A stretch of DNA of 64,000 bases from Bongovirus bongo (lineage: Duplodnaviria; Heunggongvirae; Uroviricota; Caudoviricetes; Vilmaviridae): the IMG/VR virus record IMGVR_UViG_2595698371_000001, one strand, 5' to 3'. The notes under the pieces were generated by a model. It was not told where the DNA came from, did no database searches, and saw nothing but the letters and a program-made list of their open reading frames with translations. Shown here piece by piece: positions 1 through 64,000 of the stretch; positions within the stretch are counted from its first letter, which is position 1; each line of letters starts with the position of its first letter. Both the position numbers and the translations under genes were made by a program.

Positions 1-3000
1 GCAGGCGCAGTGGGCGCAGCAGGCCGAGCGTGGCAAGCCGAGTGGTTCGGTTGGTCCGACTGGCCCGATTAATCCTGCGCTGTATGGCCGTCTGGCTGAG
101 ATGCGCAACGCCAAGGCGCTGGAGGCGAAGTGGCGTGCTGATGCGCAGCGTGCCGGTATCGGCGGCTCGACCACTCCGCTGTGGCAGCGTCTGCGTAACG
201 CGGAGAACGTTGTTCGGATCCGCGACCGCTTCAACCAGCCGATGCCGTACGTCAGCCGTCGCTACGACGCGGCGATGCAGGGTGCGAACCTGCCCGGGTG
301 GCGTGGTGGTGCGCCTATTCAGCCGACGCAGCAGACCCGTGCCGGGTACTTCTGGCAGGGCCCTCTGCGCGATGTGCCTAAGGGCGAGACCATTCGCCGT
401 TACGGCAACGGCGAGTACAAGGCACCGGCCCTGGGGCCGATGCAGGGGCCAGCTCTGCCGCCGCACTTCACGAGCCGTGGGCCGACCGAGTTCAAGGCTC
501 CGAAGCTCGGCGCGATGCAGGGCCCGCAGCTCACCCCTGACTATGTCAACAAGCTGGCGCGCGAGTCGCGTGCTGCTGGCCCGCCTGTGTCGGCTCTGGG
601 TAAGCAGGCGATTGACGCTGGCACTGGCATCAAGCGTGCGGGTGACATCACCAAGGCTGCTTACCTGTCGACTGCGGATCTCAACCGTGAGGTCCGCACT
701 GCGAATCAGCGTTTCCCTGCGCTGACTCAGGCTGTTTCGGGTGTTACTCCTCCGCTGAACGGCATGGTCGACACTGCTCGTGCGTCGTCCACTCAGCTGG
801 CTGGCGTGAGCCGTGAGACTCGCACTCTGGCGAATAGTCGTTTCCCTGCGCTGCTTCAGGTTACGGACAAGGTTCCGCCTGCCCTGAACGGTGTGGTGTC
901 GACTGCTGGCACTGCTTCGTCGCAGATCAAGACGTTCGGCACCGAGGTGGGCGGTGCGGCCGACAAGGTTGGCAAGCCTGGCGGTGCGGGTATTGGCCTG
1001 CTGGGTCGCCTGGGTGCGCTGGGTGGTGCGCTGGCACCTGGTGCCCTGCTGATGGCTGGCCTGCTGCTGGTGACTTCGACGGTGAAGAAGCTGGGCGAGG
1101 CTCACGAGGCGGCGGCTACTGCGGCCGATAAGCAGGCGAACGCGCTGCGTGGTGTGGTCAGCGCGCTGGATCAGGTGACTGGTGCGGCGACGAACCAGGC
1201 CATCGACAAGACGGCTGAGAACTTCCAGGGCGTCAACGTTCCTGGCGTCTTTGATGATAAGCACGGCGGTCCTGCGAACTCGATTGCTGCGATGCAGCGT
1301 CTCGGAATCGACACTACTGCTGCGACTTTGGCGGCTACGGACGCTACGCAGGATGGTCTGCTGGAGCAGATCATGGCTCCGATCCGTAAGCAGGCGCAGG
1401 AGCAGATCGTCAACTCGGATGCGTTCAAGCGTGCCGAGAGCTACTTCAAGGGCACGGAGATCACTCCGGAGTTCCTGGTGCTGGCTGCCCTGGGTGACCA
1501 GGAGAAGGCTGAGACCTTCAAGAACGTCACCGAGCGGATCGAGCAGATCCAGGAGATGGCGGGCCAGCATGTGGATCTGCCTGACCTGGCCGAGATTTGG
1601 AACTCGGTCGGCAACAAGGATCCGCTGCTGGCGGGCTATGCGATCCAGACTCAGGCTGATGCGACCCGTCAGGGTGCTGCGGCGATTGCTGAGCGTGCGA
1701 AGGCTGCTCGTGGTTCGTTCACGCTGAATCCTGCCAACCCTGGCCCGTTTGCGGCGTTCTCGCCGGATGGTCAGATCGTTGCGGGTCAGACTGGTCAAGG
1801 CATCCTGACGCTGAACCAGATCCCCGACGCGGCCACGATTGATGCGTGGGTTGAGCAGGGTCTGATCGACGGTCCTGGCTGGGTGAAGCCGGATGGCCGC
1901 ACGTATCAGCTGGAGCTGACTCCTGAGGCGACTGCTAACCATCTGATCAAGGGGCTGCCTCAGTTCCGTGACGGTGGAATGGTTCGTGGCCCTGGTGGTC
2001 CGACTTCGGATTCGATCCTGGCTCGCGTGTCGAAGGGCGAGCACATTGCTCGTGCGGAGGCGGTGCGTTACTACGGCGAGGATCTGTTCAATGCGTTGAA
2101 CCGGAAGGCGCTGCCGCGCTTCTCGGTTGGCGGTTGGCCGATGCTGCCTCAGTCGCCGTTGACGCCTGCGATTCCGTCGCCTGCGCCTGCGCCTGGTCCT
2201 GCGAATGTCGGTGGCATCCCTGCACCGTCGTCGGTTGCGGCCTCTGTGCCGCCTCCTCCGGCCCCAATGGCCCCTCCGGCTGTCACTACCCCGGTGGAGA
2301 CGTTTAGCACGCCTACGACTGTCTCAGCGGCTCCTGCGACCGCTTCTAGCGCGTCGACGCCAAGCACGTCGAGCGCCACGAGCACGTCGAACCCTCTGAC
2401 GCACGGTCTGCGTGCCGGGTTCCTGCCGGGAACTGTTCAGGTTCCTACCCGCACTCCGTACGGGCTGAAGGCTGGGACCGCCATCGATTATGGCGCTGAC
2501 GGATTCCCGACGTGGGTGTACGCGCTGGCTGAGCGTTTTGGACTGCAGGCGTCGACCTACAAGGACCACCAGGAGAAGGACGGCCTCAACAAGGGCATCG
2601 ACTGGTCGGGCCCTGTGGCCAACATGCAGGCCTTCGCTGACTATGTGAAGTCGGTTCCTGGACTGGAGCAGGTCATCTGGGAGAACCCAGAGACCGGCGT
2701 GCGTGTCGGCGTGGATCCCGGTGACCGTGGCGAGAACCAGTCGATTGACGACTACTACCGCGACGACTGGGCGGATCATCGCAATCACGTCCACACGCGC
2801 CAGAGTGTGTCGATTCCTCTGCCTGAGGAGCTGGGCTTCCTGCTGGGCGGTGTTGATCCGTACGGGATCTCGTCGCTCATGCCGGGTGGCTCGAATGAGC
2901 CGAAGCTCACTCCGCTGGAGGCGATGAAGGCCAAGTGGGAGAAGCTGTTCGACTTCGAGGCCCGCTACGCCGAGGCGCTGGATCCGCAGAACGTCTTCAA

Positions 3001-4501
3001 CTTCCTGGGCGGTCAGGCGAGCGCTGTTGGTAGCTCGCTGCTGGGTATCGGTTCCGATTTCCTGTCGGGCATCACCGGCATCAACTTCGGTGCCATCATC
3101 AAGCCTGGCCAGGACATTGCGAACGAGTTCCTGAGCTTCGATCCAGATTCGGATGACGAGTCGGGCGGCAACGGTGCCGACGTGGCCGGTGTCGCACTGG
3201 AGCAGTGGGGCCAGGGCATCCCTGGTATCGGCTCGGATCTGCAGTCCGCTCTGGGTGGCTTCAACCCCGCGTTCAGCGCACCGGGCAAGAAGGGCGGCAA
3301 CACTTACCGTCCTCTGGTTCGTCAGGTGCTGCAGATGGTTGCCGCTAACTACGGCATCACTGAGCTGCAGAAGTGGGAAGACGCTCTCGTCAAGCAGATT
3401 GACACCGAGTCGGGTGGAGATCCGTTCTCCATCAACGCGAATGACTCGGATGGCAAGGGCGGCAAGCAGACCGTCAAGGGCCTGCTGAACTTCCTGCCTG
3501 CGACGTTCGATGCTCACAACATTCTGGGCGGCACGATCAATGATCCTGCGGCGCAGATCGCGGCGGCTATCGACTACCTGTGCACGAGCCCGAAGTACGA
3601 CGGCGGCATTGGCCCTGACGGTGGGCCGGTTCAGATTGGTCGCGGCCAGGGCTTCAAGTCGGGTGGTTACCCGCGTGGCCTGGCGTGGCTGTCGAACGGC
3701 GAGTTCCGCACCAACGCGGATGCGACTCGCTACTACGGTCCTGCGCTGTTTGATGCGCTGAATGCCAAGGCGATTCCGCGCGAGGCTATCCGTGGCTTCG
3801 CCGAGGGTGGCTGGCCTCTGCTGGATCCTCAGCAGCCTGGCCAGACTCCTGGCCCGCTCCCAATGCCTGGTCCGCTGACGCCTCCTGCGGCAGCTGGCCC
3901 ATCGACCGGAGGTGCACCAGGACCGGGGGCGACTGCTCCCGCTCCCGACCCTGGTGCCCTCCCCGGTGTTGCGGATGCGATGGCGGGCATCGGTGGCGGT
4001 CTGCCTCAGCCTGGCGCGAATGCGCCGCAGGCGGGTGATCCGCGTTCGGTGCTGGGCGCTGCGCCTGTGTCGAATGACCACAACAACCCTGCCCTGTCGG
4101 GTGCCATCTCGGGCGCGGCGAGCACGGTTGGCGGGCTGATCGGCTCGGCCATCGGTGCGGCTGGCGCGGCTGGTGGCGCGGTGGCCCCTGGCGCTGGGCA
4201 GGCCGCTGGCATGGCGGCGCAGGGTGCGCAGGCCGCTGCGGCTATCGGCGGTCAGGTCATCAACGGCGCTGTCAACATCCTGTCCTCGCTGGCGGTGGGG
4301 ACTGCAACCAATGGTTCGACGGCAAGCGCTTCGGGCGTTCCGATGCTGCCTCAGCGTCAGCCTCAGCAGACCGGGGTTCCTCCGGTCGTGCAGCGGGTCG
4401 ACAACCGGCAGTACCACATCACCAACCTGGATGAGTTCAAGCGTGTCCAGGCGGTCTCGGATGCCCAGGCGGCAATGCCATTCATCGGGAAGTACGGCTA
4501 A
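1..4501 (+). CDS. Tail tape measure protein, 5'-truncated by the window edge (reading frame is open from nt 2). The C-terminal third carries a lytic transglycosylase (SLT) motif (TESGG...NANDSDGKGG) and an internal duplicated RYYG..LF(N/D)ALN(R/A)KA(L/I)PR motif
   Basis: 1466-aa ORF with no stop upstream to nt 2; Gly/Ala-rich coiled segments typical of TMPs; SLT catalytic ES motif around nt 3400-3500; position upstream of minor tail genes. Confidence 0.85.
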   Translation, partial: QAQWAQQAERGKPSGSVGPTGPINPALYGRLAEMRNAKALEAKWRADAQRAGIGGSTTPLWQRLRNAENVVRIRDRFNQPMPYVSRRYDAAMQGANLPGWRGGAPIQPTQQTRAGYFWQGPLRDVPKGETIRRYGNGEYKAPALGPMQGPALPPHFTSRGPTEFKAPKLGAMQGPQLTPDYVNKLARESRAAGPPVSALGKQAIDAGTGIKRAGDITKAAYLSTADLNREVRTANQRFPALTQAVSGVTPPLNGMVDTARASSTQLAGVSRETRTLANSRFPALLQVTDKVPPALNGVVSTAGTASSQIKTFGTEVGGAADKVGKPGGAGIGLLGRLGALGGALAPGALLMAGLLLVTSTVKKLGEAHEAAATAADKQANALRGVVSALDQVTGAATNQAIDKTAENFQGVNVPGVFDDKHGGPANSIAAMQRLGIDTTAATLAATDATQDGLLEQIMAPIRKQAQEQIVNSDAFKRAESYFKGTEITPEFLVLAALGDQEKAETFKNVTERIEQIQEMAGQHVDLPDLAEIWNSVGNKDPLLAGYAIQTQADATRQGAAAIAERAKAARGSFTLNPANPGPFAAFSPDGQIVAGQTGQGILTLNQIPDAATIDAWVEQGLIDGPGWVKPDGRTYQLELTPEATANHLIKGLPQFRDGGMVRGPGGPTSDSILARVSKGEHIARAEAVRYYGEDLFNALNRKALPRFSVGGWPMLPQSPLTPAIPSPAPAPGPANVGGIPAPSSVAASVPPPPAPMAPPAVTTPVETFSTPTTVSAAPATASSASTPSTSSATSTSNPLTHGLRAGFLPGTVQVPTRTPYGLKAGTAIDYGADGFPTWVYALAERFGLQASTYKDHQEKDGLNKGIDWSGPVANMQAFADYVKSVPGLEQVIWENPETGVRVGVDPGDRGENQSIDDYYRDDWADHRNHVHTRQSVSIPLPEELGFLLGGVDPYGISSLMPGGSNEPKLTPLEAMKAKWEKLFDFEARYAEALDPQNVFNFLGGQASAVGSSLLGIGSDFLSGITGINFGAIIKPGQDIANEFLSFDPDSDDESGGNGADVAGVALEQWGQGIPGIGSDLQSALGGFNPAFSAPGKKGGNTYRPLVRQVLQMVAANYGITELQKWEDALVKQIDTESGGDPFSINANDSDGKGGKQTVKGLLNFLPATFDAHNILGGTINDPAAQIAAAIDYLCTSPKYDGGIGPDGGPVQIGRGQGFKSGGYPRGLAWLSNGEFRTNADATRYYGPALFDALNAKAIPREAIRGFAEGGWPLLDPQQPGQTPGPLPMPGPLTPPAAAGPSTGGAPGPGATAPAPDPGALPGVADAMAGIGGGLPQPGANAPQAGDPRSVLGAAPVSNDHNNPALSGAISGAASTVGGLIGSAIGAAGAAGGAVAPGAGQAAGMAAQGAQAAAAIGGQVINGAVNILSSLAVGTATNGSTASASGVPMLPQRQPQQTGVPPVVQRVDNRQYHITNLDEFKRVQAVSDAQAAMPFIGKYG

Positions 4502-5412
4502 TGGACAATCATGACTACACGGCGAAGATCGAGATCTTCGGCGTTCATGGTGAGTACTTCTGCATCTCGGGCCCCGGCAAGGGGCAGCAGGGCGTCGAGC
4601 TGATGCCCAAGCTCAAGGGAATGATCGACGCGCCTGTGAAGTCGCTCTGGCTTCCAGGCGCGTACGGTCAGACCTTTGTCGACTTCCGCTGGGAGCGACG
4701 AGATGTCGTGTTCACGGTGAACATCTTCGCCGACGACGGACATCCTGAGACTTGGCGCACCATCGATTCGCGGTGGCGGTTCGCGTTCGACTATGTGCAG
4801 GAAGCGACGATCCGTTTCACCACCACGGACGGCTACCGGGATCTGAAGGTTCGTCTGCTAGAGGAGCCGCAGGCCTACGACTCTGGCGACTGGGAGGGTA
4901 AGGATCCCGCCCTGTACGCGTGCAGCACTGTGGTGATGACGCTGGCGGCTGAGCTGCCGTTCTTCGTTGGCCCTTCGGACTTCTACGAGTGGTCTGGCGA
5001 GGGCATGACCGGCCGCAATTCGTTCAAGCTGAACGTCGATTGCGATGTGCCGGTGTGGCCGAAGTGGACGCTCACCGATCAGGCTCGCTGGCGTCTGCCT
5101 GACTTCTCGTGGGGCAACCAGGAATACGGGCGTGGCATCGCCGACGCGGGCCGCACCGTTGAGCTGCCTTACCTGCCGAAGGGTGCTGGGTGCGTGGCGG
5201 ATTCGGATCCCCGTGTGCAAACTCTGTTGGCAGCCAATCGGATCCACCTCCAGGGCCTCTGGAAGGGCAAGGATCTTCTCTACCCAATTGCGGGTGGCAC
5301 CTACAGCCGTATCCCGGTTCAGGTCCGGAGCGCGGCGAACGGTTTCGCGATGCGTCTGGAGGTGCCCAAGTGGTACACCCGGCCGTGGAGTCGGCCAGTA
5401 GGAGCAATCTGA
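4501..5412 (+). CDS. minor tail protein (distal tail-like)
   Basis: ATG overlaps TMP stop (TAATG); 303 aa; synteny immediately after TMP. Confidence 0.55.
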   Translation: MDNHDYTAKIEIFGVHGEYFCISGPGKGQQGVELMPKLKGMIDAPVKSLWLPGAYGQTFVDFRWERRDVVFTVNIFADDGHPETWRTIDSRWRFAFDYVQEATIRFTTTDGYRDLKVRLLEEPQAYDSGDWEGKDPALYACSTVVMTLAAELPFFVGPSDFYEWSGEGMTGRNSFKLNVDCDVPVWPKWTLTDQARWRLPDFSWGNQEYGRGIADAGRTVELPYLPKGAGCVADSDPRVQTLLAANRIHLQGLWKGKDLLYPIAGGTYSRIPVQVRSAANGFAMRLEVPKWYTRPWSRPVGAI

Positions 5413-7148
5413 TGACCGCACCGGTTTTGGACCGACTGTCTGAGCTGAACGACATCGACAAGGCCGTGTCCAGTTGGCGCGATGAGCTGACGTGGATGCG
5501 CATGGCGAAGCCGATGATCACGTTCTACCGCAACCCTTCTGAGGGTTCGGGTCTGGAGTATTACGGCCGCGTCGCGTACCAGGACACGATCCGTGCGTCG
5601 TTCCCGTTCAAGAAGAACGTGTCGGCGCAGGGTGTGCTGGAGCTGCGTTTCGATCACTACATCTCGGAGTGGATGCGTGCCATTCCGGAAGATCCGCATG
5701 AGAAGAAGAACGTCATCATCCGTGTTGACTTCTTCGGCGGGAAGCTGCGCTGGACTGGTCTGCTGCATCACGTTGCGAAGAAGCAGCGTGACGGCATGTA
5801 CTACATGGAGCTGACGTTCAACGACGATCTGCAGTTCCTGCAGTTCCTGCTCGGGCCTCCGAATCCTGCGCTTCCGATTCCGGCCTTCCAGTGGCCTCGA
5901 GTGCTGCCAATCCTGGGGCCTGCGAAGTGGGCATGCTCAATCATGGTGCTGCTCAACCTGATTCGCAAGGAAGGCAACCTGTGGCAACTGCCTGACGATC
6001 CCTTCGATCTTAGCCAGTGGCTGGCGCTATCGCCAACCGAGTGGAAGAACTGGCAGGTTCACATCAAGTGCAACCCGCTGCCACTGGACGACTCGTCGCT
6101 GTGGACAGTTCTCGGAACCCGCATGAACCCAATCGATTCGGTTCTGGCGGATGCCCTGGAGGATGCGCAGCTGACGATCCGCTGGCGTCGCGTCTTCACC
6201 GACGAGGGCGAGACGGAGACTGGCCTGCTGTTCGTGGATCGGCCTGCCAATGGTGCGCTGGTGTTCGAAATCGCTGACGACAGTGGCTACTACAACACTC
6301 TGCTGGGCGGCACGTTCCTGGGCGGCACCATCGTGGACGGCATGGTGCGCTCGGTTGTGCAGTACATCGGCGGGTTTATTGAGGACACCGGTCAGCTGCT
6401 GACCGACGATGAGTCCTACTCGCCTGACGAGTACTACAGCAAGGGCTGGCTAGGAACGCTAGCCCAGCAGCCGTGGTTGGTGATTCGGGATAGTAGTTGG
6501 TCACCAATCGACACGGCGGAAATGACGTGGAGTCCCGCCACGGCAGTCAGCGTGGTTGTGGGTGGAGACAATCCGGCCGCAGATGCAATTGCCCGACTCA
6601 TCATTGAGACCACCGGAAATATTCTCGGGTATTTCCTGCTCGGTGGATTCTCTTCGGCGGGAACTATTGCGGCAGATGTGATCATGCCGTTCCTGCAGGG
6701 CACCATCGCTGCGTGGCTGGAGTGGAAGAACACCGCTCGGGCCCGCAACCTGGGATGGGTTCACCTGTGGGAGCTGTACCAGCAGGGCGCGGAGAACAAC
6801 AGCTGGAGCCTGTCGGCGCTGGCCGCTCTGCGTGGTGGCTTCCTGGCGTCGAAGTCGGAGACCAGCCACACCCTGTCGCTGCACGGCAACTCGTGGATCA
6901 TCCCTGGTGCTCACTTCCAGATCGGTTCGCGCATCGGCTCCACGTCGCGTGGCTACAACGATCTGATCTTCGTCGCCCAGTGCGAGGAGATCATCCCGTC
7001 GTGGGACCACGGCAACGGATCACCGCTAAGTGTTCAGGTGAAAATCGGACAGAACAAGGCGGCGATGAGCGTTGGAGAACGCTTGGCCCGCTTGACGAAG
7101 AAGATTCGGGACATTCTGCAGAACATCGGCGTCCACCTCGTCAGCTAA
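5412..7148 (+). CDS. minor tail protein
   Basis: ATGA overlap with upstream gene; 578 aa; in tail-gene block. Confidence 0.55.
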   Translation: MTAPVLDRLSELNDIDKAVSSWRDELTWMRMAKPMITFYRNPSEGSGLEYYGRVAYQDTIRASFPFKKNVSAQGVLELRFDHYISEWMRAIPEDPHEKKNVIIRVDFFGGKLRWTGLLHHVAKKQRDGMYYMELTFNDDLQFLQFLLGPPNPALPIPAFQWPRVLPILGPAKWACSIMVLLNLIRKEGNLWQLPDDPFDLSQWLALSPTEWKNWQVHIKCNPLPLDDSSLWTVLGTRMNPIDSVLADALEDAQLTIRWRRVFTDEGETETGLLFVDRPANGALVFEIADDSGYYNTLLGGTFLGGTIVDGMVRSVVQYIGGFIEDTGQLLTDDESYSPDEYYSKGWLGTLAQQPWLVIRDSSWSPIDTAEMTWSPATAVSVVVGGDNPAADAIARLIIETTGNILGYFLLGGFSSAGTIAADVIMPFLQGTIAAWLEWKNTARARNLGWVHLWELYQQGAENNSWSLSALAALRGGFLASKSETSHTLSLHGNSWIIPGAHFQIGSRIGSTSRGYNDLIFVAQCEEIIPSWDHGNGSPLSVQVKIGQNKAAMSVGERLARLTKKIRDILQNIGVHLVS

Positions 7149-7201
7149 TTAGCTGACCTATGTTCTATGAGATAATGGAATGTAGTGGTTAAGGAGCAGA
7201 T

Positions 7202-7660
7202 ATGCCACCGTTGAATGTTCATCCGCCTGACCCGAATCATCCGAAGGGAATGGCGTGGGTGCTCGGCGTGGGGATGGTGGATCCCCGGCCGGGCAACAAC
7301 CCGAATCAGCCGATGGCCATCGTGCAGTCGTGGGAGCCGACCTCCGAATTGTGGTGGAAGCTCGGACTGCGTTGGCATCCAGAGCTTGCCGAGGTGTGGG
7401 CCGTGGGTGGCGGGCAGTTTGAGATCGCGCAGATCGTGAACGAGAAGCCCGAGGCGCAGGAGATGTCCCTCGAGGAGGGCGCGGCCGAGGTTCTCGAGTA
7501 CATCGGCAAGGAGCATCCCGAGTATGCGGAGATGCTGCAGCAGATCCACAACGCCGGATCGGACGTGGAGCGCATCAAGCTCGTAAAGCAGTTCGACGGC
7601 GAGATCAAGCGTCTGATGACGCTCATGAAGTACGTAAGCACCAAGCCAGCAGAGGAGTAA
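7202..7660 (+). CDS. hypothetical protein (tail-associated)
   Basis: ATG preceded by AAGGAG SD; 152 aa. Confidence 0.5.
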   Translation: MPPLNVHPPDPNHPKGMAWVLGVGMVDPRPGNNPNQPMAIVQSWEPTSELWWKLGLRWHPELAEVWAVGGGQFEIAQIVNEKPEAQEMSLEEGAAEVLEYIGKEHPEYAEMLQQIHNAGSDVERIKLVKQFDGEIKRLMTLMKYVSTKPAEE

Positions 7661-7665
7661 ACCTT

Positions 7666-10017
7666 ATGGGAGGCATCCCAACTGGGTCAGATCCTTCTGG
7701 CTACGACATCGAGGGTTGGGACGGCCCGGTAGTTGGTGCGGGGCTCGGCGCTCTGCAGGCCCGCACCGAAGGTGCGATCAAGGACATGCTTCAGCAGCGT
7801 GTGTCCAACAACACCACGCTGAAGGAGTTCTCGGATCGCGTATTCGAGGGCCTGGACGCGACTCTCGGCATTGTGGTTGCGCCGATCAAGGCGTTGGTCG
7901 AGAAGATGTTCCCGTTCATCGACTTTGACGGCGTGCTCACCATGGAGGAGCTGCTGGCGCTGGTCCAGCACATCCCTCTGATTGGCGACTTCGTTGAGCT
8001 GATCCTGGGCATTGAGGATGGCGACGAGGACGACCTGGGTACGTTCTTCCTGCATCTGCGCCAGTTCTTCGAGGGTGTCAACTTCCTCGATCCGGACTTT
8101 GACCCGCGCGATGCGGCTCAGGTTTTCGTGAATACCGTTGTCAATCCATTTGTTTCGACCATTCAGCGGATCAGTGCGGCGATCCTGGGCGTGATCCCTA
8201 TCGGTCTACTCTCGGCTGAGACGCCAACCCTTCTGCTGGAGGGCGAGTTTGACGATCCGGTGACCATCGTTGAGGGCTCGGGTTTTGTGCACGACGCCAC
8301 CGATGGTGCCACCACTCCGCTGGGCTGCGCGAAGGCCGAGGCTGACGGCACCCACATCGTGATGGCCACTGAGCTGATCAAGGTGGCCCCCGGCTGGAAG
8401 CTGGCCGTCGCATCCAAGGTCAAGTGGGAAGACCTGGAGACGGACGGCGATGACGCTATCCGGATCAACATCATCCCGTATGCGGACGAGGAGACTCCCG
8501 CGTCGGGCGGCTCGGTCATGGCCGCCAGTGTTCAGAGCGCGTCGGGTGACTCGACCGGCACGAACGGCTGGGGCACCACGATCAGTGGCACCTACACTGT
8601 GCCGTCGTCGGGTGTGGCCTATGTGTCCGTGGAGCTGCACGTCACGGACGATGCGACCGCTGGCAGTGTCAAGTACGACAACGTCACCCTGAAGTCGACC
8701 GAGAAGATCCCGCAGAGCTTCACGAAGGATCTGGTTGAGGATCTGACGACTTTGTGGAACGGGCTGGGCAGCCTGGTTGATCAGCTGCTCGACAGCCTTG
8801 GCATCACGCCGGTTGGCGATCTGCTGGCGCGCATCTTCGACCTGTCGGACGAGATTGCGTGGATCCAGGAGAAGGCCCGCGACGGTGCGGACGACGCTGC
8901 GCAGGCGTTGTCGTATCTTGCCGACTTGGCCGGTGACCTGTTGACCAACCCTGGCGCGGTACTCGGTACGATTCCGCAGTCGCTGGTCGGCGGTCTGGAG
9001 ACGACGCTGAACCAGATCCGTGACGTGTTCGACGGCCTGGTCGTGACGCCCGTGAACTCGGCGGTTTCGGCGATCAAGTCGTGGTTCGACCAGTGGTTTG
9101 GTGGTGGCTCCACGAACGCGATCCCGCTGTCACAGAAGGGTGCGGCGAGTGGTGTTGCGCCGCTGAATAGTTCGACCAAGCTGGCCACGTCGTACCTGGA
9201 GACGGACGTGGCCAACGGTGTGCCGAAGCTGAACAGTTCAGGGAAGATCCCGACCAGCTCGCTTGTAACGAACACTGCTGGCGGCGTGCCGGTTCTGGAT
9301 TCGGGCGGCAAGGTCGGTGGCGGTCAGATGCCTGACCTGTCGAGCACTTACTTGGCGACCGGGTCGCGCGGTGCGGCACTGGGTGTGGCCCCGCTGAACA
9401 ACGAGTCTGTTGTCCCCCTCAACCACCTGCCCGCCGAGGTGGGTGGCACTGGTGGTTCTGGCGATGGACGCCCGTACGTGATCCTCACTTTGGGTGAAAC
9501 GCAGGACATTCCGTCTGATACGGAGACTTTCCTGGAGGGCTGGGAGCAGGTCGGGTCGAGTTCGGTCACATTCAAGGATGGGACCAACAAGCAGTTCCGC
9601 TTCAATCAGCCTGGCTGGTGGTTGATCACCGGATGGGTCCGCTGGGAGCCCACGCTGGGATTCGGCGTGGGTTGGCAGTCGGCGCAGATTTACCGGGAGC
9701 TGGAGGGTTCGACAGACGAGGGAACTACCTGGATTCCCGCGACTTACGGATTCGGAACGTCGGCCCTTCCGGCCGATACCGGAGTCGGTGGTTTGGTCAT
9801 CAACCAGCTCAACACGATGCTGCCGGTGACCAACATGGAGTCAGCGGTGCTCGGTGGGGTGATCATTCTGCGGATGTCGCCGGATGACTATTTCGGCATC
9901 AAGGTTCATCACAAGGATCCCGCCCCTCTAGAGGTGTATGGCGGTACGCCTTACCCCGGTTACGACGGCCTGGCGGGGGGCTCCCATCTTCTGTGCACCT
10001 ATATGGGTGCAGCGTAA
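7666..10017 (+). CDS. minor tail protein (large, possible receptor-binding or central fibre)
   Basis: 783-aa ORF; repeated PLN(S/N)S(T/G)K motifs; position in tail block. Confidence 0.5.
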   Translation: MGGIPTGSDPSGYDIEGWDGPVVGAGLGALQARTEGAIKDMLQQRVSNNTTLKEFSDRVFEGLDATLGIVVAPIKALVEKMFPFIDFDGVLTMEELLALVQHIPLIGDFVELILGIEDGDEDDLGTFFLHLRQFFEGVNFLDPDFDPRDAAQVFVNTVVNPFVSTIQRISAAILGVIPIGLLSAETPTLLLEGEFDDPVTIVEGSGFVHDATDGATTPLGCAKAEADGTHIVMATELIKVAPGWKLAVASKVKWEDLETDGDDAIRINIIPYADEETPASGGSVMAASVQSASGDSTGTNGWGTTISGTYTVPSSGVAYVSVELHVTDDATAGSVKYDNVTLKSTEKIPQSFTKDLVEDLTTLWNGLGSLVDQLLDSLGITPVGDLLARIFDLSDEIAWIQEKARDGADDAAQALSYLADLAGDLLTNPGAVLGTIPQSLVGGLETTLNQIRDVFDGLVVTPVNSAVSAIKSWFDQWFGGGSTNAIPLSQKGAASGVAPLNSSTKLATSYLETDVANGVPKLNSSGKIPTSSLVTNTAGGVPVLDSGGKVGGGQMPDLSSTYLATGSRGAALGVAPLNNESVVPLNHLPAEVGGTGGSGDGRPYVILTLGETQDIPSDTETFLEGWEQVGSSSVTFKDGTNKQFRFNQPGWWLITGWVRWEPTLGFGVGWQSAQIYRELEGSTDEGTTWIPATYGFGTSALPADTGVGGLVINQLNTMLPVTNMESAVLGGVIILRMSPDDYFGIKVHHKDPAPLEVYGGTPYPGYDGLAGGSHLLCTYMGAA

Positions 10018-10035
10018 TCGGATTGGAGGCGACCT

Positions 10036-11091
10036 ATGCCATGGTCCCCTGCACCGGTTAGCCCGCTGCGTTCCCACCGTCCTGCATGGTTTCCCGAGGT
10101 TCCTGCCGTTGCGCAGGTCGAGCATCGCGCGGCGTGGTTCCCTCGCTGGAAGTTCGATGCCGAAGATGCTGGCGTAGGTAGCGACGAGGCGCTGCTGCTG
10201 CCTGACTTTGCGGTTGCGGATCGTGGTGTCGGCGCGGACAGCGCAGGCTTGCTGCTACCGGAGGGGCTGCTTGAGCATGAGGGCTTGGGATCCGACCTGG
10301 CGACGGTCGGGCTCTTCGGCGCGGATGGCGGTATCGGATCTGACGCCGTGCAACAGCTTGGCCTGTTTGGCTCGGGCGACGGTATCGGCAATGACGGCGT
10401 CCTGGTTAAGCCGCTCTATGTGACTGGCGATGCGGCATGCGGCGCGGATGTGGCGGCTCTCCTTGTCCCGTTGGGGACGCGGACTGACAGTGGTGTCGGT
10501 GCGGACATGGCCACATCGGCGGGGTTCGCTCCGCATGCGGCGTTGGCGGCGACGTTCAGCACGGCGGGCGCGTACACGTTCACGATCCCGGTGTGGTGCC
10601 GGTACATCGACGTGATCTTGCTCGGTGCCGGTGGTGGCGGTCGCGGCATGATGCTGATCGGCACGTGGGGCGAGGGCGGCTGGGGCGGCAACTGGTCGGT
10701 GACCACGCTTGAGCGTGGCGTCCACATCCCGTGGACCGCACGCACGATCACGGGCGCTGTCGGGGCCGGTGGCTCGGGCAGCTCGGCGGGACTTTCCCCG
10801 GCGCGTGGCGCAACTGGTGGTTCGACTACTGCCTCGACGGACGGCTGGTCTGGCACTGCAACTGGCGGCATTGGCGGGCAGAACGCGGTGTCGCCGAACG
10901 GCCGCGCGGTGAATCCACGGACGCAGACGGTTTCTGGCCAGACCTACACGGGCGGTGGCGAAGTGACTCCCGGTGCGCTGAGCGGAACCACGGGCGCAGC
11001 CCCTGGCGGTGGCGGCTCGGCGGCGATCACGACCGGCGTCTCGGGTGGTGCCGGGGCCCGTGGCCAGGCGTGGTTCTACTGCTACCAGTAG
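10036..11091 (+). CDS. minor tail protein, Gly-rich (collagen-like or fibre-like)
   Basis: GGAGG SD; 351 aa; repeated GxGSD/GGxG stretches. Confidence 0.45.
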   Translation: MPWSPAPVSPLRSHRPAWFPEVPAVAQVEHRAAWFPRWKFDAEDAGVGSDEALLLPDFAVADRGVGADSAGLLLPEGLLEHEGLGSDLATVGLFGADGGIGSDAVQQLGLFGSGDGIGNDGVLVKPLYVTGDAACGADVAALLVPLGTRTDSGVGADMATSAGFAPHAALAATFSTAGAYTFTIPVWCRYIDVILLGAGGGGRGMMLIGTWGEGGWGGNWSVTTLERGVHIPWTARTITGAVGAGGSGSSAGLSPARGATGGSTTASTDGWSGTATGGIGGQNAVSPNGRAVNPRTQTVSGQTYTGGGEVTPGALSGTTGAAPGGGGSAAITTGVSGGAGARGQAWFYCYQ

Positions 11092-11128
11092 TGCTGCAAC
11101 ACAACGTATTTCAACTGTAGGAGTATTG

Positions 11129-11491
11129 ATGTCTGAGTATCAGGCTGCGCATCGCCGGGCATGCGCTTCGGCTATCACGGCGCTTGGCAACCGAATTGGG
11201 CTGTACTCGGGGTCCACCCGCATCGGCACCGTGTATGCGGACACGACGTGGGGCACGGCAACTGACGTGTCCGAGGGCGGTGTCGCCAAGGCGCAGGTGA
11301 CCGGGTCGGCGGTCACGATCACGATTCCTGCAGGCACGGTGTCGAACGGCACCGAGATTGACCGGTACGGGATCCTCAACGGCTCAACGCTTCTGCGTAC
11401 CGAGGAGCTGCCAGTGTCGCTGGTGATCAATGACGGTTCTCAGGAGGCGCAGGTGCAGATCACGCCTCGATTCAAGTACCGGGGCGAGTGA
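11129..11491 (+). CDS. hypothetical protein
   Basis: ATG with GGAG SD; 120 aa; internal start within ORF-track ORF 11009..11491. Confidence 0.45.
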   Translation: MSEYQAAHRRACASAITALGNRIGLYSGSTRIGTVYADTTWGTATDVSEGGVAKAQVTGSAVTITIPAGTVSNGTEIDRYGILNGSTLLRTEELPVSLVINDGSQEAQVQITPRFKYRGE

Positions 11492-11492
11492 C

Positions 11493-11813
11493 GTGATCGA
11501 TGTAGGAATGATTGCCACCGCCATTGGTGCGCTGGCGACTGGTGGTGTACTCACCACGGTGTGGGGCTCGTTCTTCGCGCCCAAGCGGGACAAGACATCC
11601 GAGGCCGAGGCGATCCAGAAGCTCGGCGCTGAGATCCGCCAGGAGATCCGCGAGGAGAACGCGGCGCTACGGGAACGCATGGATGTCGTGGTGAACGCGG
11701 TGATCAGTCTGACCGACTTGCTCGATGACCTGTTCCCGAAGATCACCGGCCTGAGTGATGAAGAGCGAATTGCGCTGCGGCACAAGATCAATCTGGCCAA
11801 GCGTGCAACGTGA
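11493..11813 (+). CDS. hypothetical membrane-anchored protein
   Basis: GTG start at TGA overlap; N-terminal hydrophobic segment IATAIGALATGGVLTTVWG. Confidence 0.35.
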   Translation: MIDVGMIATAIGALATGGVLTTVWGSFFAPKRDKTSEAEAIQKLGAEIRQEIREENAALRERMDVVVNAVISLTDLLDDLFPKITGLSDEERIALRHKINLAKRAT

Positions 11814-11835
11814 CGTACAATTGAGAGAGGACTAG

Positions 11836-12834
11836 ATGGCTAGCTTTACGCCTATCGTCCCCGTTCGTAGCAACCGGCCCCTTGAGCTGCAGCGCGGCAA
11901 CACTCTGCGCTATCGCTACACCCTTTCCGGAAACAAGACGTTCCCTGCGGGCACGTCGGCCGTGCTGACCGTATCGAACACGTACGGGCAGGTTGTGGGT
12001 GCGTTCATTGGCACTGTTGCGGGCAAGACGATTGAGTTTGTTGAGGGCCCCGAAATTTCGGACACCCTGGCCCGCACCGATACCTGGACGCTGTCCGTGA
12101 CGTATCCCGGCGAAACGCATCCGACGATGCTGGAGCAGGGCCAGATCATCCGTGTCGAGGCTCCGTTCCCCGATCAGCCTGCGATGTCTCCGGAGTTCGA
12201 GGGCGTCCGCTACGAGTACCACTTCGGTACGCCTGGCTTCGTCAAGGATCCTTCGTGGCGGATCCTCAACGGGCACCCGCGCGTGTACGACAACTCGTTC
12301 CGCTCGCTGCCGAACGCGGTGTCGAGTGGGTCGCTGTTTGGTGGCGATCTCACGTTCTTCGATGACGTGTGCATGCTGTGGTTCGCGCCACTGGCGACTG
12401 ACATTGTTCGGTTGACCTACAACACGATTCGTCCCATCGACAACTCCAATGGTGAGGTGTGGACGATCATCTGCTCGAACTACGACGCGACGAACTGGGC
12501 CGGGTTCCACCACAAGCAGGTGTTCGGCATCGGGTCGTGGGACGACGACGAGATTTCTGTCGTAACTGGGACTGGTCCAACGACTTTCACGAAGCGTGAG
12601 ACCGAGTCGTACGACACCGTGAACAACCAGGCGTACACCGCCGAGTACAACCCCGTGAGCAACACCTACTCGCTGTATGTGGGCACGTCGCTCGAGCCGC
12701 TGATCTCGTGGACCGATGAGACGAACGCGGTCGACCACGGCGAGGGTGAGCGTTACGTCGGCTTCGGCTTCAAGTCGTCGCTGCTGTATGCGGGCGTGCA
12801 GGTCTCGGACTGGTACATCGCCAATACCCCGTAA
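11836..12834 (+). CDS. hypothetical structural protein
   Basis: ATG with GAGAGG SD; 332 aa. Confidence 0.45.
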   Translation: MASFTPIVPVRSNRPLELQRGNTLRYRYTLSGNKTFPAGTSAVLTVSNTYGQVVGAFIGTVAGKTIEFVEGPEISDTLARTDTWTLSVTYPGETHPTMLEQGQIIRVEAPFPDQPAMSPEFEGVRYEYHFGTPGFVKDPSWRILNGHPRVYDNSFRSLPNAVSSGSLFGGDLTFFDDVCMLWFAPLATDIVRLTYNTIRPIDNSNGEVWTIICSNYDATNWAGFHHKQVFGIGSWDDDEISVVTGTGPTTFTKRETESYDTVNNQAYTAEYNPVSNTYSLYVGTSLEPLISWTDETNAVDHGEGERYVGFGFKSSLLYAGVQVSDWYIANTP

Positions 12835-12842
12835 GGATTCTC

Positions 12843-14210
12843 ATGCCTCTACTCACCCCTGAGCAGATCGCGGCCACCATCATCAAGGTCGGCAACGAGA
12901 TGGGGGTCTCGCCGAAGGGCCAGAAGATGGCCATCGCCTGCGTCAAGGTCGAGTCGAACTTCCTCATGTGGGCGAACGCGAAGAGCAAGCTGTCCCAGCA
13001 GTTCCCGTACGACCGGATCGGCAACGACAGCCTGTCCGAGGGTTACTACCAGCAGCAGCCGCCGTGGTGGGGCGGGGCCGACTACGAGGGCACCCGCAAG
13101 CGGATGGACCTGGTCGAGTCGACCCGCATGTTCTTCGAGTCGCTGAAGAAGCAGCGGATCGGCACCCAGGACTACAACACTGACGCCACTACCCCTGGCC
13201 TGTGGGTGTACATGGTGCAGCGCTGCGCCCCTGAGTACAAGCACCGCTACGACCAGGAGTGGAACGCGGCAGTCGCCCTGTACAACAAGGTGAACGCGGG
13301 CGGCTCTCCGGATGCCCCTGCGCCGTTCTTCCCTGAGCACAACATCATTGACGGCAAGGGTGCGTCCAACCGCAACGGTCAGCGTCCGCGACTGTTTGTC
13401 CTCCACACGGAGGAGGGAAACATGGTCGGCGCGGATCTGGACCGCTGGATGGACGAGATGGGTGACCGCTCCTACCACTACGCCATCAGCAATGACGAGG
13501 CGTGGGATCTGGTGGACACCGACTATGCGTCGTGGTCGGTGCTGGACGCGAACCGGCAGACCATCAACTTGGTATTCACTCCGTCGTACGCCGCATGGAC
13601 CCGCAACGACTGGCTCGCGAAGATGGGCAACGGCATCAAGATCGCTGCTTATCTGGCTGCGCAGGACTGCCGCAAGTACGGCATCCCTCCCGTTGTGCGC
13701 GTCGGCAATTCGGCGACCGGCTACCCGAGCCTCAAGACCAACGACGGCATCACCGACCACTACGGGATCACTGTCGGCCTGAAGATCGGCAACCACACCG
13801 ATGTCGGCGGCGGCTTCCCGTGGGACGTATTCAACACCTACCTGCAGGCGTTCTATGCAGGCTCTTACGAAGAGGACGACATGTTCACTGATTCCGACCG
13901 TGCGCTGCTGCAGCGTGTCCACTTTGAGCTGACGAACCGTTGGGAGTCGCGCTCGATCTACCGGGAGCCGGGGGAGGGCCCTGTCGACACTCTGGTCGGC
14001 ATGCTGCTCAACGACGACGGCATGGAGCACGCGGAGCTGGTGGAGCGCCTGGCTGTGCTGGGCGACTTCGACTCGATCCGCCGCGTGCGTCGCACCGCTG
14101 CTGGCAAGGGCGCGGTGACCGACAAGGCGACTGTTGCCCGCGCCAAGAAGGTGATGTCGCAGATCCCCGAGGACGTACTCGAGGAGTACATGAAGGAGGC
14201 CGACAAGTGA
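12843..14210 (+). CDS. lysA: endolysin lysin A (peptidase plus PGRP/amidase-2-like domains)
   Basis: 455 aa; architecture and position typical of mycobacteriophage LysA; AAGGA SD; immediately upstream of holin-like genes and LysB. Confidence 0.8.
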   Translation: MPLLTPEQIAATIIKVGNEMGVSPKGQKMAIACVKVESNFLMWANAKSKLSQQFPYDRIGNDSLSEGYYQQQPPWWGGADYEGTRKRMDLVESTRMFFESLKKQRIGTQDYNTDATTPGLWVYMVQRCAPEYKHRYDQEWNAAVALYNKVNAGGSPDAPAPFFPEHNIIDGKGASNRNGQRPRLFVLHTEEGNMVGADLDRWMDEMGDRSYHYAISNDEAWDLVDTDYASWSVLDANRQTINLVFTPSYAAWTRNDWLAKMGNGIKIAAYLAAQDCRKYGIPPVVRVGNSATGYPSLKTNDGITDHYGITVGLKIGNHTDVGGGFPWDVFNTYLQAFYAGSYEEDDMFTDSDRALLQRVHFELTNRWESRSIYREPGEGPVDTLVGMLLNDDGMEHAELVERLAVLGDFDSIRRVRRTAAGKGAVTDKATVARAKKVMSQIPEDVLEEYMKEADK

Positions 14211-14443
14211 ACAAGCTGGTGAACATGATTGTGGCGGCGCTGTTTCCGCTGCTGTGGGCGAAGCTCGAGCCTCTGGTTCGGGAGGTGCTCGCGGAGAAGC
14301 TGGACGACCTGGTGCCGGATGAGATCGAGAAGTTCTTCTCGGCGCTGATTCCGGACGGTGTCGCGGAGCAGCTGCCCGGTGCGCTCAACGACGTGGTGAA
14401 CGGCGTGGGCGCGGTACTGGGAGGGATTTTCAAGCCACGATGA
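14207..14443 (+). CDS. small membrane protein (holin-like)
   Basis: GTGA overlap with lysA stop; 78 aa; hydrophobic N-terminus. Confidence 0.45.
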   Translation: MNKLVNMIVAALFPLLWAKLEPLVREVLAEKLDDLVPDEIEKFFSALIPDGVAEQLPGALNDVVNGVGAVLGGIFKPR

Positions 14444-14766
14444 AGGTACGTGAGGTAAAGAAGGCCATCGCGGCGGGGGCGACTGCCTTGGCCGGTATGG
14501 AGGGCCTGGCGGCGGCGCTGGAGGCCAGCGCGACCCATCCGTGGGTTCATGCCGTGGCTGTGGGGTTCTCGCTGCTGGTGACCGGCGCGACGTGGCTGGT
14601 GCGCAACAAGGCGACGGTGGATCAGGTGCTTGACGCGTTCGAGTCGGATCCGGTGGTCGCGGAGGCTGTGATCGAGCGGGCTACCGATGACCCGTACGCG
14701 GTCGAGAAGGCTGTTGAGAAGCATCCGACGCTGGCTGAGGTTCTGATCGCCAGCTACGAGGACTAA
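14440..14766 (+). CDS. holin-like membrane protein
   Basis: ATGA overlap; 108 aa with two predicted TM helices; sits between lysA and lysB. Confidence 0.5.
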   Translation: MKVREVKKAIAAGATALAGMEGLAAALEASATHPWVHAVAVGFSLLVTGATWLVRNKATVDQVLDAFESDPVVAEAVIERATDDPYAVEKAVEKHPTLAEVLIASYED

Positions 14767-14837
14767 CACTTTCGAAATAGGAACGGGCTCGCCAACTTTC
14801 GGGCGGGTCCGTTTCTTCTGCCCTGAGGAGGCATTGC

Positions 14838-15809
14838 ATGTGGATTGGGTGGCAGGAAGGCATGTCCGGACGGCCCGTGCTGGCGGCGAAGGGGGAGCTG
14901 CGGGCGAAGTTCTCGTACGGCAAGAACCTGGATCTGACTGAGCACTTCGGGCCCGACCTGACGGAGGCCCTGAAGACGTTCCAGCGGAACAAGGGTGGGC
15001 TGCGCACGGACGGCGTGCTGGACTACGCCACCCAGAAGGCGTTGGGCGTTCTGGAGGCGTTGAAGCCGTGGGTGTTCACGGTGGCCGGTACGGGTGCCGG
15101 TTGGGACGCGGGCTACCCGGCTGAGGTGGCGCGGGCTGTGCTGGATCTGTACCGCTGGCAGGGCGTGAACTATCCGGCGAAGCCGTTCCCGATGGGCTCG
15201 TCGGTGGACGCGGGTATTGCTGAACTGAAGAAGCTTCTGCGTGAGCGGATGGACCGGTATCCGGCCGCACGGTTCGTGCTGATCGGCTACTCGCAGGGCG
15301 CAATTGTGACCTCGATGGTGTGGCAGAACTTTATCAAGGGCTCGGACCTTGAGGCCCGCATCATCGGTTCGATCACATACGGCAACCCTTGCCGTGAACT
15401 CCACGTGGCGAATGGCAATGTGGCAGAGGGGATTCCGGTTCCCGAGGGGCGGGGGATCTCAGACTTCCGCCTGCGTTCGACTCCGTCGTGGTGGTACGAT
15501 TTTGCACACGGGGCGAACTCCCGTTTCGGCCGTGACATCTACACGGACACACCAGATGACGATGCTGGCGAGATGATGACCGCCATCTACCGCCTGGTCC
15601 AAGATCTGAAGAACATCATTGTCGGCACCGACTCGTTGATCGAGCAGGTGGGAGAGATGTTCCAGCGTCCGATCACCGAGGTCGGCGCAGCGATGTGGGC
15701 GATCTTCTTGGGCGGGCAGTTTGTTGCCACTCGCCCGTATCCGACTATGCCGCACATCAATTACGACATCAACCCAGCTGTGGCGATCCTGCGCCGGATC
15801 GCCGCGTGA
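14838..15809 (+). CDS. lysB: lysin B (cutinase-like mycolylarabinogalactan esterase)
   Basis: 323 aa; GYSQG serine-hydrolase motif; cutinase-like; follows lysA and the holin-like genes. Confidence 0.8.
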   Translation: MWIGWQEGMSGRPVLAAKGELRAKFSYGKNLDLTEHFGPDLTEALKTFQRNKGGLRTDGVLDYATQKALGVLEALKPWVFTVAGTGAGWDAGYPAEVARAVLDLYRWQGVNYPAKPFPMGSSVDAGIAELKKLLRERMDRYPAARFVLIGYSQGAIVTSMVWQNFIKGSDLEARIIGSITYGNPCRELHVANGNVAEGIPVPEGRGISDFRLRSTPSWWYDFAHGANSRFGRDIYTDTPDDDAGEMMTAIYRLVQDLKNIIVGTDSLIEQVGEMFQRPITEVGAAMWAIFLGGQFVATRPYPTMPHINYDINPAVAILRRIAA

Positions 15810-15811
15810 AC

Positions 15812-16084
15812 GAACGGAGTGCTTTGAACGTCACCGTCTATACCACCGGCCCCGCTTGCATCAAGTGCAAGCTGACCAAGGACGCCTTGGCGAAGAAGGG
15901 GATCGCGTACACGGAGGTCCGTCTGGATCAGGATTCGGAGCAGGCTGATCTGCTGCGGGCCCAGGGTTACAGTGTGGCTCCAGTGGTCGTCGTGCAGCAT
16001 GACGATGGGTCGCAGGAGAAGTGGGGCGACTTCCGCGTTGACTACATCAACGCTCTCGCGAAGCGGTCTGCCGCCGCCGCCTGA
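15812..16084 (+). CDS. nrdH: NrdH-like glutaredoxin
   Basis: CxxC motif (GPACIKC); about 90 aa; VYTTG..C..C..K thioredoxin-fold N-terminus. Confidence 0.7.
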   Translation, partial: ERSALNVTVYTTGPACIKCKLTKDALAKKGIAYTEVRLDQDSEQADLLRAQGYSVAPVVVVQHDDGSQEKWGDFRVDYINALAKRSAAAA

Positions 16085-16112
16085 TTGCCCCCAGGAACGA
16101 CGAAACCCTCAC

Positions 16113-16143
16113 TCCCGATGGGATGTGAGGGTCTTGTCTTTTC
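16113..16143. terminator. bidirectional rho-independent terminator between convergent gene blocks
   Basis: hairpin AAACCCTCAC-n12-GTGAGGGT followed by CTTGTCTTTT; sits between the + gene ending at 16084 and the - gene ending at 16150. Confidence 0.5.
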
Positions 16144-16149
16144 AGGGGC

Positions 16150-16485
16150 CTACGGGACTTCCAGGGGGACGAAGTCGATGCCAGAATCGAAGGCCCGACG
16201 CAGGTCCGCGAACGTTGGGTAAGCGCGGCCGGACATGTCGTGGAACAACGTGACCCAGCACGGCCCGCTGTAGTGCGCGCCGTAGTACTCCTGCAGATAG
16301 TCAGGAACATTGCGGAAGCGGATTGCGGCGAACGGAATCCAACTTCCCGTGGCCTTGACCACGGTGCCGATGGGGTACGGGTCTTCGTCCCGTTCCTTCA
16401 TCTCGGCCTTGATGCTGTCGATCTCTTCGACCGTCTTCGCGAGAACTTCCTCGGCGCATTCGAGCCGCTCTTCGAGTGTGGCCAT
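16150..16485 (-). CDS. hypothetical protein
   Basis: 111-aa ORF; first gene of the leftward block. Confidence 0.5.
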   Translation of the reverse strand: MATLEERLECAEEVLAKTVEEIDSIKAEMKERDEDPYPIGTVVKATGSWIPFAAIRFRNVPDYLQEYYGAHYSGPCWVTLFHDMSGRAYPTFADLRRAFDSGIDFVPLEVP

Positions 16486-16496
16486 ACGGTTCCCTT

Positions 16497-16841
16497 CTAG
16501 TCGCTCAGGTAGATCTCGGCGTAGTTCGATGACTTCGGGCGGATGGCGATGCTGGTGCCGCCCTGGATCTGGATGACGCCCTTGCGGAACGACACCCCGA
16601 TCTCCTCGTAGGTGTGTTCGGACGGCTTGCCCGTGGCCGAGAAGTACACCGTCTGGTAGCCGTAGTCGACCGGGATGTAGATCTTGTTCTCCCAGTCGCC
16701 GTACCAGATCGGAGACGGCTCCACGGTCTGGAGATGCTCCTTGAGCCGGTGCTCAGCCTTGTCGGCGCGGTAGCGCTCCTTGGCCAGCAGTGACTGGGCC
16801 CATTTCGGGAGGTTGCCCTCCCGGGGATCTTTCTCGCTCAC
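16497..16841 (-). CDS. hypothetical protein
   Basis: 114-aa ORF. Confidence 0.5.
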   Translation of the reverse strand: MSEKDPREGNLPKWAQSLLAKERYRADKAEHRLKEHLQTVEPSPIWYGDWENKIYIPVDYGYQTVYFSATGKPSEHTYEEIGVSFRKGVIQIQGGTSIAIRPKSSNYAEIYLSD

Positions 16842-16851
16842 AGCTTCTCCT

Positions 16852-17043
16852 TCAGGGGCGGGCGGTGATGGCCACCGAGTCGGGCCACGACTCGCGTGGG
16901 TCGCTGTAGCCCTTGGTGATCTTCAGGTCCAGCTTCTTGGTGGTATCGACGCCGATCTGCTTGGCCTGTGCGACGAACGACTCCATGTCGGCCAAGGTCA
17001 TCGGGCTGGACAGGGTGATCTCGTGACGTATGTTAACGCTCAT
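16852..17043 (-). CDS. hypothetical protein
   Basis: 63-aa ORF, tightly packed. Confidence 0.4.
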   Translation of the reverse strand: MSVNIRHEITLSSPMTLADMESFVAQAKQIGVDTTKKLDLKITKGYSDPRESWPDSVAITARP

Positions 17044-17270
17044 CCGACCGGCACCCCGAATCCGATTCCGCCCGTTGCCGGGTTGAGGTGCATGCCGCCG
17101 CCGAGATCGATCCCAACCGTGGGGCCCTTCGGGGTGACGAACACGCCCACCCCGCCTGGATCTCGGGTTGCCGGTGGCGTGTACGTGGTGCCGCCGTCAT
17201 CGACGGGATCGCAGGCCGTCAACGACAGCGCCGCAACGAGTGCCGCTCCAGCGGCCAGGAGCTTGATCAC
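17040..17270 (-). CDS. putative lipoprotein
   Basis: GTG start in a GTGA overlap; signal peptide plus lipobox (VIKLLAAGAALVAALSLTAC). Confidence 0.5.
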   Translation of the reverse strand: MIKLLAAGAALVAALSLTACDPVDDGGTTYTPPATRDPGGVGVFVTPKGPTVGIDLGGGMHLNPATGGIGFGVPVG

Positions 17271-17581
17271 TCGGGCACCTTCGTCAGACGGATGAAGCTC
17301 TTGATCGTGGTGAACCGGCCCAGGCACATAGCGCACTGGATCTGGCCGGTGTCCTCGACCTTGGCCCGCCACGTCGCGTACAGCTTGAGGGCGTACTCCC
17401 AGTGGTTCTTGCACATCCAGCCCTGGACGCAGGTGTGGTACTCCTGGAACCCGGCGATGGGCCCGCCGCAAGGGACCACACCCTTGCGCATGCTGCAGCA
17501 GTCCAGCTCCTCGAACGCGGAGTCGACCAGCGACTCGATGTCCGAGTCGATCTCCACGTCATTCAGCGTCGCTGTCGCCAT
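17267..17581 (-). CDS. Cys-rich hypothetical protein
   Basis: 104 aa with about 9 Cys (CC..C..C..C..C..C..C). Confidence 0.5.
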   Translation of the reverse strand: MATATLNDVEIDSDIESLVDSAFEELDCCSMRKGVVPCGGPIAGFQEYHTCVQGWMCKNHWEYALKLYATWRAKVEDTGQIQCAMCLGRFTTIKSFIRLTKVPE

Positions 17582-17855
17582 CGTCTTCCTTGTCCGCGTA
17601 GTGGTACTGGAACGACTCGTCGCTCATGACGAGCCAGCCGTCGACCGGGTCATCCACGATCCAGTCGCCTTCGTATGCCCGCAGGATGTTCGTGGTCCCC
17701 GGCCGCGAGATCTTGATGTACTGGAACTTGTGAGTTCCGTTGGTGTACACCGCATGCGCAAACGGAACAGCGTCCGCTACCCGTTTGAATGGGCGGGCCA
17801 CCTGGATGGCCCGCACCTCCGTGGGGTTGTGGGTGAACTTGGCGAGGCTGCTCAC
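17559..17855 (-). CDS. hypothetical protein
   Basis: GTG start overlapping upstream stop (GTGA); real start is internal to ORF-track ORF 17559..17933. Confidence 0.4.
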   Translation of the reverse strand: MSSLAKFTHNPTEVRAIQVARPFKRVADAVPFAHAVYTNGTHKFQYIKISRPGTTNILRAYEGDWIVDDPVDGWLVMSDESFQYHYADKEDDGDSDAE

Positions 17856-18178
17856 AGCTCGCGGAAGTGCTCTCGGTAGACCGACTCGGGCATGACGACT
17901 GCCTCTTCGACGTCGGGGTCGAGCACGACCCACGAGCCGGGAGCCAGGTGGTGGGTGTCCTTTCCGGGCTCGTTGACGGTGACGAACGCCAGCGACCCGT
18001 CCTCGTTGAACGAGGCACCGACCTGCATCGGGATGCCACGACGCTCGGCCTCCTGCGCGACGATGTAGGAGACGCCCGCGAAGTTGCGGCCGGTGACCTT
18101 CACCGCGAGTGCGTACGACGGGTCCAGAACCTGGACGCGTTTGATGCCAGTTCCCTTGAGTGCGTTGTTGTTGCTCAT
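17852..18178 (-). CDS. hypothetical protein
   Basis: ATG at 18178; 109 aa; internal start of ORF-track ORF 17852..18304. Confidence 0.5.
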   Translation of the reverse strand: MSNNNALKGTGIKRVQVLDPSYALAVKVTGRNFAGVSYIVAQEAERRGIPMQVGASFNEDGSLAFVTVNEPGKDTHHLAPGSWVVLDPDVEEAVVMPESVYREHFREL

Positions 18179-18972
18179 AGCATTCCCTTCGATTTCCAGT
18201 GTTGGTAGTGCATGCCGATCAGCCAGTTGTCCAGCTGTTCGTAGTCGGGGTGATCGGGGAGGTAGGAGTTCTCCATGGCCCCCCGCAGCATGTCGGTGCG
18301 CCACTCGAGGATGTTGAGTGTCTCCGCCAACGTGTAGCGGCCTTCGCGTACCGCGAGCAGGTAGTCGCGGTGGTGGTCCTGCATCGGCAGGTAGATGTGG
18401 CCTTCGGTCATCAGCTGGTGCCCTTGGATGGCCAGCCGCGTCGCGTGGTACATCATCTTCGTGTCGTAGCCGAACTTCTGCACAAGCTCGGGCCGGTTGG
18501 TGTGCTTGCGGCCGCGAAGCCCCTGCGCCCGGTCACGCTGCGCGACAAGGTATCCGACGAACCGCTCACCGGCCTGCTTTGACAGGAACAGGTGGCGGTT
18601 GTCGATCAGCTCTTCGCCCAGCTCGTTGCGGAAGTACACATGCTGCAGCGGCGCGAACAGCGGAACCAGCACAGTCGGATTGCCCTTGGCCGCAAGGCGT
18701 GCCCACTTCGCCAGGCTGTAGATCACCTGGTCAGTGTCGCCGGGGCCCGACCGCACACCCTCAGGGATGCGGGTGCCATCAGAATGCCAGCGGTCCTGGT
18801 ACTGCTCGAACTTCTGGGTGCCGATGACACACTCGGGCGGCGCGATGCACATGCCCATCTCGTCGTTGTCGTCGGCCCCAACGGACACGCCGTGCAGACG
18901 GGAACCGACCTCAGTCTTGTAGATCAGGTTCTCGTGGGCAATCTTCCGATGCCAGGGGCTGTGGTGGCTCAC
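18175..18972 (-). CDS. Pol-beta-superfamily nucleotidyltransferase
   Basis: N-terminal GS-x-hG-x-DD-D motif (GSRLHGVSVGADDNDEMGM) typical of minimal nucleotidyltransferases; 265 aa. Confidence 0.55.
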   Translation of the reverse strand: MSHHSPWHRKIAHENLIYKTEVGSRLHGVSVGADDNDEMGMCIAPPECVIGTQKFEQYQDRWHSDGTRIPEGVRSGPGDTDQVIYSLAKWARLAAKGNPTVLVPLFAPLQHVYFRNELGEELIDNRHLFLSKQAGERFVGYLVAQRDRAQGLRGRKHTNRPELVQKFGYDTKMMYHATRLAIQGHQLMTEGHIYLPMQDHHRDYLLAVREGRYTLAETLNILEWRTDMLRGAMENSYLPDHPDYEQLDNWLIGMHYQHWKSKGML

Positions 18973-19050
18973 TCTGCTCCTTGAAGGCTGCGGTCATCGC
19001 CACGGAGACGATGAGCAGGGCTATTGCTAGGACGACGAAGACTGTTTCGG

Positions 19051-19218
19051 TCACTTCAGCGCGGCGTAGAGGGTCGCGTAGGCCTGCGCCGCAAGGATGT
19101 TCGCGGTGACGCGGGCAATGGCACTCTCATTGCCGCCCGACTTCGCGAGCTTCCTCTCAGCCTCATCCAGGAGAGTGAGGCTCTTCTCGAGGAGGTCGTC
19201 AGGCTTGGGCTTGGTCAC
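19051..19218 (-). CDS. small hypothetical protein
   Basis: GTG start overlapping upstream stop; about 55 aa. Confidence 0.3.
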   Translation of the reverse strand: MTKPKPDDLLEKSLTLLDEAERKLAKSGGNESAIARVTANILAAQAYATLYAALK

Positions 19219-19739
19219 GGCTGGACTCCAGGGGTCGGGACGGCGGTGTAGGGGCCGTAGGTGTTGAGCAGGTGCTGCTCGTTGGGGGCGACCCGCACGA
19301 AGCTCACGGAGCCGACGTGTTCGGTCACCCACCACTGGCCGTCTACGTACTTGTAGACATCGCCGTCCACGTCGACCCACCAGCGGTCGGTACAGTTGTC
19401 GTCCAGCGCAGCCACCTGGTACGGCGTGTCGGCGGCGTCGATCACCTCGTCGGCCTCTTCGAGGGCATCCATGAGGTCGTCCCACCGCTGGGCCTTCTCG
19501 GCCAGCTCGGTGAGCACCTTGACCCACTGCGCGGCGTGCTGGCGGTCCAGCGCCTCGGCCTCTTCAGCGGACAGGTCGTCGAACGGCTCGGTCGGCTGGA
19601 AGGTGGCGTACAGGTTGACTTCCGGCAGGAAGACATTGATGCAGTAGGGCTTGTTGTCTTCCGCGAAGGCGCGATAAACGCTGACAACTGTCTTGCCGTC
19701 GATCACGCCTTGGAAGCGTTCCTGGAGGTCCGTGCTCAT
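19215..19739 (-). CDS. hypothetical protein; last (promoter-proximal) gene of the leftward block
   Basis: 174 aa; acidic; start faces the divergent regulatory region. Confidence 0.5.
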   Translation of the reverse strand: MSTDLQERFQGVIDGKTVVSVYRAFAEDNKPYCINVFLPEVNLYATFQPTEPFDDLSAEEAEALDRQHAAQWVKVLTELAEKAQRWDDLMDALEEADEVIDAADTPYQVAALDDNCTDRWWVDVDGDVYKYVDGQWWVTEHVGSVSFVRVAPNEQHLLNTYGPYTAVPTPGVQP

Positions 19740-19765
19740 GGGATTAGCTTCGCACCCGCGCGGAA

Positions 19766-19780
19766 GTGATTACAGGAGAG
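19766..19780 (-). promoter_or_regulatory. B-motif copy (CTCTCCTGTAATCAC on the coding strand of the downstream leftward gene)
   Basis: 26 bp upstream of the start of the 19739 gene. Confidence 0.5.
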
Positions 19781-20003
19781 AGTTTTCCGCGATCCAGTAA
19801 CTGTAGTTGGTACCAAATACGTTAGGTAGTACCTAATTTCAGAATGGGTATCTCTTTAGAGAAGGAAGTATCTAATAAAACCCTCAACGTCCCCCAGCAG
19901 GGGGACGTGCCTCACGTACCGTAGGGGGTAAGCGCAACACTCCGTGTTGCTTGTCGGCGCTCACTGCGTTCGCACTGTCCTTTTTAAGACACTAGCGAGG
20001 CCC

Positions 20004-20022
20004 TGACCTGCGATTACAGGAG
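20004..20022 (+). promoter_or_regulatory. composite AB motif TGACCTGCGATTACAGGAG
   Basis: exact consensus copy; followed at 20034..20050 by the A-like CGACCTGCGGTTTTGCAG. Confidence 0.5.
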
Positions 20023-20261
20023 ACCGGGCGCGCGACCTGCGGTTTTGCAGAGCTAGGCAATCGCAGATGAGTGAAACTCTCAGGAAACTCTTAGGGTCGA
20101 ACTGGCGCTTTGTGGGAATACAGAAAGCCGGTACTATCTGCGTGGGCTCGCGAGAGGTTGGTATTCCCTTCCCCCTCAGCGAGCGCGGCACCAGTGGCTC
20201 ACGACTGGTCGAGGTGCCCCTCCCCTGGGGGTCGTGTCCCAGGGGAGCCTCCCCCAGTCTT

Positions 20262-20276
20262 CTCCTGTAATCACCC
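20262..20276 (+). promoter_or_regulatory. B-motif copy CTCCTGTAATCACCC
   Basis: 25 bp upstream of the GTG at 20302. Confidence 0.5.
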
Positions 20277-20301
20277 AGAACCTCTTGCCACACTGTGTGG
20301 C

Positions 20302-20652
20302 GTGAAGAACGAGTTCGGGCAGGACATCACCATCGGTTCCGTTGTGGGACTTGGTATCCGATCCGGTAATGGCAGCGAGCAACGCGTCGGCATCGTGCTG
20401 GAGCTGTTCGAGTCGACGCCGCGCTACGGCAAGCACGAGTGGAAAGCCAAGTGCGCCTGGTTGATGCCACGCCACAAGTACGACCGTGAGCGCGGCACCT
20501 GGGTCGACAAGATCATGATCTCCACCCAGAAGTTCCGCTTCTTCCTCCTGGACGAAGCCAGCCTGGACCCGCAGATCCTCCAGCAGCTGGACGACGCCTA
20601 CACCACCTACATGCTCGACACGAAGCAGGCCAGTGAGTTCATCCCGAGCTGA
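20302..20652 (+). CDS. hypothetical protein
   Basis: GTG start 25 bp downstream of the CTCCTGTAATCACC motif; upstream part of ORF-track ORF 20110.. is judged non-coding. Confidence 0.45.
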   Translation: MKNEFGQDITIGSVVGLGIRSGNGSEQRVGIVLELFESTPRYGKHEWKAKCAWLMPRHKYDRERGTWVDKIMISTQKFRFFLLDEASLDPQILQQLDDAYTTYMLDTKQASEFIPS

Positions 20653-20896
20653 CCTCCTCACCGACCGCAATCGCATGCTGGAGATGCTGTGGGAGATGGA
20701 CAACGAGCTGAGAGCTTGGCATGCGAGTGGCGTGTGGAAGAGTTCGGTCGACGCCGACCAAACCGCTGCTATCTACAAGAAGATGGACGAGCGCCACATA
20801 CTTGCACAGGGGTTGAGGGAGATTGGGTGTGTCCCATGGGATTTCCACCCCCACCGCGACAATAGCTGGCTAGTCGGGCTCCGAAACATGGCCTGA
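20633..20896 (+). CDS. hypothetical protein
   Basis: 87-aa ORF; alternative ATG start at 20666. Confidence 0.4.
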   Translation: MSSSRADLLTDRNRMLEMLWEMDNELRAWHASGVWKSSVDADQTAAIYKKMDERHILAQGLREIGCVPWDFHPHRDNSWLVGLRNMA

Positions 20897-20913
20897 CCTG
20901 CGATTACAGAACC
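20894..20913 (+). promoter_or_regulatory. composite AB motif TGACCTGCGATTACAGAACC
   Basis: immediately upstream of the extended -10 TGATACAAC and the ATG at 20933. Confidence 0.5.
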
Positions 20914-20932
20914 GTTGTACCTTGATACAACG

Positions 20933-21259
20933 ATGGGTACAAACAAGCTCAAGCGTTTCGCACGCAAGCACAATGCGGTCCTGACCGACGATCCGGACGG
21001 ACTGCTCTCAACCCTGCAGATCACCAAACGCCTTGTAGCCGAGGCGAACAAGGACGGGCAGCCTCTCTCTGTGGCCTCTGCCCTTGATCAGGCGCTCGAT
21101 ATGTCAGCGCCCAAGGATCCCGTTCGGACCTGGTGGTCTGCCCTCCGCGTCATCGTGCGAAACAACGAGCCAGGCAAGTCGAACCTGGCCGTTCTCGCCG
21201 ATGCCATTAGCAACCAGGGCACTGTCAATGCCCGCATCAAGAAGGCGGTCGCCGCGTGA
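20933..21259 (+). CDS. hypothetical protein, possibly on a leaderless mRNA
   Basis: ATG 4 nt after the extended -10 TGATACAAC; alternative ATG at 20915. Confidence 0.45.
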   Translation: MGTNKLKRFARKHNAVLTDDPDGLLSTLQITKRLVAEANKDGQPLSVASALDQALDMSAPKDPVRTWWSALRVIVRNNEPGKSNLAVLADAISNQGTVNARIKKAVAA

Positions 21260-21429
21260 GCGGAATCTCGACGCTGCTCGTGGCAGCGTTCATCATCCTC
21301 AAGCTCGTCGGCGTCGACCCCATCGCCATGTGGTCGTGGTGGGCAGTGTTCTCGCCGTGGCTGATTGAGCTGGGTCTCGCCATCATCTTCGGTGTCATCT
21401 ACGGCATCGTCACCGTCATCACCGACTGA
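21256..21429 (+). CDS. small membrane protein
   Basis: GTGA overlap; 57 aa; two hydrophobic helices. Confidence 0.4.
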   Translation: MSGISTLLVAAFIILKLVGVDPIAMWSWWAVFSPWLIELGLAIIFGVIYGIVTVITD

Positions 21430-21511
21430 CGATTCTCACCTACCCGATTTCCCCAGGCTGGACGGTCACCTTGGCCGTCCTTGCCTACCTCTACATGCGA
21501 TTGGTTGACCA

Positions 21512-22258
21512 GTGAGCACCCTTCCCGATGAGCAGATCCTCTTCACCTCCGGCGAGCAGCCGTACGCGATGCGTATCCCCAACGGCATCGGGCCCGACCT
21601 CGCGGAGGCCCTCGTCGCCGCCCAAGCTGAGTTCGGTGCCGTCGCCAAGGACACGGCGAACCCGTTCTTCAAGAGCAAGTACGCCGACCTGCCTGCCGTC
21701 AAGGCCGAAGCCCAGCCGGTGCTGGCCAAGCATGGCCTCGCGGTCACCCAGCACCCCGGCTACGTGGTGATCGACGGCAAGGTCCACGACACCCTCACCA
21801 CCAAGGTGGTCCACAAGAGCGGCCAGGCCGACGAGTCGACCATGATCCTGCGGCCGGTCAAGGCTGACCCGCAGGCGCAGGGATCGGCCATCACTTACGC
21901 CAAGCGCTACGCGTTCATGGCAGTGCTGGGCCTGGTGGCCGACGAGGACGACGACGGCAACGCTGCGTCGGGTCGCGGCAAGGCCCCGGCGCGCAACAAG
22001 CCTGCCGCCAAGGGCAATCCGAATGCGGAGGGTCTCGGCAACCCTGAGGTCGCCAAGGCCATCAACCGGGTGAAGTCCGCCATCAAGAAGGCGGGCAAGA
22101 CCCCGAAGGATGCGCAGGCCTACTTCGGTGAGCAGTACCCGAACGGCGGCTCGCTGATCGCCTCCACTGATGTCGCCGCGCTGACGGCCGTCGCGGAGCA
22201 CTTCGAGGGACTGGCCAACGCCACCAGCGAACTCGGCGGCACTGAGGTCTCCGAATGA
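21512..22258 (+). CDS. ERF-family-like single-strand annealing protein (recombinase)
   Basis: 248 aa; FFKSKYADLPAVKAEAQPVLAKHGL resembles the ERF motif KxxYAsLxxV; basic G/P/A-rich C-terminal tail. Confidence 0.55.
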   Translation: MSTLPDEQILFTSGEQPYAMRIPNGIGPDLAEALVAAQAEFGAVAKDTANPFFKSKYADLPAVKAEAQPVLAKHGLAVTQHPGYVVIDGKVHDTLTTKVVHKSGQADESTMILRPVKADPQAQGSAITYAKRYAFMAVLGLVADEDDDGNAASGRGKAPARNKPAAKGNPNAEGLGNPEVAKAINRVKSAIKKAGKTPKDAQAYFGEQYPNGGSLIASTDVAALTAVAEHFEGLANATSELGGTEVSE

Positions 22259-22413
22259 GGATCCTCGCGGGCTTCTTTGCCCTGTCTGCTGGGGTGCTGT
22301 CCCTGATGGGGATTCAGACGCTCGACACGGGCAAGCCCCCGCCCGAGGCGGTGCCGTATGTCATCTGCGCCCTGCTGGCCGCAGCTGGCATCGCCCACGC
22401 TTTCGCTGACTAG
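22255..22413 (+). CDS. small membrane protein
   Basis: ATGA overlap; 52 aa, hydrophobic. Confidence 0.35.
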   Translation: MRILAGFFALSAGVLSLMGIQTLDTGKPPPEAVPYVICALLAAAGIAHAFAD

Positions 22414-22535
22414 TGGGAGCCATCGCCGTCGTCATCGGGATCGTTCTCCTGGAGAACGTTCTCACCGTCATCTACCGACCCTAGAGGTGTCTCATTACCG
22501 ACTGGAACATCCCGCGCGACAAGTATGAGCGGCCC

Positions 22536-23396
22536 ATGCTGTTCCCTCCCGAGGGAGGCAACCGGGTCGCCTACTCGCGGTGCTCCACGCTGGCCAAGGA
22601 CATCGACAAGCCTGGCGACGGACTGTTCAAGTACTACCAGGCCAATGCCATGGCCGGTCTCGCCGTCAACCCGGCGCTGCTCAACCGCGTCAAGGCGATC
22701 CTCGCCAAGGGCGGCAACTGGGACACCAACAAGGGCGAGTTCAAGGAGATCGCGAAGAACGCCGAGATTGTCGGCGGCGCACAGAACAAGGCTGACCGGG
22801 GCACCTCGATCCACGACTTCTGTGAGGCCATCGAAACCGACACTCTTGATTGGGATCTCGTCCCTGAGGAGCTGAAGGGCCCGCTCGACGGCTACCACAA
22901 GGACATTGTGTCGAGCCCGCACATCAAGTTCATTGCCCGCGAGGTGTTCCTGTCGGTCAACGTGCCGATGAAGGTGCCGACCGGCAACGCGTTCGTGCTC
23001 CGTGCAGCCGGTTCGGCCGACCGCATCCTGGAACTGGATGGTGTCCGCAAGATGGCCGACATCAAGACCGGCAAGGACGACGAGTACCGGATGGGCGTGT
23101 CGGGCCAGCTGGCGCTGTACACCGAGGGGCAGCTGTACCAGGACTCGGTGGTCCGACAGGACATCGATTGGGCCGACTTCTACCCGAACGCCGATGGCAA
23201 GGCCGAGTTCGCTTCGCATGAGTGCGATTACGACGAGGCGATCATGCTGCACTGTCCGCAGCAGCCCGACGACTGGGGCCGCTGGGAGTGGAAGGTGCTG
23301 CGGGTTCCGTTGGAGCGCGGCCGTCAGATCATCCGCTGTGGGCAGTGGGCCCGCAAGCTTCGTTACGTTCCCGAGTTCAAGAGGGTGATGGTATGA
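22536..23396 (+). CDS. PD-(D/E)XK exonuclease (Cas4/RecB/YqaJ-like), partner of the annealase
   Basis: motifs GTSIHDFCE and D-x-ELDGVRKMADIKTGK (D..E.K); adjacent to the SSAP gene. Confidence 0.65.
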   Translation: MLFPPEGGNRVAYSRCSTLAKDIDKPGDGLFKYYQANAMAGLAVNPALLNRVKAILAKGGNWDTNKGEFKEIAKNAEIVGGAQNKADRGTSIHDFCEAIETDTLDWDLVPEELKGPLDGYHKDIVSSPHIKFIAREVFLSVNVPMKVPTGNAFVLRAAGSADRILELDGVRKMADIKTGKDDEYRMGVSGQLALYTEGQLYQDSVVRQDIDWADFYPNADGKAEFASHECDYDEAIMLHCPQQPDDWGRWEWKVLRVPLERGRQIIRCGQWARKLRYVPEFKRVMV

Positions 23397-23713
23397 GCGA
23401 GAAGACGATTGAGCAGCAGCTCACGGACATCCTCGAGGCCGAGGAGGGCGACGACCTGTACTGCCTGCGGGCAGAGCCTGACGTTGAGATCGGCGGCTTC
23501 CGGCACGTCGATGTCGAAGAGGGCGACAACCGGCGCTGGGCGCGGGGCGACATGGTCATCGTGCAGCACGTCGAGTCGGGCAAGTACTACGCGTTCGACT
23601 ACGACACCGGTCTGACGGAGTACCAGGAAGACGAGGTCTACCCCGACTCGGTGCGCGAGGTCGAAAAGACCACCAAGACCGTCGAAGTGACCATCTGGAA
23701 GAAGGTCAAGTGA
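23393..23713 (+). CDS. hypothetical protein
   Basis: ATGA overlap; 106 aa; acidic. Confidence 0.45.
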   Translation: MSEKTIEQQLTDILEAEEGDDLYCLRAEPDVEIGGFRHVDVEEGDNRRWARGDMVIVQHVESGKYYAFDYDTGLTEYQEDEVYPDSVREVEKTTKTVEVTIWKKVK

Positions 23714-24297
23714 GCGAGGACTGCGACGAGTTCACCTCGCAGGAATCCACTTACGTGGTGGTGAAGGATGGCGGCACCACCACCATCAAGTACTACTTCC
23801 GTGGCTACATCGACCAGGAGAAGGTCTCCCCGTTCATCGAGACGATGTTCTTCTGGGACGCCGAGTATCCAGACTCCAACTGGGACATCACCATCAACTC
23901 CGAGGGCGGCGAGATCTTCCCGTCCATCGCCGCGTACGGGGCCCTCAGCGGCTACAGCGCACGCAAGGAGGGTGGGCATCTCATAACGACCCGTGTCGCC
24001 GGTCTGGCCGCATCCGGTGGGGAGCTGCTGTTCCAGGCGGGCGACATTCGCGTCGGCGGGCTGATGGACATGCTGATGATCCACCAGCCGCTGTGCTCCT
24101 ACGAGGACACGTCGGTGTCGCAGATCCGCGCGGACTTGGATCGCGCCGACCAGTGGACCCACCGTCTCGCCCTGATCCACGCGGAGCGGTCCCACCTGTC
24201 GGTGGAGGAGTTCCTGGACAAGGTGAAGCAGGGGGACTGGTGGATGTTCGCCGACGAGGCGGTGGAGCTTGGGTTCGCTGACGAGGTTCTTTCGTGA
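23710..24297 (+). CDS. ClpP-like serine protease
   Basis: 195 aa; GGEIFPSIAAYGAL...AASGGELLFQAG...MIHQP matches ClpP active-site regions. Confidence 0.55.
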   Translation: MSEDCDEFTSQESTYVVVKDGGTTTIKYYFRGYIDQEKVSPFIETMFFWDAEYPDSNWDITINSEGGEIFPSIAAYGALSGYSARKEGGHLITTRVAGLAASGGELLFQAGDIRVGGLMDMLMIHQPLCSYEDTSVSQIRADLDRADQWTHRLALIHAERSHLSVEEFLDKVKQGDWWMFADEAVELGFADEVLS

Positions 24298-24680
24298 GCT
24301 GGGAAGACGATCAGGACTGGGTGCCAACGGATCTCACTCCGATGGCGCTGGACCGCCTGCTGGACCGCAACTCCTATCTGATGGACAAGTGGGACCGCAT
24401 GATGTCCTGGCATATGGCGCAACGGAAGTGGCGTCACGACGAGTTCGTGAAGGCCGAAGCCGAGGCGGTTATGCGATACACCGGTCCTGCTACGAAAGCA
24501 AAGTACGCGGCGGCTGAGGATCCGAAGGTCGTCATGGCGCGGACGTATCTGTCCATCGCTGAGGCGCAGCTGGGCATCTGCGAGCGTCGACTGCACTCCC
24601 TGGAGCGCGAGGCGTTCAACCTGGGGATGCGAAACAAGGTGCTGGACAAGGTCTACAACAACGGAGGCGGGAGCTACTAG
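24294..24680 (+). CDS. hypothetical protein
   Basis: GTGA overlap; 128 aa. Confidence 0.45.
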   Translation: MSWEDDQDWVPTDLTPMALDRLLDRNSYLMDKWDRMMSWHMAQRKWRHDEFVKAEAEAVMRYTGPATKAKYAAAEDPKVVMARTYLSIAEAQLGICERRLHSLEREAFNLGMRNKVLDKVYNNGGGSY

Positions 24681-25021
24681 TGAACGAAGAACAGCTTGTG
24701 AACGAGATCGGGTACAAGTTCCCGCTGCCGTTCATCCTGGCCGAGCAGCCCCGCATGATGTTGAACTTCATTGCGCTGCACAGCCATATCCCTGAGGCGT
24801 ACCGCAACATGATCGCGATCTGGCTGCAGGAGTACAACGCGGCGCTGACCGAGTTCATGCTGGAGCACTACGGCGAAGACGGTGCCCACGAGGCGAACCT
24901 GTACGCCGAGGCGATGGCCGAGTGCTTCCTCGACGCGGTTGCCGCTGAGCGGGAGGCTGCCGACAAGCGCATGTTCGACGGCCTCGACAAGGAAATCTTC
25001 GGCGATGGCGTACCCGAGTAA
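24680..25021 (+). CDS. hypothetical protein
   Basis: 113-aa ORF. Confidence 0.45.
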   Translation: MNEEQLVNEIGYKFPLPFILAEQPRMMLNFIALHSHIPEAYRNMIAIWLQEYNAALTEFMLEHYGEDGAHEANLYAEAMAECFLDAVAAEREAADKRMFDGLDKEIFGDGVPE

Positions 25022-25340
25022 CTCGCCATCCATCCCGGCGAAGGTCGCTGAGCTGGTGTACGCGGCGTTGGGCCACACCCTCAACCAGATCGACCAGCAC
25101 GGCACCATCCCGATGGATATGCGCCGGAACATGCGGAAGGTGTTGCAGGCGTACGACCGTGACCGTACGGCGGCATTGAACCGGCGCGGTGTGCCGACTG
25201 CAGTGGTGCAGGAGTACAAGGCCGCTGCGGCGGCGAAGTTGGCCGAGTGGCTCGCGAAGCAGGCCGACAAGGTCGAGGTCGATGAGTCCGATTTCGAGCA
25301 GTGGGCAAAGGAGTTGAGCGGTGGCGACATCGATTCTTAA
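25005..25340 (+). CDS. hypothetical protein
   Basis: internal ATG of ORF-track ORF 24882..25340. Confidence 0.4.
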   Translation: MAYPSNSPSIPAKVAELVYAALGHTLNQIDQHGTIPMDMRRNMRKVLQAYDRDRTAALNRRGVPTAVVQEYKAAAAAKLAEWLAKQADKVEVDESDFEQWAKELSGGDIDS

Positions 25341-25794
25341 GATCCGTGGCCCCTACGGGCCCGATGGTTCGCAGGGCGACGACGGTGTCGAGCTGTACAA
25401 CGACGAGGTCGTCACGCCCTACGGCGTGCTGGGAACACTGCGATTGCGCCGCGAGGATGGCAAGCGGTTCATCACCCAGGCTGATGGTCTGATCCTGATC
25501 CGGCGCGGCTATCCCGCCGCGTGGACCGAAGAGTCGCTGGCTGGTGTTGAGATGCACGAGACGCCGTTCGGTGTGCAGCTGTTCAAGCTCACGGCCGAGA
25601 ACGGCTTCGTCACCTACCGGCTGCTGGACGACGATCTGCGCTGGGAAGACGAGTTCGACGGAATCGTCAGTACCGCAGCGGAGTACCAGCTGGCCATGCT
25701 GATCAAGTCCCAGTGGTTCGAGGTGTTCCCGCCGCCCGAGAAGTACCGGCATGAAGTCATCACCCGAGACCTGAAGTTGGTGGACCCGCAGTGA
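25321..25794 (+). CDS. hypothetical protein
   Basis: 157-aa ORF. Confidence 0.45.
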   Translation: MATSILKIRGPYGPDGSQGDDGVELYNDEVVTPYGVLGTLRLRREDGKRFITQADGLILIRRGYPAAWTEESLAGVEMHETPFGVQLFKLTAENGFVTYRLLDDDLRWEDEFDGIVSTAAEYQLAMLIKSQWFEVFPPPEKYRHEVITRDLKLVDPQ

Positions 25795-26012
25795 TCATCT
25801 ACTTCGCGCACGCTAAGAGCGAGTCGGGTGACGACTACTACTTCGTCGGTAAGTCCGAGGCCGAGGTCAACATGCAGATCCTCGACATGGCGCGGATGGT
25901 GTGGGGTGACGACAATCCCGAGTTCGTGCCGGATCCGGAGTACGGCATCCACACCTACGACGACTGGCTGATGGATGGCTTCGGCGTTCACATGGAGAAG
26001 TTCGAGCTGTGA
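25791..26012 (+). CDS. hypothetical protein
   Basis: GTGA overlap; 73 aa. Confidence 0.45.
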   Translation: MIIYFAHAKSESGDDYYFVGKSEAEVNMQILDMARMVWGDDNPEFVPDPEYGIHTYDDWLMDGFGVHMEKFEL

Positions 26013-26239
26013 CGCTAAAGTGGTTGCGGCCGTGGATGTATCGCGGCAAGCATCGCGGGACGTTCCCGTACCACTGCCCCGATGACGTGTGCGTCCGGAT
26101 CAAGTTCTGGCTCCACGGTTCACACGTGGTGATGGGTCGCGGCGTGAGCCACCGACCGGGAGCAGCGGCCTGGCGGCGCAGCTACGAGGCTTTGCTGCGG
26201 ACTGATCCGAATGCGCCTTGGTGCCTCTACCGTGAATGA
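26009..26239 (+). CDS. hypothetical protein
   Basis: GTGA overlap; 76 aa. Confidence 0.4.
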   Translation: MTLKWLRPWMYRGKHRGTFPYHCPDDVCVRIKFWLHGSHVVMGRGVSHRPGAAAWRRSYEALLRTDPNAPWCLYRE

Positions 26240-26630
26240 AAAACAATGCAGGGCAGAAGTTCTCGAGCGATGCGGAGGGTTGTGTGAGCGGTGCGGACGC
26301 GGTGGGCCAGTCACCATGCACCACCGGAAGAAGCGCGGCCAAGGCGGGCCCTGGGAACCCTGGAACATCGTCGCGCTATGCGGCCATGGAACAACTGGCT
26401 GCCACGGCTGGGTTGAAGCTAACCCCCTGGCAGCTCACGCTACTGGTTGGCATGTCCGACCCTGGGAAGACCCGCGCAGTGTGCGCCCCACCCCAATATG
26501 GGAGACGGGGCTTCGAGACGGACCTGATGATCCTGGACGAGCTTCTGACCAGCAGAAACGCTTCCTGTATTCACCCTCCGAGCCACCTTATTCTGAGTAC
26601 GTCGAGCCGGAAGATTGGTTCGACATCTGA
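26211..26630 (+). CDS. HNH endonuclease
   Basis: CERCG...HHRKKRGQGG...N..ALC..CH HNH core. Confidence 0.65.
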   Translation: MRLGASTVNEKQCRAEVLERCGGLCERCGRGGPVTMHHRKKRGQGGPWEPWNIVALCGHGTTGCHGWVEANPLAAHATGWHVRPWEDPRSVRPTPIWETGLRDGPDDPGRASDQQKRFLYSPSEPPYSEYVEPEDWFDI

Positions 26631-26650
26631 CCCCGAATGAAACGAGAGAC

Positions 26651-27097
26651 ATGGCCCTGACACTTCCTGTCGTCACCATCGAAGGCACCCTGACGGCCGA
26701 CCCGACCCTGAACTTCACGCAGGGTGGCACTGCGGTGTCGAACATCACCATCGCGTGCAACACTCGCCGCAAGAACCCGCAGACCGATCAGTGGGAAGAC
26801 GGCGACACCACGTTCATGCGTGGCACCATCTGGAAGCAGTTGGCGGAGAACGTCTCTGATTCCCTCCGCAAGGGTGACCGTGTCCTCGCGCACGGCGTCC
26901 TGAAGCAGAAGGACTACGAGAAGGACGGCGTCAAGCGCACCGCCTACGAGCTGGACATCGAGGGCATCGGCCCGTCGCTGCGGTTCGCAACGGCGTCGGT
27001 GACCAAGAGTTCCGGTGGCTCCGGTGGAGGGGCCCGCCAGCAGCCCAAGGAAGATCCGTGGGGCGGCAGCTCCGATGACTGGGGCGGCGACTTCTGA
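26651..27097 (+). CDS. ssb: single-stranded DNA-binding protein
   Basis: OB-fold N-terminus; Gly-rich tail ending in the acidic tip DDWGGDF. Confidence 0.8.
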   Translation: MALTLPVVTIEGTLTADPTLNFTQGGTAVSNITIACNTRRKNPQTDQWEDGDTTFMRGTIWKQLAENVSDSLRKGDRVLAHGVLKQKDYEKDGVKRTAYELDIEGIGPSLRFATASVTKSSGGSGGGARQQPKEDPWGGSSDDWGGDF

Positions 27098-27177
27098 TCT
27101 AGCTGGTGTGAAGGGCCGGTGCCGACCTGAGAACGGCACCGGCCCTTTGTGTCTCATGATCACGACGAGGAGGAGCC

Positions 27178-27735
27178 ATGGCACGACTTACTGCTGCGCA
27201 GTTGCGCAAGAAACACCAGGACACCTTCGAGAAGTTCTGGGCGGCGTACCCGCGCCACACGCACATCACCGAAGCCCAAAAGGCGTGGGCCGACCTCATG
27301 GAGGAGGGCCGCGACGCCAACCAGATCGTCAGCGCTGCAAGGCGTTACGCCGCCAGCGTGGCCAACACGGACATGAAGTACGTGCCAGGTCCCCACAACT
27401 GGCTGCGGGCAGGCCAATACGACGACGCGGACCTGTTCCAGGACGAGCGTCAGGCCCAGATCAACTGGCTCAAGCAGATGTGGAAGACCGCCAACGTCAA
27501 GGCCGTTGAAGACCGGTTCCACGTCACGATGCCGAAGAAGTACCCGCCCGAGGACATAACCGAACCGGACGCCGTGGCGTTCTGGTACCGGACTCAGGCG
27601 CAAGCATGGATCTTCGAGATGTACAAGGAGAAGTACGAGAAGTGCCCGACGGCAACCAGCCAGCCTACGACGAGCGAGCCGAGCAGTCCGTCCTTGGAGC
27701 CATCCTCCACAACCCAGATGTCTTTGGCGATCTGA
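27178..27735 (+). CDS. hypothetical protein (possible replication accessory); 3' end uncertain, may overlap the helicase start
   Basis: GAGGAGG SD; 185-aa ORF. Confidence 0.4.
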   Translation: MARLTAAQLRKKHQDTFEKFWAAYPRHTHITEAQKAWADLMEEGRDANQIVSAARRYAASVANTDMKYVPGPHNWLRAGQYDDADLFQDERQAQINWLKQMWKTANVKAVEDRFHVTMPKKYPPEDITEPDAVAFWYRTQAQAWIFEMYKEKYEKCPTATSQPTTSEPSSPSLEPSSTTQMSLAI

Positions 27736-28928
27736 AGAAGCTGAAGGCCGAGCACTTCTTCCTCCCGGCCCATGAGGTCATCTTTGCGACCCTGAGCCAG
27801 ATGTACGTCGATGACCAGAAGATCGACTCGATCACGGTCTTCGCGAAGCTGTCTGAGAACCAGGATCTTCGCCGGGTCGGCGGGGCCCCTTACCTGGCAG
27901 ATCTGTTGCAGGCGTTCAAGTCTGCGCAGAACGTCAGCGCCTACGCTGACATCGTCATCGACAAGTGGCGGATCCGGCAGATCAACTCGCTGGGGCAGCG
28001 GTTCCAGACCATCTCGGCCAGCACCAACGACGTTGACTCCGCACTCGACGCGGCCCGCCGCTTCCTGGACGAGGTCGATGAGCAGCAGGACATGGATGCG
28101 GTCAACTTCCGCGACCTGTTCCAGATCTGGACCGAGGCCCAAGAGGACGACCGACCGGCCATCGAGACGCCGTTCATCGGTCTCAATGACCGTCTGGCAG
28201 GCGGATTCCACCGTCAGCGCCTCTACGTCATCGGTGCCCGTCCTGGCTGCGGTAAGACGATCCTGGGGGCCCAGTGCGCCCTGTACGCCGCGCAGATGCA
28301 CCACAAGGCGCTGATCTTCTCCCTGGAGCTGTCCAAGGAGGATCTGATGGGCCGCATCCTGGCGTGTGGTGCCCGTGCCGACTATGGGCAGATCACCGCG
28401 AAGCGCATGTCGACGGAGACGCTGGCGAAGGTGACGCGGTGGGCGAGTGCCGCCGCGAACCTGACTCTCGAGGTGGACGACCGGCCGGATCACACCATCG
28501 AGTCCATCGCGCAGGCGTGCCGGATCAAGAAGCAGCGCGAGGGTCTGGACTTCGTCTTCATCGACTACCTGCAGTTGGTGGAGCAGTCGAAGGGGCAGAA
28601 CCGTGTGGAGGCGGTTGACCACATGGCGGCGCGTGCCCGTCAGATCGCCCGAAAGCTGGACTGCGTGGTGGTCGTGGCCGCGCAGCTCAACCGCAAGATC
28701 GAGGACAACGGTGGCAAGCCGCGCCTGCCGACCAAGTCCGATTTCCGTGAGTCCGGTGGCATCGAGCAGACCGCTGATGCCGCACTCGTCCTGTCACGAC
28801 CGGTGGACGAGAACGGGGAGGAGGCCGACAAGATGCCCATGATGAACTTGACGCTTGTCAAGAACCGCACTGGCGTGGAGGGAACCATGCAGCTGCGGGA
28901 GCGTTTCGACATGGCGATGTTCCAGTGA
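27606..28928 (+). CDS. dnaB: DnaB-like replicative helicase
   Basis: 440 aa; N-terminal ERAEQSVLGAIL; Walker A GARPGCGKT; RecA-like core. Confidence 0.85.
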   Translation: MDLRDVQGEVREVPDGNQPAYDERAEQSVLGAILHNPDVFGDLKKLKAEHFFLPAHEVIFATLSQMYVDDQKIDSITVFAKLSENQDLRRVGGAPYLADLLQAFKSAQNVSAYADIVIDKWRIRQINSLGQRFQTISASTNDVDSALDAARRFLDEVDEQQDMDAVNFRDLFQIWTEAQEDDRPAIETPFIGLNDRLAGGFHRQRLYVIGARPGCGKTILGAQCALYAAQMHHKALIFSLELSKEDLMGRILACGARADYGQITAKRMSTETLAKVTRWASAAANLTLEVDDRPDHTIESIAQACRIKKQREGLDFVFIDYLQLVEQSKGQNRVEAVDHMAARARQIARKLDCVVVVAAQLNRKIEDNGGKPRLPTKSDFRESGGIEQTADAALVLSRPVDENGEEADKMPMMNLTLVKNRTGVEGTMQLRERFDMAMFQ

Positions 28929-29269
28929 GCAAGCTGTGGCATCGAGCAGACGAATGGACCAATCACGCCCCTTGCGTGGGGAAGATCGACTTCATCATCG
29001 ACCCCGACACACTGGGGCCGGATCGCACCGAGGTCGTCAAGGCCACCTGCGCGGCCTGTCCCGTGCGCCCCGAATGCATCGAGACGAACACGAAGCCCGT
29101 CTCGGACTTCTGGAGGAAGGCGCTGCGGCCTTCGAACGGTATATGGGTCGCAGGGGAGTGGCTTCCGGAGCGTCAGAAGGTGTCGGAGGCGGTGCTGGAG
29201 ACGACGCGGCAGATGCTGCTGGCCCGCCTTCCGGAGGAGCGCCGCAACCGGCCGGACCACATCCTGTGA
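28925..29269 (+). CDS. whiB: WhiB-family transcription factor
   Basis: four-Cys cluster C..C..C..C followed by the G(V/I)WGG-like segment. Confidence 0.75.
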   Translation: MSKLWHRADEWTNHAPCVGKIDFIIDPDTLGPDRTEVVKATCAACPVRPECIETNTKPVSDFWRKALRPSNGIWVAGEWLPERQKVSEAVLETTRQMLLARLPEERRNRPDHIL

Positions 29270-29455
29270 CCGACACAACAGTCCCAGATTTGGGAATTAG
29301 GTAGTGCGCGTGGTAAATGGCCTCATATTTGCCCCTTCTGCAACGAGGCTTGTCGGTACCCGTCGGTACAGTCCTGACTCGCTGGTGACGGCCCGCCGCT
29401 ACCCAATGTGACCCCAGATGTAAACCTCCTCCCAGTCGGGAGCTGACCGAGAAAG

Positions 29456-29884
29456 TTGCTAAAAGTGGGCCGAAGCCGCAAGTCCGCAAAGGCGGCTGGC
29501 GCATCGTTCGAGCGCCTGATCGCAGATGGGCTACGAGATGCATTGGGTGACAAGAATATTCAGCGTGCTCCGCGCTGGGGAAGCGTCGACAAGGGCGACA
29601 TCATCAACGTCCGCATCGACGGTCAAGATTTGGTTATACAGACTAAAGACGTTACTCGTTTGGACCTTCCCAAGGGTGTCGGAGACGCTAAACTTCAAGC
29701 CGTGAATGCAGGGGCCCTCGCAGGCCTGTTCATCCATAAGCGCAAGGGAACCACTGACCCGATGAAGCAATGGGTTAGCTGTACCGTTGCGGAGCTAGTT
29801 GCACTGATCACCAAGGTTCCGGTACACGCCGGGGCTGTGGAAGGGAATGAAGGGAGGGCGGATGACCGCCACTCTGGAGAATGA
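29456..29884 (+). CDS. Hjc-like PD-(D/E)XK Holliday-junction resolvase (putative)
   Basis: GASFERLIADGLRD...GDIINVRIDGQDLVIQTKD matches Hjc motifs G.aFEREL and PDvvA..EvK; preceded by a low-GC promoter-like region. Confidence 0.45.
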   Translation: MLKVGRSRKSAKAAGASFERLIADGLRDALGDKNIQRAPRWGSVDKGDIINVRIDGQDLVIQTKDVTRLDLPKGVGDAKLQAVNAGALAGLFIHKRKGTTDPMKQWVSCTVAELVALITKVPVHAGAVEGNEGRADDRHSGE

Positions 29885-30488
29885 CACCGACTTCGACTGG
29901 CGCACCCGTTCGGTGTGCGAGGCAGAAGACTTCGACATGACATTCGTGGATGTGGACGACCTGATCGAGCAGGGCGTCGAGCGTGACATGGCCAAGGACA
30001 TCATCAAGCAGCACGATGATGCCGCCAAGGCTGTGTGTGATCGCTGCCCCGTCGTCGCCCAGTGCCTGAACCAGGCCATGGAGGACAACGAGGAGTACGG
30101 CGTGTGGGGCGGCAAGAACCCCGCCGAACGCAACCGCGAGCGTCACATCTGGCTGCAGATCCGTGGCATCCCGTCGCTGCCCGCCGATCTCGGTGAGGTC
30201 AAGGATCCCGATGCTCTCAGCTCAAACGCTGCGGCCAATGCGAAGTTGACCCGCCGCAACGAGCGGGCCCGCATCGCGCGGGATCTGCTGCTGATGCAGC
30301 CCGCCGACTGGACCAACACCACGCGGTCCTCCGGTACCCACACCCGCGAGCAGTACCTGGCGGTGATGGACATGATCCTGGCGAACCCGGCCTCGACGGC
30401 TGAGGTGATCGCGAACCGGATCGGTCGCCGGGGTGAGTACATCAACTCGATGCTCCGCGAGGTCTGCAAGGCCCTCGAGGTCAACTAG
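29862..30488 (+). CDS. second WhiB-like protein
   Basis: Cys cluster C..C..C..C plus GVWGG; AAGGGAGGG SD before the second ATG. Confidence 0.6.
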   Translation: MTATLENDTDFDWRTRSVCEAEDFDMTFVDVDDLIEQGVERDMAKDIIKQHDDAAKAVCDRCPVVAQCLNQAMEDNEEYGVWGGKNPAERNRERHIWLQIRGIPSLPADLGEVKDPDALSSNAAANAKLTRRNERARIARDLLLMQPADWTNTTRSSGTHTREQYLAVMDMILANPASTAEVIANRIGRRGEYINSMLREVCKALEVN

Positions 30489-30687
30489 CTCTGCCACCAA
30501 AGGGCGGGATGTAGGTCTTCGGATCTGCCTCCCGCCCTTGGTGTTTCATCGCCACGGACGTATGTGCGTTTGTATTGATACAATGAGGTTGCCAGGAGTT
30601 GAGCCTCGCTCCTCCGGTACCCCCGTGGATGATTCTGTGACGCCGTCCGACGCGCCTGCCCACGGGGGTTCTACTTTTTCTAGGCTC

Positions 30688-30718
30688 TGACCTGGGAAAA
30701 GCTTCCTGTAATCACCCC
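30688..30718 (+). promoter_or_regulatory. A-like (TGACCTGGG) plus B motif (CTTCCTGTAATCACCCC)
   Basis: 27 bp upstream of the ATG at 30746. Confidence 0.45.
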
Positions 30719-30745
30719 TTTTGAAGCCGTACCGTATTACTCGGT

Positions 30746-30994
30746 ATGAGCGAACAATGTTGGGGCGGCACCCTTTCAAGCGACGGCCGAATCCAAGTTC
30801 TCGAAAATGAGCTGGCTGAAGCGCGTGCGCGTGCGAACAATGCGGAGCGCAAGCTGGCTGCGGTCATCGACCTGGTGGACCGGTGGATGCGGGACTACGG
30901 GCCCGGTACTCGCACCGAGGAAATTCTTGGGCCGCAGAAAGTTTCGGTTGCATTCGTTCACCGCTCGATCAAGGAGACGGCCAACGATGCGTGA
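30746..30994 (+). CDS. hypothetical coiled-coil protein
   Basis: 82 aa; start 27 bp downstream of the CTTCCTGTAATCACC motif. Confidence 0.45.
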   Translation: MSEQCWGGTLSSDGRIQVLENELAEARARANNAERKLAAVIDLVDRWMRDYGPGTRTEEILGPQKVSVAFVHRSIKETANDA

Positions 30995-31460
30995 TCCCGA
31001 TGTGATCCTCACAAACCGAGACGGCGATGTGTACCTCAAGCGCTGGCACATCATTCCGCGCAACCGGTTCTTCAACATCTACCTGCACCAGTTCCTGTCC
31101 AGCGATGACGACAGGGCCCTGCATGATCACCCGTGGTGGTTCGCCAGCCTGGTGTTGAAGGGCGGCTACTGGGAGCACCGCAAGACCGGCTGGGCGACAT
31201 GGCGTGGCCCTGGATCTTTCGCGATCCGCAGGCCGAAGACCGCTCACCGTGTCGAGTTGGCCACCGAATTGGCCCACGTTGAGACGATCTTCGACTCCCG
31301 CACCCTGAAGCCGGTGCGACGGAAGTACAAGACCGTCGCCAAGCCCGCTTGGACACTGATTTTCACCGGCCCCCGATTCCGCTCCTGGGGATTCCACTGC
31401 CCACAGGGCTGGACCCACTGGAAGCGATTCACCGACCGCAACGGATGTGGAGAACGATGA
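30987..31460 (+). CDS. hypothetical protein
   Basis: ATG/TGA overlap; 157 aa. Confidence 0.45.
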   Translation: MRDPDVILTNRDGDVYLKRWHIIPRNRFFNIYLHQFLSSDDDRALHDHPWWFASLVLKGGYWEHRKTGWATWRGPGSFAIRRPKTAHRVELATELAHVETIFDSRTLKPVRRKYKTVAKPAWTLIFTGPRFRSWGFHCPQGWTHWKRFTDRNGCGER

Positions 31461-31720
31461 GCGACCTGATCAACGTCCAGGACGTGGACGACGCCAGCTT
31501 CCCAGTGGGCACCATTCTGGTGGAGCAGTACCACTACTTGCCGACCACGATGCTGCGAACTCACATGTCGCGCACCCCCGATGGCCGGGTTGAGCCTGGG
31601 CGAGGTGACGTATGGATGGCGATCCATAACGACGCCTCCTTCCAGTGCTACAGCTCCCTCAAAGCATTCGTCCATAGCCAGGGTGGCCATGGACTGTTCC
31701 AGGAGGTTTTCCGCCCGTGA
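31457..31720 (+). CDS. hypothetical protein
   Basis: ATGA overlap; 87 aa. Confidence 0.4.
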   Translation: MSDLINVQDVDDASFPVGTILVEQYHYLPTTMLRTHMSRTPDGRVEPGRGDVWMAIHNDASFQCYSSLKAFVHSQGGHGLFQEVFRP

Positions 31721-31962
31721 CCGAAGATCACGAAACCCACACCAGCGTTGGCGATGAGGTCAAGGACCGAATCAACGAGCAGCTCGACCCCGAGATCACC
31801 GTGGAGACCGCCGAAGAAGCGGCCCGCAAGGACAAGTTCCACCGCAAGCCGAACCGCCAGATGCGCCGAGACATGCTGCGCCTCGTCGGCGAAGTCAAGT
31901 CCAACCGGCCCCGCATCCGCCGCCGCGTCTACCGCGTCCGCAAGTACTACGAGGCCAAGTGA
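31717..31962 (+). CDS. small basic protein (possible nucleic-acid binder)
   Basis: 81 aa; Arg/Lys-rich C-terminus. Confidence 0.4.
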   Translation: MTEDHETHTSVGDEVKDRINEQLDPEITVETAEEAARKDKFHRKPNRQMRRDMLRLVGEVKSNRPRIRRRVYRVRKYYEAK

Positions 31963-32379
31963 TTGTGCCCCAATCACCCTGACAGGCCGGTCAAAAGCCG
32001 GGGGCTCTGTGGCAGCTGCTACGACCGAGAGCTAAAGCGTGAGAATCCCGAGTACGCAGAGCGACAGCGTCAGAATCGGCGCGAGTGGGGCGAGCGACCC
32101 GAATCCCAGCAAAAGATGCGGGACAACGAGGCACGCTACCGACGTAAGTACGGTAGCAGGGCGCACCGCGAATATGGCATCACCCGCGAGGAATACGACG
32201 CCTACATGGCCAAGCCATGTGGAATCTGCGGGGAGCCGTCAAAACATCTGGACCACAACCACACTACCGGCGAGATACGCGGAGGCTTGTGCCACCGATG
32301 CAATCTCGGACTCGGCTATTACGAGGGCTGGTTCCTCGAACATCGTCACGCAGCACTGAAATGGATCGGAGCGGAATGA
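31963..32379 (+). CDS. recombination endonuclease VII-like HNH nuclease
   Basis: C..C zinc knuckles and the LDHNHTTGEIRGGLCHRCN signature of EndoVII. Confidence 0.7.
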   Translation: MCPNHPDRPVKSRGLCGSCYDRELKRENPEYAERQRQNRREWGERPESQQKMRDNEARYRRKYGSRAHREYGITREEYDAYMAKPCGICGEPSKHLDHNHTTGEIRGGLCHRCNLGLGYYEGWFLEHRHAALKWIGAE

Positions 32380-32978
32380 GCACAGGAGAAGTTGTCCACA
32401 CATCAGCCACAGGTGGACAAAAGGCGGGTAACCGTGTGCGGATGAGCCTGGTGCCAGGCCGGGAGCTGCTCGATGTGGCAGAGCTGTACGGCAAGGGTGC
32501 TGAGAAGTATTCGGCGTGGAACTGGGCCAAGGGATATGACTGGTCGCTCTCCTTTGACGCCCTCAACCGCCATCTGTGGGCCTGGTGGGACGGCGAGGAG
32601 TTCGACAACGGCGAGGGCGGCACTGGCCTGGAGCACCTCACAGCGGTCGTGTTCCACGCTCTGGCGCTGATGTACTTCCGCAAGCACTTCCCCGAGCTGG
32701 ATGACCGGCCGAACACAGTGCTGGCTCGCAACGCGGAAGCCGAAAAGCCTGAGATGGCCAACGAAGTCAGCTTCCCACTGAGGATGGAGCGCCTCACCCC
32801 AGAGTGGACCCGCGCGTTCACCTGGTACTGGGCGGGCACACAGTACAAGTGGCTGGACGGCGACAGGGGACCGGGCTGGTACTTCCACAGCGGCAGCCAG
32901 TGGGTCTGGTCCAGTGAGAACTTGGAATCCGGCCAGGGGCTCGGGTCCAACGTGATCTACAGCCGGGTCCGCGACTAA
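32376..32978 (+). CDS. hypothetical protein (possible all-alpha NTP pyrophosphohydrolase-like domain)
   Basis: ATGA overlap; 200 aa; LEHLTAVVFHALALMYF resembles MazG/dNTP-PPase helices. Confidence 0.4.
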   Translation: MSTGEVVHTSATGGQKAGNRVRMSLVPGRELLDVAELYGKGAEKYSAWNWAKGYDWSLSFDALNRHLWAWWDGEEFDNGEGGTGLEHLTAVVFHALALMYFRKHFPELDDRPNTVLARNAEAEKPEMANEVSFPLRMERLTPEWTRAFTWYWAGTQYKWLDGDRGPGWYFHSGSQWVWSSENLESGQGLGSNVIYSRVRD

Positions 32979-32997
32979 CCCTCCTGTAATCACCCTC
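32979..32997 (+). promoter_or_regulatory. B-motif copy CCTCCTGTAATCACCCTC
   Basis: 34 bp upstream of the ATG at 33032. Confidence 0.45.
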
Positions 32998-33031
32998 AGG
33001 AGCCAGATAAGTTGAGAGACATGGAGAACCG

Positions 33032-33832
33032 ATGAGCGCCAAGATTCTGGTACTCGACATCGAGCGACAGAGTGCGCTTGTCGACGGCGTGTGGGAAGGC
33101 AAGCAGTACAGCACCTGGGTTGATCCGTCACGCGTGATCGAACCAGCCCGCACCATCTGCTTCGCCTACCGGTGGCTGCACGAGGACAAGACCAAGTTCG
33201 TCGCCGAATGGGACGGCGGTCTGCCGCAGGACAACACGGCCCACACACCGGGCGGTGGCCACAAGCGGATGGTCGAGAAGGCCCGCGAACTCTTCGATGA
33301 GGCCGACTACATCGTCGGCTTCAACTCGAAGAACTTCGACGTGAAGTACCTGCGCGCCGACATGTGGCTCTACGACCTCTCCCAGCCCGCGCCTCACGTC
33401 GACATCGACCTGATGCAGCAGGCCACCAAGAACTTCAAGCTCTACGCCAAGTCCATGAAGTACCTCGCCAAGGCGAAGGCCATGGAAGGCAAGGAGCAGA
33501 CCGAACTGGGCCTGTGGCGCAAGCTGCGGTTCGCAGACGGCGACGTTCTGCGTCGGGCCCAGCGGGCAATGAAGAAGTACAACATTCGCGACGTGGACCA
33601 GACGCTGGAGCTGTTCTACGACATGCGGGGATGGCTGTCGGGCATGAACCTCGCCCTCTACGAGGACGACATCGGCCCGTTCTGCCCGAACTGCGCAAGC
33701 GCCAACCTGCAGTACCGGGGTTGGGCCGGTAACCGGACCTACAAGTACCGCCGCTTCCAGTGCACCGACTGCGGCAAGTGGGGCCGGGACGCCAAGTCGT
33801 TCGCGTCCGTCCAATCCATCGGCATTCCATAG
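33032..33832 (+). CDS. RNase H-like / DnaQ-like 3'-5' exonuclease
   Basis: N-terminal ILVLDIE (Exo I motif); C-terminal C..C...C..C zinc ribbon; 266 aa. Confidence 0.5.
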   Translation: MSAKILVLDIERQSALVDGVWEGKQYSTWVDPSRVIEPARTICFAYRWLHEDKTKFVAEWDGGLPQDNTAHTPGGGHKRMVEKARELFDEADYIVGFNSKNFDVKYLRADMWLYDLSQPAPHVDIDLMQQATKNFKLYAKSMKYLAKAKAMEGKEQTELGLWRKLRFADGDVLRRAQRAMKKYNIRDVDQTLELFYDMRGWLSGMNLALYEDDIGPFCPNCASANLQYRGWAGNRTYKYRRFQCTDCGKWGRDAKSFASVQSIGIP

Positions 33833-33840
33833 GAGAACCA

Positions 33841-34101
33841 ATGTCCCTGAACACCAGCGTCTTTGACGACGTACACATCAGCCTCGCCCAAGGCGAGCAG
33901 GTAGGCACGCTGGACTGGACGTTCCGCAACGTCCCCGCGAACCTGAACCCGCAGTTCTTCGAGTTCATCGGCAGCGATGACGGTGCGAAGATCCTCGCCA
34001 ACGTCGCGGCCCTCTTCCTGTTCGAGCAGGGCGTCCTCAGCGCCGACGACTACATGGCAGTGGTCCAGGACGTTCCGGCGCGAGACATGGAGACCGAGTG
34101 A
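33841..34101 (+). CDS. hypothetical protein
   Basis: GGAGAACC SD; 87 aa. Confidence 0.45.
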   Translation: MSLNTSVFDDVHISLAQGEQVGTLDWTFRNVPANLNPQFFEFIGSDDGAKILANVAALFLFEQGVLSADDYMAVVQDVPARDMETE

Positions 34102-34313
34102 GCCTTCGCGCCGAGGACATCCCGCTGATCAAGATACTTGAGGACGCGCTGGTGGCCGAACTGGACCGCCAGCACCTCAACGGCGAGATCGAGCCGGATT
34201 CCACAGGCTCCGAACACTTCGACGCTGTCGACGGCGAACTCGCGGGCCGACCGGACTGGTTCAAGGTCGCACGTGCTGTCGCAGAGGCCCTTTGGGCCGA
34301 GGAGGGACGGTAG
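34098..34313 (+). CDS. hypothetical protein
   Basis: GTGA overlap; 71 aa. Confidence 0.4.
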   Translation: MSLRAEDIPLIKILEDALVAELDRQHLNGEIEPDSTGSEHFDAVDGELAGRPDWFKVARAVAEALWAEEGR

Positions 34314-34380
34314 TGGCTATCGTCGCCACCGGCATCCTCATCTTCTTCTTCTTCCTCGCAATCATCATTCAGGAGTGGTA

Positions 34381-34923
34381 GTGGACACCATCTGGAAGCC
34401 CATCCCGCAGGATCCCACCGGGTTATACCTCGCCAGCCAAGACGGACAGATCCTCCGCAAGGAGTACGTCATCGAGAAGCTGCAGAGCCACGGTCACCTG
34501 TACCGGCGCGTCATGCCCGAGAAGATCGTCAAGCAGTGCATCAAGGATCGGGCCCCGTCGCACGGCGTGCACCCGATCATCCAGATGCGTAGCAGCACCC
34601 AGTACGCCAGCACCGTTGAGCGCCGCGTCTCCAGCCTGATCGCCGCCGCATGGCACGGGCTGCCGTACGAGGCGGGAGACCGCACCGCGCAGAACGATTG
34701 GCGCATCGGCTTCATCGACGGAGACCCGTCGAACGTCCACGCCGACAACCTCGAGTGGGTGTCCAACCAAGGCGTCAACACCCACCACTCCCACGACTTC
34801 TACTACGAAAACCTGAAGGCGTACCGCGCCCAGGCCGCAGTTGAGACCGCCGAGTCCTTCCTGGCCCGCTACTACTCGCCGGATGAGATCGACTGGTCCA
34901 CCGCAGAAAGGATCGCCGCGTGA
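34381..34923 (+). CDS. hypothetical protein
   Basis: GTG start; 180 aa; internal start of ORF-track ORF 34138.. Confidence 0.45.
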   Translation: MDTIWKPIPQDPTGLYLASQDGQILRKEYVIEKLQSHGHLYRRVMPEKIVKQCIKDRAPSHGVHPIIQMRSSTQYASTVERRVSSLIAAAWHGLPYEAGDRTAQNDWRIGFIDGDPSNVHADNLEWVSNQGVNTHHSHDFYYENLKAYRAQAAVETAESFLARYYSPDEIDWSTAERIAA

Positions 34924-35426
34924 CCGATCTCGGCATCGACCCCACCGCCTTCGACTTCGACACCGACCCGCTGCAGTCGCGGTTCCACGGCTGGACCGCT
35001 CACGGCGGCATCGAGTTCGACGTGCCGTTCATCTCGGAGGTGGCCGACAACCTGTACCAGGGTGGCTGCCGACGCGGCCTGGTGCTGCTGACGTTCATCA
35101 AGCACCTCGTGTCGCTGTACCCGTGGGAGAAGTACACGGTCGAGCATGAGCTGCTGTCGGAGAAGTCGATCAAGATGTACGACTCGGTGGACCAGAGCCT
35201 CGACCAGGTGGACGAGATCGCCGAGTGGGTCAACGAGTGCCGCAAGACGGGGCCCGTGCTGGTGCACTGCCAGGCCGGGTTGAACCGTTCGGCGCTGATC
35301 GCGGCCCGCGCCATCTGGCTGGACACCCGCCAGAGCGGCTTTTCGATCATGAACCACCTGCGCCGCACCCGTTCGGACGCGGTGCTGTGCAACCCGGCGT
35401 TCGCCCGCGAGGTCGCTAGCTGGTGA
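34920..35426 (+). CDS. protein tyrosine / dual-specificity phosphatase
   Basis: CX5R P-loop VHCQAGLNRS. Confidence 0.65.
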   Translation: MTDLGIDPTAFDFDTDPLQSRFHGWTAHGGIEFDVPFISEVADNLYQGGCRRGLVLLTFIKHLVSLYPWEKYTVEHELLSEKSIKMYDSVDQSLDQVDEIAEWVNECRKTGPVLVHCQAGLNRSALIAARAIWLDTRQSGFSIMNHLRRTRSDAVLCNPAFAREVASW

Positions 35427-35659
35427 GCGACGTTGATGTGATGGCCGCGCTGATCGAGCAGCATGCGAGGGCCAACGACCCGGTGGCCCGCCACATGAGC
35501 TACCGGGTCACCGCATCGAGTGCCCGTAAGGCCGCAGAAGCCCTCCACGCCGCAGGATTCCGCCAGGGGGCAGGGACGGTCGACCGAGAGCAGAACGACC
35601 GGCTGAAGGCCATTGAGAGCCGTTTGGACCGCATCGAGGGATACATGGTGATCACGTGA
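35423..35659 (+). CDS. hypothetical protein
   Basis: GTGA overlap; 78 aa. Confidence 0.4.
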   Translation: MSDVDVMAALIEQHARANDPVARHMSYRVTASSARKAAEALHAAGFRQGAGTVDREQNDRLKAIESRLDRIEGYMVIT

Positions 35660-35964
35660 GCGACCATCTGTTGATCTATGGCGCATCCGATGACCTGGTC
35701 GAGTTCGAGGGCCGGTTCAACGAGGAGTTCAACGCGTACGGGCGTGCCAAGTTCATGGTTCGGATCGTGGACGGCGACAAGCGTTCCGTGTTTCTGGTGA
35801 CCGCCGAGTTCGGCAACGGCTGGGAGCTGTTCGTTGGATCCAACACCGACTCTGTCGAGTTCCCCGTCGAGTTCACGTTCACGCAGCGCCCCGACTATGA
35901 GGGCGATCCGGCGATCCTGTTCACGCTGCGGCCAACTGACGACCTACATGTGGAGCAGCTATGA
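35656..35964 (+). CDS. hypothetical protein
   Basis: GTGA overlap; 102 aa. Confidence 0.45.
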   Translation: MSDHLLIYGASDDLVEFEGRFNEEFNAYGRAKFMVRIVDGDKRSVFLVTAEFGNGWELFVGSNTDSVEFPVEFTFTQRPDYEGDPAILFTLRPTDDLHVEQL

Positions 35965-36206
35965 GCCTGAGTATGCCGATCATGATCAACGACACCACCA
36001 TCGGCGCGTTGACCATCCACCGCACCCAGAGGCTCCGCAACAACCGCAAGGACGACGTTCACACCTACGAGTGGGAACTGTTCATGAAGGGCGGCAAGAC
36101 CCTTCGCGGCGAGCGGGACGCAGAAAGCTACGCGGGCACAGTGGAGCACTCCTACAGCGCAGGTGCTGTGGAACTCATCAAGAAGGTCATGGCCCAGATC
36201 CCATGA
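35961..36206 (+). CDS. hypothetical protein
   Basis: ATGA overlap; 81 aa. Confidence 0.45.
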   Translation: MSLSMPIMINDTTIGALTIHRTQRLRNNRKDDVHTYEWELFMKGGKTLRGERDAESYAGTVEHSYSAGAVELIKKVMAQIP

Positions 36207-36340
36207 CCGACATCCAGATCCGGTACGAGATTCCCGACAACGCGCCCGACTGGCTGTTTCAGTGCATCGCTGACGGCGACTGGAACGGCATCCTCGAATA
36301 CACCTGCGGGCGTTCACCGTCCAACATCGAGGTGGTATGA
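36203..36340 (+). CDS. small hypothetical protein (45 aa)
   Basis: ATGA overlaps on both sides; below the ORF-track length cutoff. Confidence 0.3.
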   Translation: MTDIQIRYEIPDNAPDWLFQCIADGDWNGILEYTCGRSPSNIEVV

Positions 36341-36498
36341 CCCAGCCGTCAACACAAGCGCAGCGGGATGCCTATCTCGCTGGAATGTGTAAGTGGTGCA
36401 TGGAGAAACGGCACCGCGCGGGCAGTCCAGAATGTGATGACTGCTGGAAGTTGAGAGGAACCGGCGCGACCATGCGCCCCGCACGAGAGGTGTTCTGA
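36337..36498 (+). CDS. small Cys-rich protein (53 aa)
   Basis: ATGA overlap; CxxC...CxxC. Confidence 0.3.
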   Translation: MTQPSTQAQRDAYLAGMCKWCMEKRHRAGSPECDDCWKLRGTGATMRPAREVF

Positions 36499-36689
36499 TG
36501 GCCACCAAGAAGCAACGAGCACGGCAGAAGTACCGCGACCGCTACGGCCGCGACCCGCAGAGCGACGCCCAGCTCGCCACGTTCATGGCGACGCTGCCGA
36601 CATCGGCCTTCATCGGCTGTTCGGACTTCAGCAGCTCCAGCAGCTTCGACTCGGGCAGCTCGTTCGACGGCGGAAGCTGCAGCTTCTGA
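36498..36689 (+). CDS. hypothetical protein
   Basis: 63 aa; Ser/Phe-rich tail. Confidence 0.35.
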   Translation: MATKKQRARQKYRDRYGRDPQSDAQLATFMATLPTSAFIGCSDFSSSSSFDSGSSFDGGSCSF

Positions 36690-36716
36690 GCCGCCTACTC
36701 CAGGTGAGGAACCCAA

Positions 36717-37043
36717 TTGCCCACGAACTCAAAGAACGGCCCACGCTCTCGCGGCCGAACGGGCGGCAAGTTTGAACGGGCGAAGTGGCGCGTTCTCAAG
36801 GCAAACCAGATCTGCGCCCACCCAGACTGCCGTCAACTCATCGACCTGGACCTCAAGTGGCCGGATCCGATGAGCCCCACCGTGAACCACATCATCCCCG
36901 TCAAGGACTTGGCCTGGGATGACCCTCTGACGTACTCGGTGGAGAACCTCGAGCCCATGCACCTGGTGTGCAACCAGCGTCTCGGCGCTGGGCCCCGCAA
37001 GAAAAAGCCGAAGCATCCGCAGTCGCGGAACTGGCGCGAATGA
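36717..37043 (+). CDS. HNH endonuclease
   Basis: CAHPDC...NHIIPV...N..CN HNH motif; TTG start. Confidence 0.6.
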   Translation: MPTNSKNGPRSRGRTGGKFERAKWRVLKANQICAHPDCRQLIDLDLKWPDPMSPTVNHIIPVKDLAWDDPLTYSVENLEPMHLVCNQRLGAGPRKKKPKHPQSRNWRE

Positions 37044-37131
37044 CCTCGTCAGCAAACTCGTGCTAAACTGGAAGCAGATGGCAGCGCCCCTTCGGGTAGC
37101 GCGCAGCAAATTTCGATCCTAAGGACTTCAC

Positions 37132-37341
37132 ATGGCTTCTCCTCAGAACCCTTTCGTGCCGCTCGACCCAGCGGACTACAACCTGTCCGGCTCGCAGGCG
37201 GCCGAGGATGCCCTGGCGGGGATCATGAAGCCGCTCGTCGGCGCTGGCCCGCATGACGACCTGACGGTGGAAGAGCTGAATCAGCGATTCGACGGCACCG
37301 GCTCGCCGCGTCCACATACGTTCCCGACTCCGCAGAACTGA
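37132..37341 (+). CDS. hypothetical protein
   Basis: 69 aa; last CDS before the tRNA array. Confidence 0.4.
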   Translation: MASPQNPFVPLDPADYNLSGSQAAEDALAGIMKPLVGAGPHDDLTVEELNQRFDGTGSPRPHTFPTPQN

Positions 37342-37410
37342 GGTTCTGAGGTGTAGGCCCTCGAAGAGGCCCCCGGTCAGCGTATGTGCTGGTCGGGGGC
37401 CTTTTTGGTT

Positions 37411-37428
37411 CTTCCTGTAATCACCTCC
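37411..37428 (+). promoter_or_regulatory. B-motif copy CTTCCTGTAATCACCTCC at the entrance of the tRNA array
   Basis: 140 bp upstream of the first tRNA. Confidence 0.45.
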
Positions 37429-37566
37429 GCGCGGCCTCTAATCTATTTCATGTCCGGTTCAAGAGGGACCGGATAAGCGATACACCGGAGGGGCCAAGTA
37501 CCCACACCTTTCAAGCCTGGTTCCTCCACTGGGGCTCAACAGAGTTGAGGCTGAAGAGTCCCACCT

Positions 37567-37637
37567 ATGGGCGTAGCTGACTGGGAAGCAACGGTCTCCA
37601 AAGCCGTGATATGCAGGTTCGAATCCTGCCGCCCGTG
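37567..37637 (+). tRNA. tRNA-Trp (anticodon CCA)
   Basis: acceptor ATGGGCG/CGCCCGT; anticodon stem ACGGT/GCCGT with loop CTCCAAA; T-arm GCAGG-TTCGAAT-CCTGC; 3-bp D stem. Confidence 0.55.
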
Positions 37638-37718
37638 CAAGGTTCGATGTTCGGTCATTACCGAACGCCGAGCATGTTGGTTGAGAACTCAATAGTGGAA
37701 GTACAAGTAAGTTTCAAT

Positions 37719-38121
37719 GGGGCTGTACTGGTTTCGATTGCGAACCGAGTCCATGGAAGCGTGCCGGGAAGATACGCCCGTAACAGTTCAACCCTTATAA
37801 GCGCCGCATTTGTTGACGCTGATTACGCCGTAGCTGCGTGATCCGGTGGGGCACAACGGTTCACCCGTTCCCGTGTGCAATCCCGCCGTCGCCAAAACGG
37901 GGAACCTGCATACCGACTCAGCATGCAGTGAGCCAGCAATGGTCATAATGCAGATGTCCTCCCGCCGTGAGGAGCGTAGATCGGCTTTGTACCCACACGG
38001 TGACCCTTCGAGGGTTAAGCCCTGTGAGCCAATGGGATACGAGATGAGTTACAGGCTACGCACGTAGAAGAATGAGTACAGAGAACGTAAGACGCGGGTT
38101 CGATTCCCGCCAGCTCCACCA
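37719..38121 (+). ncRNA. ssrA: tmRNA (ssrA), about 403 nt
   Basis: 5' GGGGCTG pairs with 3' CAGCTCC including the G3-U70 wobble; canonical 3' tRNA-like end GCGGGTTCGATTCCCGC-CAGCTCCACCA; internal tag-like frame ...ADYAVAA followed by TGA at about 37826-37850; no credible CDS across the interval. Confidence 0.8.
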
Positions 38122-38486
38122 AGGCCTTGGTCTGGGTTCGAATCCCAGTGTGATTGAAGTGGATTCACGGATGTGCACCCGTGTCTACGCTCCGGTGGGT
38201 AGCTCCCAGCCGCGTTCACATGGTGTAAATGGCAAGCACAGGGCCTGTAAACCGGTTTCCCATCTCCGACCAAAGGATGGGTGGTGGAAACGAACTGGGT
38301 CTTAGGCAACCCCGTTCAGTCCTCGGCGTCCCAGTCCGTCGTCACCCAGACTGGGTAAGCCTAAGTGCCTGCCACAGAGCTAACCCGTGAGGTCGGGAGA
38401 ATCTGGGCACGCTTGACAGCGGAGCGGGAGACTGCGAAAGGTGTCCGTCCTAGCCCTGGTATCGACGTTAAATATCCAGGGACTCT

Positions 38487-38557
38487 TGGCCTGTCGGTTA
38501 ACGGCAAACCAGCGCCCTGTTAAGGCGTGACTCCTGGTTCGAATCCAGGTAGGCCAG
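38487..38557 (+). tRNA. tRNA-Asn (anticodon GUU)
   Basis: U1-A72 acceptor TGGCCTG/TAGGCCA (as in E. coli tRNA-Asn); D stem GGTT/AACC; anticodon arm GCGCC-CTGTTAA-GGCGT; T-arm CCTGG-TTCGAAT-CCAGG. Confidence 0.6.
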
Positions 38558-39316
38558 CATTTGGGGCATGGCCCATAAGCTGAGGTGACTCAGTGAAAGG
38601 TGAGGGTGACTCCTCGCCGCCCGCAAGGGTCCCCATGCAATCCAAACCTTGAGCAGTCCCCTGTGGGGCTGCCAGGATGCGAGTTCATCGTGTGACCAAC
38701 GCCAAGTGGTGAGGTCGGGTTCGGTACCGTGCCGAAGAGCCAGCGAGTAACGGATGAGCAGCCTGTGGGGCGGAAGGAACTTGAGTCGGAGGCCTGGCAG
38801 CCAACGGCGGGTTCCATGACCGATCTCGCGTGGACGACGGTTCACAATGCGGTTGAGGGAGAGAGTGAGTAGCCCGCCAGGCAAAAGCTCGAGAGGCGTG
38901 AAGCATTCTGTAGCTCAAAAGGTTACGGAACTTCATGGGGAAGCACGTCTCTAGTCACAACTACCACGCTATTGGTTAGCAAACTGTCCTGAACACAGTT
39001 GTAGAGGTTCGACTCCTCACAAAGCAAAAGCCTTTCCCTGCCGGTAAGCGAAAGCGCCACTAATCCCCGACTGGGAGCAGAATCGGGGCAGGACGAGCCC
39101 GCAAGGCGGATCCTGTTTGTAGACGAGTAGTGCAGCCATGGGACGGCCATCCTAACGGCGAAGCCAAAGTCGCAGAGTAGCTTTCGGCATTACGAGTGGT
39201 CAGCGTTACTGACCGGGCGTTGCACGTACACAGGGGACTGTGTGGACAAGCCGGGAATCCATAATCCGGCGAAAGCGTGTGAAGGAAGGTTTAGTCTCTA
39301 GCCCTTTCAACAACGG

Positions 39317-39386
39317 GACATAGCTCAAATGGCAGAGTGGGGCAATTGGTGCCCTGGATTCAGGTTCGACTCCTGGTGGCCCGACG
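39317..39386 (+). other. tRNA-like element, either a pseudo-tRNA or an atypical tRNA-Gln(UUG); the anticodon region is 2 nt short or has A33
   Basis: good acceptor (CGGGACA/TGGCCCG), U8, D-arm GCTC-AAATGGCA-GAGT and T-arm TCAGG-TTCGACT-CCTGG, but the anticodon arm cannot be folded canonically. Confidence 0.3.
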
Positions 39387-39388
39387 TT

Positions 39389-39766
39389 ATGGCACTGGCA
39401 GGTGAAGCGAAGCGTGAGTACCAGCGACAGTGGCGAGCGAATCGCCGCGCGGCCTGGTTTGCCGGTAAGGCGTGTGTTCGGTGTGGATCTGATGAGGATC
39501 TAGAACTCGACCACGTAGACCCGACGTTGAAGGTGACGAATGCGGTCTGGTCATGGTCGCAGGAGCGCCGCGACGTGGAGCTTGCGAAGTGTCAAGTGCT
39601 CTGCAACGCTTGCCATAAGGCTAAGACCATATCCCAGACCGTCATCACTATCGGTCTGAAGGCGTACCGCCATGGCACGTGCAGCATGTACGAGCATCAC
39701 CGATGCAGGTGCGGACTGTGTAGGTTGTGGGCGCGAAACAAGAAGCGGCGTCAACGCGCCGCGTGA
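39389..39766 (+). CDS. HNH endonuclease, paralog 1 of the tRNA-array pair
   Basis: ATG immediately after the tRNA-like element; CVRCGS...LELDHVDPT...CNACH; about 60% identical to the 44049 gene over the N-terminus (REYQRQWRANRRAAWFAGKAC versus REYMRRWVANRRSAFFASKQC). Confidence 0.65.
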   Translation: MALAGEAKREYQRQWRANRRAAWFAGKACVRCGSDEDLELDHVDPTLKVTNAVWSWSQERRDVELAKCQVLCNACHKAKTISQTVITIGLKAYRHGTCSMYEHHRCRCGLCRLWARNKKRRQRAA

Positions 39767-39769
39767 TAT

Positions 39770-39851
39770 GCGGTCTCTCCCCTATTGGCGAAGGGCCCCT
39801 GGCTGTAACCCAGGGCTTTCGAGTGTGGTGGTTCGAATCCATCAGGCCGCA
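39770..39851 (+). tRNA. tRNA-Tyr (anticodon GUA), type II
   Basis: acceptor GCGGTCT/AGGCCGC; anticodon arm CCTGG-CTGTAAC-CCAGG; long variable arm; T-loop TTCGAAT; begins 3 nt after the HNH stop codon. Confidence 0.5.
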
Positions 39852-40020
39852 CGTTATGGACTGACGAGGCATTGCGCTCACGGGCTTGCGGCCGTGAGAT
39901 AGAGCCTTCGCCCGCAAGGCCAGTCCAATGGGTGGCGATTAGAGGGAGGGCCTCGTGCCCGAATCGAAAGTGCCCAGCGGCTAGTGGAGAGGTGAGCCGA
40001 CTGAATTGCCTTTCCATCAT

Positions 40021-40092
40021 TGCTCTCTCGTCTAACTGGCAGGACACCAGAATCTGACTCTGGCAGTTGAGGTTCGAATCCTTGGGGAGCAA
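40021..40092 (+). tRNA. tRNA-Gln (anticodon CUG)
   Basis: U1-A72 acceptor TGCTCTC/GGGAGCA; D stem GTC/GAC; anticodon arm CCAGA-ATCTGAC-TCTGG; T-arm TGAGG-TTCGAAT-CCTTG. Confidence 0.5.
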
Positions 40093-40096
40093 CAAT

Positions 40097-40169
40097 CTGG
40101 GTGAGGTGTAAGTGGTTGCATGGCCGGTTTGGATCCGGGCGGTTCGAGGTTCGAGTCCTCGCACCCAGA
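40097..40169 (+). tRNA. tRNA-Pro (anticodon UGG)
   Basis: acceptor CTGGGTG/CACCCAG; anticodon loop TTTGGAT; T-arm CGAGG-TTCGAGT-CCTCG; one mismatch in the anticodon stem. Confidence 0.45.
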
Positions 40170-40210
40170 CGACGAGTTTGCTGGTTTCCTTGGCTACAAA
40201 ACCAGCGTTC

Positions 40211-40293
40211 GGAGAGTTCCGCTGAATGGTCGGCAACCGGCGTCGAATACCGGGGCAGGGTGACACCTGGGGGTTCGAGTCCTCAACTCTCCG
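40211..40293 (+). tRNA. tRNA-Ser (anticodon CGA), type II
   Basis: acceptor GGAGAGT/ACTCTCC; loop GTCGAAT; long variable arm; T-loop TTCGAGT; 83 nt. Confidence 0.4.
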
Positions 40294-40462
40294 CAACGGC
40301 CGACCGGTAGGGGTCTCCCGGTCATTTAGTCAGGTCGCTGCCCAGGCGGGATGCATACCAATCGGGCGGAATTGGGGCCTCAGGACTTAGCGTGGCACCG
40401 TCGCGAAGAGAAAGCCCACTCTGCATGGTCGTCAGGTGGGATACGGCCCTTTACGGTGCGCT

Positions 40463-40548
40463 GGAGAGTGGAACCATCTAGGTGGATGGCCGCGATTGCT
40501 AATCGTGGGGCAGCGTAACGCTGTGTGGATCGTGCCCACTCCTCTCCG
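40463..40548 (+). tRNA. tRNA-Ser-like (anticodon GCU), type II with a non-canonical T-loop
   Basis: anticodon arm CGCGA-TTGCTAA-TCGTG; variable-arm hairpin CAGCG-TAA-CGCTG; acceptor GGAGAG...CTCTCC; the T-loop lacks the TTC. Confidence 0.3.
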
Positions 40549-40656
40549 CAATGAAGAACTAGCTGGCCAGCCATCAGGGTGCCGGTTCAATTCCGGCAGG
40601 GAAAACCTGTGTTCTTCAGGGGGTTTGGTTGGAGTCATGACCGCCACTCCCCACAA

Positions 40657-40731
40657 CGGGTTGTAGCTCAGATTGGTGAGAGCGCTCGGTTGAAACCCGA
40701 GAGGCCCCTGGTTCGAATCCAGGCATCCCGG
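40657..40731 (+). tRNA. tRNA-Phe (anticodon GAA)
   Basis: D-arm GCTC-AGATTGGTGA-GAGC; anticodon arm CTCGG-TTGAAAC-CCGAG; T-arm CCTGG-TTCGAAT-CCAGG; acceptor CGGGTTG/CATCCCG with one U-U mismatch. Confidence 0.55.
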
Positions 40732-40853
40732 CGCACAAGGGAAACCAGACTCGCCCGCTACTGGTGAAAAGCGGGACAGACGGCAGGGGAGGACAAGCCG
40801 CAGCGAAAACCTCCACAACTCTGACTCATGATGTTTGCTGATACAATGAACTT

Positions 40854-41303
40854 ATGAGAAAGCGCTGCCCCCGCTGCGGGGTTGAGAAGGATTGCTCCGA
40901 GTTCTATAAGAACGCGCGCCGGAAGGACGGCCTGCAGCCGTACTGCAAGCGTTGCCACAAGGACACAAACAACGAGTGGTACGCCAACTCGGAGAAGCGA
41001 CGTACTGACATCAAGCGTCGCCGCAAGGCCCATATTGAGATGTTGCAGGAGCACTTGCGGCAGCACCTGATTGACAACCCGTGCGTGGATTGCGGGGAGT
41101 CCGATCTCGTTGTCCTGGACCTGGACCACCGGGATGGCGAGAGTAAGGTCAAAGAGGTCGCAAAGCTGATCCGCGATCAGGTCAGCCTTGAGAAGTTTCA
41201 GGCCGAGATCGCAAAGTGCGACACCCGTTGCGCTAACTGCCATAGGCGCATGACGGCTCGCCGTCATGGCGCGTGGTGGAGGTCCAAAGACATTGCGGTG
41301 TAG
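40854..41303 (+). CDS. HNH endonuclease of a different family from the 39389 and 44049 pair
   Basis: CPRCG...C..C zinc knuckles; DLDHRDGE...CANCH; preceded by an extended -10 TGATACAAT. Confidence 0.6.
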   Translation: MRKRCPRCGVEKDCSEFYKNARRKDGLQPYCKRCHKDTNNEWYANSEKRRTDIKRRRKAHIEMLQEHLRQHLIDNPCVDCGESDLVVLDLDHRDGESKVKEVAKLIRDQVSLEKFQAEIAKCDTRCANCHRRMTARRHGAWWRSKDIAV

Positions 41304-41368
41304 AGCAGTTCGGAGTGCTCGCTTGGCTCATAACCAAGAGGCCGTCGGTTCAAATCCGACCACCGCAA
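41294..41368 (+). tRNA. tRNA-Met (anticodon CAU), elongator type; a lysidine tRNA-Ile2 cannot be excluded
   Basis: perfect cloverleaf: TGCGGTG/CACCGCA, TA, GAGC-AGTTCGGAGT-GCTC, CTTGG-CTCATAA-CCAAG, GTCGG-TTCAAAT-CCGAC; overlaps the HNH stop codon by 10 nt. Confidence 0.65.
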
Positions 41369-41450
41369 CGACGCACACAGGTTCTGCAAGGGGTAGGTAA
41401 AACGGGTCGACGCCCCAGTGGCCCAAACCTGGTGCATTGAAAGGAAATAC

Positions 41451-41612
41451 ATGGCTGAGAAGCTGAAGTCCGGTGTCGCCGCTGCTCCCATCGTGAAGGC
41501 GGTCAACGATCTGATCGAGCAGACCGGCGTGATCGACGTGACGGCGCTGGCCCAGACTGTCGCGGAACTCTCGGGCCGCGTCGAGGAGCTGGAAGGGGCA
41601 GCCGAGGAGTGA
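41451..41612 (+). CDS. small hypothetical protein (53 aa) inside the tRNA array
   Basis: ATG with GAAAGGAAA SD; coiled-coil-like. Confidence 0.4.
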   Translation: MAEKLKSGVAAAPIVKAVNDLIEQTGVIDVTALAQTVAELSGRVEELEGAAEE

Positions 41613-41648
41613 CCTTGCCGTCCTGGCCATGACGTGAAACTGGCCGAT

Positions 41649-41723
41649 CCCGCCGCAGCACGACGGACGTGCACCTCGCTACGAACGAGAAGGCTGCTGG
41701 TTCGAATCCAGTCGGTGGGTCCA
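41649..41723 (+). tRNA. tRNA-Arg (anticodon ACG) with encoded CCA
   Basis: acceptor CCCGCCG/CGGTGGG; D-arm GCAC-GACGGAC-GTGC; loop CTACGAA; T-arm GCTGG-TTCGAAT-CCAGT; 3' TCCA. Confidence 0.45.
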
Positions 41724-41725
41724 TA

Positions 41726-41797
41726 CCTCTTGTAGCTCAATGGTGAGAGCGCCGGTTTGTGAGACCGGTGACCTGCGTTCGATTCGCAGCAGGGGGA
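41726..41797 (+). tRNA. tRNA-His (anticodon GUG)
   Basis: D-arm GCTC-AATGGTGA-GAGC; anticodon arm CCGGT-TTGTGAG-ACCGG; T-arm CTGCG-TTCGATT-CGCAG; no encoded G-1/C73 pair. Confidence 0.5.
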
Positions 41798-41811
41798 CAG
41801 AAGGAGACGAC

Positions 41812-42069
41812 ATGGGCGTAATGCTCTCTCAGGCCGCTCTGGAGCGCGTTGAGGAGGCTTCGGCATGGTTGCGTCAGCGGCCCGAAGTTGAGGCACGAGA
41901 GAGGCAGCTAGCCGCCATTCTCGAGCACGAGATGCGACTGGCCGGATGGGATGGCACCGGAGATCTGCGGCCGTGGTTCACCCGGTGCATGGAGATCAAC
42001 ATTGCCTTGGATCAAGCTCAGGGTCGACCACCGTCGATTCAGGACTGGCCGGGGTATATGGCTCGCTAG
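41812..42069 (+). CDS. hypothetical protein (85 aa) inside the tRNA array
   Basis: GAAGGAGACGAC SD plus ATG. Confidence 0.45.
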   Translation: MGVMLSQAALERVEEASAWLRQRPEVEARERQLAAILEHEMRLAGWDGTGDLRPWFTRCMEINIALDQAQGRPPSIQDWPGYMAR

Positions 42070-42133
42070 GCAAACTGGCAAAGCCGCCTGATTCAGAATC
42101 AGGTGCTTCCGAGTTCGACTCTCGGGCGAGCTA
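42060..42133 (+). tRNA. tRNA with anticodon CAG (Leu-decoding) on a short-variable-arm (type I) scaffold with A73
   Basis: acceptor GGCTCGC/GCGAGCT; D GGC-n11-GCC; anticodon arm CCTGA-TTCAGAA-TCAGG; 4-5 nt variable arm; T-arm CCGAG-TTCGACT-CTCGG; overlaps the upstream CDS stop codon. Confidence 0.4.
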
Positions 42134-42134
42134 C

Positions 42135-43249
<1,115 letters not shown>

Positions 43250-43256
43250 TCCCATC

Positions 43257-43329
43257 GGGACGTTGGTGAAACGGCTATCACCGCACGCTCTTAACGTGTC
43301 AGTTCTGGGTTCGAATCCCAGGCGTCCCA
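43257..43329 (+). tRNA. tRNA-Lys (anticodon CUU)
   Basis: GGGACGT/GCGTCCC; GTGA-AACGGCTA-TCAC; GCACG-CTCTTAA-CGTGT; CTGGG-TTCGAAT-CCCAG. Confidence 0.6.
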
Positions 43330-43330
43330 C

Positions 43331-43402
43331 TTGGCTATGGTGAAGTAGTGATCACGTCGACCTGATAAGTCGGAGTTCTGGGGGCAGTACCCGGTAGCCA
43401 TA
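43331..43402 (+). tRNA. tRNA-Ile-like (anticodon GAU) with a non-canonical T-loop; possible pseudo-tRNA
   Basis: D GTGA-n8-TCAC; anticodon arm TCGAC-CTGATAA-GTCGG; the T-loop GGCAGTA lacks TTC. Confidence 0.3.
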
Positions 43403-43486
43403 CCAACTTGTGTCACCGCAGCAATGCGCCAGCGTTCCAACCTTGTCGGAGAGGCAGCTGAGCGAAGTCCGACGTGACACAATCCA

Positions 43487-43562
43487 ATGCGTGTGTGATG
43501 TTTAACGGCTAGCATTCCTGTCTTCCAAACAGGCTGTGCGGGTTCGAATCCCGCCACGCGTT
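43487..43562 (+). tRNA. tRNA-Gly (anticodon UCC)
   Basis: anticodon arm CCTGT-CTTCCAA-ACAGG; T-arm GCGGG-TTCGAAT-CCCGC; acceptor ATGCGTG/CACGCGT; atypical D-arm. Confidence 0.45.
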
Positions 43563-43563
43563 C

Positions 43564-43583
43564 CACCTGCGATTACAGGACAG
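43564..43583 (+). promoter_or_regulatory. composite AB motif CACCTGCGATTACAGGACAG inside the tRNA array
   Basis: directly after tRNA-Gly. Confidence 0.45.
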
Positions 43584-43617
43584 TGGGAAACTGTATGCCC
43601 AATGCCTTGTACCAAAG

Positions 43618-43688
43618 GCCCCGCTCGTCTAATGGGAAGGCCGCTGCGTTACAAGCAGCAGACGGGAGTTCGATTCTCTCGCGGGGTA
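43618..43688 (+). tRNA. tRNA-Val (anticodon UAC)
   Basis: GCCCCGC/GCGGGGT; anticodon arm GCTGC-GTTACAA-GCAGC; T-arm GGGAG-TTCGATT-CTCTC. Confidence 0.5.
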
Positions 43689-43750
43689 CGTCGACCTGAC
43701 GAGGTCACCGGGGACGGATCACCCGGCTTAGCGGCGAACGATCCTCCAAT

Positions 43751-43822
43751 GCCGGTATAGCTCAGTGGCTAGAGCACCTGTCTAGTAAACAGGAGACCAG
43801 GGTTCGATTCCCTGTTCCGGCT
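43751..43822 (+). tRNA. tRNA-Thr (anticodon AGU)
   Basis: GCTC-AGTGGCTA-GAGC; CCTGT-CTAGTAA-ACAGG; CAGGG-TTCGATT-CCCTG. Confidence 0.55.
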
Positions 43823-43826
43823 CTCT

Positions 43827-43899
43827 GGGGGTGCATGTTCCTTGGGGGCGACGGATCCTTGCAAGATCTGTGCGGTGGGTTCGATTCCCATCATCTCCA
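43827..43899 (+). tRNA. tRNA-Ala (anticodon UGC)
   Basis: G3-U70 wobble in the acceptor GGGGGTG/CATCTCC; anticodon arm GGATC-CTTGCAA-GATCT; T-arm GTGGG-TTCGATT-CCCAT; weak D-arm. Confidence 0.4.
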
Positions 43900-43937
43900 C
43901 AATCACAATAGGTCTCTCATCGGACCTATTGTGTCAA

Positions 43938-44010
43938 TCCCGATGTCATCTAGTGGACCAGGATGCCGCCCTGTCGAGGCGGTCACGCGAGTTCGAATCT
44001 CGTCGTCGGG
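43938..44010 (+). tRNA. tRNA-Asp (anticodon GUC)
   Basis: CCCGATG/CGTCGGG; D ATCT-n9-GGAT; anticodon arm CCGCC-CTGTCGA-GGCGG; T-arm GCGAG-TTCGAAT-CTCGT. Confidence 0.55.
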
Positions 44011-44048
44011 ACGTGGCATACAAGGATCCTTCCGTGCAGCGCGAGTAT

Positions 44049-44414
44049 ATGCGGAGGTGGGTGGCCAATCGCCGCTCAGCGTTTTTCGCAAGTAAGCAGT
44101 GCGCAATGTGCGGGGCAGGTGAGGAACTGGAGTTGGATCATATTGATCCAACGAAGAAGGTTGATCATCGCATCTGGAGCTGGACAGATGCGCGCCGGTC
44201 TGAGGAGTTGGCCAAGTGCCAAGTCCTGTGCGCCTCCTGTCACAAGAAGAAGACGGGAGAGCAGTGGTACGCGAACCGCTCCGTGTCTGAGAATGCCCAC
44301 CACGGCACTAGCCGTAGGTATCGGAAGATGAAGTGCCGTTGCGGGCTGTGCAGGCTCGGCAACACCAACCGCAGTCGCGCATTGCGTCAGCGGCACCGCG
44401 TTCCCGTGGAGTAA
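44049..44414 (+). CDS. HNH endonuclease, paralog 2 of the tRNA-array pair
   Basis: ATG 44049 (alternative GTG 44013) just after tRNA-Asp; CAMCGAGEELELDHIDPT...CASCH; the ORF-track ORF began inside the tRNA. Confidence 0.65.
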   Translation: MRRWVANRRSAFFASKQCAMCGAGEELELDHIDPTKKVDHRIWSWTDARRSEELAKCQVLCASCHKKKTGEQWYANRSVSENAHHGTSRRYRKMKCRCGLCRLGNTNRSRALRQRHRVPVE

Positions 44415-44473
44415 TTGGTTATCTCGCCTGACTCTCAATCAGGAGATTGCGCGTTCAAGTCGCGTCGGGAATA
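44400..44473 (+). tRNA. tRNA-Glu (anticodon CUC)
   Basis: acceptor GTTCCCG/CGGGAAT; anticodon arm CCTGA-CTCTCAA-TCAGG; T-arm GCGCG-TTCAAGT-CGCGT; overlaps the last five codons of the HNH gene. Confidence 0.5.
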
Positions 44474-44479
44474 CGTTGA

Positions 44480-44516
44480 CCCTCAACAGGTTTCGACCTG
44501 TTGGGGGTCTTTTTTA
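44480..44516 (+). terminator. rho-independent terminator closing the tRNA array
   Basis: GACCCTCAACAGGT-ttcg-ACCTGTTGGGGGTC followed by TTTTTT. Confidence 0.8.
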
Positions 44517-44530
44517 TGCGAAAACACCTT

Positions 44531-44551
44531 CTGACCTGCGATTACAGAACC
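44531..44551 (+). promoter_or_regulatory. composite AB motif CTGACCTGCGATTACAGAACC
   Basis: between the array terminator and rtcB. Confidence 0.5.
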
Positions 44552-44647
44552 GGGCCATACTTCTTGCCGTGAGTGTGATTGCCCTCCTGATCAGCCTCCT
44601 GCTGTTCGGCCTGGCGCTCCTAATCCTCTGTCACTGAAGGGATTCCA

Positions 44648-45886
44648 TTGACCCCGACTACTTTAGCTCCGAAGATTGTCAACTTCGCTTCGGAGATCGA
44701 CCAAGCGACGATTGACCAAGCCAAGCAGATCGCGGAGATGCCGTTCATCTACCCGCACCTGGCGCTGATGCCGGATGCCCACTCGGGCAAGGGATCTGCG
44801 GTCGGCACCGTCATCCCCACCAAGGGCGCTGTCATTCCGGCCGCTGTTGGGGTGGACATCGGCTGCGGCATGATTGCCGTCAAGACGCGGTTCCAGTGGG
44901 ACGCACTGCACACCGCGAAGGCTGGCGCTCCGGATCTGGCTGCGCTGCGCCGTCAGATTGAGGCGGCGATTCCGCTGTCTCCCGGCAACTACAACACGAC
45001 GCTGTCGAAGTTCAACTTCACACGCAAGAAGCACGAAGAGCTGATCCAGTTGCAGCAGGAGCTGGACGTGGACCTGTCTCACTCGCCGAAGTGGATGGAG
45101 CAGCTGGGATCTCTCGGCGGCGGCAACCACTTCATCGAGTTGTGTGTCGACGCCGAGGACAACGTGTGGCTGTTCCTGCACTCCGGTTCTCGCGGAGTCG
45201 GCAACAAGATCGCGCAGCGCCACATCAAGGCGGCTGTGGAGTACTGCGCAGAGGGTGCGCGGCTGGCTGGCTCCGATTCGGTTCGCGCCCGCTACCGACT
45301 CCCTCACCGAGATCTCGCGTTCCTGGACGAGGGAACGTGGATGTTCGACACGTACATCAAGGAGCTGGAGTGGGCCCAGCGGTTCGCGTACCTGAACCGT
45401 GCGGAGATGATGGACCGCTTCGTCCAGGTGTTCGCGTGGTGGATGGGCGTCGAGGCTCAGCGTGTCGAGGTGGAGCGCATCAACTGCCACCACAACTACA
45501 CGGTCCCCACCGTGATCGACGGGGAGCGAGTGTGGTTGACCCGCAAGGGGGCAATCGACGCGACCGAGGGCAAGCTGGGCGTGATCCCGGGCTCGATGGG
45601 CACCCGGTCGTACGTGGTGCGGGGGAAGGGCTGCAGCGCTTCTTTGCATTCTGCGCCCCATGGAGCCGGTCGCCGGTTCTCCCGCACGAAGGCCAAGGAA
45701 CTGTTCACCAGGGATGACCTGGCCGAGCAGATGCAGGGCATCGAGTGGCGCGAGGACATCGCCGAGAAGCTGGTCGATGAGATCCCGTCCTGCTACAAGG
45801 ACATCGACCAGGTCATGGCCGATGCCGAACCGCTGGTGGACGTGGTGACAACCCTGCGCCAGGTTCTCAACGTCAAGGGCACCTAG
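44648..45886 (+). CDS. rtcB: RtcB-family RNA ligase (3'-phosphate/5'-hydroxyl)
   Basis: 412 aa; metal-ligand motifs (HSGKGS..., GGGNHFIE, HSGSRG, NCHHN, HGAGR); TTG start with GAAGGGA SD. Confidence 0.85.
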   Translation: MTPTTLAPKIVNFASEIDQATIDQAKQIAEMPFIYPHLALMPDAHSGKGSAVGTVIPTKGAVIPAAVGVDIGCGMIAVKTRFQWDALHTAKAGAPDLAALRRQIEAAIPLSPGNYNTTLSKFNFTRKKHEELIQLQQELDVDLSHSPKWMEQLGSLGGGNHFIELCVDAEDNVWLFLHSGSRGVGNKIAQRHIKAAVEYCAEGARLAGSDSVRARYRLPHRDLAFLDEGTWMFDTYIKELEWAQRFAYLNRAEMMDRFVQVFAWWMGVEAQRVEVERINCHHNYTVPTVIDGERVWLTRKGAIDATEGKLGVIPGSMGTRSYVVRGKGCSASLHSAPHGAGRRFSRTKAKELFTRDDLAEQMQGIEWREDIAEKLVDEIPSCYKDIDQVMADAEPLVDVVTTLRQVLNVKGT

Positions 45887-45919
45887 CCCGAATCATCCAC
45901 TACTGCAAAGGAGTTGCCT

Positions 45920-46819
45920 ATGAGCTGGCAAATGTGGGCATTCATCGTCATCGGCATCATCGGTGTGCTGATCACGGCGGGCGGGTTTCTGGGTTCGCGT
46001 GTGGCGACCAAGCAGGCCGACAAGGACGGCATGAAGATGATCGGCGGCTTCGGCACGCTGGTCATCGCTCTCGGGGCCATCATTTTGGCCACCGGCTGCT
46101 TCACCATCGTCGGCACCCGGCAGGTGGGCATCGAGACGGCGTTCAACCGGCCGACCGGTAAGACGTTCGAGAACGGCCTGAACTTCAAGGCCCCGTGGGC
46201 CAGCGTGGTCGAAATGGACGGCGCGATCCAGATCAACAAGTACGAGGGCCCGAGCGCCATCCGTGTGCGTCTGGGGAACAACTCGACGGCCGGTGCTGAC
46301 ACGTCGATCCGGTGGCGTATCAAGCAGGATGCGGCTGATGAGCTGTTCGTTGACTACAAGACGTTCGACAACGTGCGGGTCAACTTGATCGAGCGCAATC
46401 TGCAGGTCGCGGAGAACGAGATTTTCCAGTCGTTCGATCCGCTGGACGCCGAGTGGGCCGAGGGTGTGCCGCTGCAGCAGTTCGCCGACAAGGCGGCGGC
46501 GAAGCTCAAGGATCTGGTCGGTCAGCAGGTGGAGATCATCGACGTGTCGGTGTCGCGCCTGGACTACGACGAGCAGACCGAGGGCAAGATCAACCAGCTG
46601 AACGCGGAGCGGGCCAACACCGCTGTGGCGAAGCAGGCCAAGGACACTGCCACTGCGCAGGCCGAGGCGAACCGTGAGCTGGCGTCGTCGGTGTCGAACG
46701 ATCCGAACGTCATCGTGGCGAACTGCATCACCAAGGCGCTGGACAAGGGCGTGTCCCCGTTCGGTTGCTGGCCGACTGGCGGCGAGATGCTGCTGACCGT
46801 CCCAGCACCCGTCAAGTAA
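45920..46819 (+). CDS. SPFH/band-7 (stomatin/prohibitin-like) membrane protein
   Basis: N-terminal TM helices then a band-7 core (TRQVGIETAF...KAPWASVVEMD...); AAGGAG SD. Confidence 0.55.
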   Translation: MSWQMWAFIVIGIIGVLITAGGFLGSRVATKQADKDGMKMIGGFGTLVIALGAIILATGCFTIVGTRQVGIETAFNRPTGKTFENGLNFKAPWASVVEMDGAIQINKYEGPSAIRVRLGNNSTAGADTSIRWRIKQDAADELFVDYKTFDNVRVNLIERNLQVAENEIFQSFDPLDAEWAEGVPLQQFADKAAAKLKDLVGQQVEIIDVSVSRLDYDEQTEGKINQLNAERANTAVAKQAKDTATAQAEANRELASSVSNDPNVIVANCITKALDKGVSPFGCWPTGGEMLLTVPAPVK

Positions 46820-46883
46820 CACCACCACTGCGCCGGTCCCTCAAAACTGTTGGGGGACCGGCGCTTTCCTCTGAAAGGCAACA

Positions 46884-47231
46884 ATGAGCACCTTCTCCTC
46901 TTACCAGACGGCCACCGGCACCACCGCGATCTACCCTGGCGCGGCCGATCCCGAGTCGATCATGGGATTGTCGTATGCAGCAATGGGTCTCGCGAACGAG
47001 GCGGGCGAGGTTCTGGGCAAGGTCAAGAAGATCATCCGCGACAACGACGGCGTGATCACCGCCGAGCATCGGGAGAACATCGCCAAGGAGCTGGGCGACA
47101 CGCTGTGGTACCTGGCGCAGGTGGCGACGCAGATCGATTACCCGCTGTCGCTGATCGCTCAGGAGAACCTGGACAAGCTGGCCGACCGGGCGGAGCGTGG
47201 CGTCCTGCAGGGATCGGGGGACAACCGATGA
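46884..47231 (+). CDS. mazG: MazG-like nucleotide pyrophosphohydrolase
   Basis: E..E....E..D motif (LANEAGEVLGKV...ELGDTLWYL). Confidence 0.7.
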   Translation: MSTFSSYQTATGTTAIYPGAADPESIMGLSYAAMGLANEAGEVLGKVKKIIRDNDGVITAEHRENIAKELGDTLWYLAQVATQIDYPLSLIAQENLDKLADRAERGVLQGSGDNR

Positions 47232-47494
47232 GCGTCAGGCAGAGCGCTGTCCTCGACCACACCGCGACCGGTGAGGGTTGGGATCTCATCCACTCGATCC
47301 GGCATCGCGGCGGCAGTGTCACGAGCATCTACACACACAAGTATCGGGGCGCGGCGCACGTCCGGACCCGCGACGGCCAGGTGATCGGCTTCTCCTGGCT
47401 CAATGAGCACAACGAGAACCCCGCCACGATCATGGCGTCGAGCGACATGTTTGAGTCGGCGCTGGAGGTTCTGATGGGGGAGCGCACCAGGTGA
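47228..47494 (+). CDS. hypothetical protein
   Basis: ATGA overlap; 88 aa. Confidence 0.4.
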   Translation: MSVRQSAVLDHTATGEGWDLIHSIRHRGGSVTSIYTHKYRGAAHVRTRDGQVIGFSWLNEHNENPATIMASSDMFESALEVLMGERTR

Positions 47495-47640
47495 CCCTCA
47501 CGGTGAAGCTGCTGGGCTTTGAGGTGGTGACGTTGGAGCTTGACATCACTGAGATGTCCTCCGACGCACCGCGTCTCACGCCCGTCGACAAGAGCGTCAA
47601 GGGTCTGTCCAATTGGTGGGTACGGAGGATGAACAAGTGA
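47491..47640 (+). CDS. small hypothetical protein (49 aa)
   Basis: GTGA overlap. Confidence 0.3.
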   Translation: MTLTVKLLGFEVVTLELDITEMSSDAPRLTPVDKSVKGLSNWWVRRMNK

Positions 47641-48041
47641 CCGTCACGAACGTCATTGCGCCCGAGTTGAATCCGCGTCGTCTGACGATCATGGGTGACC
47701 GCCAGTCAGGCAAGACGCACCACCTGTTGGACATCGCGGTAGACAACGCGGAGCGTGGTAAGGCTGTGTTGTTTGACTGCGCAACAGTTCCGCTGATGGC
47801 CAACACCTATGACCGCTGCGTCCGTGAGCATGCTCGGTTCGGATGGCCCGAGAGCACGGTCGTGAAGTGTCTCGACGGTCTGCGCGAGATCTACTTCGAG
47901 TCGGGCGGCAAGATCGTCTTCAACGCCGGTACTGCCTACGTGAAGCGGTACACCGGCCTGGTGGATGTCCATCTGATCGATGACACCGATGTCGATGCCC
48001 GTGCCGGTGCGGAGCTGGTCATCCGCGCCGTGAAGCGCTGA
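47637..48041 (+). CDS. P-loop NTPase
   Basis: Walker A GDRQSGKT; GTGA overlap start; the stop codon is embedded in the TGACCTGCG motif. Confidence 0.5.
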   Translation: MTVTNVIAPELNPRRLTIMGDRQSGKTHHLLDIAVDNAERGKAVLFDCATVPLMANTYDRCVREHARFGWPESTVVKCLDGLREIYFESGGKIVFNAGTAYVKRYTGLVDVHLIDDTDVDARAGAELVIRAVKR

Positions 48042-48058
48042 CCTGCGATTACAGAACG
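48037..48058 (+). promoter_or_regulatory. composite AB motif GCTGACCTGCGATTACAGAACG
   Basis: overlaps the stop codon of the 47637 gene; 17 bp upstream of the ATG at 48075. Confidence 0.5.
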
Positions 48059-48074
48059 ATGGGAAGCTTCCGCC

Positions 48075-48770
48075 ATGAGCTACTACTGGTTCAATAGCAA
48101 CCCCGTGGAGCTGGGGCCCTGCGTCGACCTGACCACTGATCAGCGCAAGCTGATTGAGGCGACGCCGAACCTGCGCCGCGCCTCGCTTGGCAACGCCATC
48201 CTGTATGGCGGGCCGCTGCTGCGGATCCTGTTGGCCCAGGCCCCGATCACCGGCACACACAAGAACGTGTTCGTGGACACGAAGGTGTCGATGCTGATGC
48301 CAGGCTGGTGGCCCGCGATCCCCGGCTGGCATACCGATGGGGTGCCCCGATACCGGGAGGTGGCCGGTGGCCGTGTGCTGGATCTGGCCGGGAAGCCCTC
48401 GCTGCCGATGCAGGTGACGAGTCATCATGATGGCTACCGGCCGATCTACCACACGATCCATGTCGGCAATGACTGCGCCACCGAGTTCCTCGACGGCCTG
48501 CTGCGGATGCCCATCGATCACGATGAGGACGAGCAGATGTACGCCGAGATGACCCGCAAGGTCAACGAGTGCTCGACCCTGAGGAAGCTGAGGGCCCAAG
48601 AGGGCCAGTGGCATTCGTGGGACTGGTGGAACATTCACCAGGCAACTCAGGCTACGGAGCGTGGGTGGCGGTTGCTGATCCGTGTCACCGAGTCCGATCA
48701 GGCTCCAGATCCTCACGATTTCGTTCGTCCTCAGAATCAGGTGTACGTGCCGAAGGAGTTCGGTTGGTGA
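48075..48770 (+). CDS. hypothetical protein
   Basis: 231-aa ORF; 17 bp downstream of the composite motif. Confidence 0.5.
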   Translation: MSYYWFNSNPVELGPCVDLTTDQRKLIEATPNLRRASLGNAILYGGPLLRILLAQAPITGTHKNVFVDTKVSMLMPGWWPAIPGWHTDGVPRYREVAGGRVLDLAGKPSLPMQVTSHHDGYRPIYHTIHVGNDCATEFLDGLLRMPIDHDEDEQMYAEMTRKVNECSTLRKLRAQEGQWHSWDWWNIHQATQATERGWRLLIRVTESDQAPDPHDFVRPQNQVYVPKEFGW

Positions 48771-49015
48771 CGATCACCGAGACGCAGTCCAGCGTTAATC
48801 CGCTCAAGGATCGCATCGACGCCGAATTTGGCGGTGCCACAACGTATGACACGGACGACCTGTACGGGCGGCATAGCATGCGGGTGTACGGGGAGTACGC
48901 GGCTGGCGAGCGGGAACTGGTGGTGTACGCCCCCGGCGAGGTTCCCAGCGTGGGGGCCCATAAGAGGGTTCGGTTTCAACGCATGAACAAGCACGGAAGT
49001 GAGGGCCTCTGGTGA
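48767..49015 (+). CDS. hypothetical protein
   Basis: GTGA overlap; 82 aa. Confidence 0.4.
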   Translation: MTITETQSSVNPLKDRIDAEFGGATTYDTDDLYGRHSMRVYGEYAAGERELVVYAPGEVPSVGAHKRVRFQRMNKHGSEGLW

Positions 49016-49242
49016 GCGGTTTACTGTTTCCGCTGGGGATCTTCATCGGCGCGCTATCCGGCAGCCTGTCAACGTCATTCCTCACAGCTCGCCGCAACCG
49101 GAACCGCGCCCCCCGGCATGAGCACGTGTGGGGTGAGTGGGAGGACTGTCGGATCACGCCCCACAATTCTCAGCCGGAATCGGGGCAGCGCCGCAGGTGC
49201 GTTACCTGCAACTACAAGGAAGTTCGGAAGGTGTTCTCTTGA
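49012..49242 (+). CDS. small membrane/Cys protein
   Basis: GTGA overlap; N-terminal TM helix; C..C pairs. Confidence 0.4.
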   Translation: MSGLLFPLGIFIGALSGSLSTSFLTARRNRNRAPRHEHVWGEWEDCRITPHNSQPESGQRRRCVTCNYKEVRKVFS

Positions 49243-49736
49243 GCCGTCGAGTGCTCATCACAGGCAGCCGCGACTGGGCTGACCGTCAAGCCGTGTGGCT
49301 GGCGCTGAATCACGAGATGGGCCACGAGGAGGCTCGCCATGATGGCCTGCTGGTCATCCATGGCGACTGCCCCACCGGTGCTGACCGGTTCGCTCACGAG
49401 TGGTACCTAATGCAGGCGTCGAAGTGGGTGCGGGAGAAGGCGATGCCCGCCGACTGGAACCGCGACTGCACCGGCCAGTGCCACCACAAGCCACGGTTCA
49501 AGAATGGCAAGCAGTATTGTCCAGTTGCAGGACACCTGCGGAACCAGGCGATGGTCGACTTCGGAGCTGACGTGTGTCTGGCGTTCCCCCTTGAGGATTC
49601 GCGCGGCACACAGGATTGCATGAAGCGGGCCAAGCGAGCCCAGATCCCCGTCCGCAACCTGGGATGGGGTGGGGAGCGTTGCCTGCCCAACATCGGTTAC
49701 CACAGCGAGCCTCACAGGGGGTGCATTCTCAGGTGA
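49239..49736 (+). CDS. SLOG/DUF2493-like Rossmann-fold protein (LOG/DprA-related nucleotide-binding domain), putative
   Basis: VLITGSRDW and HGDCPTGADR motifs characteristic of DUF2493/SLOG. Confidence 0.4.
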   Translation: MSRRVLITGSRDWADRQAVWLALNHEMGHEEARHDGLLVIHGDCPTGADRFAHEWYLMQASKWVREKAMPADWNRDCTGQCHHKPRFKNGKQYCPVAGHLRNQAMVDFGADVCLAFPLEDSRGTQDCMKRAKRAQIPVRNLGWGGERCLPNIGYHSEPHRGCILR

Positions 49737-49915
49737 GAGTCCGACTGGAAGTTGAGACCGACTCGGGCCGCATCATTGGCGCATCCGTCCCCGTTGCGTC
49801 ATTCCTGCCGAGCTACCGGGATCCCAGCGTCCATGAGCTGGAGATGCAGCGAAACATCCTGCGGGGGGCTATGAGGCAGATCCAGGCCGACATTGAAAGG
49901 GAGCTATACGGGTGA
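49733..49915 (+). CDS. small hypothetical protein
   Basis: GTGA overlap; 60 aa. Confidence 0.35.
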   Translation: MRVRLEVETDSGRIIGASVPVASFLPSYRDPSVHELEMQRNILRGAMRQIQADIERELYG

Positions 49916-50571
49916 GCACCGTGTTCTTCACGTCCGATCTGCACATCGGACACAAGAAGGTCATCGCCTCACGCACCTTGGTCGACGGCAAGCCCGCGTT
50001 CCCTGACCTGGACAATCTGCCAGAGTGGTTCGGGGACTACGAGATTGAGTCCTTCAACCGAATCCTCGCGGACAAGTGGGACACCACGGTCGGCAAGGAT
50101 GACGTGGTGTGGGTGCTGGGCGACATCTCATCCGGCACCAAAAGCGGCCAGGAGATGGCGCTGGAGTGGTTGTCGCGCCGCCCCGGCCGCAAGCGCCTCA
50201 TCAAGGGCAACCACGACGGTGTCCATCCTATGCATCGCGATAAGGGTAAGTGGGCCAAGGCGTATGGCGAAGTGTTCGAGGACATGGACACCGCCGCCCG
50301 CATCCGCGTCGCGCTGAGTGGGGGTGGGCATGTGGATGCCCTGCTGTCGCACTTCCCGTACATGGGGGATCACACGAGCGTGGACCGGCACACGCAGTGG
50401 CGTCTGCCGAACAACGGCACGATCCTGCTGCACGGGCACACGCACAGCAGTCGCAGGATGTCGAGTTGCGGTGGCTCCCTGCAGGTTCACGTCGGGGTGG
50501 ATGCATGGAACGGCTACCCGGTGTCGATGGATGAGATCCGTTCCTATGTTGAGATCTGGGAGGATGTATGA
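49912..50571 (+). CDS. calcineurin-like metallophosphoesterase
   Basis: motifs DLHIGH, GDISSG, GNHD, ...HGHTH (MPE motifs I-VI). Confidence 0.65.
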   Translation: MSTVFFTSDLHIGHKKVIASRTLVDGKPAFPDLDNLPEWFGDYEIESFNRILADKWDTTVGKDDVVWVLGDISSGTKSGQEMALEWLSRRPGRKRLIKGNHDGVHPMHRDKGKWAKAYGEVFEDMDTAARIRVALSGGGHVDALLSHFPYMGDHTSVDRHTQWRLPNNGTILLHGHTHSSRRMSSCGGSLQVHVGVDAWNGYPVSMDEIRSYVEIWEDV

Positions 50572-50801
50572 CCGAGTTCTTCACTGTGATTGCCGTGGTG
50601 AACGGCAGGGCCACATCGGACACTGACGCGTCCACGAACTCCCACCGGAGTGTTCGGTCCTACAAGACCGAGAAGATCGCTCAGAAGGCCATTCGGACGG
50701 CAGTACAGGAGCCTGGTGTGACGTACCGGATCCTGCACACCGTGATCGAGGACGGCTGGGAGCCGGTGTCGACCTGGACCGACTTCGTCTGGCGCGCGTG
50801 A
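50568..50801 (+). CDS. hypothetical protein
   Basis: ATGA overlap; 77 aa. Confidence 0.4.
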   Translation: MTEFFTVIAVVNGRATSDTDASTNSHRSVRSYKTEKIAQKAIRTAVQEPGVTYRILHTVIEDGWEPVSTWTDFVWRA

Positions 50802-51052
50802 CCGACCGTACGCGCCTGGAGCAGCGACTGGCGTGGGCCCTGCACGGCATCCGGCAGTCGTGGGGCTACGGGGACTCTGCGCGGCAGGTGCTTGACCAGC
50901 TGGCCGACGCGTTCCCCGGCGAGGTCGAAGCGGCGGCAAGGATCTCCCACCTCGAGGGTGAGCTGAGATCCATGGAGTTTCAACGAGATACAGCGAGGGC
51001 CCAACTGCGGGCCCACATCGCAAGAGCAGAGCGAAAGGCAGAGCGACAGTGA
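50798..51052 (+). CDS. hypothetical protein
   Basis: GTGA overlap; 84 aa. Confidence 0.4.
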   Translation: MTDRTRLEQRLAWALHGIRQSWGYGDSARQVLDQLADAFPGEVEAAARISHLEGELRSMEFQRDTARAQLRAHIARAERKAERQ

Positions 51053-51387
51053 GCGATACACCACCAGCCCCAGTGTCGGCCAGCGGCCGATGGGTCAAGA
51101 TCGGCAGCGCCTCAGTGGATTCCGGCACCCTGGCCGTGATCGACCCGTGCTACGTGATCGGCAAGGGTGAAGAGATCTACGGCTGGAACGACTACGACTC
51201 CCTGCATGAGCCGTACTGCGACAATCTCGGCGTCCAGTTCTCGTCCGGTTTCGGCGACGGCGCATACGAGGTGTGGGCCTGGATCGTGGACATGGGTGAC
51301 GGCTTCATGGGCGGCGAGCGTGTGGCTGAGGTGCGTGTCTGTCTCATCAGCGCGTGTGAGGACGGGGACGACGATGGCGATCACTGA
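51049..51387 (+). CDS. hypothetical protein
   Basis: GTGA overlap; 112 aa; acidic tail. Confidence 0.4.
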   Translation: MSDTPPAPVSASGRWVKIGSASVDSGTLAVIDPCYVIGKGEEIYGWNDYDSLHEPYCDNLGVQFSSGFGDGAYEVWAWIVDMGDGFMGGERVAEVRVCLISACEDGDDDGDH

Positions 51388-51474
51388 GGCCCCGTTCGTC
51401 GGCGAGGTCGTGGTCCAGGACGAGATGGGGTTCGTGCATTACTGCTGGCCGAACCTGAAGATGGAGGAGATCTG

Positions 51475-51681
51475 ATGGCCAGTCTCGGTCTGACAGAAGA
51501 AGAGTGGGCTGCCATACGTCGCGAGAACGCTGACAGCCCACCCTTGACTGACGCTCAGGTCAACCGGATCTCAGTCATCGCTGGGCTTATGCCAGTAGAT
51601 GTCGATGTTGTGGCCAAGCGGCAGCTTGGCGGCAGCACGGCCGGTGATCTCGACATGCCGTATCACGATCTTGTCGCATAG
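51475..51681 (+). CDS. possible small protein; doubtful because it overlaps the integrase 3' end convergently
   Basis: 68-aa ORF; 110-nt antisense overlap with the integrase C-terminus. Confidence 0.25.
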   Translation: MASLGLTEEEWAAIRRENADSPPLTDAQVNRISVIAGLMPVDVDVVAKRQLGGSTAGDLDMPYHDLVA

Positions 51682-53041
51682 CTGCTCGATGATGGCCCGC
51701 TTGCGGTCCAGCGGCAGCCCCACCCAGACGGCCTCCAGGTCGTCGTGACCCAGCAGCCCGTCATACACCCGAGACTTGGTGAGGCGGGCTAGCTGGCGTT
51801 CAATCTCCTCCAGCTTCGCGTCGACCTTGTCGCTGGCCTCCTTCACCTGTGCGGGTGTCAGGGTGCCATCGACCAGGGCGTCGGTGAACGAAGCCTTGCG
51901 GGCCCGCAGCGTCTCGGCCTCTGTGTGCAGGGCCTTGGCTTGGTCCGCGTCGGACTTGGTGCCGACAACCCACTTGCGCTCTTCGAGCTTGGCCACGATC
52001 CGCGCCTCGACGTACTTGTCGACCTTCTTGCGTACTCGCGTAACACCGTGGTTGCAGACCTCGTAGCGCTTGCACTTGTAGATCGGCTCGCCGTTGCTGT
52101 TCTTGCTGGCCGACATCCGGTTGCCGCAGTGTCCGCACCGCACGATGCCCGATAGCAGCGTTGTGCGCACCCTGGGGCCCTTTGGGCCGGTGTTCTTGCC
52201 GTCGAGGACCGCTGTGGCCATCGCCCACGTCTCAACGGCCACGATGGGCTCCCAGTCGCCCTCACCGATGATCTCGCCCCTGAAGCGGTACAGGCCCGCA
52301 TAGCGGGGGTTCCTGAGGATGCGGCCGACGACGGTGGCGACGAACGCGTTGCCACGTGGCGTCTTCAGTCCACGGTCGTTCCACTTCTTCGCAATCGAGT
52401 ACAACGTGCATCCGGCGAGCACATCGTCGTAACCCTCGCGGATGGCGGCGGCTTCTTCCGGCACGATCTCACGCACACGGGCCTTGGGGTCATTGGTGTA
52501 GCCGAACGCTGGGGCCCCCAGTGACCGGCCGCTCTCTGCGATCTGCTCGTATGCACGCATCTGCCTGGCTGTCCTGACCTCGCCCTCGTTCTCCGCTACG
52601 GCTGCCAGGATCTTAGCCGTCATGCGGCCTGCGTCGGTGGTGAGATCGATGAGCCCTGTCTGGCACGTCTCGATGGGGATCCGCTTGCCGTTCTTGTTGA
52701 CGCCCTGGATCAGGTCGATGAGCGGCAGCAGGGACTTCATCTTGCGGTAGAGCCGGTCGGAGCGCCACGTGATGATGGCGTCGATGCGGCCGTCGCGGAT
52801 GTCCTCGCACATCTGCTCGTACGCTTCGCGGCGCACGTTCTCTTTGACGGCGCTGCGGTCGTTGTCGACGTAGAGCACGGGATCCCAGCCGAGGCGCTCG
52901 CACAGGGCGACGCAGTCCTCGCGTTGGCGGTCGATGCCCAGCTCTTTGTCGGTGGACATGCGGAGGTAGACCGCAGCCCTCAGCCGGGGCGGCGCGACGA
53001 CCTGTGGTGGGGTCTCAAGGGTTGCTGTCATGGGTGCCATC
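51571..53041 (-). CDS. int: large serine recombinase (serine integrase)
   Basis: N-terminal resolvase catalytic domain (AAVYLRMSTD...R..Q); recombinase domain; zinc ribbon (CGHCG...C..C); coiled-coil region; start ATG 53041 or 53032. Confidence 0.85.
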
Positions 53042-53076
53042 TTACTGCATTGATGCAGGTAGATAAAGGGCACCCA
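53033..53076. promoter_or_regulatory. candidate attP core or integrase operator: imperfect inverted repeat around a non-palindromic central TG
   Basis: GGGTGCCATCTTACTGCAT-TG-ATGCAGGTAGATAAAGGGCACCC; arms CTGCAT/ATGCAG are exact and GGGTGCC/GGGCACCC match at the outer ends; overlaps the int start codon. Confidence 0.35.
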
Positions 53077-53111
53077 AACATGTTAGGTAGGAAAACTATG
53101 TAATTTGAGAC

Positions 53112-53142
53112 AAAAAAGGGGTGGCCGGATGCACCCCCTCGA
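53112..53142 (-). terminator. rho-independent terminator (leftward) ending the small-gene operon before int
   Basis: on the minus strand, GGGGTGCATCCGGCCACCCC followed by TTTTTT. Confidence 0.5.
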
Positions 53143-53165
53143 GTGCACCCGGCCTGGTCCCTCTT

Positions 53166-53417
53166 CTAGCCGCCGAGAGCGACGACACGGCGAGCGTCAG
53201 ACAGGTGGAATCCACCGCACCGGCACTCGTACACCCCCTGGGGGATGCGGTTCTTCTTGGTGTGTTTGTTGCGGGTCAGGATGTCGGTCACCACGCGGTG
53301 CGCCTCAGCAGCGGTGGTGTATCGGTCCTTCCACGGGTTCGGGCAGGCCCTGCGGTGCACCCGGTAGACGTGGGCGGGCATGGGGATATTGGGGGCCTTG
53401 AGCAGTGCGAGCGCCAT
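53166..53417 (-). CDS. hypothetical protein with a C-terminal CxC zinc knuckle
   Basis: 83-aa ORF. Confidence 0.45.
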   Translation of the reverse strand: MALALLKAPNIPMPAHVYRVHRRACPNPWKDRYTTAAEAHRVVTDILTRNKHTKKNRIPQGVYECRCGGFHLSDARRVVALGG

Positions 53418-53941
53418 CAGGCTGCCACCTCGCCCTTGATGGCCTTCACCTGCGCCTTGGGCTTTGCCGGGGCCCGCTTGCGTGCGGGGCGTACAGCTGC
53501 CGCTGCCTCACGGCGTGCACGCTTGCCGATGGTCAACGCCAGCAGCGCAATCGTGGAGAACGCGACGGACAGGTCCACCACGAGGGGCCACAGCCAGGCC
53601 ACCCAGGCGTTCATGCCGCCCTGCTGCACCGCCAGCTCGAACAGTGCGACGAACGAAAGCACCAGGGCAACAACGGCAATCGCTGCGGTGAGGCCGAGCG
53701 CCACCCTGAAGAACATGCCCTCGATCTGGGTGCGAACCATCAGGCTGAGCCCGTGTGTGGCCAGGGCCAGGACGACGGGCGGCACCAGCGCCATGCAGGC
53801 TGCGACCCACGCGTTGTTGTTGTGGCTGTTGAACAGTGCGTGAGTCACGTTGCCGACGATGGAGACGACGCTGGATCCGATGAGCCAGCGCCAGTAGAAC
53901 GTGACTGCCTCTTTCTTGTATGCCGCGAGTGTGGTTGTCAA
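53417..53941 (-). CDS. multi-pass membrane protein
   Basis: 174 aa; 4 hydrophobic helices; basic C-terminal tail; TTG start after ACAGAAGGGAAA. Confidence 0.5.
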   Translation of the reverse strand: MTTTLAAYKKEAVTFYWRWLIGSSVVSIVGNVTHALFNSHNNNAWVAACMALVPPVVLALATHGLSLMVRTQIEGMFFRVALGLTAAIAVVALVLSFVALFELAVQQGGMNAWVAWLWPLVVDLSVAFSTIALLALTIGKRARREAAAAVRPARKRAPAKPKAQVKAIKGEVAA

Positions 53942-53972
53942 TTCTTGTGTTTCCCTTCTGTCGTGTCGTGTT

Positions 53973-54203
53973 TCAGATGGTCAGGAACTTCTCGACGTTC
54001 GGGGTGGCGTAAGCCCACGCAGTCGCGCTGGCCATGTCGCCAGCAAGCATCGAGCTGATTGACTTGGCGAGCCCGTCGAGCGTCTTCTCCAGGTTGTGGA
54101 TGTGATCGATGGCCTCGATGTGTGACGAAACCAGTTGCTGCTCAATGACTGTCAGCAGCGGAGCGTGGTCCTGGATGGTGAGCAGTTCCCGTTTGGTGAT
54201 CAC
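53973..54203 (-). CDS. hypothetical protein
   Basis: GTGA overlap; 76 aa. Confidence 0.45.
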   Translation of the reverse strand: MITKRELLTIQDHAPLLTVIEQQLVSSHIEAIDHIHNLEKTLDGLAKSISSMLAGDMASATAWAYATPNVEKFLTI

Positions 54204-54308
54204 AGGTTGATTCCCTTCTTGGAGGGCCGGAAGGCCACGTAGAAGATGTAGACCAGGTAGATGCCCAGGATGGCCAGCGCCAGGAACTGGCCGAGTGTGA
54301 GCTGCATG
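54204..54308 (-). CDS. tiny membrane protein (34 aa)
   Basis: ATG after GAGAAGGGAACAC; hydrophobic; below the ORF-track cutoff. Confidence 0.3.
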
Positions 54309-54344
54309 TGTTCCCTTCTCGTGTATGTGACGTGAATGTAGGCG

Positions 54345-54368
54345 TCTCCTGTAATCGCAGGTCAGCCC
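54345..54368 (-). promoter_or_regulatory. composite AB motif (minus strand: GGGCTGACCTGCGATTACAGGAGA)
   Basis: about 35 bp upstream of the leftward gene start at 54308; orientation follows transcription. Confidence 0.5.
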
Positions 54369-54436
54369 ATGCTTTTGGCCCAGAAAGCCAGAAAGCCCCC
54401 CGACCGAAGTCGAGGGGCTCTCCTACCTGCTGGGAA

Positions 54437-54961
54437 CTAGATGGGGTTCTTCAGGTAATCAATCCACTTGTCGCAGTTGCGGATCACCTTCTGCCTGTGC
54501 TGCACCTTGGTGCGCTTCGCGCAGTGACTGCACACCCGGTAGCCGCGTGCCTGCACCTCGTCAATGGTGAGGCCGGTGAGATGGGGGAGCGGGTCAATCG
54601 GCGTCCGCAGCGTGATCGTGCGGCAGAACGTGCTGGTATGCACCGCGCCTGATGGAACTTGCACGTGGCAGTCGAACTCTCCATGGCGCAGCCACGTGCG
54701 CCTGGCATTGCTGAGCATGTCGGCCAGGCGTTCCCCCCGTGGCCGCATGGCAGCTGCCATCTCGCATGCTCCCTGCCGCGTGAATCGTTCGAACTGTTTG
54801 CGGAACGACCGCATCTCATCGAAAAGTGCAGTTATTTCAGATACTACTTCTATCAACTCCTCTTTGCTCATCGCTTGTTGTACTCGTACATGTGGCAACC
54901 ACCCTCCCGTTGTGGCAATCGTTGATGCTTTCGCGAGTGGTAATTTTACTAGAGCCCTCAT
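54437..54961 (-). CDS. hypothetical protein with a C-terminal Cys motif
   Basis: 174 aa; GCGAAGGGAATC immediately before the ATG. Confidence 0.5.
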   Translation of the reverse strand: MRALVKLPLAKASTIATTGGWLPHVRVQQAMSKEELIEVVSEITALFDEMRSFRKQFERFTRQGACEMAAAMRPRGERLADMLSNARRTWLRHGEFDCHVQVPSGAVHTSTFCRTITLRTPIDPLPHLTGLTIDEVQARGYRVCSHCAKRTKVQHRQKVIRNCDKWIDYLKNPI

Positions 54962-55070
54962 GATTCCCTTCGCCTACCAGCGGGTTCGTGACGCCCGCCG
55001 TGACCGATAAACGTTGCTGAACACAGCAGAAGGGCACCGGATCGGCTGACCCGGTGCCCTTCCTCCCTAC

Positions 55071-55274
55071 TCAGTGAACGTCGACGCTCTGGTCGTGGTA
55101 GCCCATGCGGTGCAACAGTTCATCGAGTGCGCCCGCCAGATTGTTACGGGCGAACGACTCGAAGTCGGCGCGGATCTTGTCCGGCCCGCCGTCGATGCCG
55201 TAGTCGATGGCCCACGCGTCGAGGTCCATGTCCTTGACGGTGACGGTGAATGTGAAGTCGCCGCGCCCGGTCAT
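55071..55274 (-). CDS. hypothetical protein
   Basis: ATGA overlap; 67 aa. Confidence 0.4.
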   Translation of the reverse strand: MTGRGDFTFTVTVKDMDLDAWAIDYGIDGGPDKIRADFESFARNNLAGALDELLHRMGYHDQSVDVH

Positions 55275-55510
55275 CGCTGCGCCCTCCCGGCCCGCATGGA
55301 GCTGGCGACGATGTCGAGCACGTCGTCCCGGCTGAGGCCGAGATCCTGGTTGAGTGCGTCGGCAGCCGCCTTGGCTCGCTCAGCGCTGCCGTACACGGTG
55401 CTGAGGGTGTTGTAGCCCGCCTCGTCCTCGGTGACCACAGCGACGACGTAGTCGCCCTTGGCGTGGTCGTAGAACGACTCGTTTGCGTAGTAGCAGATCC
55501 TGCTGCTCAT
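55271..55510 (-). CDS. hypothetical protein
   Basis: conserved leader CAGAAGGGAAATCA before the ATG; 79 aa. Confidence 0.45.
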   Translation of the reverse strand: MSSRICYYANESFYDHAKGDYVVAVVTEDEAGYNTLSTVYGSAERAKAAADALNQDLGLSRDDVLDIVASSMRAGRAQR

Positions 55511-55799
55511 TGATTTCCCTTCTGTCGTGGTTGTGTGATACTGGACAAGGAGACCAGCCCTGGATGCGCGAACACCCAGGACTGGCCCTCACGGGTTACC
55601 TCCGGTAGCGGCCGATCAGGTCAATGATCGCCCACACTGCCGGTGGTACCGCGAGGAGCAGGGCGATGGTTTGTAGCGCGTACATCGTCCTGCCCTCCTT
55701 CCTCCCCGCCCCACGGGCTCTCCGTGGTGGCGAAGCTTGGCTCTGAACAGAGCAGAGGGGCTACGGATCGTCCTCCAACCCGTAGCCCCTCCTCCCGGT

Positions 55800-56090
55800 T
55801 CACAGTGCCTTGTTGGCGTTCCAGATGTTGCACACCGCCTGTGCATAACTCGCACCGGCATCTGTGGCCGCGTCGACCTCGTCGCGCTGCGCCTCCGTCA
55901 TCTGTGAGTTGAGCGCTGCCCGCAGCAGCTCGTTCTCACGCTCCAGTTGACGCGTGCGGTCGTACTTCTCCTGGTCCCAGACCAGGTGCATGACCTCCAT
56001 CTCGTCAGGGTCGTGCGGGTCGAAGTCGACGCCAGGGATCCATCCCTCGTTGCGGGGGGCCTCGTTGTCGCCCAGGTACGGCATTGCCAT
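55800..56090 (-). CDS. hypothetical protein
   Basis: GAGAGAAGGGAACAACAGA before the ATG; 96 aa. Confidence 0.45.
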   Translation of the reverse strand: MAMPYLGDNEAPRNEGWIPGVDFDPHDPDEMEVMHLVWDQEKYDRTRQLERENELLRAALNSQMTEAQRDEVDAATDAGASYAQAVCNIWNANKAL

Positions 56091-56173
56091 TCTGTTGTTC
56101 CCTTCTCTCGTGTATCGCTCTGAATTGAGCAGGGGTGCAACGGATCCTGCGACCCGTTGTACCCCCTCCCGAT

Positions 56174-56365
56174 TCAGCGCATTCTACTCACACATTCCGG
56201 TGGGTAGCCCATGCGTTTGAACTCTGCCCGAGCGGCCTCGAGGACAACTGTCTTGATGTCGTCCCGTGCCGACCGGGGCCCTGCCAGGTTGTAGCTGTCT
56301 GCGTACTCCCACAGGTCGATGTCGACAGCCAGGTTGACCACCGTCCTGTCACTGGCGGGACTCAC
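56174..56365 (-). CDS. hypothetical protein (64 aa)
   Basis: GTG after GAGGAGGAGGG; the upstream part of ORF-track ORF 56174..56515 is in a non-coding Arg-rich frame. Confidence 0.35.
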   Translation of the reverse strand: MSPASDRTVVNLAVDIDLWEYADSYNLAGPRSARDDIKTVVLEAARAEFKRMGYPPECVSRMR

Positions 56366-56418
56366 CCCTCCTCCTCGGGGCGTACGTCGCACTTGGCGCA
56401 CTTCCGGTCGTATGCCAT

Positions 56419-56530
56419 CAGACGAACGCCCCCAACTCGTAGTCGAACGTGGTGCCGTACGAAGGGCAGTCCTCCGAATGGTCACCGTGGTACCCGCACT
56501 GATTGCAGGTGTCATCCGTATACCTAGCCA
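56419..56530 (-). CDS. tiny Cys-rich protein (37 aa)
   Basis: CxxC...C; TGATG coupling to the downstream mini-ORF. Confidence 0.3.
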
Positions 56531-56683
56531 TGTCTCTTCCCTTCTCGTGTTGTGGCGGTGCTGAGCACACCAAAGGGGGCACCAGCCGAAGCTGATGCCC
56601 CCGAGTCGCGCTCAGAACTTAGAGCTGTTTGAACAAGAGGATGGTGGTCGCCAGCACTGCTGCGACCGACCAATACACTGCCG

Positions 56684-57033
56684 TCATACCGCCCTCCTCC
56701 GTTCCCATTCTGTCCGTGCCCACTGTGCCGGGGTCCACCGGTTGCGCATGATGGCTGCTGCCATGCGCTGCAACTGATGTGGGTTCGCATAGTACTCGTG
56801 CGAGTCGAGCGCATCAGCGATGCCCTCGTGGTAGCCACGGTTGTGGTCGACCACGTCGAACCCGGTCTCGTCTTCAAGGAACTGCAGGCCCTCCCAGCCT
56901 GCAGGCCAGAGGATTGCGGTCTCCCAGAGGTCGAACGATCCGCCCATGTACACGGTGGACACCTGGACCACGCCGACTCCATCGATGATGAAGCCCTGCA
57001 TGATCTGTCGCTGCGGCCTGAACATGGTGCTCA
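56684..57033 (-). CDS. hypothetical protein
   Basis: ATGA overlap with the 57030..57192 gene; 116 aa. Confidence 0.4.
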
Positions 57034-57192
57034 TCGGTTCACCGCCCATGCTGCAGGCAGGAACCCGCCTGCGGACAGCCAGCCATCGAGACCGTCGACC
57101 ACGACCACCAGCTCGCCGAGCGGCACCTGCCCACCACCCAGGTGGGCCTCGACCATCTCGCGAATGAGCTTGAGTGCCTCGTCTGGATCCAT
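57030..57192 (-). CDS. small hypothetical protein (54 aa)
   Basis: conserved leader GAGAAGGGAAGAGACACA before the ATG. Confidence 0.35.
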
Positions 57193-57288
57193 TGTGTCTC
57201 TTCCCTTCTCGTGTGGGTGTCCGTCTGGCCACCAAGGAAAGGCACCACAGGTTGCCCTGTGATGCCCTCCCCAAGCTGCCAGCCAGCT

Positions 57289-58363
57289 CTACGCCGGGAT
57301 GAGTTCCGGCATGTCGAGCACCTTGGCCAGGGCCCCCAGCGTGGCCCCATCGCTCGCCGCGATGTCGCCACGGATGGCCCGGTCGTAGACCCGCTCCAGG
57401 CGCGACGTACCGCGCACGGAGCGACCGTGATGCTCGTAGGTGTTGACCGCCTGCACGACACCAAAAGCGGTGCCCGCGAACGGTGCTGACATGGGATCCA
57501 CCGTGTAGTAGTGGTCGAGCGCCTCGCGGCGGTTCTCAGCCTTGGTGATCTTGGCCTTGCTGCTGTCCGCAGGGGCAGGGGGCTCGATGATGTCGAGCAC
57601 CTTCAGCCACTCCTTGCGGGTGACCTCGATCTGGGCCAGCTCGCGAGTGAAGTCCTGCATCTCATGCGCGGACTTGTCCAGGATGGACAGTGCCTCACGG
57701 ACACCGGCCACCACCTGGGCACTCATGCTGTTCACGGTGTGCTTGACCTTGTACTGACGGCCCGACTTGCGGGCATCCGCACGGATCCCTTGGAACATGT
57801 TGTCGCAGATCAGCATCCGGTTGAATGCCGAGTACGTGGTCGCGATGGACCCGTCCAAGGAGGTCTGCGCGAGGAGGAACGGCCAGAACTCGAGGCCGGT
57901 CTTCTCGTCGTGCATGGTCTCGTCCAGGCCGATCTCGACAGCCGCCTGTGCGCCGTTCTTCAGCGTCAGTGCGGACAGGATCGAGAGACGGTCCTGCAGG
58001 ATGTTGCTCACGTTCCGGATCAGCCACTCCTTGTAGTCGTGGATCCGGTAGGACTTGGTGTGCCGTCCCAGCTCCGTGCAGTCATCGGAGCGCACAATTC
58101 CCTGTGCGCCCTCGGTGATGACCACCTTGGCCGGTCGCCCGTCGGGCAGGACGATCACCCCCGGCTCGCCGAGCTGGTCGACACCGACCGGGATGAAGTT
58201 GCCTGTGGGCACGCTGAGCGCCTCCCAGTTGAACAGGCGGCGCTCCACCTCACCCACGGGGATGGGGCCCTCGTAGGTCGGCAGGGTGCCGTCCGTTTGG
58301 CCAATCCACCGGTCGCGCTTGGCGGTGTTGCCGATCAGTGCGTGAGCGATTTTGCTTCCCATA
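57289..58363 (-). CDS. hypothetical protein (358 aa), largest gene of the right-arm block
   Basis: ATG after GAAGAAGGGAAGAGAACT; the N-terminal extension of ORF-track ORF 57289..58539 is non-coding leader. Confidence 0.5.
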
Positions 58364-58427
58364 GTTCTCTTCCCTTCTTCGTGTGTTACCCGTTTGTGTA
58401 ACGGGCATCTGTACCGTCTGAGTACAG

Positions 58428-58468
58428 CAGAGCGCACAGGGTGATTACAGGAGACCAACCTGTGCGCT
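58428..58468 (-). promoter_or_regulatory. B-motif copy displayed in the loop of a 9-bp perfect hairpin (GCGCACAGG-GTGATTACAGGAGACCAA-CCTGTGCGC)
   Basis: between the stop at 58478 and the leader of the 58363 gene. Confidence 0.45.
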
Positions 58469-58477
58469 CCTCCCCAC

Positions 58478-58885
58478 TCAGATGTAGGCCTTGCCGTCCG
58501 GTGCGAGATCCACCAGCGGCGCGTCATACACCGGGGCACCCGTGTAGCCGAGCGTGAACGTGCCTGCCTGGTAAGGGTTGTAACGCGCCTGAGTGTTCGG
58601 CAGTATGCCGGTCACCCGTGGATCGTTGATGTCCACCAGGGTGCCAATGACACCCGCGTGGACACTCTTACGCCGCGTGCGGATGACCTTCTGTCGACCG
58701 CTTTCGCGCACCACAAACCGAGCATCCAGGATCACCGCGCCGGTAGCGTGAGCGACCACTCTGCCCTTGTTTTCACCAGTGCGGGCAACCAGAGACCACT
58801 TGTCGCGGTGCAGGTTTCGGTATGCGAATACCTCTGCTCCTGGCTCGACTCCACGGCCCTGGTATGCCTCGATGACATAAGACAT
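58478..58885 (-). CDS. hypothetical protein
   Basis: GAGAAGGGAATAGAGCA before the ATG; 135 aa. Confidence 0.45.
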   Translation of the reverse strand: MSYVIEAYQGRGVEPGAEVFAYRNLHRDKWSLVARTGENKGRVVAHATGAVILDARFVVRESGRQKVIRTRRKSVHAGVIGTLVDINDPRVTGILPNTQARYNPYQAGTFTLGYTGAPVYDAPLVDLAPDGKAYI

Positions 58886-58966
58886 TGCTCTATTCCCTTC
58901 TCGTGTGATGGTGCTGAGAACACCAGCAGGACAACAGGTCTCACGAACTGTTGCCCTGAGTCGCTC

Positions 58967-59242
58967 TCAGTACTGACGTGCGTAGCGGTCGGCTAGACCT
59001 CGCTCGAGGTCGGCCTGGTCGAGGCATTCGCCAGCCTCACCGAACAGCTCCCAGACCAGCGCCGGATCGAACGCGGGATACACGACGCGGATGAGTGACT
59101 TGACCATCAGCGCCGCGTAGTCGTACGGCGATTCCGGTGCGCTCTCATAGTCGTATGACTGGCTACTGATTCGCCGGTCGTCATGCGTCGCAATGGCGTA
59201 GTAGACATCCCACGCTTGCTGCAGCAGGTTTGCGTTGCTCAT
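58967..59242 (-). CDS. hypothetical protein
   Basis: ATGA overlap; 91 aa. Confidence 0.4.
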   Translation of the reverse strand: MSNANLLQQAWDVYYAIATHDDRRISSQSYDYESAPESPYDYAALMVKSLIRVVYPAFDPALVWELFGEAGECLDQADLERGLADRYARQY

Positions 59243-59370
59243 CAGAGCTCACCGCCCTTGCGGAGCTGCTGACGCACCGCGCGGCGGTCGGAGCGCTTGA
59301 GCTGCTTACGCGAGCCCAGGCGACGCTCGCCATGGGTGCCGAGCATGCGGCCATGATTGGAAACGTACAT
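59242..59370 (-). CDS. small basic protein (42 aa)
   Basis: full conserved repeat unit upstream; N-terminus HGRMLGTHGERRLGS is paralogous to the 59796 gene. Confidence 0.35.
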   Translation of the reverse strand: MYVSNHGRMLGTHGERRLGSRKQLKRSDRRAVRQQLRKGGEL

Positions 59371-59468
59371 ATCTGTAATCCCTTCTCCGTGTGTGTAATT
59401 CACTGCCCATCTACAGACAGCAGAGAGCCCACAGACATTGCTGCCTGTGGGCTCTCCTCCGTGTGTAG

Positions 59469-59696
59469 CTAGCTGAGCTTGAAGTACAAGCTCTGCAGCT
59501 TTGTTGTGCGACTCAGGTAGACCAGCCGGGGAGTCTTGGTGTGGCCATGCCACTCCCAGAACTCGACTTCGACCGTGTCCCCGTGGACCTGGGTGTCTTC
59601 AATCTCGACAGCCCTGCCGTCCACAATGGCCCACTGGCCATGGCTGAACTCATGCGCATAGATCTCGATGCCGTTGACAATCTTGATCTCAGCCAT
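59469..59696 (-). CDS. hypothetical protein
   Basis: 75-aa ORF. Confidence 0.4.
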   Translation of the reverse strand: MAEIKIVNGIEIYAHEFSHGQWAIVDGRAVEIEDTQVHGDTVEVEFWEWHGHTKTPRLVYLSRTTKLQSLYFKLS

Positions 59697-59795
59697 TGTT
59701 GTTCTGTCCCTTCAGGATTGCGGTTACAAGTGCTCGCCGTGCGGCTCGCGCGGTCTGATGCGTCTGACGCTGGTAGCGCCTGTGGTAGTGCCGCA

Positions 59796-59999
59796 TCAGA
59801 TTTCATCCAGTGCCAGCACGAGCACGACATCCGTGCGCCAGTCGACGGTACGGTGCCATGTCGGCTCACCTTCTGGATCGTCGTCCCACTTCACCAACAC
59901 GTTGGTGATGCGTCGACCTGGCATGCCGCCTTCTTCGATGCGCTGGTACTGGCCCAACCGGCCGGTGCCAAGCATGCGGACAAGCTTGCTGCGTTCCAT
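59796..59999 (-). CDS. small protein (67 aa)
   Basis: full repeat unit upstream; N-terminus RMLGTGRLGQ. Confidence 0.4.
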   Translation of the reverse strand: MERSKLVRMLGTGRLGQYQRIEEGGMPGRRITNVLVKWDDDPEGEPTWHRTVDWRTDVVLVLALDEI

Positions 60000-60096
60000 T
60001 GGTCCTATCCCTTCTCCGTGTGTTGTTACTGCCTGCCTGCAGACAGCAGAGAGCGCACAGAGTTGCCCCTGTGCGCCCTCCTCCATGTGCAGACGA

Positions 60097-60337
60097 TCAC
60101 TCGCCCGGGGCATTGATCCACCCGCGTGCGCGGATGAGTCGCTCACGCGGATGCGCCGGTATCCGCCCGTGCGAACCATCGATACTGATGGCCGCATACA
60201 GGCACGTCTGATACTTGCGATCCAGGTTGCCCCAGTGGATCCACACACGCGTGCCCCTGCGTTCAAGCACCCACTCGTGCGGGCGCTCCTCAGTGACAGT
60301 CCACCCATTGGCTTGGGCTTCTTCGCGAATCAACGTC
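60097..60337 (-). CDS. small protein (80 aa)
   Basis: full repeat unit upstream. Confidence 0.4.
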
Positions 60338-60435
60338 ATGTTGTCCGGACGCGTCATGTTTCTTGTCCCTTCTCCGTGTGTGCTGCCTGAGTGCAGCAGA
60401 GAATACATAGGCTAGCTATGTACCCTCCTCCGTGC

Positions 60436-60687
60436 TCAGACCGTGGGTCGGGGCCCGAAAATCCAGTCACCCGTAGGAGCGCCGACGCCGACGGGCACAA
60501 AGTAGCCCGACTCGACACCGTTAGCGCTCGCACGCGAGTACTCGATCCGGTAACCCCGGCGGTGGGCAAAATCAGAGATTGCCCCCGCTGCGTCCCACGC
60601 AGATCCATACGCACCCTCCAGTCGACGCCCATTCAAGTTGGCAATGACCAGGACAGAATTTGCCTCGACAGTCATGGAATCATGCAT
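60436..60687 (-). CDS. small protein (83 aa)
   Basis: full repeat unit upstream. Confidence 0.4.
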   Translation of the reverse strand: MHDSMTVEANSVLVIANLNGRRLEGAYGSAWDAAGAISDFAHRRGYRIEYSRASANGVESGYFVPVGVGAPTGDWIFGPRPTV

Positions 60688-60769
60688 GATGGTTTCCCTT
60701 CTCCGTGTGTGTGTGCTGCCTAGGTGCAGCAGAGAGCACACCTGTCACCAGGCGTGCCCTCCTCCGTGC

Positions 60770-60991
60770 CTAGACGGTCTTGTGTGTGGATGCCCAATGA
60801 TCGGCACCCATGGCCTCAGCCGCGTGCTCTGCCGCGTAGGTGGCGGATTGCCAGCCACACGAGCATTCCGCCCGGAACGGGTACCCGTGATTGTTGGGCA
60901 CCCACACGACCGTAAAAAAGTGATCCACGGTCGTCGTATCGCCATTGCCAGCCGCCAACAACGGTGCAGCAATGTCATGGATAAACGGCAT
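60770..60991 (-). CDS. small protein (73 aa)
   Basis: repeat unit upstream. Confidence 0.4.
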   Translation of the reverse strand: MPFIHDIAAPLLAAGNGDTTTVDHFFTVVWVPNNHGYPFRAECSCGWQSATYAAEHAAEAMGADHWASTHKTV

Positions 60992-61069
60992 GAGAAATTC
61001 CCTTCTCCGTGTGTGTGGTCTGAGTTGACCAGCGGCAGCACTGCAATGCAGTGCTACCTACCTACCGAC

Positions 61070-61291
61070 TCAGTCCTCCGTGACCAATCTGTAGGTCACC
61101 TTGACGTGGCCATACGCCAGCGTTGCAGTGAATGCGCGGTCAGACTCGTGCCATTCCACGAGCCACCCACCATCCGTGTACATGCGGGCAATCCGCGCCA
61201 AATTGCGCAGCGCGGTCGGAAGAGTCTGGATCCAATTGCCCACCTCGTTACGGTCAGGCGTAGGCCCTTCTCTATCAATCCGATATGCCAT
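61070..61291 (-). CDS. small protein (74 aa)
   Basis: repeat unit upstream; the upstream hairpin is an 11-bp perfect stem. Confidence 0.4.
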   Translation of the reverse strand: MAYRIDREGPTPDRNEVGNWIQTLPTALRNLARIARMYTDGGWLVEWHESDRAFTATLAYGHVKVTYRLVTED

Positions 61292-61377
61292 GTTCTCTAT
61301 CCCTTCCGTGTGTTTGCTGCCTAAGCAGACAAGCGGCAGCACTGGACACGGATGCCCAGTGCTGCCTTCCAATCGGC

Positions 61378-62106
61378 TTAGACGACGGCCAGGGGCAGGA
61401 AATTCTTGGCCCCTACGCCGTGCACCTCAATCGAGATCGATGCCTTACGGCCGTTCCCGTTGCCCCCACACTGCATGCACGTGATGCACTGCACTGTGTT
61501 GTCTTTACCCGCAGTAGCGGGGCACTGGACAAGTCCCTTAGGCTTTTCTGCACCCAACGGACGGACGACAAACCCGCGCCAACCAGCACGGCGCGCGGCA
61601 ACGTAGTCATCAATCGTGTCGCATGACGCCATGCAGAACTCTGCAAGGCTGGCGTCGCAGTCGCGCCATTGGTGCGTGTAGCCGGTGACGCCATCGGCGA
61701 CGCTGGCAATGGTTGCCCACACATGTGTGGGAACCGCGCCAGGATCGCCGTAGGCACCGAGCCTCACCTTGCGACCAGCGAACGCGGCCGGATCGAACGG
61801 ACGGACGTTGCCACGCACATACGCCCCGTACACAGAGTTCGGGGTACGCATGTTCACGTAGCAAGTCCGCTTGCGACGTTCCGCCGAGTTGCCCCGATGG
61901 ACACAACCGCCACACACGGCAGCGTCGCTACCGTCTGCAATGGCCTCACTCGGCTTGACATCAGCACGCAGGATCCACGTTTGGACCATGTCACCTGTCT
62001 TGACATTGCTGGACTTGAACGACGCCAGCACCACAATGGGAGTGACGTTGTCAAGTGCCGAGATGCCCTCCCAGACGACCATGGTCTGATGCTTGCGATT
62101 CGACAT
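61378..62106 (-). CDS. hypothetical Cys-motif protein (242 aa); first gene of the leftward operon
   Basis: CGGAAGGGAATAGAGCA before the ATG; CGGC.H and ITCMQCGG motifs. Confidence 0.45.
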   Translation of the reverse strand: MSNRKHQTMVVWEGISALDNVTPIVVLASFKSSNVKTGDMVQTWILRADVKPSEAIADGSDAAVCGGCVHRGNSAERRKRTCYVNMRTPNSVYGAYVRGNVRPFDPAAFAGRKVRLGAYGDPGAVPTHVWATIASVADGVTGYTHQWRDCDASLAEFCMASCDTIDDYVAARRAGWRGFVVRPLGAEKPKGLVQCPATAGKDNTVQCITCMQCGGNGNGRKASISIEVHGVGAKNFLPLAVV

Positions 62107-62819
62107 TGCTCTATTCCCTTCCGTGTGGTACGGGGCACCAATTGGCACACCCAATAGGGCACACGGATGAGAAGTGACTCCTCACCCGTGTGCCCGATGA
62201 GTGCCCCTAAGTGACATTGATCGAGATCAATGCCCACTAAGGGCACCGTAAGTTCACACTTGGAAGATTAGGAAAAGAGAGACGAGTCCGACTGACCTAG
62301 CACACGTGCCGCACGCCCCATAGCCTCTCGTAGGCGTAGCTAATGCGGGAATCTGCTAGGTGTCCCTTGCCACAATTGCCCTGGTAGACGGCCATATCGC
62401 ATGCCGACGTTCCCACTTCTACGACTCTCACGTAGGGGTACGACCAGGGAATGTGAGTCGTCGGCCGTTTGCAGTGCGCAAAAAACATGCACCGCCGGTA
62501 CCGACTCCCATTGTGGGGACTCACGACGCGCCCACTTCCGGACCTCTGGGCAGACTTCACCCACCAGGCCATACCTCGCGCGTCACACTATGGAGTTCTC
62601 AAACAACGTTTAAGGACACGTCGCAGCCGACGCCAGTCCCGCACGCCCGTAGGCCATGCGATTTGCGGGTACTACTCCTTTCTGAAGGCAATGTTGTAGA
62701 AGGCGCTCCCGGTCCCCCCCTTGCGGGGGGGGCGGTGCGTCGAACAAGGAGAACGTTACGGCCAGGGTGGTCAGCAAACAAGTAGGGGGGGCATTGTTTC
62801 GGGCACCAAAACGGCTAGT

Positions 62820-63915
62820 TGCGAGGCTGTGACCTGCAGGAATATGAGTTTCTGTGACGTACATCACACAGTGGATTTTGGGCCTACAGCAAACAAGCCT
62901 CTGACCTGGGGTTTTAGGTAAAAGCGCAGGTCAAAGCACATACATAGAAAAACCTATATATTAGCTAGGCTTGCAAACACCAAAATGCCCTGTGACCTGC
63001 AGAAACTTTTTTCTAGCAACGTAGTTAACTATGTGCGTTTTGGGCCCGAAATCAGCGTCAAGCGTACCCCGTTTGACCTGCGGTTTCTCCACATATGCCC
63101 TGGTAGCGAGTTTGTCAGGACAAACACCCAAAAATGGCCAAAAATTTGCTAGCAAATCCGAAAATCACTCATATTCGTTCATGTCGATATACGCATATCT
63201 GCTGGTAGACGCGGTTTCAAGGGTCGAAAGTCGGTCTACAGCTGCAGTTGGCAGCCCAGAATTTTGGGTGGTTTCGACGGGTACAGCTAACCCTGTTTAT
63301 GCAGGTGGGAGGCCATAGCAAACACTGTGTTTCGGGGCATGCCAGAACGGCCGATATGCGCGGATGCGGGTAGGTGAGGTTAGGCAACCCTTAGTGCTAC
63401 CTGGTCAACCTGGTCTGCGGACACGCGTATGTGGGACGGTGCGACGCAACGGGGCATTGCGGGCCCCTAGCGTCCACACAGACGGCCGAACGGGGCACGG
63501 TGCGATGGATCGCTTGGGTGAGTCCATCTCGATCGCTTAGAACGGCTCTGAGAGCTTCGAGGACGACCGGGCCGCGCAAATACACCCTTCCAACCCTGCC
63601 TGTCAAGCGTCTGTGACCATTGCCTCAACAGGGTTGACAGCAGTGCGTGACATGTGGTATCAGGAGGCCAGCTAACAGTGGTTAGCAGTGCTAACGCTGA
63701 CTGGAGTCAGTAGAGCTACCAGGAACGATGATTCACATGATCTGCAAAAGCCCAGGACAACGGTGCATATGCGAGATCTGCAGCGTGTGACCTGCATCGA
63801 TGCGACACACAAACCAACACGTTGCGACGTGCACACAGACCAGCTAACACGTCACGTGAGTTAGCTGCAGCAAACCCAAGATCCAGCAAAAACCTGCTTT
63901 GACCTGCGGAAACGT
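62820..63915. repeat. right-end cluster of at least 7 A-motif sites (TGACCTGCR, often TTTGACCTGCGG) in an otherwise ORF-free, lower-GC region
   Basis: copies at 62830 (TGACCTGCAGG), 62903 (TGACCTGGGG), 62925 (reverse complement, GCGCAGGTCAAAG), 62994 (TGACCTGCAG), 63072 (TTTGACCTGCGG), 63786 (TGACCTGCATCGATGCG) and 63898 (TTTGACCTGCGGAAAC). Confidence 0.6.
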
Positions 63916-64000
63916 CGAGGCCGGCGAGCGAAATAGCTAAGTCGGGAGGTTTGCCTGGGGGGCACCCCCACCGGCCGGAACGGCCGGACACCTCCTGCAA

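Follow-up and report, generated by a model that had tools for sequence, protein, structure and literature searches.

The window analysed here, a stretch of 64,000 nucleotides, corresponds at 100% identity to bases 16956-80955 of Mycobacterium phage PegLeg (cluster M1) and contains a dispersed motif that occurs either as a composite of two parts, A and B, or as B alone. All copies listed in the initial annotation exist, within 1-3 bp of the positions it gave, and the motif lies well above expectation: the 11-mer has 9 matches in the window against 0.60 expected, and the composite, at up to 3 mismatches, has 6, with none in 100 shuffles. The complete PegLeg genome (80,955 bp), scanned with a PWM at a reporting threshold of 12 bits, yielded exactly 6 class I (composite) and 8 class II (B-only) sites, all above 21 bits; no further site scored between 12 and 21 bits, so the families have no weaker members. 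The earlier list held the B-only cores at 19768(+), 20262(-), 30703(-), 32981(-), 37412(-) and 58443(+) and lacked two copies: a seventh at 26562-26576 (CTGTATTC, one mismatch) and an eighth at PegLeg 3969-3983, beyond the window. Written in the direction of transcription, class I reads cTGACCTGCGATTACAG and class II reads CTCCTGTAATCACC, which holds the class I core inverted. The B half does occur alone, but its orientation relative to transcription is opposite to that in the composite, rather than being the same arrangement.

Of the class I sites, five have a -10 hexamer in the direction of the composite. At 20893-20923 (+; composite 20894-20912), the box cTGACCTGCGATTACAG is followed by the -10 hexamer TACCTT (20918-20923) and the gp52 ATG at 20933, and its TGA (20894-20896) is the stop codon of gp51. 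Similarly, at 48038-48068 (+; composite 48039-48057; -10 GAAGCT, 48063-48068) the TGA of the box (48039-48041) is the gp124 stop codon; two composites therefore overlap a stop codon, not one as previously counted. The gp125 ATG (48075) falls 7 nt past this -10, so that a leaderless mRNA is predicted. The box at 43562-43592 (+; composite 43563-43581; -10 GAAACT, 43587-43592) overlaps the 3' end of tRNA-Gly (TCCACCTGCGATTACAG), with tRNA-Val downstream, and is present in PegLeg only among the three genomes scanned. At 44531-44561 (+; composite 44532-44550; -10 CATACT, 44556-44561), a strong terminator (44478-44509) ends 22 bp before the box, and a GTG at 44569 starts an unannotated 22-codon hydrophobic ORF ahead of the rtcB start at 44648; in Rey and Nanosmite, gp131 and gp121 respectively have their annotated starts at index 39, like this GTG. 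The minus-strand site at 54335-54365 (composite 54346-54364; -10 TACATT, 54340-54335) precedes gp138 (start 54307), whose predicted mRNA leader contains the right-arm RBS repeat ACACGAGAAGGGAA. RNA structure of class I sites was not significant (z = -1.4, 0.0 and +0.6).

The remaining composite, at 20003-20023 (+; composite 20004-20022), lies centrally in the 562-bp divergent gp49/gp50 control region and lacks a rightward -10, that is, one in its own direction. Read leftward, CTGTAATC (index 1 at 20019) is followed by TAGTGT at 19994-19989, a hexamer shared by Rey and replaced by TAGCCT in Nanosmite, and the Rey counterpart has flanks of class II type. This composite is thus a putative leftward promoter.

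Two class II sites lie in the same control region. On the left, the box CTCCTGTAATCAC (19746-19779, -; index 1 at 19775) with -10 GAAGCT (19751-19746) precedes the gp49 ATG at 19739 (index 37) and is the predicted promoter, giving a leaderless mRNA, of the leftward gp49-gp40 operon. On the right, the site at 20261-20294 (+; index 1 at 20265; -10 CACACT, 20289-20294) precedes the gp50 GTG at 20302 (index 38) and would serve as promoter of the rightward early/recombination operon. The one-mismatch box CTGTATTCACC (26561-26594, +; index 1 at 26565; -10 TATTCT, 26589-26594) falls within the 3' end of gp65, the SSB gene gp66 (start 26651) being 86 bp downstream, and Rey and Nanosmite have exactly this box and -10. 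The site at 30702-30735 (+; index 1 at 30706; -10 TACCGT, 30730-30735) is followed by the gp72 ATG at 30746 and preceded, 16 bp upstream of the box, by an A-like CTGACCTGGG at 30687. That at 32980-33013 (+; index 1 at 32984; -10 TAAGTT, 33008-33013) precedes DnaQ (gp78; ATG 33032), with GGAG in a short predicted leader of about 11 nt, and its box is the exact point where similarity to subcluster M2 phages starts. At 37411-37444 (+; index 1 at 37415; -10 TAATCT, 37439-37444), immediately behind a terminator with a 20-bp stem (37362-37407), lies the predicted promoter at the tRNA/tmRNA array entrance.

The copy at 58421-58454 (-; index 1 at 58450; core 58443) is an atypical member. Its hexamer, TGTACT, lacks the A of position 2 and belongs to the 3' arm of a stem. 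The copy does sit in a hairpin loop, as first described, and the hairpin is long and conserved, but the stem is a perfect 12 bp rather than 9 bp and belongs to a larger structure (-41.6 kcal/mol, z = -4.5). By eye, the hairpin arms of PegLeg and Rey differ in sequence and each is self-complementary. A poor -10 and a place in a hairpin loop speak against a promoter role for this copy.

Counting NANNNT at all offsets outside the box in PegLeg, Rey and Nanosmite gave one sharp peak per class: index 26 for class I (5/5 in PegLeg, 13/13 across the three phages) and index 25 for class II (7/8 and 20/24, respectively). The hexamer begins 8 bp past GATTACAG in composites and 16 bp past CTGTAATC in B-only sites, a spacing that does not shift by a single base pair over 8 + 5 promoters and three subclusters. 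In the hexamer, positions 2 (A) and 6 (T) are fixed and the others vary; the leading T of TANNNT is missing in about half of the sites of the three phages (all but 2 of 13 in class I; 7 of 24 in class II), and inspection of the column counts by eye showed no extended -10. Annotated starts of gp11, gp49, gp50, gp72, gp125, gp52, Rey gp131 and Nanosmite gp121 fall at index 37-41. Because the start codon usually follows the -10 by about 7 nt, the mRNAs are predicted to be leaderless or to have short leaders. Both strands of about 40 kb lack a canonical TTGACA-16/18-TATAAT promoter, where three scans expected 0.5, 3.7 and 4.6, and of the plus-strand terminators the two strongest immediately precede the 37412 and 44532 boxes. 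Against a promoter reading counts the 19 bp from cTGACC to the -10, which is long for SigA. The initial annotation had found no -35/-10 fit; this is correct for the two motif halves taken as -35 and -10, but the -10-like hexamer lies further downstream, with the motif in the -35/spacer region.

Fixed -10 geometry, proximity to start codons, absence of canonical promoters and upstream terminators together argue for promoter boxes rather than stoperators, SAS elements or Shine-Dalgarno sequences. From the geometry we infer that the motif is probably the upstream box of two architecturally distinct phage promoter classes. In class I, the A part (cTGACC) would take the place of the -35 hexamer at about -37 to -32, and the common core GATTACAG(G/A) would occupy the spacer at about -28 to -18, ahead of the weak -10. 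In class II, the inverted core (CTCCTGTAATCACC) would span -39 to -26 and substitute for the -35 element, with the -10 starting 27 bp past the box's first base. The predicted transcription start lies about 7 nt past the -10, at the start codon or 1-11 nt before it in most genes.

The boxes are retained at orthologous positions in Rey and Nanosmite despite diverged flanks. Rey has GATTACAGGA and Nanosmite GATTACAGGGA as the core variant, neither of which keeps the terminal GGAG; thus, the box is not a Shine-Dalgarno element. In prophiGD54-2, a MabI relative from M. abscessus, GATTACAG is not enriched. Instead, the orthologous promoters bear a different 14-mer, CACCCACATGAACC, at the left arm, gp56, gp57, SSB, after WhiB, DnaQ, the tRNA array and RtcB, in both orientations. 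The distance from box to -10 is again 27 bp at five indexed sites and 28 at the SSB site; that at gp57 is not clear. An unrelated 14-mer at matching distance in orthologous promoters points to a phage-encoded reader. Furthermore, the asymmetric core is used both ways and replaced in MabI; hence the reader is most likely a phage-encoded, sequence-specific protein that would cooperate with host SigA RNA polymerase and not be a sigma factor itself. Activation or recruitment is our tentative choice for the direction of control; repression via an immunity factor is also possible, and dual action on the two classes lies on the unlikely side.

The box could equally be the operator of a repressor, PegLeg being temperate, with a serine integrase. 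In its pure form, this explanation has about 14 SigA promoters silenced in the lysogen by a cluster M immunity repressor, with no promoter contribution from the box. A protein bound over the -35/spacer region would occlude RNA polymerase, and the box functions in either orientation and is lineage-specific, as operators and immunity specificities, respectively, can be. Mycobacterial promoters, moreover, frequently dispense with a -35 element. However, -10 spacing that is invariant to the base pair is more typical of a polymerase-positioning element, and weak -10 hexamers, about half without the leading T, with no extended -10 evident, make unaided promoter activity doubtful. The cluster M and MabI records examined carry no annotated repressor gene. 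We regard a purely operator function as unlikely.

Strictly fixed spacing is equally compatible with direct sigma-like recognition. Lineage-specific boxes and the absence of a canonical -35 would also suit core promoter elements read by an alternative sigma, of host origin or a sigma-like phage protein, with no separate factor. Inversion of the core and its 8-bp displacement between classes are, however, difficult to square with a single contact by sigma region 4, and the -10 still shows the A (position 2) and T (position 6) typical of SigA. The cluster M records examined list no sigma factor, and a Pfam scan limited to ten candidate regulators gave 0 matches to any sigma family. Recognition by a sigma alone is accordingly improbable.

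Stoperator-like roadblocks or SAS-like translation signals, to which the initial annotation had likened sites that are indeed dispersed, oriented, intergenic and regulatory, and which their asymmetry, fixed orientation per class and the AGGAG ending of the PegLeg core could suggest, are already contradicted by site geometry and are highly improbable: there are just 14 sites, each tied to a -10 hexamer, in two core orientations relative to transcription, with the class II AGGAG on the non-transcribed strand, the class I AGGAG 17-20 nt from the start codon, GGAG unconserved in Rey and Nanosmite, class I RNA without significant structure, and the real RBS-linked repeats of PegLeg being different sequences in the right arm.

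The promoter boxes can be set beside known systems. Cluster A stoperators (L5/Bxb1 repressor sites), of which L5-like phages have 24 or more, are likewise short, asymmetric, dispersed between genes, oriented to transcription, lineage-specific and found in temperate actinophages. They have one orientation, are mostly not promoter-associated and act as repressor-dependent stops, unlike the PegLeg boxes with their fixed -10 distance and unrelated sequence. In T4, middle promoters combine a MotA box with sigma appropriation by AsiA, and the MotA box is read by a phage protein acting through sigma region 4. There too the -35 gives way to a box specific to the phage, set at a constant distance from a -10 of host type, although proteins, host and sequence are unrelated, orientation is single in T4, and the PegLeg side is predicted. 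An SAS contains the ribosome-binding site and works at the level of translation. Stoperators measure 13-14 bp, and 14 are reported in prophiT49-3 (PMC9934374). Cluster K SAS/ESAS (PMC3203893) are also conserved mycobacteriophage repeats just before many start codons, but PegLeg genes at the boxes are mostly leaderless by prediction, with the box in the -35/spacer region; its SAS-like elements are the right-arm repeats ACACGAGAAGGGAA and CACACACGGAGAAGGGA.

A candidate for the reader of the promoter boxes is gp71 (29862-30488, +), with a WhiB domain at residues 13-91 and a C-terminal module of a long helix and HTH at residues 123-204. Its best non-WhiB fold matches are to WhiA, a similarity that would presumably cover the C-terminal module. 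At WhiA/WhiB promoters of Streptomyces and Mycobacterium, a WhiB-type protein sits on SigA region 4 and beside it the WhiA C-terminal HTH reads a short asymmetric near--35 motif on either strand (PMC10243135). gp71 appears to resemble this system in one chain, whereas WhiA and WhiB are separate proteins with variable GACAC-to--35 spacing (PMC10243135); PegLeg has fixed spacing and a different motif. Co-variation of gp71 and box spans two lineages, and any phage-encoded protein would give an equal pattern. gp71 lies downstream of class II promoters and so is not strictly required for all of them. We favour gp71 over other proteins, yet its link to the box is doubtful.

The cluster M repeats are said to suggest novel regulatory systems in transcription and translation. 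Pope et al. (2014, J Virol 88:2461; reference 15 in PMC7953290) had described them as CR1-CR4, with PegLeg among the three founding genomes. Our unbiased 11-mer census of PegLeg gave four repeat families with extended (13-21 bp) blocks and a fifth, shorter recurrent 11-mer, ACGGAGGAGGG (x4). Two families in the rightmost region match CR3/CR4 as described in PMC7953290, and the remaining two are classes I and II, which by elimination are very probably CR1 and CR2, in either order. The motif was thus already known, and the present finding is a rediscovery; the MabI prophage comparison and the gp71 fold analysis draw on data newer than the 2014 paper. As initially proposed, the motif is most likely the site of a phage-encoded factor that would serve early/replication genes, the tRNA array, rtcB and the right arm.

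Over a 4-kb stretch around the motif sites, identity to Mycobacterium phage PegLeg (an 80,955-bp genome of cluster M1) was 100%. Identities here were 97–100% for Bongo and approximately 14 other M1 phages, and 77–82% for more distant relatives. Two joined pieces of KC900379.1 reproduced the window exactly, as PegLeg bases 16956-80955. The motif span takes in four regions: the control region between the divergent gp49 and gp50, the early/replication operon that runs rightward, the tRNA array with rtcB and the genes after it, and the leftward right arm. ARAGORN called a 96-nt tRNA-Arg(ccg) within the lysin B gene (window 15399-15494, plus strand), which is probably a false positive, and did not return three features annotated in the PegLeg record, namely the tmRNA (window 37719-38121), a second tRNA-Asn and a tRNA-Ile.

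Every motif copy listed in the initial annotation was re-found, with coordinates right to within 1–3 bp, and abundance above composition-matched expectation was borne out. The 11-mer GATTACAGGAG (at most one mismatch) has nine copies in the window versus 0.60 expected, and the 19-mer composite (at most three mismatches) gave six matches versus 0 expected. Alignment of all copies resolved two classes of site. Class I, the composite of an A half (the cTGACC part) and a B half, reads cTGACCTGCGATTACAG(G/A)A(G/C) on the transcribed strand and is found at 20004, 20894, 43563, 44532, 48039 and, on the minus strand, 54364. Class II reads (C/T)TCCTGTAATCACC(C/T) on the transcribed strand, with its core inverted relative to class I. 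It includes the sites for gp49, gp50, gp72, DnaQ, the tRNA array and gp149, a previously overlooked copy with one mismatch upstream of the SSB gene (26562-26576), and an eighth copy that lies beyond the window in the PegLeg genome, upstream of gp11. A whole-genome PWM scan with a reporting threshold of 12 bits returned exactly 14 sites, scoring 21.6–44.4 bits, and no others. The site family is closed, without a degenerate tail. Among viral contigs, the 14-mer ACCTGCGATTACAG gave mostly single matches, apparently due to chance, besides two contigs.

Sites were indexed from a fixed base of the box, per class, and the A at position 2 and T at position 6 of TANNNT, the mycobacterial −10 signature, were tallied at each offset. 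Each class displayed one sharp −10 peak outside the box. The class I peak fell at index 26, shared by 5/5 non-central PegLeg sites and by 13/13 over PegLeg and the compared cluster M phages Rey and Nanosmite. The class II peak fell at index 25, with seven of eight sites in PegLeg and 20 of 24 over the three phages. The leading T of TANNNT was found at 2 of 13 class I sites and was absent from 7 of 24 class II sites. The remaining four hexamer positions differ among promoters and phages, as illustrated by TAAGTT/TACGTT for DnaQ, GAAGCT/GAGGGT/GAGGCT for gp125 and TAATCT for the tRNA array. A fixed A and T with other positions variable is what one would expect of a functional −10, not of an extended repeat.

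Annotated starts lie at index 37–38 for gp11, gp49, gp50 and gp125, at index 39 for Rey gp131 and Nanosmite gp121, and at index 41 for gp72 and gp52. DnaQ has an 11-nt leader with GGAG, and gp138 a longer leader with the right-arm RBS repeat. Start codons at index 37–41 are consistent with predicted transcripts that start 6–8 nt past the −10. With a start site roughly 7 nt past the −10, the majority of these mRNAs would have little or no leader, and leaderless mRNAs are a common type in mycobacteria. Of the plus-strand terminators, the two strongest lie just before boxes, one ending 5 bp upstream of that at 37412 and the other 22 bp upstream of that at 44532, and several Rey and Nanosmite boxes have, by eye, a G+C-rich stretch followed by a T-run just 5'. 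Furthermore, three boxes reside within two divergent control regions, where operons must start.

Canonical sigma-70 promoters numbered 0 on either strand of the approximately 40 kb scanned, with shuffles giving 0.5, 3.7 and 4.6 in three scans. TTGACA-16/18-TATAAT had 0 matches on both strands of window 19600-21100 and 26000-63999, versus about 4 per 20 kb in composition-matched shuffles. PegLeg seems to avoid standard promoters. The predicted −10 hexamers likewise have no TTGACA-like −35 at 16–18 bp; cTGACC is 19 bp away in class I, and CTGTAA/TGTAAT occupies this place in class II. We conclude from these sequence patterns that the motif is the −35/spacer part of approximately 14 predicted phage promoters. 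An earlier dismissal of any −35/−10 reading was correct in that the two motif halves are not a −35/−10 pair, but it overlooked the −10 further downstream that appears as fixed-offset peaks. With +1 taken 7 nt after the −10, the class I cTGACC would lie at approximately −37 to −32, −35-like and 19 bp from the −10, and the core GATTACAG at −28 to −21. In class II, the 14-mer CTCCTGTAATCACC would lie at −39 to −26. Because the core occurs in both orientations, with centres approximately 8 bp apart, a separate DNA-binding protein is favored over direct reading by a single sigma region 4.

A serious rival reading is that the box acts in repression. The annotations of PegLeg, Rey, Nanosmite, prophiGD54-2 and Izel (2025 record) list no repressor, Cro, sigma or HTH protein, and Pfam analysis of ten candidate regulators near control regions recovered two WhiB-type proteins only and no classical HTH repressor. 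The initial annotation viewed the motif as a regulatory site for a probable phage factor, which our data support; its stoperator-like nature did not survive, as a promoter box fits instead. Stoperators of the cluster A type are 13–14-bp asymmetric sites for the phage immunity repressor, with many copies in one orientation that are mostly promoter-free. The PegLeg box has 14 sites with the core in two orientations, and all but one or two are at a fixed distance from a −10. Being few in copy, bidirectional and promoter-bound, the box is not a stoperator. Neither is it a cluster K SAS, an element that holds the RBS directly 5' of the start codon on the mRNA, because it is not RBS-linked: the class II core is on the non-transcribed strand, and the AGGAG of class I, 17–20 nt from the start codon, is unconserved in Rey and Nanosmite. 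Orientation, distance and non-conservation also ruled out AGGAG as a Shine-Dalgarno sequence; the terminal GGAG of the PegLeg core is GGA in Rey and GGGA in Nanosmite, and in class II it is on the non-transcribed strand. A MerR-type arrangement, with a dyad in an overlong spacer, was rejected for class I as the dyad is off-centre in the spacer, and an RNA-structure role of the composite was rejected as class I RNA has no significant structure (z = −1.4, 0.0 and +0.6).

Two sites depart from the common architecture. The central composite at 20004 is without a rightward −10 and has a leftward TAGTGT at the class II distance plus 1. Rey keeps this hexamer and has class II flanks around the site, and Nanosmite has TAGCCT instead. 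Aligned among PegLeg, Rey and Nanosmite, the 562-bp divergent region has a mean column identity of 81%, against BLAST identities of 77% and lower in the 4 kb around it. A putative small RNA of about 105 nt that is absent from the annotation (window ~19870-19985, minus strand) would begin at the central-box leftward promoter, with its −10 TAGTGT at 19994-19989, and terminate at a conserved G+C hairpin (19887-19908) that precedes UUUUAUU. An Rfam search of the divergent control region gave one chance-level hit only. The second atypical copy, at 58443, occupies a hairpin loop; the hairpin is strong (−41.6 kcal/mol, z −4.5), and its stem includes the "−10" of this copy, TGTACT. By eye, the hairpin arms differ in sequence between PegLeg and Rey, with each self-complementary. 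The annotated start of gp149, a DUF932 protein, is at 58458, inside this conserved box-bearing hairpin (58400-58480, minus strand). Because the Nanosmite orthologue is annotated to start approximately 80 nt further downstream, the PegLeg and Rey gp149 starts are probably too long. A separate annotation matter concerns an unannotated 22-codon hydrophobic ORF, VSVIALLISLLLFGLALLILCH (window 44569-44637, plus strand), which opens where transcription from the class I promoter 5' of rtcB is predicted to start; in Rey and Nanosmite, the position equivalent to the start of this ORF is the annotated start of gp131 and gp121, respectively (about 145 codons).

The A half is also found on its own. TGACCTGC has 13 copies in the window versus 3.8 expected, five of which are within class I sites. 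Six copies of TGACCTGC(A/G) are clustered in the last 1.2 kb, at the non-coding right genome end (window 62830-63907). This array, also present in Rey, Nanosmite and Izel, contains the near-palindrome CTGACCTGGGGTTTTAGGTAAAAGCGCAGGTCAA (62901-62934). Lone A-half copies lie at 20031-20046 and 30687-30696, and the A-only copy TGACCTGCGG of the central control region is kept even in MabI, a related group of M. abscessus prophages. Since A occurs apart from the core, the composite is a fusion of two separable elements. Possible roles of the lone A half are binding of a second DNA-binding protein, or attP, origin or packaging sites. A reading of the lone A half as a promoter with the class architecture was rejected, as inspection by hand revealed that right-end and central A-only copies are mostly without a −10 at index 26–31.

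Comparison with relatives revealed both conservation and replacement of the box. Two Reyvirus phages, Rey and Nanosmite, which are considerably more distant from PegLeg than the M1 phages are, carry both classes at orthologous promoters with spacing unchanged. Between PegLeg and subcluster M2 phages, BLAST similarity 5' of DnaQ starts exactly at the box. MabI prophages are organized like cluster M (PMC9934374), and the M. abscessus prophage prophiGD54-2 has the genome organization of PegLeg. GATTACAG is not enriched in prophiGD54-2, with two matches versus 0.96 expected. This genome instead carries a different repeat, CACCCACATGAACC, with at least 10 copies at two or fewer mismatches, a count reached by no shuffle. 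At least 11 copies of this MabI box, apparently unannotated in the records, were located over prophiGD54-2 (MW584202.1, 30000-79047) and L126 (8820-8833). CACCCACATGAACC resides at orthologous places: in the left-arm operon, at gp56 and gp57, 5' of both the SSB gene and DnaQ, past the large WhiB gene, at the tRNA array and ahead of rtcB. In copies of one orientation, TANNNT/NANNNT begins 27 bp after the first box base in five of seven indexed, which is the cluster M class II spacing; of the other two, the SSB site has its hexamer at 28 bp and the gp57 hexamer is ambiguous. An ATG is usually about 7 nt past the hexamer. The MabI tRNA array has an inverted box whose end is 5 bp from TAGACT, like cluster M class I, and at gp78 the nearest TANNNT begins 11 bp past an inverted box. 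That a sister lineage has an unrelated box at equivalent positions suggests a reader that is encoded by the phage and specific to the lineage.

Repeats of cluster M have been described before. One account (PMC7953290) attributes conserved repeats CR1–CR4 of cluster M genomes, in similar numbers and locations, to Pope et al. 2014, and describes CR3 and CR4 as preceded by stem-loops and as separating many of the genes in the rightmost region. An unbiased census of all 11-mers present at least four times in PegLeg yielded four repeat families with extended (13–21 bp) blocks: class I, class II and two right-arm families, ACACGAGAAGGGAA and CACACACGGAGAAGGGA. The remainder consisted of T-loops of tRNAs, coding-bias words of a single 11-mer each, and a shorter 11-mer, ACGGAGGAGGG, present four times. 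On the minus strand, which is transcribed here, ACACGAGAAGGGAA followed by cacATG has four copies (54311-54324, 56537-56550, 57201-57214 and 58893-58906) and CACACACGGAGAAGGGA has five (59379-59395, 60008-60023, 60366-60382, 60695-60711 and 60999-61015). Both carry an RBS and precede start codons of small leftward genes, and they are probably the published CR3 and CR4. Classes I and II belong to a cluster M genome, have conserved sites across Rey and Nanosmite, and are separate from the two right-arm families. Because the latter fit CR3 and CR4, classes I and II are, by elimination, very probably identical to CR1 and CR2. The motif itself would then be already known and its detection a rediscovery, the conserved repeats of cluster M being familiar to specialists. 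A full-text literature search for the motif string and for CR1–CR3 descriptions found, among the papers searched, no phage paper that prints the sequence, and PMC9934374 and PMC4351075 contain nothing on the repeats described here.

A candidate reader of the box is the larger of the two WhiB-type proteins, gp71 (29862..30488, plus strand), a 208-residue protein with a WhiB domain at residues 13–91 and a C-terminal extension of approximately 115 residues. The domain is a WhiB-like Fe-S domain of the type that binds SigA region 4. An exhaustive search with the extension recovered only 13 proteins at an E-value of 0.001 or lower among 1.8 billion representatives. Twelve of these are about 190–215 residues long and match at their own C-terminus, thus the gp71 architecture is shared. 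An AlphaFold model based on a 17-sequence alignment was usable (a 5-sequence version was poor), with a mean pLDDT of 78 and block means of 77–95 for residues 121–208, which are predicted to form a long helix, a beta hairpin and three helices. Foldseek with this model agreed on WhiB and gave weak HTH hits only. The C-terminal module is without a sequence-level match, and Pfam HTH hits of family members are all sub-threshold. In Streptomyces, WhiB binds SigA region 4 and the C-terminal HTH of WhiA, via a "long helix", reads an asymmetric GACAC, which occurs on either strand in a promoter-dependent manner (PMC10243135). Read against this scheme, modeled gp71 resembles a direct fusion of WhiB to a long helix and HTH of WhiA-like type. 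If it reads the box, it would be a one-protein counterpart of WhiA plus WhiB, or of T4 AsiA plus MotA.

The putative recognition helix of gp71 reads RRGEY(I/V)NSMLRE in all three phages with the GATTACAG box, and KSSNFFSQLFSL in prophiGD54-2. The gp71 gene is downstream of class II promoters and could be reached early from the gp52 class I promoter, as no strong terminator was found in 26000-37362, the scanned part of this region. We infer a link between the box and gp71, its specific candidate reader. With low confidence, we propose that the box is the target of gp71, whose WhiB half would engage host SigA region 4 and whose HTH would read the 14-bp box either way, thereby redirecting RNA polymerase to approximately 14 promoters that lack a −35. 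The box (GATTACAG in cluster M, CATGTGGGTG in MabI) and the helix would have diverged jointly between these groups, a co-variation that spans two lineages only. Collectively, the analysis supplies 14 predicted promoters whose geometry is exact to the base pair, a natural swap of the box in a sister lineage, and one candidate protein, gp71. If gp71 is the reader, cluster M phages would possess a compact, phage-encoded takeover of mycobacterial SigA, and the box and gp71 would constitute a portable, orthogonal promoter/factor pair for mycobacterial genetics.

Follow-up and report, generated by a model that had tools for sequence, protein, structure and literature searches.

Organization of the island

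The window analyzed in this study, a DNA stretch of 64,000 nucleotides, is 100% identical to the right 64 kb of PegLeg, a temperate mycobacteriophage of cluster M1. In a sequence comparison, its positions 37400-45900 corresponded to 54355-62855 of Mycobacterium phage PegLeg, again with 100% identity (window coordinate = PegLeg coordinate - 16955). This region is the known translation-support island of cluster M in PegLeg, i.e., a tRNA/tmRNA island with an adjacent gene for RtcB. All features given below with coordinates are on the + strand.

The island unit (~37.41-44.51 kb) is bounded by terminators and contains 21 tRNA genes, a tmRNA and a GOLLD RNA of ~745 nt, as well as three genes annotated as HNH (Pfam confirms two) and the gene for a ribonucleotide reductase (RNR) beta subunit. 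It is followed by a second, separate unit composed of a sequence motif (motif B), a hydrophobic micro-ORF, RtcB, a band-7 protein and its own terminator. M1 and M2 phages keep these elements in the conserved order Trp, tmRNA, Asn, GOLLD ... Asp, Glu, RtcB.

A strong intrinsic terminator with a 20-bp GC-rich stem and a T-run lies immediately 5' of the array (37362..37407). The strong terminator that an earlier note on this DNA had placed at the array exit was confirmed (44478..44515; a 14-bp stem at 44478-44509, then TTTTTT), and a third terminator, with a 15-bp stem, ends the RtcB and band-7 unit (46830..46864). The regulatory motif proposed for the array entrance is also present. This promoter- or operator-like repeat, motif A (TTCCTGTAATCACCTCC, 37412..37428), occurs in 5 copies in the window versus 0.09 expected by chance, and a TAnnnT-like hexamer is found 9-15 nt after each copy. 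Motif B (ACCTGCGATTACAG) heads the RtcB unit (44534..44547) and has an exact copy within the array (43565..43578); 6 exact copies were found versus 0.33 expected. Motifs A and B are separate families; the 8-mer CTGTAATC, oppositely oriented in the two, is all that they have in common. RtcB does have its own motif copy, as claimed, but the copy belongs to a family different from that at the entrance.

tRNA genes and decoding capacity

ARAGORN identified 18 tRNAs, all on the + strand, between 37567 and 44474. Except for tRNA-Ser(gct) (40466..40547), which rests on the ARAGORN call, they were supported by both ARAGORN and Rfam: tRNA-Trp(cca) (37567..37638; Rfam 55.7 bits), Asn(gtt) (38487..38558), Gln(ttg) (39314..39385; 41.2 bits), Tyr(gta) (39770..39852; just 23.3 bits), Gln(ctg) (40021..40093), Pro(tgg) (40097..40170), Phe(gaa) (40657..40732), Met(cat) (41294..41369), Arg(acg) (41649..41723), His(gtg) (41726..41798), Leu(cag) (42060..42134), Lys(ctt) (43257..43330), Gly(tcc) (43489..43565), Val(tac) (43618..43689), Thr(agt) (43751..43823), Asp(gtc) (43939..44012) and Glu(ctc) (44400..44474). 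Rfam added one tRNA without an ARAGORN call, tRNA-Ile(gat) (43331..43405; Rfam match at 43331-43402, 41.2 bits), which has an atypical T-loop and is annotated in GenBank.

These 19 tRNAs exceed the tool thresholds, and two further, non-canonical genes score too low to pass the tRNA thresholds of ARAGORN and Rfam. The first, tRNA-Ser(cga) (40210..40293), scores 30.6 bits (E 0.006) on the Rfam Sec model and has a cloverleaf-like fold. The second, tRNA-Ala(tgc) (43826..43898), with anticodon UGC and a G3:U70 pair, scores 24.9 bits on the same model. We counted both as real because they are identical in sequence to tRNA genes annotated in phage Bricole (in the former case as tRNA-Ser(cga)) and, for Ala(tgc), because the Reindeer orthologue, itself called by ARAGORN, carries compensatory changes in three stems. 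The earlier note had listed about 20 tRNAs spanning nearly all isotypes. Each isotype it named is present in the total of 21, and Gln, correctly reported, occurs twice (ttg and ctg), the second copy having been overlooked. Neither ARAGORN nor Rfam revealed introns or split tRNAs among the island tRNAs, all of which are 72-84 nt and colinear.

The set corresponds to near-minimal decoding, with one U34/A34 tRNA per four-codon box and G34 for NNY, and its C34 tRNAs serve GC-rich NNG codons preferred by the phage (AAG 566 versus AAA 25; GAG 677 versus GAA 135; CTG 703 versus TTG 94). Strict wobble rules give a coverage of 64% of phage codons, and superwobble together with both weak tRNAs raises this to at most 89%; coverage is highest in tail genes (up to 92%). 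The PegLeg set has no Cys tRNA, and the codons ACG, CTC, CGG, TCC and GAA are also uncovered, so the phage still needs host tRNAs. The translation autonomy previously suggested for this phage is therefore only partial. According to a host repertoire table (PMC10264068 supplement), the Thr(agt) anticodon is absent from the host set, and the codons served by the phage tRNAs are preferred codons of the host too.

tmRNA, GOLLD RNA and protein genes within the array

The presence of a tmRNA in the array (37719..38121) was borne out by Rfam (RF00023, 98.4 bits versus a gathering score of 47). Its tag reading frame (37803-37841) encodes AAFVDADYAVAA followed by a stop, such that the tag ends in DYAVAA; the tag of the Rey orthologue is AAFVAADYAVGA (ARAGORN). 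ARAGORN did not call the PegLeg tmRNA, though it called the orthologue in Rey. In Rfam, the standard one-piece model fits the RNA better (98 bits) than does the permuted one (35 bits).

The full-length GOLLD RNA (38559..39304, ~745 nt) consists of a 5' domain (~38559-38890), a linker that carries a degenerate tRNA-like insert (38968-39018), and a 3' domain extending to 39304. The 3' part (38891-39304) was identified by RF02032 (216.4 bits versus a gathering score of 150), and the 5' domain by covariation. This domain is conserved among 10 sequences from cluster M and M. abscessus prophages, with compensatory changes at 20 of 55 pairs. In the 5' domain, 95.4% of cells were paired versus 84.8% in shuffled controls (0 of 500 shuffles reached 95.4%) and only 32-44% when partners were slid. 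The occurrence of GOLLD within mycobacterial tRNA arrays has already been published (2018-2020). Two GenBank features inside GOLLD were rejected: the tRNA-Asn gp93 is misannotated and lacks a cloverleaf, and ORF gp94, which stops and frameshifts interrupt outside M1, is spurious.

Among the protein genes, gp96 (39389..39766) and gp117 (44034..44414) are HNH homing endonucleases by both GenBank annotation and PF01844. The third, gp102 (40854..41303), is annotated as an HNH endonuclease in GenBank and matched none of the HNH models of Pfam at E<0.01. The RNR small (beta) subunit gene (42296..43249; PF00268, 322.8 bits) is embedded in the array. GOLLD, the HNH genes, the RNR beta gene and the micro-ORF described below had all escaped the earlier note.

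RtcB, the metallophosphoesterase and the role of the island

RtcB (gp119, 44648..45886), a 3'-phosphate/5'-hydroxyl RNA ligase, matches PF01139 over its full length (357 bits), in agreement with the family proposed earlier. It lies directly downstream of the array, as had been noted, at a measured distance of 173 bp from tRNA-Glu. Residues D70, C73, N160, H161, H178, H282 and H338 align with P. horikoshii D95, C98, N202, H203, H234, H329 and H404; no metal-binding residue is lacking, and the catalytic residues, comprising the GMP-accepting His and every metal ligand, are all intact. PegLeg RtcB scores below both the E. coli RtcB equivalog and the PrfH-coupled cut-offs, its best match being an actinobacterial intein-type RtcB family. 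It is preceded by an unannotated micro-ORF (VSVIALLISLLLFGLALLILCH, 22 aa, hydrophobic, 44569..44637) that is conserved in Reindeer and Rey and is coupled to RtcB: its stop codon directly adjoins the Shine-Dalgarno sequence of RtcB, and the Rey version, annotated as gp133, has a stop that overlaps the RtcB ATG. A Band-7/SPFH membrane protein (45920..46819; PF01145, phrog_200) completes the transcription unit.

The adjacency of RtcB to the tRNA array is tightly conserved throughout cluster M (M1 and M2), and the unrelated Sphingobium phage Lacusarx has an analogous block of tRNA array, HNH, tmRNA, tadA and rtcB. In phages of Gordonia and Rhodococcus, close homologues of RtcB are encoded far from any tRNA gene, so the linkage of RtcB to tRNAs is not universal.

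At a measured 4.0 kb from RtcB, matching the 4 kb given previously, lies the metallophosphoesterase gp129 (49912..50571), whose identity was upheld (PF00149, 41 bits; none of the five motifs is missing). It belongs to the L5/D29 gp66 family and is 52% identical to D29 gp66. Members occur in 221 phage records, including L5, D29, 31 Arthrobacter and 30 Streptomyces phages. Arthrobacter and Streptomyces are outside the ten commonest genera of our RtcB search (the tenth had 17 records), and many gp66-family phages appear to belong to genera in which RtcB phages are few or absent.

Based on these gene contents, we consider it fairly probable that the island sustains phage translation by a combination of tRNA replacement and RtcB repair. 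During lytic growth, when host tRNAs are depleted or cut, phage tRNAs would substitute for the targeted host species, and RtcB would re-seal 2',3'-cyclic-phosphate and 5'-OH RNA ends in one step, without a healing enzyme. tmRNA would release ribosomes that had stalled because an mRNA was broken or a codon lacked its tRNA, and the HNH genes may be behind the mobility and variability of the array. Mycobacteria have many VapC- and MazF-type tRNA nucleases; to our knowledge, no anticodon nuclease is known to act on PegLeg. This "replace and repair" reading is plausible because an intact RtcB adjoins a dense island, is conserved in M1/M2 and recurs in Lacusarx. Against it stand the incomplete tRNA set, the non-universal linkage, and repair of rRNA by RtcB enzymes as well (PMC9304027).

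The idea is not new, contrary to the novelty claimed for the pairing. The PegLeg array was published in 2014 (Pope et al., J Virol 88:2461), and a counter-defense role of phage RtcB and phage tRNAs against host tRNA cleavage was proposed, as speculation, in 2011 for cluster K (PMC3203893). Related observations include jumbo phages, in which tRNAs are "supplemented" by RtcB ligases (reviewed in PMC7824862), mycobacteriophage cluster C1 tRNAs with nuclease-evading anticodon loops (PMC10264068), and a cyanobacterial tRNA array that shares its regulation with rtcB and an HNH gene during translational stress (PMC8421152).

Possible, though in our view doubtful, is codon supply alone, in which the tRNAs serve the phage's codon usage or a wider host range while late proteins are made at a high rate, RtcB is a passenger for general RNA repair or housekeeping, and host tRNA nucleases play no part. 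The fit of the anticodons to phage-preferred codons and the high coverage of tail genes favor this explanation. Pope and colleagues reportedly argued that in late growth the tRNAs make up for host tRNAs that are inadequate or degraded. In addition, the tRNA array spreads horizontally as a unit and occurs in chromosomes and plasmids of mycobacteria as well (PMC5966550). However, since the codons served are also host-preferred, rare-codon compensation does not explain the set, and the co-occurrence of tmRNA and RtcB with the array in M1, M2 and Lacusarx suggests an answer to damage or stalling, not speed. It is unlikely that RtcB acts on rRNA (the 16S 3' end cut by ribotoxins), mRNA or tmRNA instead of tRNA, its adjacency to the array reflecting shared regulation only. 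Bacterial RtcB with PrfH mends damaged ribosomes (PMC9304027), and both the family affinity of PegLeg RtcB and its homologues in phages without nearby tRNAs fit such a role; against it, cluster K phages have RtcB only in the subcluster that has a tRNA (PMC3203893), and the adjacency in cluster M is tightly conserved.

The earlier note further proposed that gp129 is the end-healing partner of RtcB in a Pnkp-like heal-and-seal pair, which we regard as quite improbable. D29 gp66 is cited as a reported 2',3'-cyclic nucleotide phosphodiesterase (Dutta 2014, in PMC12287305), a gp129 homologue in Gordonia phage Norvs (39% identity, E 9e-37) is two genes 5' of RtcB, and the gene block with gp129 is headed by motif B, as is the RtcB unit. 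But RtcB directly joins 3'-P or 2',3'>P to 5'-OH ends (PMC7824862), so healing is unnecessary and a 3'-phosphatase would eliminate the substrate of RtcB. The gp66 family is also widespread in phages without RtcB, and gp129 is structurally no nearer to Pnkp than to any other family member. The terminator at 46830-46864 and nine genes place gp129 and RtcB in separate transcription units, no kinase, Hen1 or ATP-dependent ligase is annotated nearby, and the neighbors of gp129, MazG and a DprA/SLOG-like protein, have DNA and nucleotide functions. gp129 probably has a separate function, outside the tRNA/RtcB module. Hardly credible, finally, is a role of RtcB in maturation of the phage's own RNAs, by splicing or joining tRNA, tmRNA or GOLLD pieces, and not in damage repair. 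RtcB is the tRNA-splicing ligase of archaea and animals (PMC8421152). The island does contain unusual RNAs, i.e., the non-canonical tRNAs and GOLLD with its tRNA-like insert. Yet the ends left by RNase P and RNase Z are 5'-P and 3'-OH, a kind that RtcB is unable to join, and the island tRNAs are colinear and its tmRNA is of the one-piece type.

Identity and prior description of the locus

The region 37400-45900 was identical to the genome of Mycobacterium phage PegLeg (KC900379 / NC_021299; 100% over the whole query, megablast), and the window corresponds to PegLeg 16956-80955. PegLeg, a temperate cluster M1 phage with M. smegmatis as its host, was among the three phages on which cluster M was founded. 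The GenBank record of this phage already names the tRNAs, tmRNA, HNH endonucleases and ribonucleotide reductase in the island, as well as an 'RtcB-like RNA ligase' (gp119, 44648..45886, + strand) and a 'metallophosphoesterase' (gp129, 49912..50571, + strand), both at the coordinates of the earlier note. Pope et al. 2014 reportedly mention both the tmRNA and the RtcB-like ligase in their abstract and suggest a use of the tRNAs in late lytic growth. The cluster M tRNA array is the subject of that study (J Virol 88:2461) and has also been described as the 'G1' array (Morgado & Vicente 2018, PMC5966550); the locus is identical and the substance the same.

The earlier note regarded the pairing of phage tRNAs with RtcB as functionally undescribed. 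This novelty does not stand, since the array was published in 2014, and the idea that a phage RtcB and phage tRNAs act against host defense by tRNA cleavage was stated in 2011 for cluster K phages (PMC3203893). Akin statements exist for jumbo phages (PMC7824862), for phage Lacusarx (PMC5648845) and for a cyanobacterial array (PMC8421152), and for cluster C1 it has been argued that phage tRNAs escape VapC-type nucleases of mycobacteria (PMC10264068). The finding itself is real and its outline reading is correct; it is a re-discovery of a published locus and a published hypothesis, and its worth is that of a confirmation.

What is fresh here are corrections to the annotation and a micro-ORF. In the deposited record, gp93 and gp94 should give way to the 5' domain of a GOLLD RNA, and tRNA-Ser(cga), tRNA-Ala(tgc) and the micro-ORF should be added. 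Deletion designs would not be misdirected once the record includes the full extent of GOLLD, the micro-ORF and both absent tRNAs and no longer includes the false tRNA and the spurious ORF. Because RtcB, GOLLD and tmRNA all occur within ~8 kb in a phage that can be propagated on M. smegmatis, where recombineering of phages is established, PegLeg is a practical place to test the three.

tRNA genes, tmRNA and the GOLLD RNA

ARAGORN called 18 tRNAs at 37567-44474, every one on the + strand, and Rfam added tRNA-Ile(gat) at 43331-43402. Nineteen tRNA genes exceed the cloverleaf thresholds of one tool or the other, so that most calls of the earlier note were upheld rather than rejected. Two more, Ser(cga) at 40210-40293 and Ala(tgc) at 43826-43898, lie under the thresholds of both tools; they tend to fold into cloverleaves and match annotated tRNA genes of phage Bricole base for base. 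The Ala(tgc) gene has the G3:U70 identity pair. ARAGORN calls its orthologue in phage Reindeer, in which the acceptor, anticodon and T stems all carry compensatory changes. Since orthologues and covariation back these two genes, the total is 21 tRNAs for 19 amino acids; a Cys tRNA is absent from the array. Judged by ARAGORN, Rfam and the Bricole and Reindeer orthologues, the isotype list drawn up earlier was right and omitted only the second Gln.

Two other calls were discarded. The 'second tRNA-Asn' of GenBank (gp93, 38559-38630) has no cloverleaf, and a 96-nt tRNA-Arg(ccg) called by ARAGORN at 15399-15494 is a false positive, located inside a 323-aa ORF and having neither Rfam support nor a cloverleaf. 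The array also contains an RNR beta gene and three genes annotated as HNH, of which Pfam confirmed two. For one annotated HNH gene, gp102 (40854-41303), no Pfam HNH match was found at E<0.01, just weak unrelated ones, and its 3' end shares 10 nt with tRNA-Met.

The presence of a tmRNA in the array, as proposed earlier, was confirmed at 37719-38121 (Rfam RF00023, 98.4 bits versus a gathering score of 47). Its tRNA-like domain has a CCA-type 3' end (...CUCCACCA), and its tag frame reads AAFVDADYAVAA, followed by a stop. ARAGORN did not call the PegLeg tmRNA and did call the orthologue in phage Rey (tag AAFVAADYAVGA); the PegLeg call is thus based on Rfam and this orthologue.

Directly bordered by tRNA-Asn and tRNA-Gln(ttg) is a GOLLD RNA, which is unannotated in the PegLeg record. 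Its 3' domain (38891-39304) matched the full RF02032 model (positions 1-416) with 216.4 bits, the gathering score being 150, and nine relatives scored 182-206 bits. The 330 nt located 5' of the Rfam match are co-conserved throughout the cluster M phages and in prophages of M. abscessus, and relatives are 70-92% identical over the whole 755-nt query. In the predicted structure of this 5' domain, 20 of 55 pairs show compensatory changes, and 95.4% of cells are paired, compared with 84.8% in shuffled controls (0/500 reach the observed value) and 32-44% when the partners are slid. The 47-codon ORF gp94 (38729-38872) is interrupted by stops and frameshifts outside subcluster M1. Because the 5' structure is conserved, gp94 is broken and gp93 does not form a cloverleaf, the true feature is a GOLLD of ~745 nt at 38559-39304; gp93 and gp94, which overlie its 5' domain, are very probably artefacts as genes. 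The family phrog_37980 was founded on the spurious gp94.

The PegLeg GOLLD linker (38968-39018) holds a tRNA-like body with D, anticodon and T arms but without an acceptor stem. In five relatives this site is occupied by a genuine tRNA (47-52 bits). The linker tRNA is genuine in M. abscessus prophages, Estes and Rey, degenerate in PegLeg, Reindeer, MrMagoo and Aziz, and deleted in Nanosmite. The anticodon of the linker body is of the xGA (Ser) type in PegLeg, MrMagoo, Aziz and Rey, and several of these members have UGA or GGA at this position. Mycobacterial VapC is reported to cleave anticodons of this type (UGA/GGA), which C1 phages are reported to avoid (PMC10264068 supplement).

These features match published descriptions of GOLLD. 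A structured RNA of ~430 nt was found in 81% of mycobacterial tRNA arrays, the cluster M type included (PMC5966550); GOLLD within Mycobacterium tRNA arrays is also a topic of Morgado et al. 2020; in M. aubagnense GOLLD is expressed from a tRNA array (PMC6582537); and the solved cage structure is a 14-mer nanocage with the linker inside (Kretsch et al. 2025, PMC12286853). Like known GOLLDs, the PegLeg RNA lies within a phage tRNA island and has a conserved, full-length 3' domain, a 5' domain that is both structured and variable, and a variable linker with room for a tRNA. It differs in that the linker tRNA is degenerate; for this member, assembly into a cage is putative. A search of plasmids for GOLLD returned the known CBMA213 plasmid only, as a partial match. 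Neither GOLLD nor ROOL occurred within 10 kb on either side of RtcB in three unrelated RtcB phages, and we therefore rejected a general association of GOLLD with RtcB.

Repeats, the RtcB ligase and the metallophosphoesterase

A strong terminator (37362-37407) lies just 5' of the array, and the strong terminator noted previously at the array exit is real (44478-44509 plus a T-run). A third one, at 46830-46864, closes the pair formed by RtcB and a band-7 gene. Repeated motifs precede both the array and RtcB, and they belong to two families. The array entrance (37412-37428) carries a true repeat, motif A (TTCCTGTAATCACCTCC-like), with 5 copies versus 0.09 expected, each followed 9-15 nt downstream by a TAnnnT-like hexamer. 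The sequence before RtcB (44534-44547) belongs to a different repeat, motif B (ACCTGCGATTACAG; 6 exact copies versus 0.33 expected), another copy of which is found within the array at 43565. The two motifs have only an 8-mer in common, in inverted orientation. This 8-mer, CTGTAATC, occurs at 13 sites in 19762-59380 (0.67 expected) and forms the core of motif A CCTGTAATCACC and motif B CTGACCTGCGATTACAG, in opposite orientations with respect to the downstream genes; several of its copies come after terminators. Motifs A and B are presumably among the conserved cluster M repeats CR1-CR4 (PMC7953290). A sigma-70 promoter scan of 36.5-51.5 kb gave zero matches, and a promoter function of the two motifs is something that we only infer. 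Between the leftward genes of 54300-61350, the + strand carries a separate repeat family, TCCCTTCTCCGTGTGTG, with GGAGAAGGGA present in its reverse complement; the family is likely a shared ribosome-binding and leader element of the rightmost gene block.

The RtcB assignment of gp119 proved correct. PF01139 matches the protein end to end (357 bits, profile 1-426 to residues 24-411), phrog_1075 matches it with 526 bits, and residues D70, C73, N160, H161, H178, H282 and H338 align with D95, C98, N202, H203, H234, H329 and H404 of the P. horikoshii enzyme. We take D95, C98, H203, H234, H329 and H404 to be the metal-binding Asp, Cys and three His and the GMP-accepting His; the metal-binding residues are thus kept in gp119. 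The protein scores below the equivalog cut-offs for E. coli RtcB (PRK09588, 173 bits versus 407) and for PrfH-coupled RtcB (TIGR03073, 145.5 bits versus 271.8), and its best match is the intein-type actinobacterial RtcB family.

Directly 5' of RtcB we detected a hydrophobic ORF of 22 codons (44569-44637), unannotated in PegLeg, whose stop adjoins the RtcB ribosome-binding site. The micro-ORF is kept in Reindeer and Rey and is annotated only in Rey, where its stop overlaps the RtcB ATG; across these phages it encodes 22-25 aa (7366-7434 in locus L014 and 7390-7467 in the Rey locus). Its retention in Reindeer and Rey indicates that the order terminator, motif B, micro-ORF and RtcB is conserved, and from its placement the micro-ORF is apparently translationally coupled to RtcB. 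With three phages taken together, CTC accounts for 11 of its 20 Leu codons, as compared with ~21% genome-wide, and CTC is unreadable by the phage tRNA-Leu(cag).

RtcB does not always reside beside tRNAs: homologues in Gordonia phage Norvs and Rhodococcus phage Trogglehumper are far from any tRNA, and the linkage is therefore lineage-specific. The Norvs protein is 57.6% identical to that of PegLeg, with no tRNA gene within 10 kb on either side.

The protein encoded at 49912..50571, gp129, is a calcineurin-like metallophosphoesterase, as noted previously. It has the five motifs (DxH, GD, GNH[D/E], H and GHxH), which are invariant in 32 homologues, and the family fold (AlphaFold2 model, pLDDT 96). 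It is 52-56% identical over its full length to gp66 of phages L5 and D29, which shares the five motifs and is not an RNA-repair factor. The family comprises 221 phage records, including 31 from Arthrobacter and 30 from Streptomyces phages; both genera are outside the ten commonest of the RtcB search, in which the tenth genus had 17 records. A large serine integrase (51571-53073, - strand; Resolvase, Recombinase and Zn-ribbon domains) is encoded 1 kb from gp129. Excision factors of the Bxb1 gp47 type were considered and rejected as a model for gp129, because the two are not homologous (BLASTP E = 1.0); the gp129 family likewise differs from A10ZJ24 gp48.

The earlier note had cast gp129 as a possible healer of RNA ends for RtcB, and in this it was probably wrong. 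The 2',3'-cyclic nucleotide phosphodiesterase chemistry reported for D29 gp66 (Dutta 2014, cited in PMC12287305) could touch RNA ends, and in Norvs (locus L015, 8240-11215) a gp129 homologue with 39% identity, annotated as 'MRE11', is located two genes 5' of RtcB; these observations leave the proposal with a low probability. Several points oppose it: RtcB can use 3'-P and 2',3'>P termini unaltered (PMC7824862), a terminator and nine genes separate RtcB from gp129, and the neighbors of gp129 have nucleotide and DNA functions (MazG and a DprA/SLOG-like protein). Moreover, gp129 is not specifically related to the phosphatase domain of Pnkp, and no polynucleotide kinase, adenylyltransferase-type (ATP-dependent) ligase or Hen1 methyltransferase was annotated or detected within 18 kb. 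The gene immediately 3' of RtcB in Rey (8679-9185 of its locus) encodes a PTP/dual-specificity phosphatase; the PegLeg counterpart is gp82 (DSPc, PF00782; 34920-35426), 2 kb upstream of the array. By position, this phosphatase is as good a candidate partner of RtcB as the metallophosphoesterase.

Possible roles of the island and related systems

On balance, we favor the view that the island replaces and re-seals tRNAs cut by the host, a mechanism that we infer. Its main rival is that codon supply alone explains the island. The decoding capacity of the tRNA set was computed from the 13,762 codons of 62 predicted genes. If only standard wobble is allowed, the 19 solid tRNAs can decode 64% of these; once the two weak tRNAs and four-way U34 reading are included, coverage reaches 89% (92% within tail genes). 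Still uncovered are the Cys codons as well as ACG, CTC, CGG, TCC and GAA. The set resembles a near-minimal decoder adapted to the GC-rich codons of the phage. These codons are also preferred by the host (host table, PMC10264068 supplement), which speaks against classical rare-codon compensation and equally against full translation independence. The translation autonomy previously proposed is accordingly partial: the set is near-minimal, yet it serves 64-89% of codons only and lacks a Cys tRNA. The tRNA-Thr gene (43751-43823) has an A34 anticodon (AGT) that the host does not encode (PMC10264068 supplement); together with the single U34 tRNAs for Gly, Val, Ala and Pro, it suggests one tRNA per four-codon box.

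A much more ambitious version of replacement and re-sealing, in which the whole island is one integrated counter-defense machine with GOLLD active in it, appears highly improbable. In such a machine, the GOLLD cage with its interior tRNA-like body would act on tRNA nucleases or tRNAs as a decoy, sponge or shelter, RtcB would rejoin anything cut nonetheless, and the CTC-rich hydrophobic micro-ORF would match the amount of ligase to the condition of the host tRNA pool. If this were true, GOLLD function would be open to genetic study in PegLeg on M. smegmatis.

Replacement and re-sealing has the same proposed logic as the phage T4 system, with a phage-encoded enzyme rejoining tRNA that a host anticodon nuclease has cleaved, but the chemistry is different. 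In T4, Pnk heals the ends of PrrC-cleaved tRNA-Lys, and the 3'-OH is then sealed to the 5'-P with ATP (Pnk and Rnl1), whereas RtcB seals 3'-P or >P ends directly to 5'-OH using GTP and Mn. Neither Pnk nor an ATP-dependent RNA ligase (Rnl) is annotated in PegLeg 52-70 kb.

Closer parallels are found among RtcB-encoding phages. In cluster K1 (Pope et al. 2011, PMC3203893), RtcB is 60-64% identical to gp119 and gave rise to the same counter-defense speculation, but these phages have one tRNA as opposed to 21 in PegLeg, and tmRNA and GOLLD are not reported for them. The 'host translation takeover' region of Sphingobium phage Lacusarx (PMC5648845), an unrelated phage of an unrelated host, combines 24 tRNAs, an HNH gene, tmRNA and rtcB in ~10 kb; it adds tadA and a sigma factor and has no GOLLD at the Rfam gathering score. 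The cyanobacterial L-array (PMC8421152) is, like the PegLeg array, a long, horizontally acquired tRNA array that has an HNH gene and a link to rtcB. It is chromosomal, however, and linked to rtcB by shared promoter repeats rather than adjacency; it is induced when translation is impaired, with regulation tied to rtcB, and its role is in stress survival rather than phage growth.

What the first reader, a model, noticed from the sequence alone, without database searches (positions are those of the whole stretch)
37719..38121. Phage-encoded tmRNA with an atypical tag
The 5' GGGGCTG and the 3' ...GGTTCGATTCCCGCCAGCTCCACCA form the canonical tmRNA acceptor, including the G3-U70 AlaRS determinant and an encoded CCA. 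An internal short frame ends in ...D-Y-A-V-A-A followed by TGA; this is ALAA-like but ends in VAA. Every ORF-track ORF over the interval is short, in mixed frames and not credible. A phage tmRNA next to a near-complete tRNA set suggests the phage manipulates host trans-translation. The tag (approximately AAFVDADYAVAA) differs from the mycobacterial ADSHQRDYALAA and could change the fate of tagged proteins.
Basis: partly seen in the sequence, partly recalled or inferred. Interest (0 to 1): 0.6.

Follow-up and report, generated by a model that had tools for sequence, protein, structure and literature searches.

The report
Known phage tmRNA, variant tag
This is a genuine transfer-messenger RNA gene of mycobacteriophage PegLeg; it is already annotated at these exact coordinates in GenBank, has an intact architecture, and its short tag differs from the host's but still looks like a degradation signal, so the finding is correct but ordinary.

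Summary
The window is Mycobacterium phage PegLeg (cluster M1). Window 37719-38121 (+) is a full-length one-piece tmRNA: Rfam RF00023 gives 98.4 bits, E 3.5e-37, at exactly these coordinates. The GenBank record already carries a tmRNA feature there (PEGLEG_91). ARAGORN misses it at default settings. At a 95% threshold it gives a single call at the same coordinates, with tag AAFVDADYAVAA*.

Homologues follow tRNA-Trp in cluster M phages, related M. abscessus prophages and Wildcat; Kumao has one too. On 10 of them, 97.7% of cells in my structure pair, against 32-51% for slid controls. Eight pairs change on both sides, including stop codon UGA/UAG against GAU/GAC in helix 5. The central PK3-PK4 part is mosaic between phages.

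The phage RNA is about 50% identical to mycobacterial ssrA. It keeps the acceptor stem with G3-U, the UAAGC|GCC resume context and the DYAxAA tag end. Host tags end in ALAA; PegLeg's ends in AVAA, as does Caulobacter's ssrA tag.

No SmpB gene was found, so it most likely works with host SmpB, AlaRS and EF-Tu as an extra ribosome-rescue RNA. Function is untested.

The parts
37719..38121 (+). Complete one-piece tmRNA (ssrA) gene, 403 nt, with encoded CCA
   Evidence: Rfam RF00023 98.4 bits, E 3.5e-37, model 1-374. ARAGORN -ps gives the same ends. GenBank has a tmRNA feature PEGLEG_91 at record 54674-55076, which is these coordinates.
37719..37725 (+). Acceptor stem 5' strand GGGGCUG (G3 of the G3-U pair)
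   Evidence: Pairs with 38111-38117. All 7 pairs, including G-U at position 3, are invariant in the 10 aligned homologues and in 12 distinct TLD+H2 constructs from 16 phage sequences. The same stem sequence occurs in host ssrA.
37738..37764 (+). Helix 2, 5' strand (tmRNA positions 20-46)
   Evidence: Pairs with 38060-38090. H2a, H2b and H2d are 97-100% paired across homologues, with changes on both sides in H2a and H2b in the 16-sequence set.
37765..37789 (+). Pseudoknot 1 (stem 1 CGGG/CCCG, positions 47-50/59-62; stem 2, positions 53-55/69-71)
   Evidence: Stem 1 is invariant. Stem 2 has one compensatory pair (A-U in cluster M, C-G in M. abscessus prophages) but only 2 Watson-Crick pairs plus U-U in PegLeg.
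37798..37802 (+). Resume-codon upstream context UAAGC (U at -5, A at -4)
   Evidence: The sequence UAAGC|GCC is the same in host mycobacterial ssrA. The -5/-4 U and A correspond to E. coli U85 and A86, and A86 is the main determinant of frame choice (PMC2481249).
37803..37841 (+). Tag reading frame: 12 codons, AAFVDADYAVAA, plus UGA stop
   Evidence: ARAGORN -ps and the Rfam alignment of the resume codon. The frame is kept in all homologues. Between M1 and M2, three codons differ only synonymously and two change the residue.
37821..37843 (+). Helix 5 (positions 103-110/118-125); the stop codon lies in its 3' strand
   Evidence: 8 bp, 100% of cells paired. The stop codon UGA/UAG covaries with GAU/GAC, so U-A becomes C-G.
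37844..37902 (+). Pseudoknot 2 (helices 6a and 6b, positions 126-170; helix 7, positions 146-151/178-183)
   Evidence: The outer pairs of helix 6b change on both sides at 3 of 5 positions (CACA/UGUG against UUCA/UGAA). The loop CCCGUU and its partner AACGGG are conserved.
37906..37932 (+). Extra hairpin CUGCAU/AUGCAG, with a possible 4-bp loop-to-flank pairing CUCA/UGAG
   Evidence: Seen in the sequence only. No comparative support, because only Aziz-type relatives share this stretch.
37959..37985 (+). Pseudoknot 3 (CUCC/GGAG, positions 241-244/253-256; GCCG/CGGC, positions 246-249/264-267)
   Evidence: U-A becomes A-U in UViG L140 (CACC/GGUG). Read off the alignment.
37989..38055 (+). Pseudoknot 4 (GUACCCA/UGGGAUAC, positions 271-277/315-322; CCUGU/ACAGG, positions 303-307/333-337; inner hairpin, positions 285-297)
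   Evidence: The pair 307-333 is U-A in PegLeg, U-G in Aziz and C-G in SlimJimmy. L140 has CUCGCAG/CUGCGAG and CCGUGC/GCACGG in the matching places.
38060..38090 (+). Helix 2, 3' strand (positions 342-372)
38094..38121 (+). T arm GCGGG-UUCGAUU-CCCGC, acceptor 3' strand CAGCUCC, and ACCA
   Evidence: The T stem changes on both sides at 2 of 5 pairs in 10 sequences and at 3 of 5 in 16 sequences.
37567..37638 (+). tRNA-Trp(CCA), 80 nt upstream; a conserved neighbour of the tmRNA
   Evidence: ARAGORN and Rfam. tRNA-Trp precedes the tmRNA in cluster M phages, M. abscessus prophages and Wildcat; none is annotated upstream in Kumao.
37361..37408 (+). Terminator-like 20-bp hairpin plus T run, before the tRNA-Trp/tmRNA/tRNA array
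   Evidence: Consensus scan only. It may mark the end of the preceding transcription unit. No sigma-70-type promoter was found in 37000-39400.

Best explanation
Window 37719-38121 is the ssrA gene of mycobacteriophage PegLeg (cluster M1, Vilmaviridae). It encodes a complete one-piece tmRNA. The inferred mechanism is as follows. The RNA is transcribed with the tRNA array and trimmed like a tRNA. Host alanyl-tRNA synthetase charges it with alanine through the G3-U acceptor pair, and host SmpB binds it. EF-Tu delivers it to ribosomes stalled on broken or stop-less mRNAs in the infected or lysogenic cell. Translation resumes at GCC (37803), adds AAFVDADYAVAA and terminates at UGA, which frees the ribosome. 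The tag keeps the host-like D-Y-A-x-A-A end, so tagged products are probably still sent to the host Clp proteases. The gene is one part of a phage translation-maintenance set, together with tRNAs for 18 amino acids, the RtcB RNA ligase and an RlaP-family nucleotidyltransferase. That set would keep ribosomes available while mRNAs and tRNAs are being damaged or turned over. What is shown here: the identity, the intact architecture, conservation with compensatory changes, and the absence of a detectable phage SmpB in the part examined. What is inferred: expression, charging, use of host SmpB, the fate of tagged proteins and any benefit to the phage.
For: Rfam tmRNA gives 98.4 bits, E 3.5e-37, full model length, and ARAGORN -ps gives the same gene and tag. 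The window is 100% identical to PegLeg, and the record annotates a tmRNA at the same place. Homologues scoring 85-118 bits occur in 11 other loci of cluster M phages, M. abscessus prophages, Wildcat and Kumao, most of them next to tRNA-Trp. For the structure I proposed, 97.7% of cells pair, against 32-51% when partners are slid. Eight pairs change on both sides, against 0-1 in slid controls and in 0 of 500 shuffles. Further compensatory changes are seen in the T arm, H2a, PK2, PK3 and PK4. The stop codon UGA/UAG covaries with GAU/GAC inside helix 5. The resume context UAAGC|GCC is identical to that of host ssrA and has U at -5 and A at -4. The tag frame is preserved in all homologues, with synonymous differences. 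The RNA is only about 50% identical to mycobacterial ssrA overall, so it is an old, maintained phage gene rather than a recent host fragment. No SmpB family hit appeared among 39 mid-size CDSs of the window, and none is annotated. RtcB and RlaP are present in the same genome.
Against: There are no expression, charging or tagging data for this or any mycobacteriophage tmRNA in the papers I could search. Stem 2 of PK1 is weak in PegLeg: two Watson-Crick pairs and a U-U. ARAGORN scores the gene just under its default threshold. M2 relatives have tag ends AVGA and AVGV, which do not look like a canonical degron, so proteolytic tagging may not be what is selected. The first 17 kb of the phage genome lies outside the window and was not checked for SmpB. 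The Pfam table shows only the 25 best of 33 families; the 8 not shown have weaker E-values (above 5e-4).
Confidence: 0.75

Rival explanations
1. The phage tmRNA rescues ribosomes but deliberately alters what happens to the tagged proteins. Its tag would be a weaker or different degron, or would be directed to a phage-modified protease such as one containing the ClpP-like gp58. Incomplete proteins would then be spared or routed differently than with the host tag.
For: The tag's first half (AAFVDA) is unlike the host's ADSNQR, and position -3 is V rather than L. Within cluster M the end drifts further, to AVGA (Aziz, Rey, Nanosmite) and AVGV (Estes, MrMagoo). PegLeg encodes a ClpP-family protein outside the structural genes, with sequence motifs resembling the ClpP Ser, His and Asp motifs (my reading).
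Against: PegLeg's own tag keeps D-Y-A-x-A-A, and AVAA is also the end of the Caulobacter ssrA tag, which is used to destabilise proteins. ClpP-like genes of this type occur in many mycobacteriophages of other kinds, none of which appeared among the tmRNA matches, so there is no specific link. Related prophages in M. abscessus keep ALAA or VLAA.
Confidence: 0.12
2. The RNA acts as a decoy or inhibitor. It would bind and titrate host SmpB (and AlaRS or EF-Tu) and so shut down host trans-translation, as proposed for the TLD-only molecule of phage DS6A.
For: Hudson et al. (PMC4131195) note that a TLD-only RNA strongly inhibits tmRNA, perhaps by titrating SmpB, and that phage DS6A carries little more than a TLD. 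The phage TLD is nearly identical to the host's. No phage SmpB was found.
Against: A decoy needs only the TLD. Here the resume context, the tag frame with synonymous changes, the stop codon held in helix 5 by covariation, and PK1-PK4 are all maintained across a phage family.
Confidence: 0.07
3. It is a non-functional passenger: a captured host ssrA copy, or a leftover of integration into a tmRNA gene (an attP-type fragment), carried along in a recombination-prone tRNA array.
For: [quoted passage not shown] The array is full of HNH endonuclease genes and mosaic joints, and the central part of the tmRNA itself is mosaic between phages. A tRNA 3' fragment lies right after the gene.
Against: The gene is full length, not a 3' fragment. 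It lies 13.4 kb from the integrase. It is only about 50% identical to host ssrA. It is conserved with compensatory changes in cluster M phages, M. abscessus prophages, Wildcat and Kumao, which indicates selection on the fold.
Confidence: 0.05

Closest known systems
The tmRNA annotated in Mycobacterium phage PegLeg (NC_021299.1, PEGLEG_91, 54674-55076) and its identical copy in Bongo
   Same: It is the same sequence at the same coordinates. The window is PegLeg.
   Different: Nothing differs in sequence. The record gives no tag peptide and no product name beyond 'gp91'. Eleven of the 15 listed records with the identical 403 nt have no feature there at all.
tmRNAs of subcluster M2 phages (Aziz, Rey, GenevaB15) and of M. 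abscessus prophages (prophiGD54-2, prophi86-1)
   Same: They share the position after tRNA-Trp and nearly the same TLD, H2, PK1, H5 and PK2. Aziz is 93.8% identical over the full length.
   Different: The tags differ: AAFVAADYAVGA in M2 by ARAGORN (GenevaB15's record says AADVAADYAAVGA), and ANAHQSDYALAA or AASAQSDYALAA in the prophages. The PK3-PK4 region is replaced by unrelated sequence in Rey, Estes, MrMagoo, Nanosmite and Reindeer.
Host ssrA of Mycolicibacterium smegmatis and other mycobacteria (tag ADSNQRDYALAA or ADSHQRDYALAA)
   Same: The acceptor stem, T loop, GAAGCGUGCCGG junction, UAAGC|GCC resume context, 12-codon tag and D-Y-A-x-A-A end are shared.
   Different: Overall identity is about 50%. 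PK1 is shorter, the pseudoknots are different, the first six tag residues are unrelated, and the tag has V instead of L at -3. CCA is encoded in PegLeg but not in the four host genes aligned.
tmRNAs of other mycobacteriophages listed on the tmRNA Website (Bxz1-type cluster C phages, Wildcat; PMC4131195)
   Same: These are one-piece phage tmRNAs sitting in large tRNA sets of M. smegmatis phages.
   Different: The Wildcat and Kumao tags are long (22 and 31 residues) and end in LVAA. Only the last ~64 nt (Wildcat) or a ~51-nt segment near the 5' end, query 38-88 (Kumao), are alignable by blastn. Cluster C was not compared here.

Membership tests
tmRNA (Rfam RF00023, one-piece ssrA RNA) | Covariance-model score above the curated threshold over the full model | tested here: met
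   98.4 bits against a gathering score of 47, model positions 1-374 of 374, E 3.5e-37.
tmRNA (Rfam RF00023, one-piece ssrA RNA) | tRNA-like domain: a 7-bp acceptor stem formed by the 5' and 3' ends with G3-U70, a T arm with a GUUCGAUUC-type loop, a discriminator A and CCA | tested here: met
   Read directly from the sequence and shown in the ARAGORN bracket structure. The acceptor pairs are invariant and the T stem shows compensatory changes.
tmRNA (Rfam RF00023, one-piece ssrA RNA) | Long helix 2 linking the tRNA-like domain to the rest of the molecule | tested here: met
   H2a, H2b and H2d are 97-100% paired, with changes on both sides.
tmRNA (Rfam RF00023, one-piece ssrA RNA) | Pseudoknot 1 just upstream of the resume codon | tested here: inconclusive
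   Stem 1 (4 bp) is invariant. Stem 2 has one compensatory pair across the family but only two Watson-Crick pairs plus U-U in PegLeg. No pseudoknot energy model was run.
tmRNA (Rfam RF00023, one-piece ssrA RNA) | mRNA-like domain: an Ala resume codon with U/A at -5/-4, a short in-frame tag, and a stop codon in or next to helix 5 | tested here: met
   UAAGC|GCC, 12 codons and UGA inside an 8-bp helix 5. The stop codon covaries with its partner.
tmRNA (Rfam RF00023, one-piece ssrA RNA) | Pseudoknots PK2-PK4 downstream of the tag | tested here: met
   PK2 is supported by three double-sided changes. PK3 and PK4 are supported by comparison with Aziz, SlimJimmy and UViG L140. The Rfam model leaves 115 nt of this region unaligned.
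tmRNA (Rfam RF00023, one-piece ssrA RNA) | Tag ending in a hydrophobic-Ala-Ala degron | tested here: met
   The tag ends in AVAA, against host ALAA and Caulobacter AVAA. Whether mycobacterial ClpX or ClpC1 accepts it cannot be tested here.
tmRNA (Rfam RF00023, one-piece ssrA RNA) | Partner protein SmpB available | tested here: not met
   The phage supplies none. There is no SmpB hit among 39 CDSs of 110-265 aa in the window and none is annotated. The host encodes SmpB (PMC6133939), so this does not argue against membership.
tmRNA (Rfam RF00023, one-piece ssrA RNA) | Expressed, charged with alanine, and active in trans-translation | not testable with these tools
   No experimental data were found for any mycobacteriophage tmRNA.

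The most novel reading that the evidence does not exclude
In this phage family, selection on the tmRNA may be for ribosome release rather than for proteolysis, or for a tag tuned to something other than the host ClpX/ClpC1 degron. The tag end drifts from ALAA and VLAA (M. abscessus prophages) to AVAA (M1, this window), AVGA and AVGV (M2), while the TLD, resume context, H5 and PK2 stay fixed. The PK3-PK4 block is also swapped wholesale between otherwise close phages. If so, phage tmRNAs would be a natural experiment that separates the two halves of trans-translation. The variable block could mark an interaction with host nucleases or defence systems.
Probability: 0.1. Interest if true: 0.5.

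Novelty: already known. Interest (0 to 1): 0.15.

Why it matters
For the scan, this is a correct call of a feature that is already in the database, so it adds nothing new about PegLeg.

Two practical points do follow. First, ARAGORN at default settings misses this tmRNA and those of SlimJimmy, Reindeer, MrMagoo, Nanosmite and Estes. As a result, 11 of the 15 listed GenBank records that hold the identical 403 nt carry no tmRNA feature, and counts of phage tmRNAs based on ARAGORN are underestimates. Second, no phage tmRNA of mycobacteria appears to have been tested for function. The set of natural tag variants assembled here (ALAA, VLAA, AVAA, AVGA, AVGV, LVAA) would make a ready panel for asking whether phages need the tagging half of trans-translation.

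Tried and rejected
- **ARAGORN at default settings** found nothing. This turned out to be a threshold effect, not evidence against the gene.
- **Metagenome scan** with a 32-nt pattern specific to this lineage gave 0 hits. The viral-contig scan gave 9 hits, of which 4 were new sequences.
I used other Mycolicibacterium species and took the M. smegmatis tag from PMC6133939.
- **SmpB next to ssrA** in a host locus (L016), wanted as a query: it is not adjacent there. I scanned 39 window CDSs against Pfam instead.
- **Link between the ClpP-like gp58 and the tmRNA** was rejected as a specific association. ClpP-like genes of this type occur in many mycobacteriophages of other kinds, none of which appeared among the tmRNA matches.
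- **attP or integration relic** was rejected. The integrase is 13.4 kb away and the gene is full length.
- **The spacer 38122-38486** has no unusual fold, z -0.72.
- **No sigma-70-type promoter** was found near the gene by the simple scan.
- **Unavailable papers:** Pope et al. 2014 (PMC3958112), the cluster M description, and Hatfull 2018 (PMC6282025) are not held. I could not check what they say about this tmRNA.

Full report
**Identity of the window.** A 20-kb stretch around the finding is 100% identical to Mycobacterium phage PegLeg (NC_021299.1; cluster M1, Bongovirus, Vilmaviridae; host M. smegmatis mc2 155). Window position 1 corresponds to record position 16956. The PegLeg record carries a feature of type tmRNA, PEGLEG_91 ('gp91'), at 54674-55076.

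**Check of the observation.**
- The sequence shows GGGGCTG at 37719-37725 and ...GCGGGTTCGATTCCCGCCAGCTCCACCA ending at 38121. The two ends form a 7-bp acceptor stem with G3-U, followed by A and CCA.
- Rfam's tmRNA model (RF00023) matches 37719-38121 over its whole length, at 98.4 bits against a gathering score of 47, E 3.5e-37.
- ARAGORN does not report a tmRNA at default settings. Run locally with -ps (95% of the threshold), it returns a single tmRNA with the same ends, resume context tataagc|gcc and tag AAFVDADYAVAA*. The gene therefore sits just under ARAGORN's default cut-off.
- ORFs of at least 30 aa over the interval are short, on both strands and overlapping.

**Relatives.**
- blastn finds the identical 403 nt in 15 listed phage records. 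Eleven of them have no annotated feature there.
- It finds 94% identity in the M2 phages Aziz and GenevaB15, which are annotated as tmRNA. It finds 88% in SlimJimmy.
- In Reindeer, MrMagoo, GardenSalsa, Nanosmite, Rey and Estes only the two ends align. More distant copies occur in the M. abscessus prophages prophiGD54-2 and prophi86-1, and in Wildcat-type phages and Kumao.
- Rfam scores all eleven fetched loci at 85-118 bits. ARAGORN at default settings calls only six of them.
- In cluster M phages, the M. abscessus prophages and Wildcat the gene follows tRNA-Trp(CCA). The gene is therefore a long-standing component of this phage family.
- A lineage-specific 32-nt pattern found four more copies in IMG/VR contigs and none in the metagenome collection.

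**Structure.** I wrote a structure for PegLeg from the sequence and tested it on the 10-sequence alignment A1.
- 62 pairs in 11 helices gave 97.7% of cells paired, against 31.6-50.9% when the 3' partners are slid by 1-3 columns.
- Eight pairs change on both sides, against 0-1 in the slid controls. None of 500 shuffles reached the observed values for pairing, double-sided changes or covariation score.
- The acceptor stem is invariant, including G3-U.
- The T stem, H2a, H2b, the outer part of PK2 helix 6b and PK1 stem 2 carry compensatory changes.
- Helix 5 is an 8-bp stem that holds the last codons. The stop codon changes from UGA (cluster M) to UAG (prophages) together with GAU to GAC on the other strand.
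- PK3 and PK4 can be drawn. They are supported by U-A to A-U in UViG L140, and by a U-A, U-G, C-G series across PegLeg, Aziz and SlimJimmy.
- PK1 stem 2 is weak in PegLeg: G-C, A-U and then U-U.
- The stretch between PK2 and helix 2 is mosaic. PegLeg and Aziz share it, SlimJimmy shares only its second half, and Reindeer shares its end with prophiGD54-2 and Wildcat. Rey, MrMagoo and Nanosmite have a different block.

That test is not met.

**The tag.** The Rfam alignment and ARAGORN both place the resume codon at GCC, 37803. The five bases before it are UAAGC, giving U at -5 and A at -4. These match E. coli U85 and A86, and A86 is the main determinant of frame choice (PMC2481249). Host mycobacterial ssrA genes have the same UAAGC|GCC.

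| Source | Tag |
|---|---|
| M1 (PegLeg, SlimJimmy, Reindeer) | AAFVDADYAVAA |
| Aziz, Rey, Nanosmite | AAFVAADYAVGA |
| Estes, MrMagoo | AAFVAADYAVGV |
| M. abscessus prophages and related viral contigs | ANAHQSDYALAA, AASAQSDYALAA, ANAHQSDYVLAA |
| Wildcat | AVDTDVDFAMWEAELASDLVAA |
| Kumao | 31 residues ending in GALVAA |
| One viral contig (L136) | 30 residues ending in EFLVAA |

Between M1 and M2, three codons differ only synonymously and two change the residue.

**Comparison with the host.** A pattern scan of bacterial genomes returned 120 ssrA loci, mostly Mycobacteriaceae, and 109 full genes could be cut out. Their tags are ADSNQRDYALAA (39), ADSHQRDYALAA (27) and close variants, and all correctly parsed ones end in ALAA. 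The M. smegmatis tag is ADSNQRDYALAA (PMC6133939). The Mtb tag directs substrates to ClpXP1P2 and ClpC1P1P2 in vitro (PMC4416901). PegLeg's RNA is 49-51% identical to four Mycolicibacterium ssrA genes in a global alignment. It shares the acceptor stem, T loop, GAAGCGUGCCGG junction, resume context and the DYAxAA tag end. It is a diverged homologue, not a recent copy. The AVAA end is not exotic: the Caulobacter ssrA tag AANDNFAEEFAVAA ends the same way and is used to destabilise proteins (PMC1233412).

**Genomic context.**
- The gene opens a 7-kb array with tRNAs for 18 amino acids (no Ala or Cys), several HNH endonuclease genes and a GOLLD RNA. The array ends at an RtcB RNA ligase gene.
- A 20-bp terminator-like hairpin lies upstream of tRNA-Trp. 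No sigma-70-type promoter was found.
- The integrase is 13.4 kb downstream, so the gene is not part of an attachment site.
- No SmpB is annotated. None appeared when 39 CDSs of 110-265 aa were scanned against Pfam. The first 17 kb of the phage lies outside the window.
- A ClpP-family gene (gp58) is present. Similar genes occur in many mycobacteriophages that did not appear among the tmRNA matches, so I do not link it to the tag.

**Mechanism.** The best-supported reading is a working tmRNA that relies on host SmpB, AlaRS and EF-Tu and adds capacity for ribosome rescue in infected or lysogenic cells. It would act as part of a phage-borne translation-maintenance and RNA-repair set. Maintenance of the frame, the resume context, the stop codon in helix 5 and all pseudoknots argues against a pure SmpB decoy. 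The decoy idea has been raised for the TLD-only RNA of phage DS6A (PMC4131195). The same conservation argues against a dead passenger. Whether the tag changes the fate of tagged proteins is open. For PegLeg the tag still looks like a degron, while the M2 ends AVGA and AVGV look less like one. No experiment on any mycobacteriophage tmRNA turned up. Published discussion of phage tmRNAs is speculative, proposing maintenance of the hijacked machinery or selective tagging of host proteins (PMC9004378).

**Novelty.** The gene is already annotated in this very record. tmRNA genes have been reported in cluster M tRNA arrays (PMC5966550) and in the M2 phage Aziz (PMC7953290). Mycobacteriophage tmRNAs have been known since Bxz1, Catera and Wildcat (PMC1475703; PMC4131195). 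About 2.3% of phage genomes carry one by ARAGORN (PMC9004378). The finding is correct and ordinary. The small additions here are the tag catalogue, the covariation support, the mosaic PK3-PK4 block and the under-annotation caused by ARAGORN's threshold.

Noticed in passing
window 38891-39304 (+): A full-length GOLLD RNA (Rfam RF02032, 216 bits, E 7.6e-60) lies between CDS gp94 and tRNA-Gln(UUG). The PegLeg record has no feature there. Aziz has one too (L002:2640-3053, 201 bits). GOLLD inside mycobacterial tRNA clusters, probably of phage origin, is published (PMC6582537).
   Followed up: partly
window 38559-38630 (+): The GenBank record annotates a second tRNA-Asn(GTT) here (PEGLEG_93). Neither ARAGORN nor Rfam (even at E up to 1) finds a tRNA, and the sequence does not look like one. 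It is probably a mis-annotation.
   Followed up: partly
window 38122-38160 (+): Directly after the tmRNA's CCA there is a tRNA 3'-fragment-like element: T arm CTGGG-TTCGAAT-CCCAG followed by TGTGATT, with no matching 5' half. It may be a remnant of array rearrangement. The rest of the 365-nt spacer up to tRNA-Asn has no special fold (z -0.72).
   Followed up: partly
window 18175-18972 (-): gp47 is named NrdC in RefSeq but matches Pfam RlaP (PF10127, RNA-repair-pathway nucleotidyltransferase) at 1.7e-29 over its whole length. Together with RtcB (gp119, 44648-45886, PF01139, 2.2e-106), the phage carries an RNA-repair pair.
   Followed up: partly
window 23710-24297 (+): gp58 is a ClpP-family protein (PF00574, 8.2e-19) in the early, non-structural region, with sequence motifs resembling the ClpP Ser, His and Asp motifs (my reading). 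Homologues at 28-31% identity are annotated as ClpP-like protease in many mycobacteriophages that did not appear among the tmRNA matches, so there is no specific tie to the tag.
   Followed up: partly
window 15399-15494 (+): ARAGORN calls a 96-nt tRNA-Arg(CCG) inside the endolysin gene gp38. There is no Rfam hit and no GenBank feature, so it is likely a false positive.
   Followed up: no
L010:601-962 (prophi86-1 tmRNA): This tmRNA looks chimeric. Its helix-2 5' strand matches the UViG L133 type while its 3' strand matches the prophiGD54-2 type, which leaves part of helix 2 unpaired. It has the lowest Rfam score (85.9 bits) of the cluster M-type and prophage copies; only Wildcat (84.9) is lower.
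   Followed up: no
phage records listed; loci L003-L006, L008: ARAGORN at default settings misses the tmRNA in PegLeg, SlimJimmy, Reindeer, MrMagoo, Nanosmite and Estes, although Rfam scores them at 96-112 bits. Eleven of 15 listed records with the identical 403 nt have no tmRNA feature, and the Estes announcement reports a tmRNA only in Aziz.
   Followed up: yes
window 37361-37408 (+): A 20-bp GC-rich hairpin followed by a T run (terminator-like) lies between gp89 and tRNA-Trp. It may separate the early protein genes from the tRNA/tmRNA array transcript.
   Followed up: no
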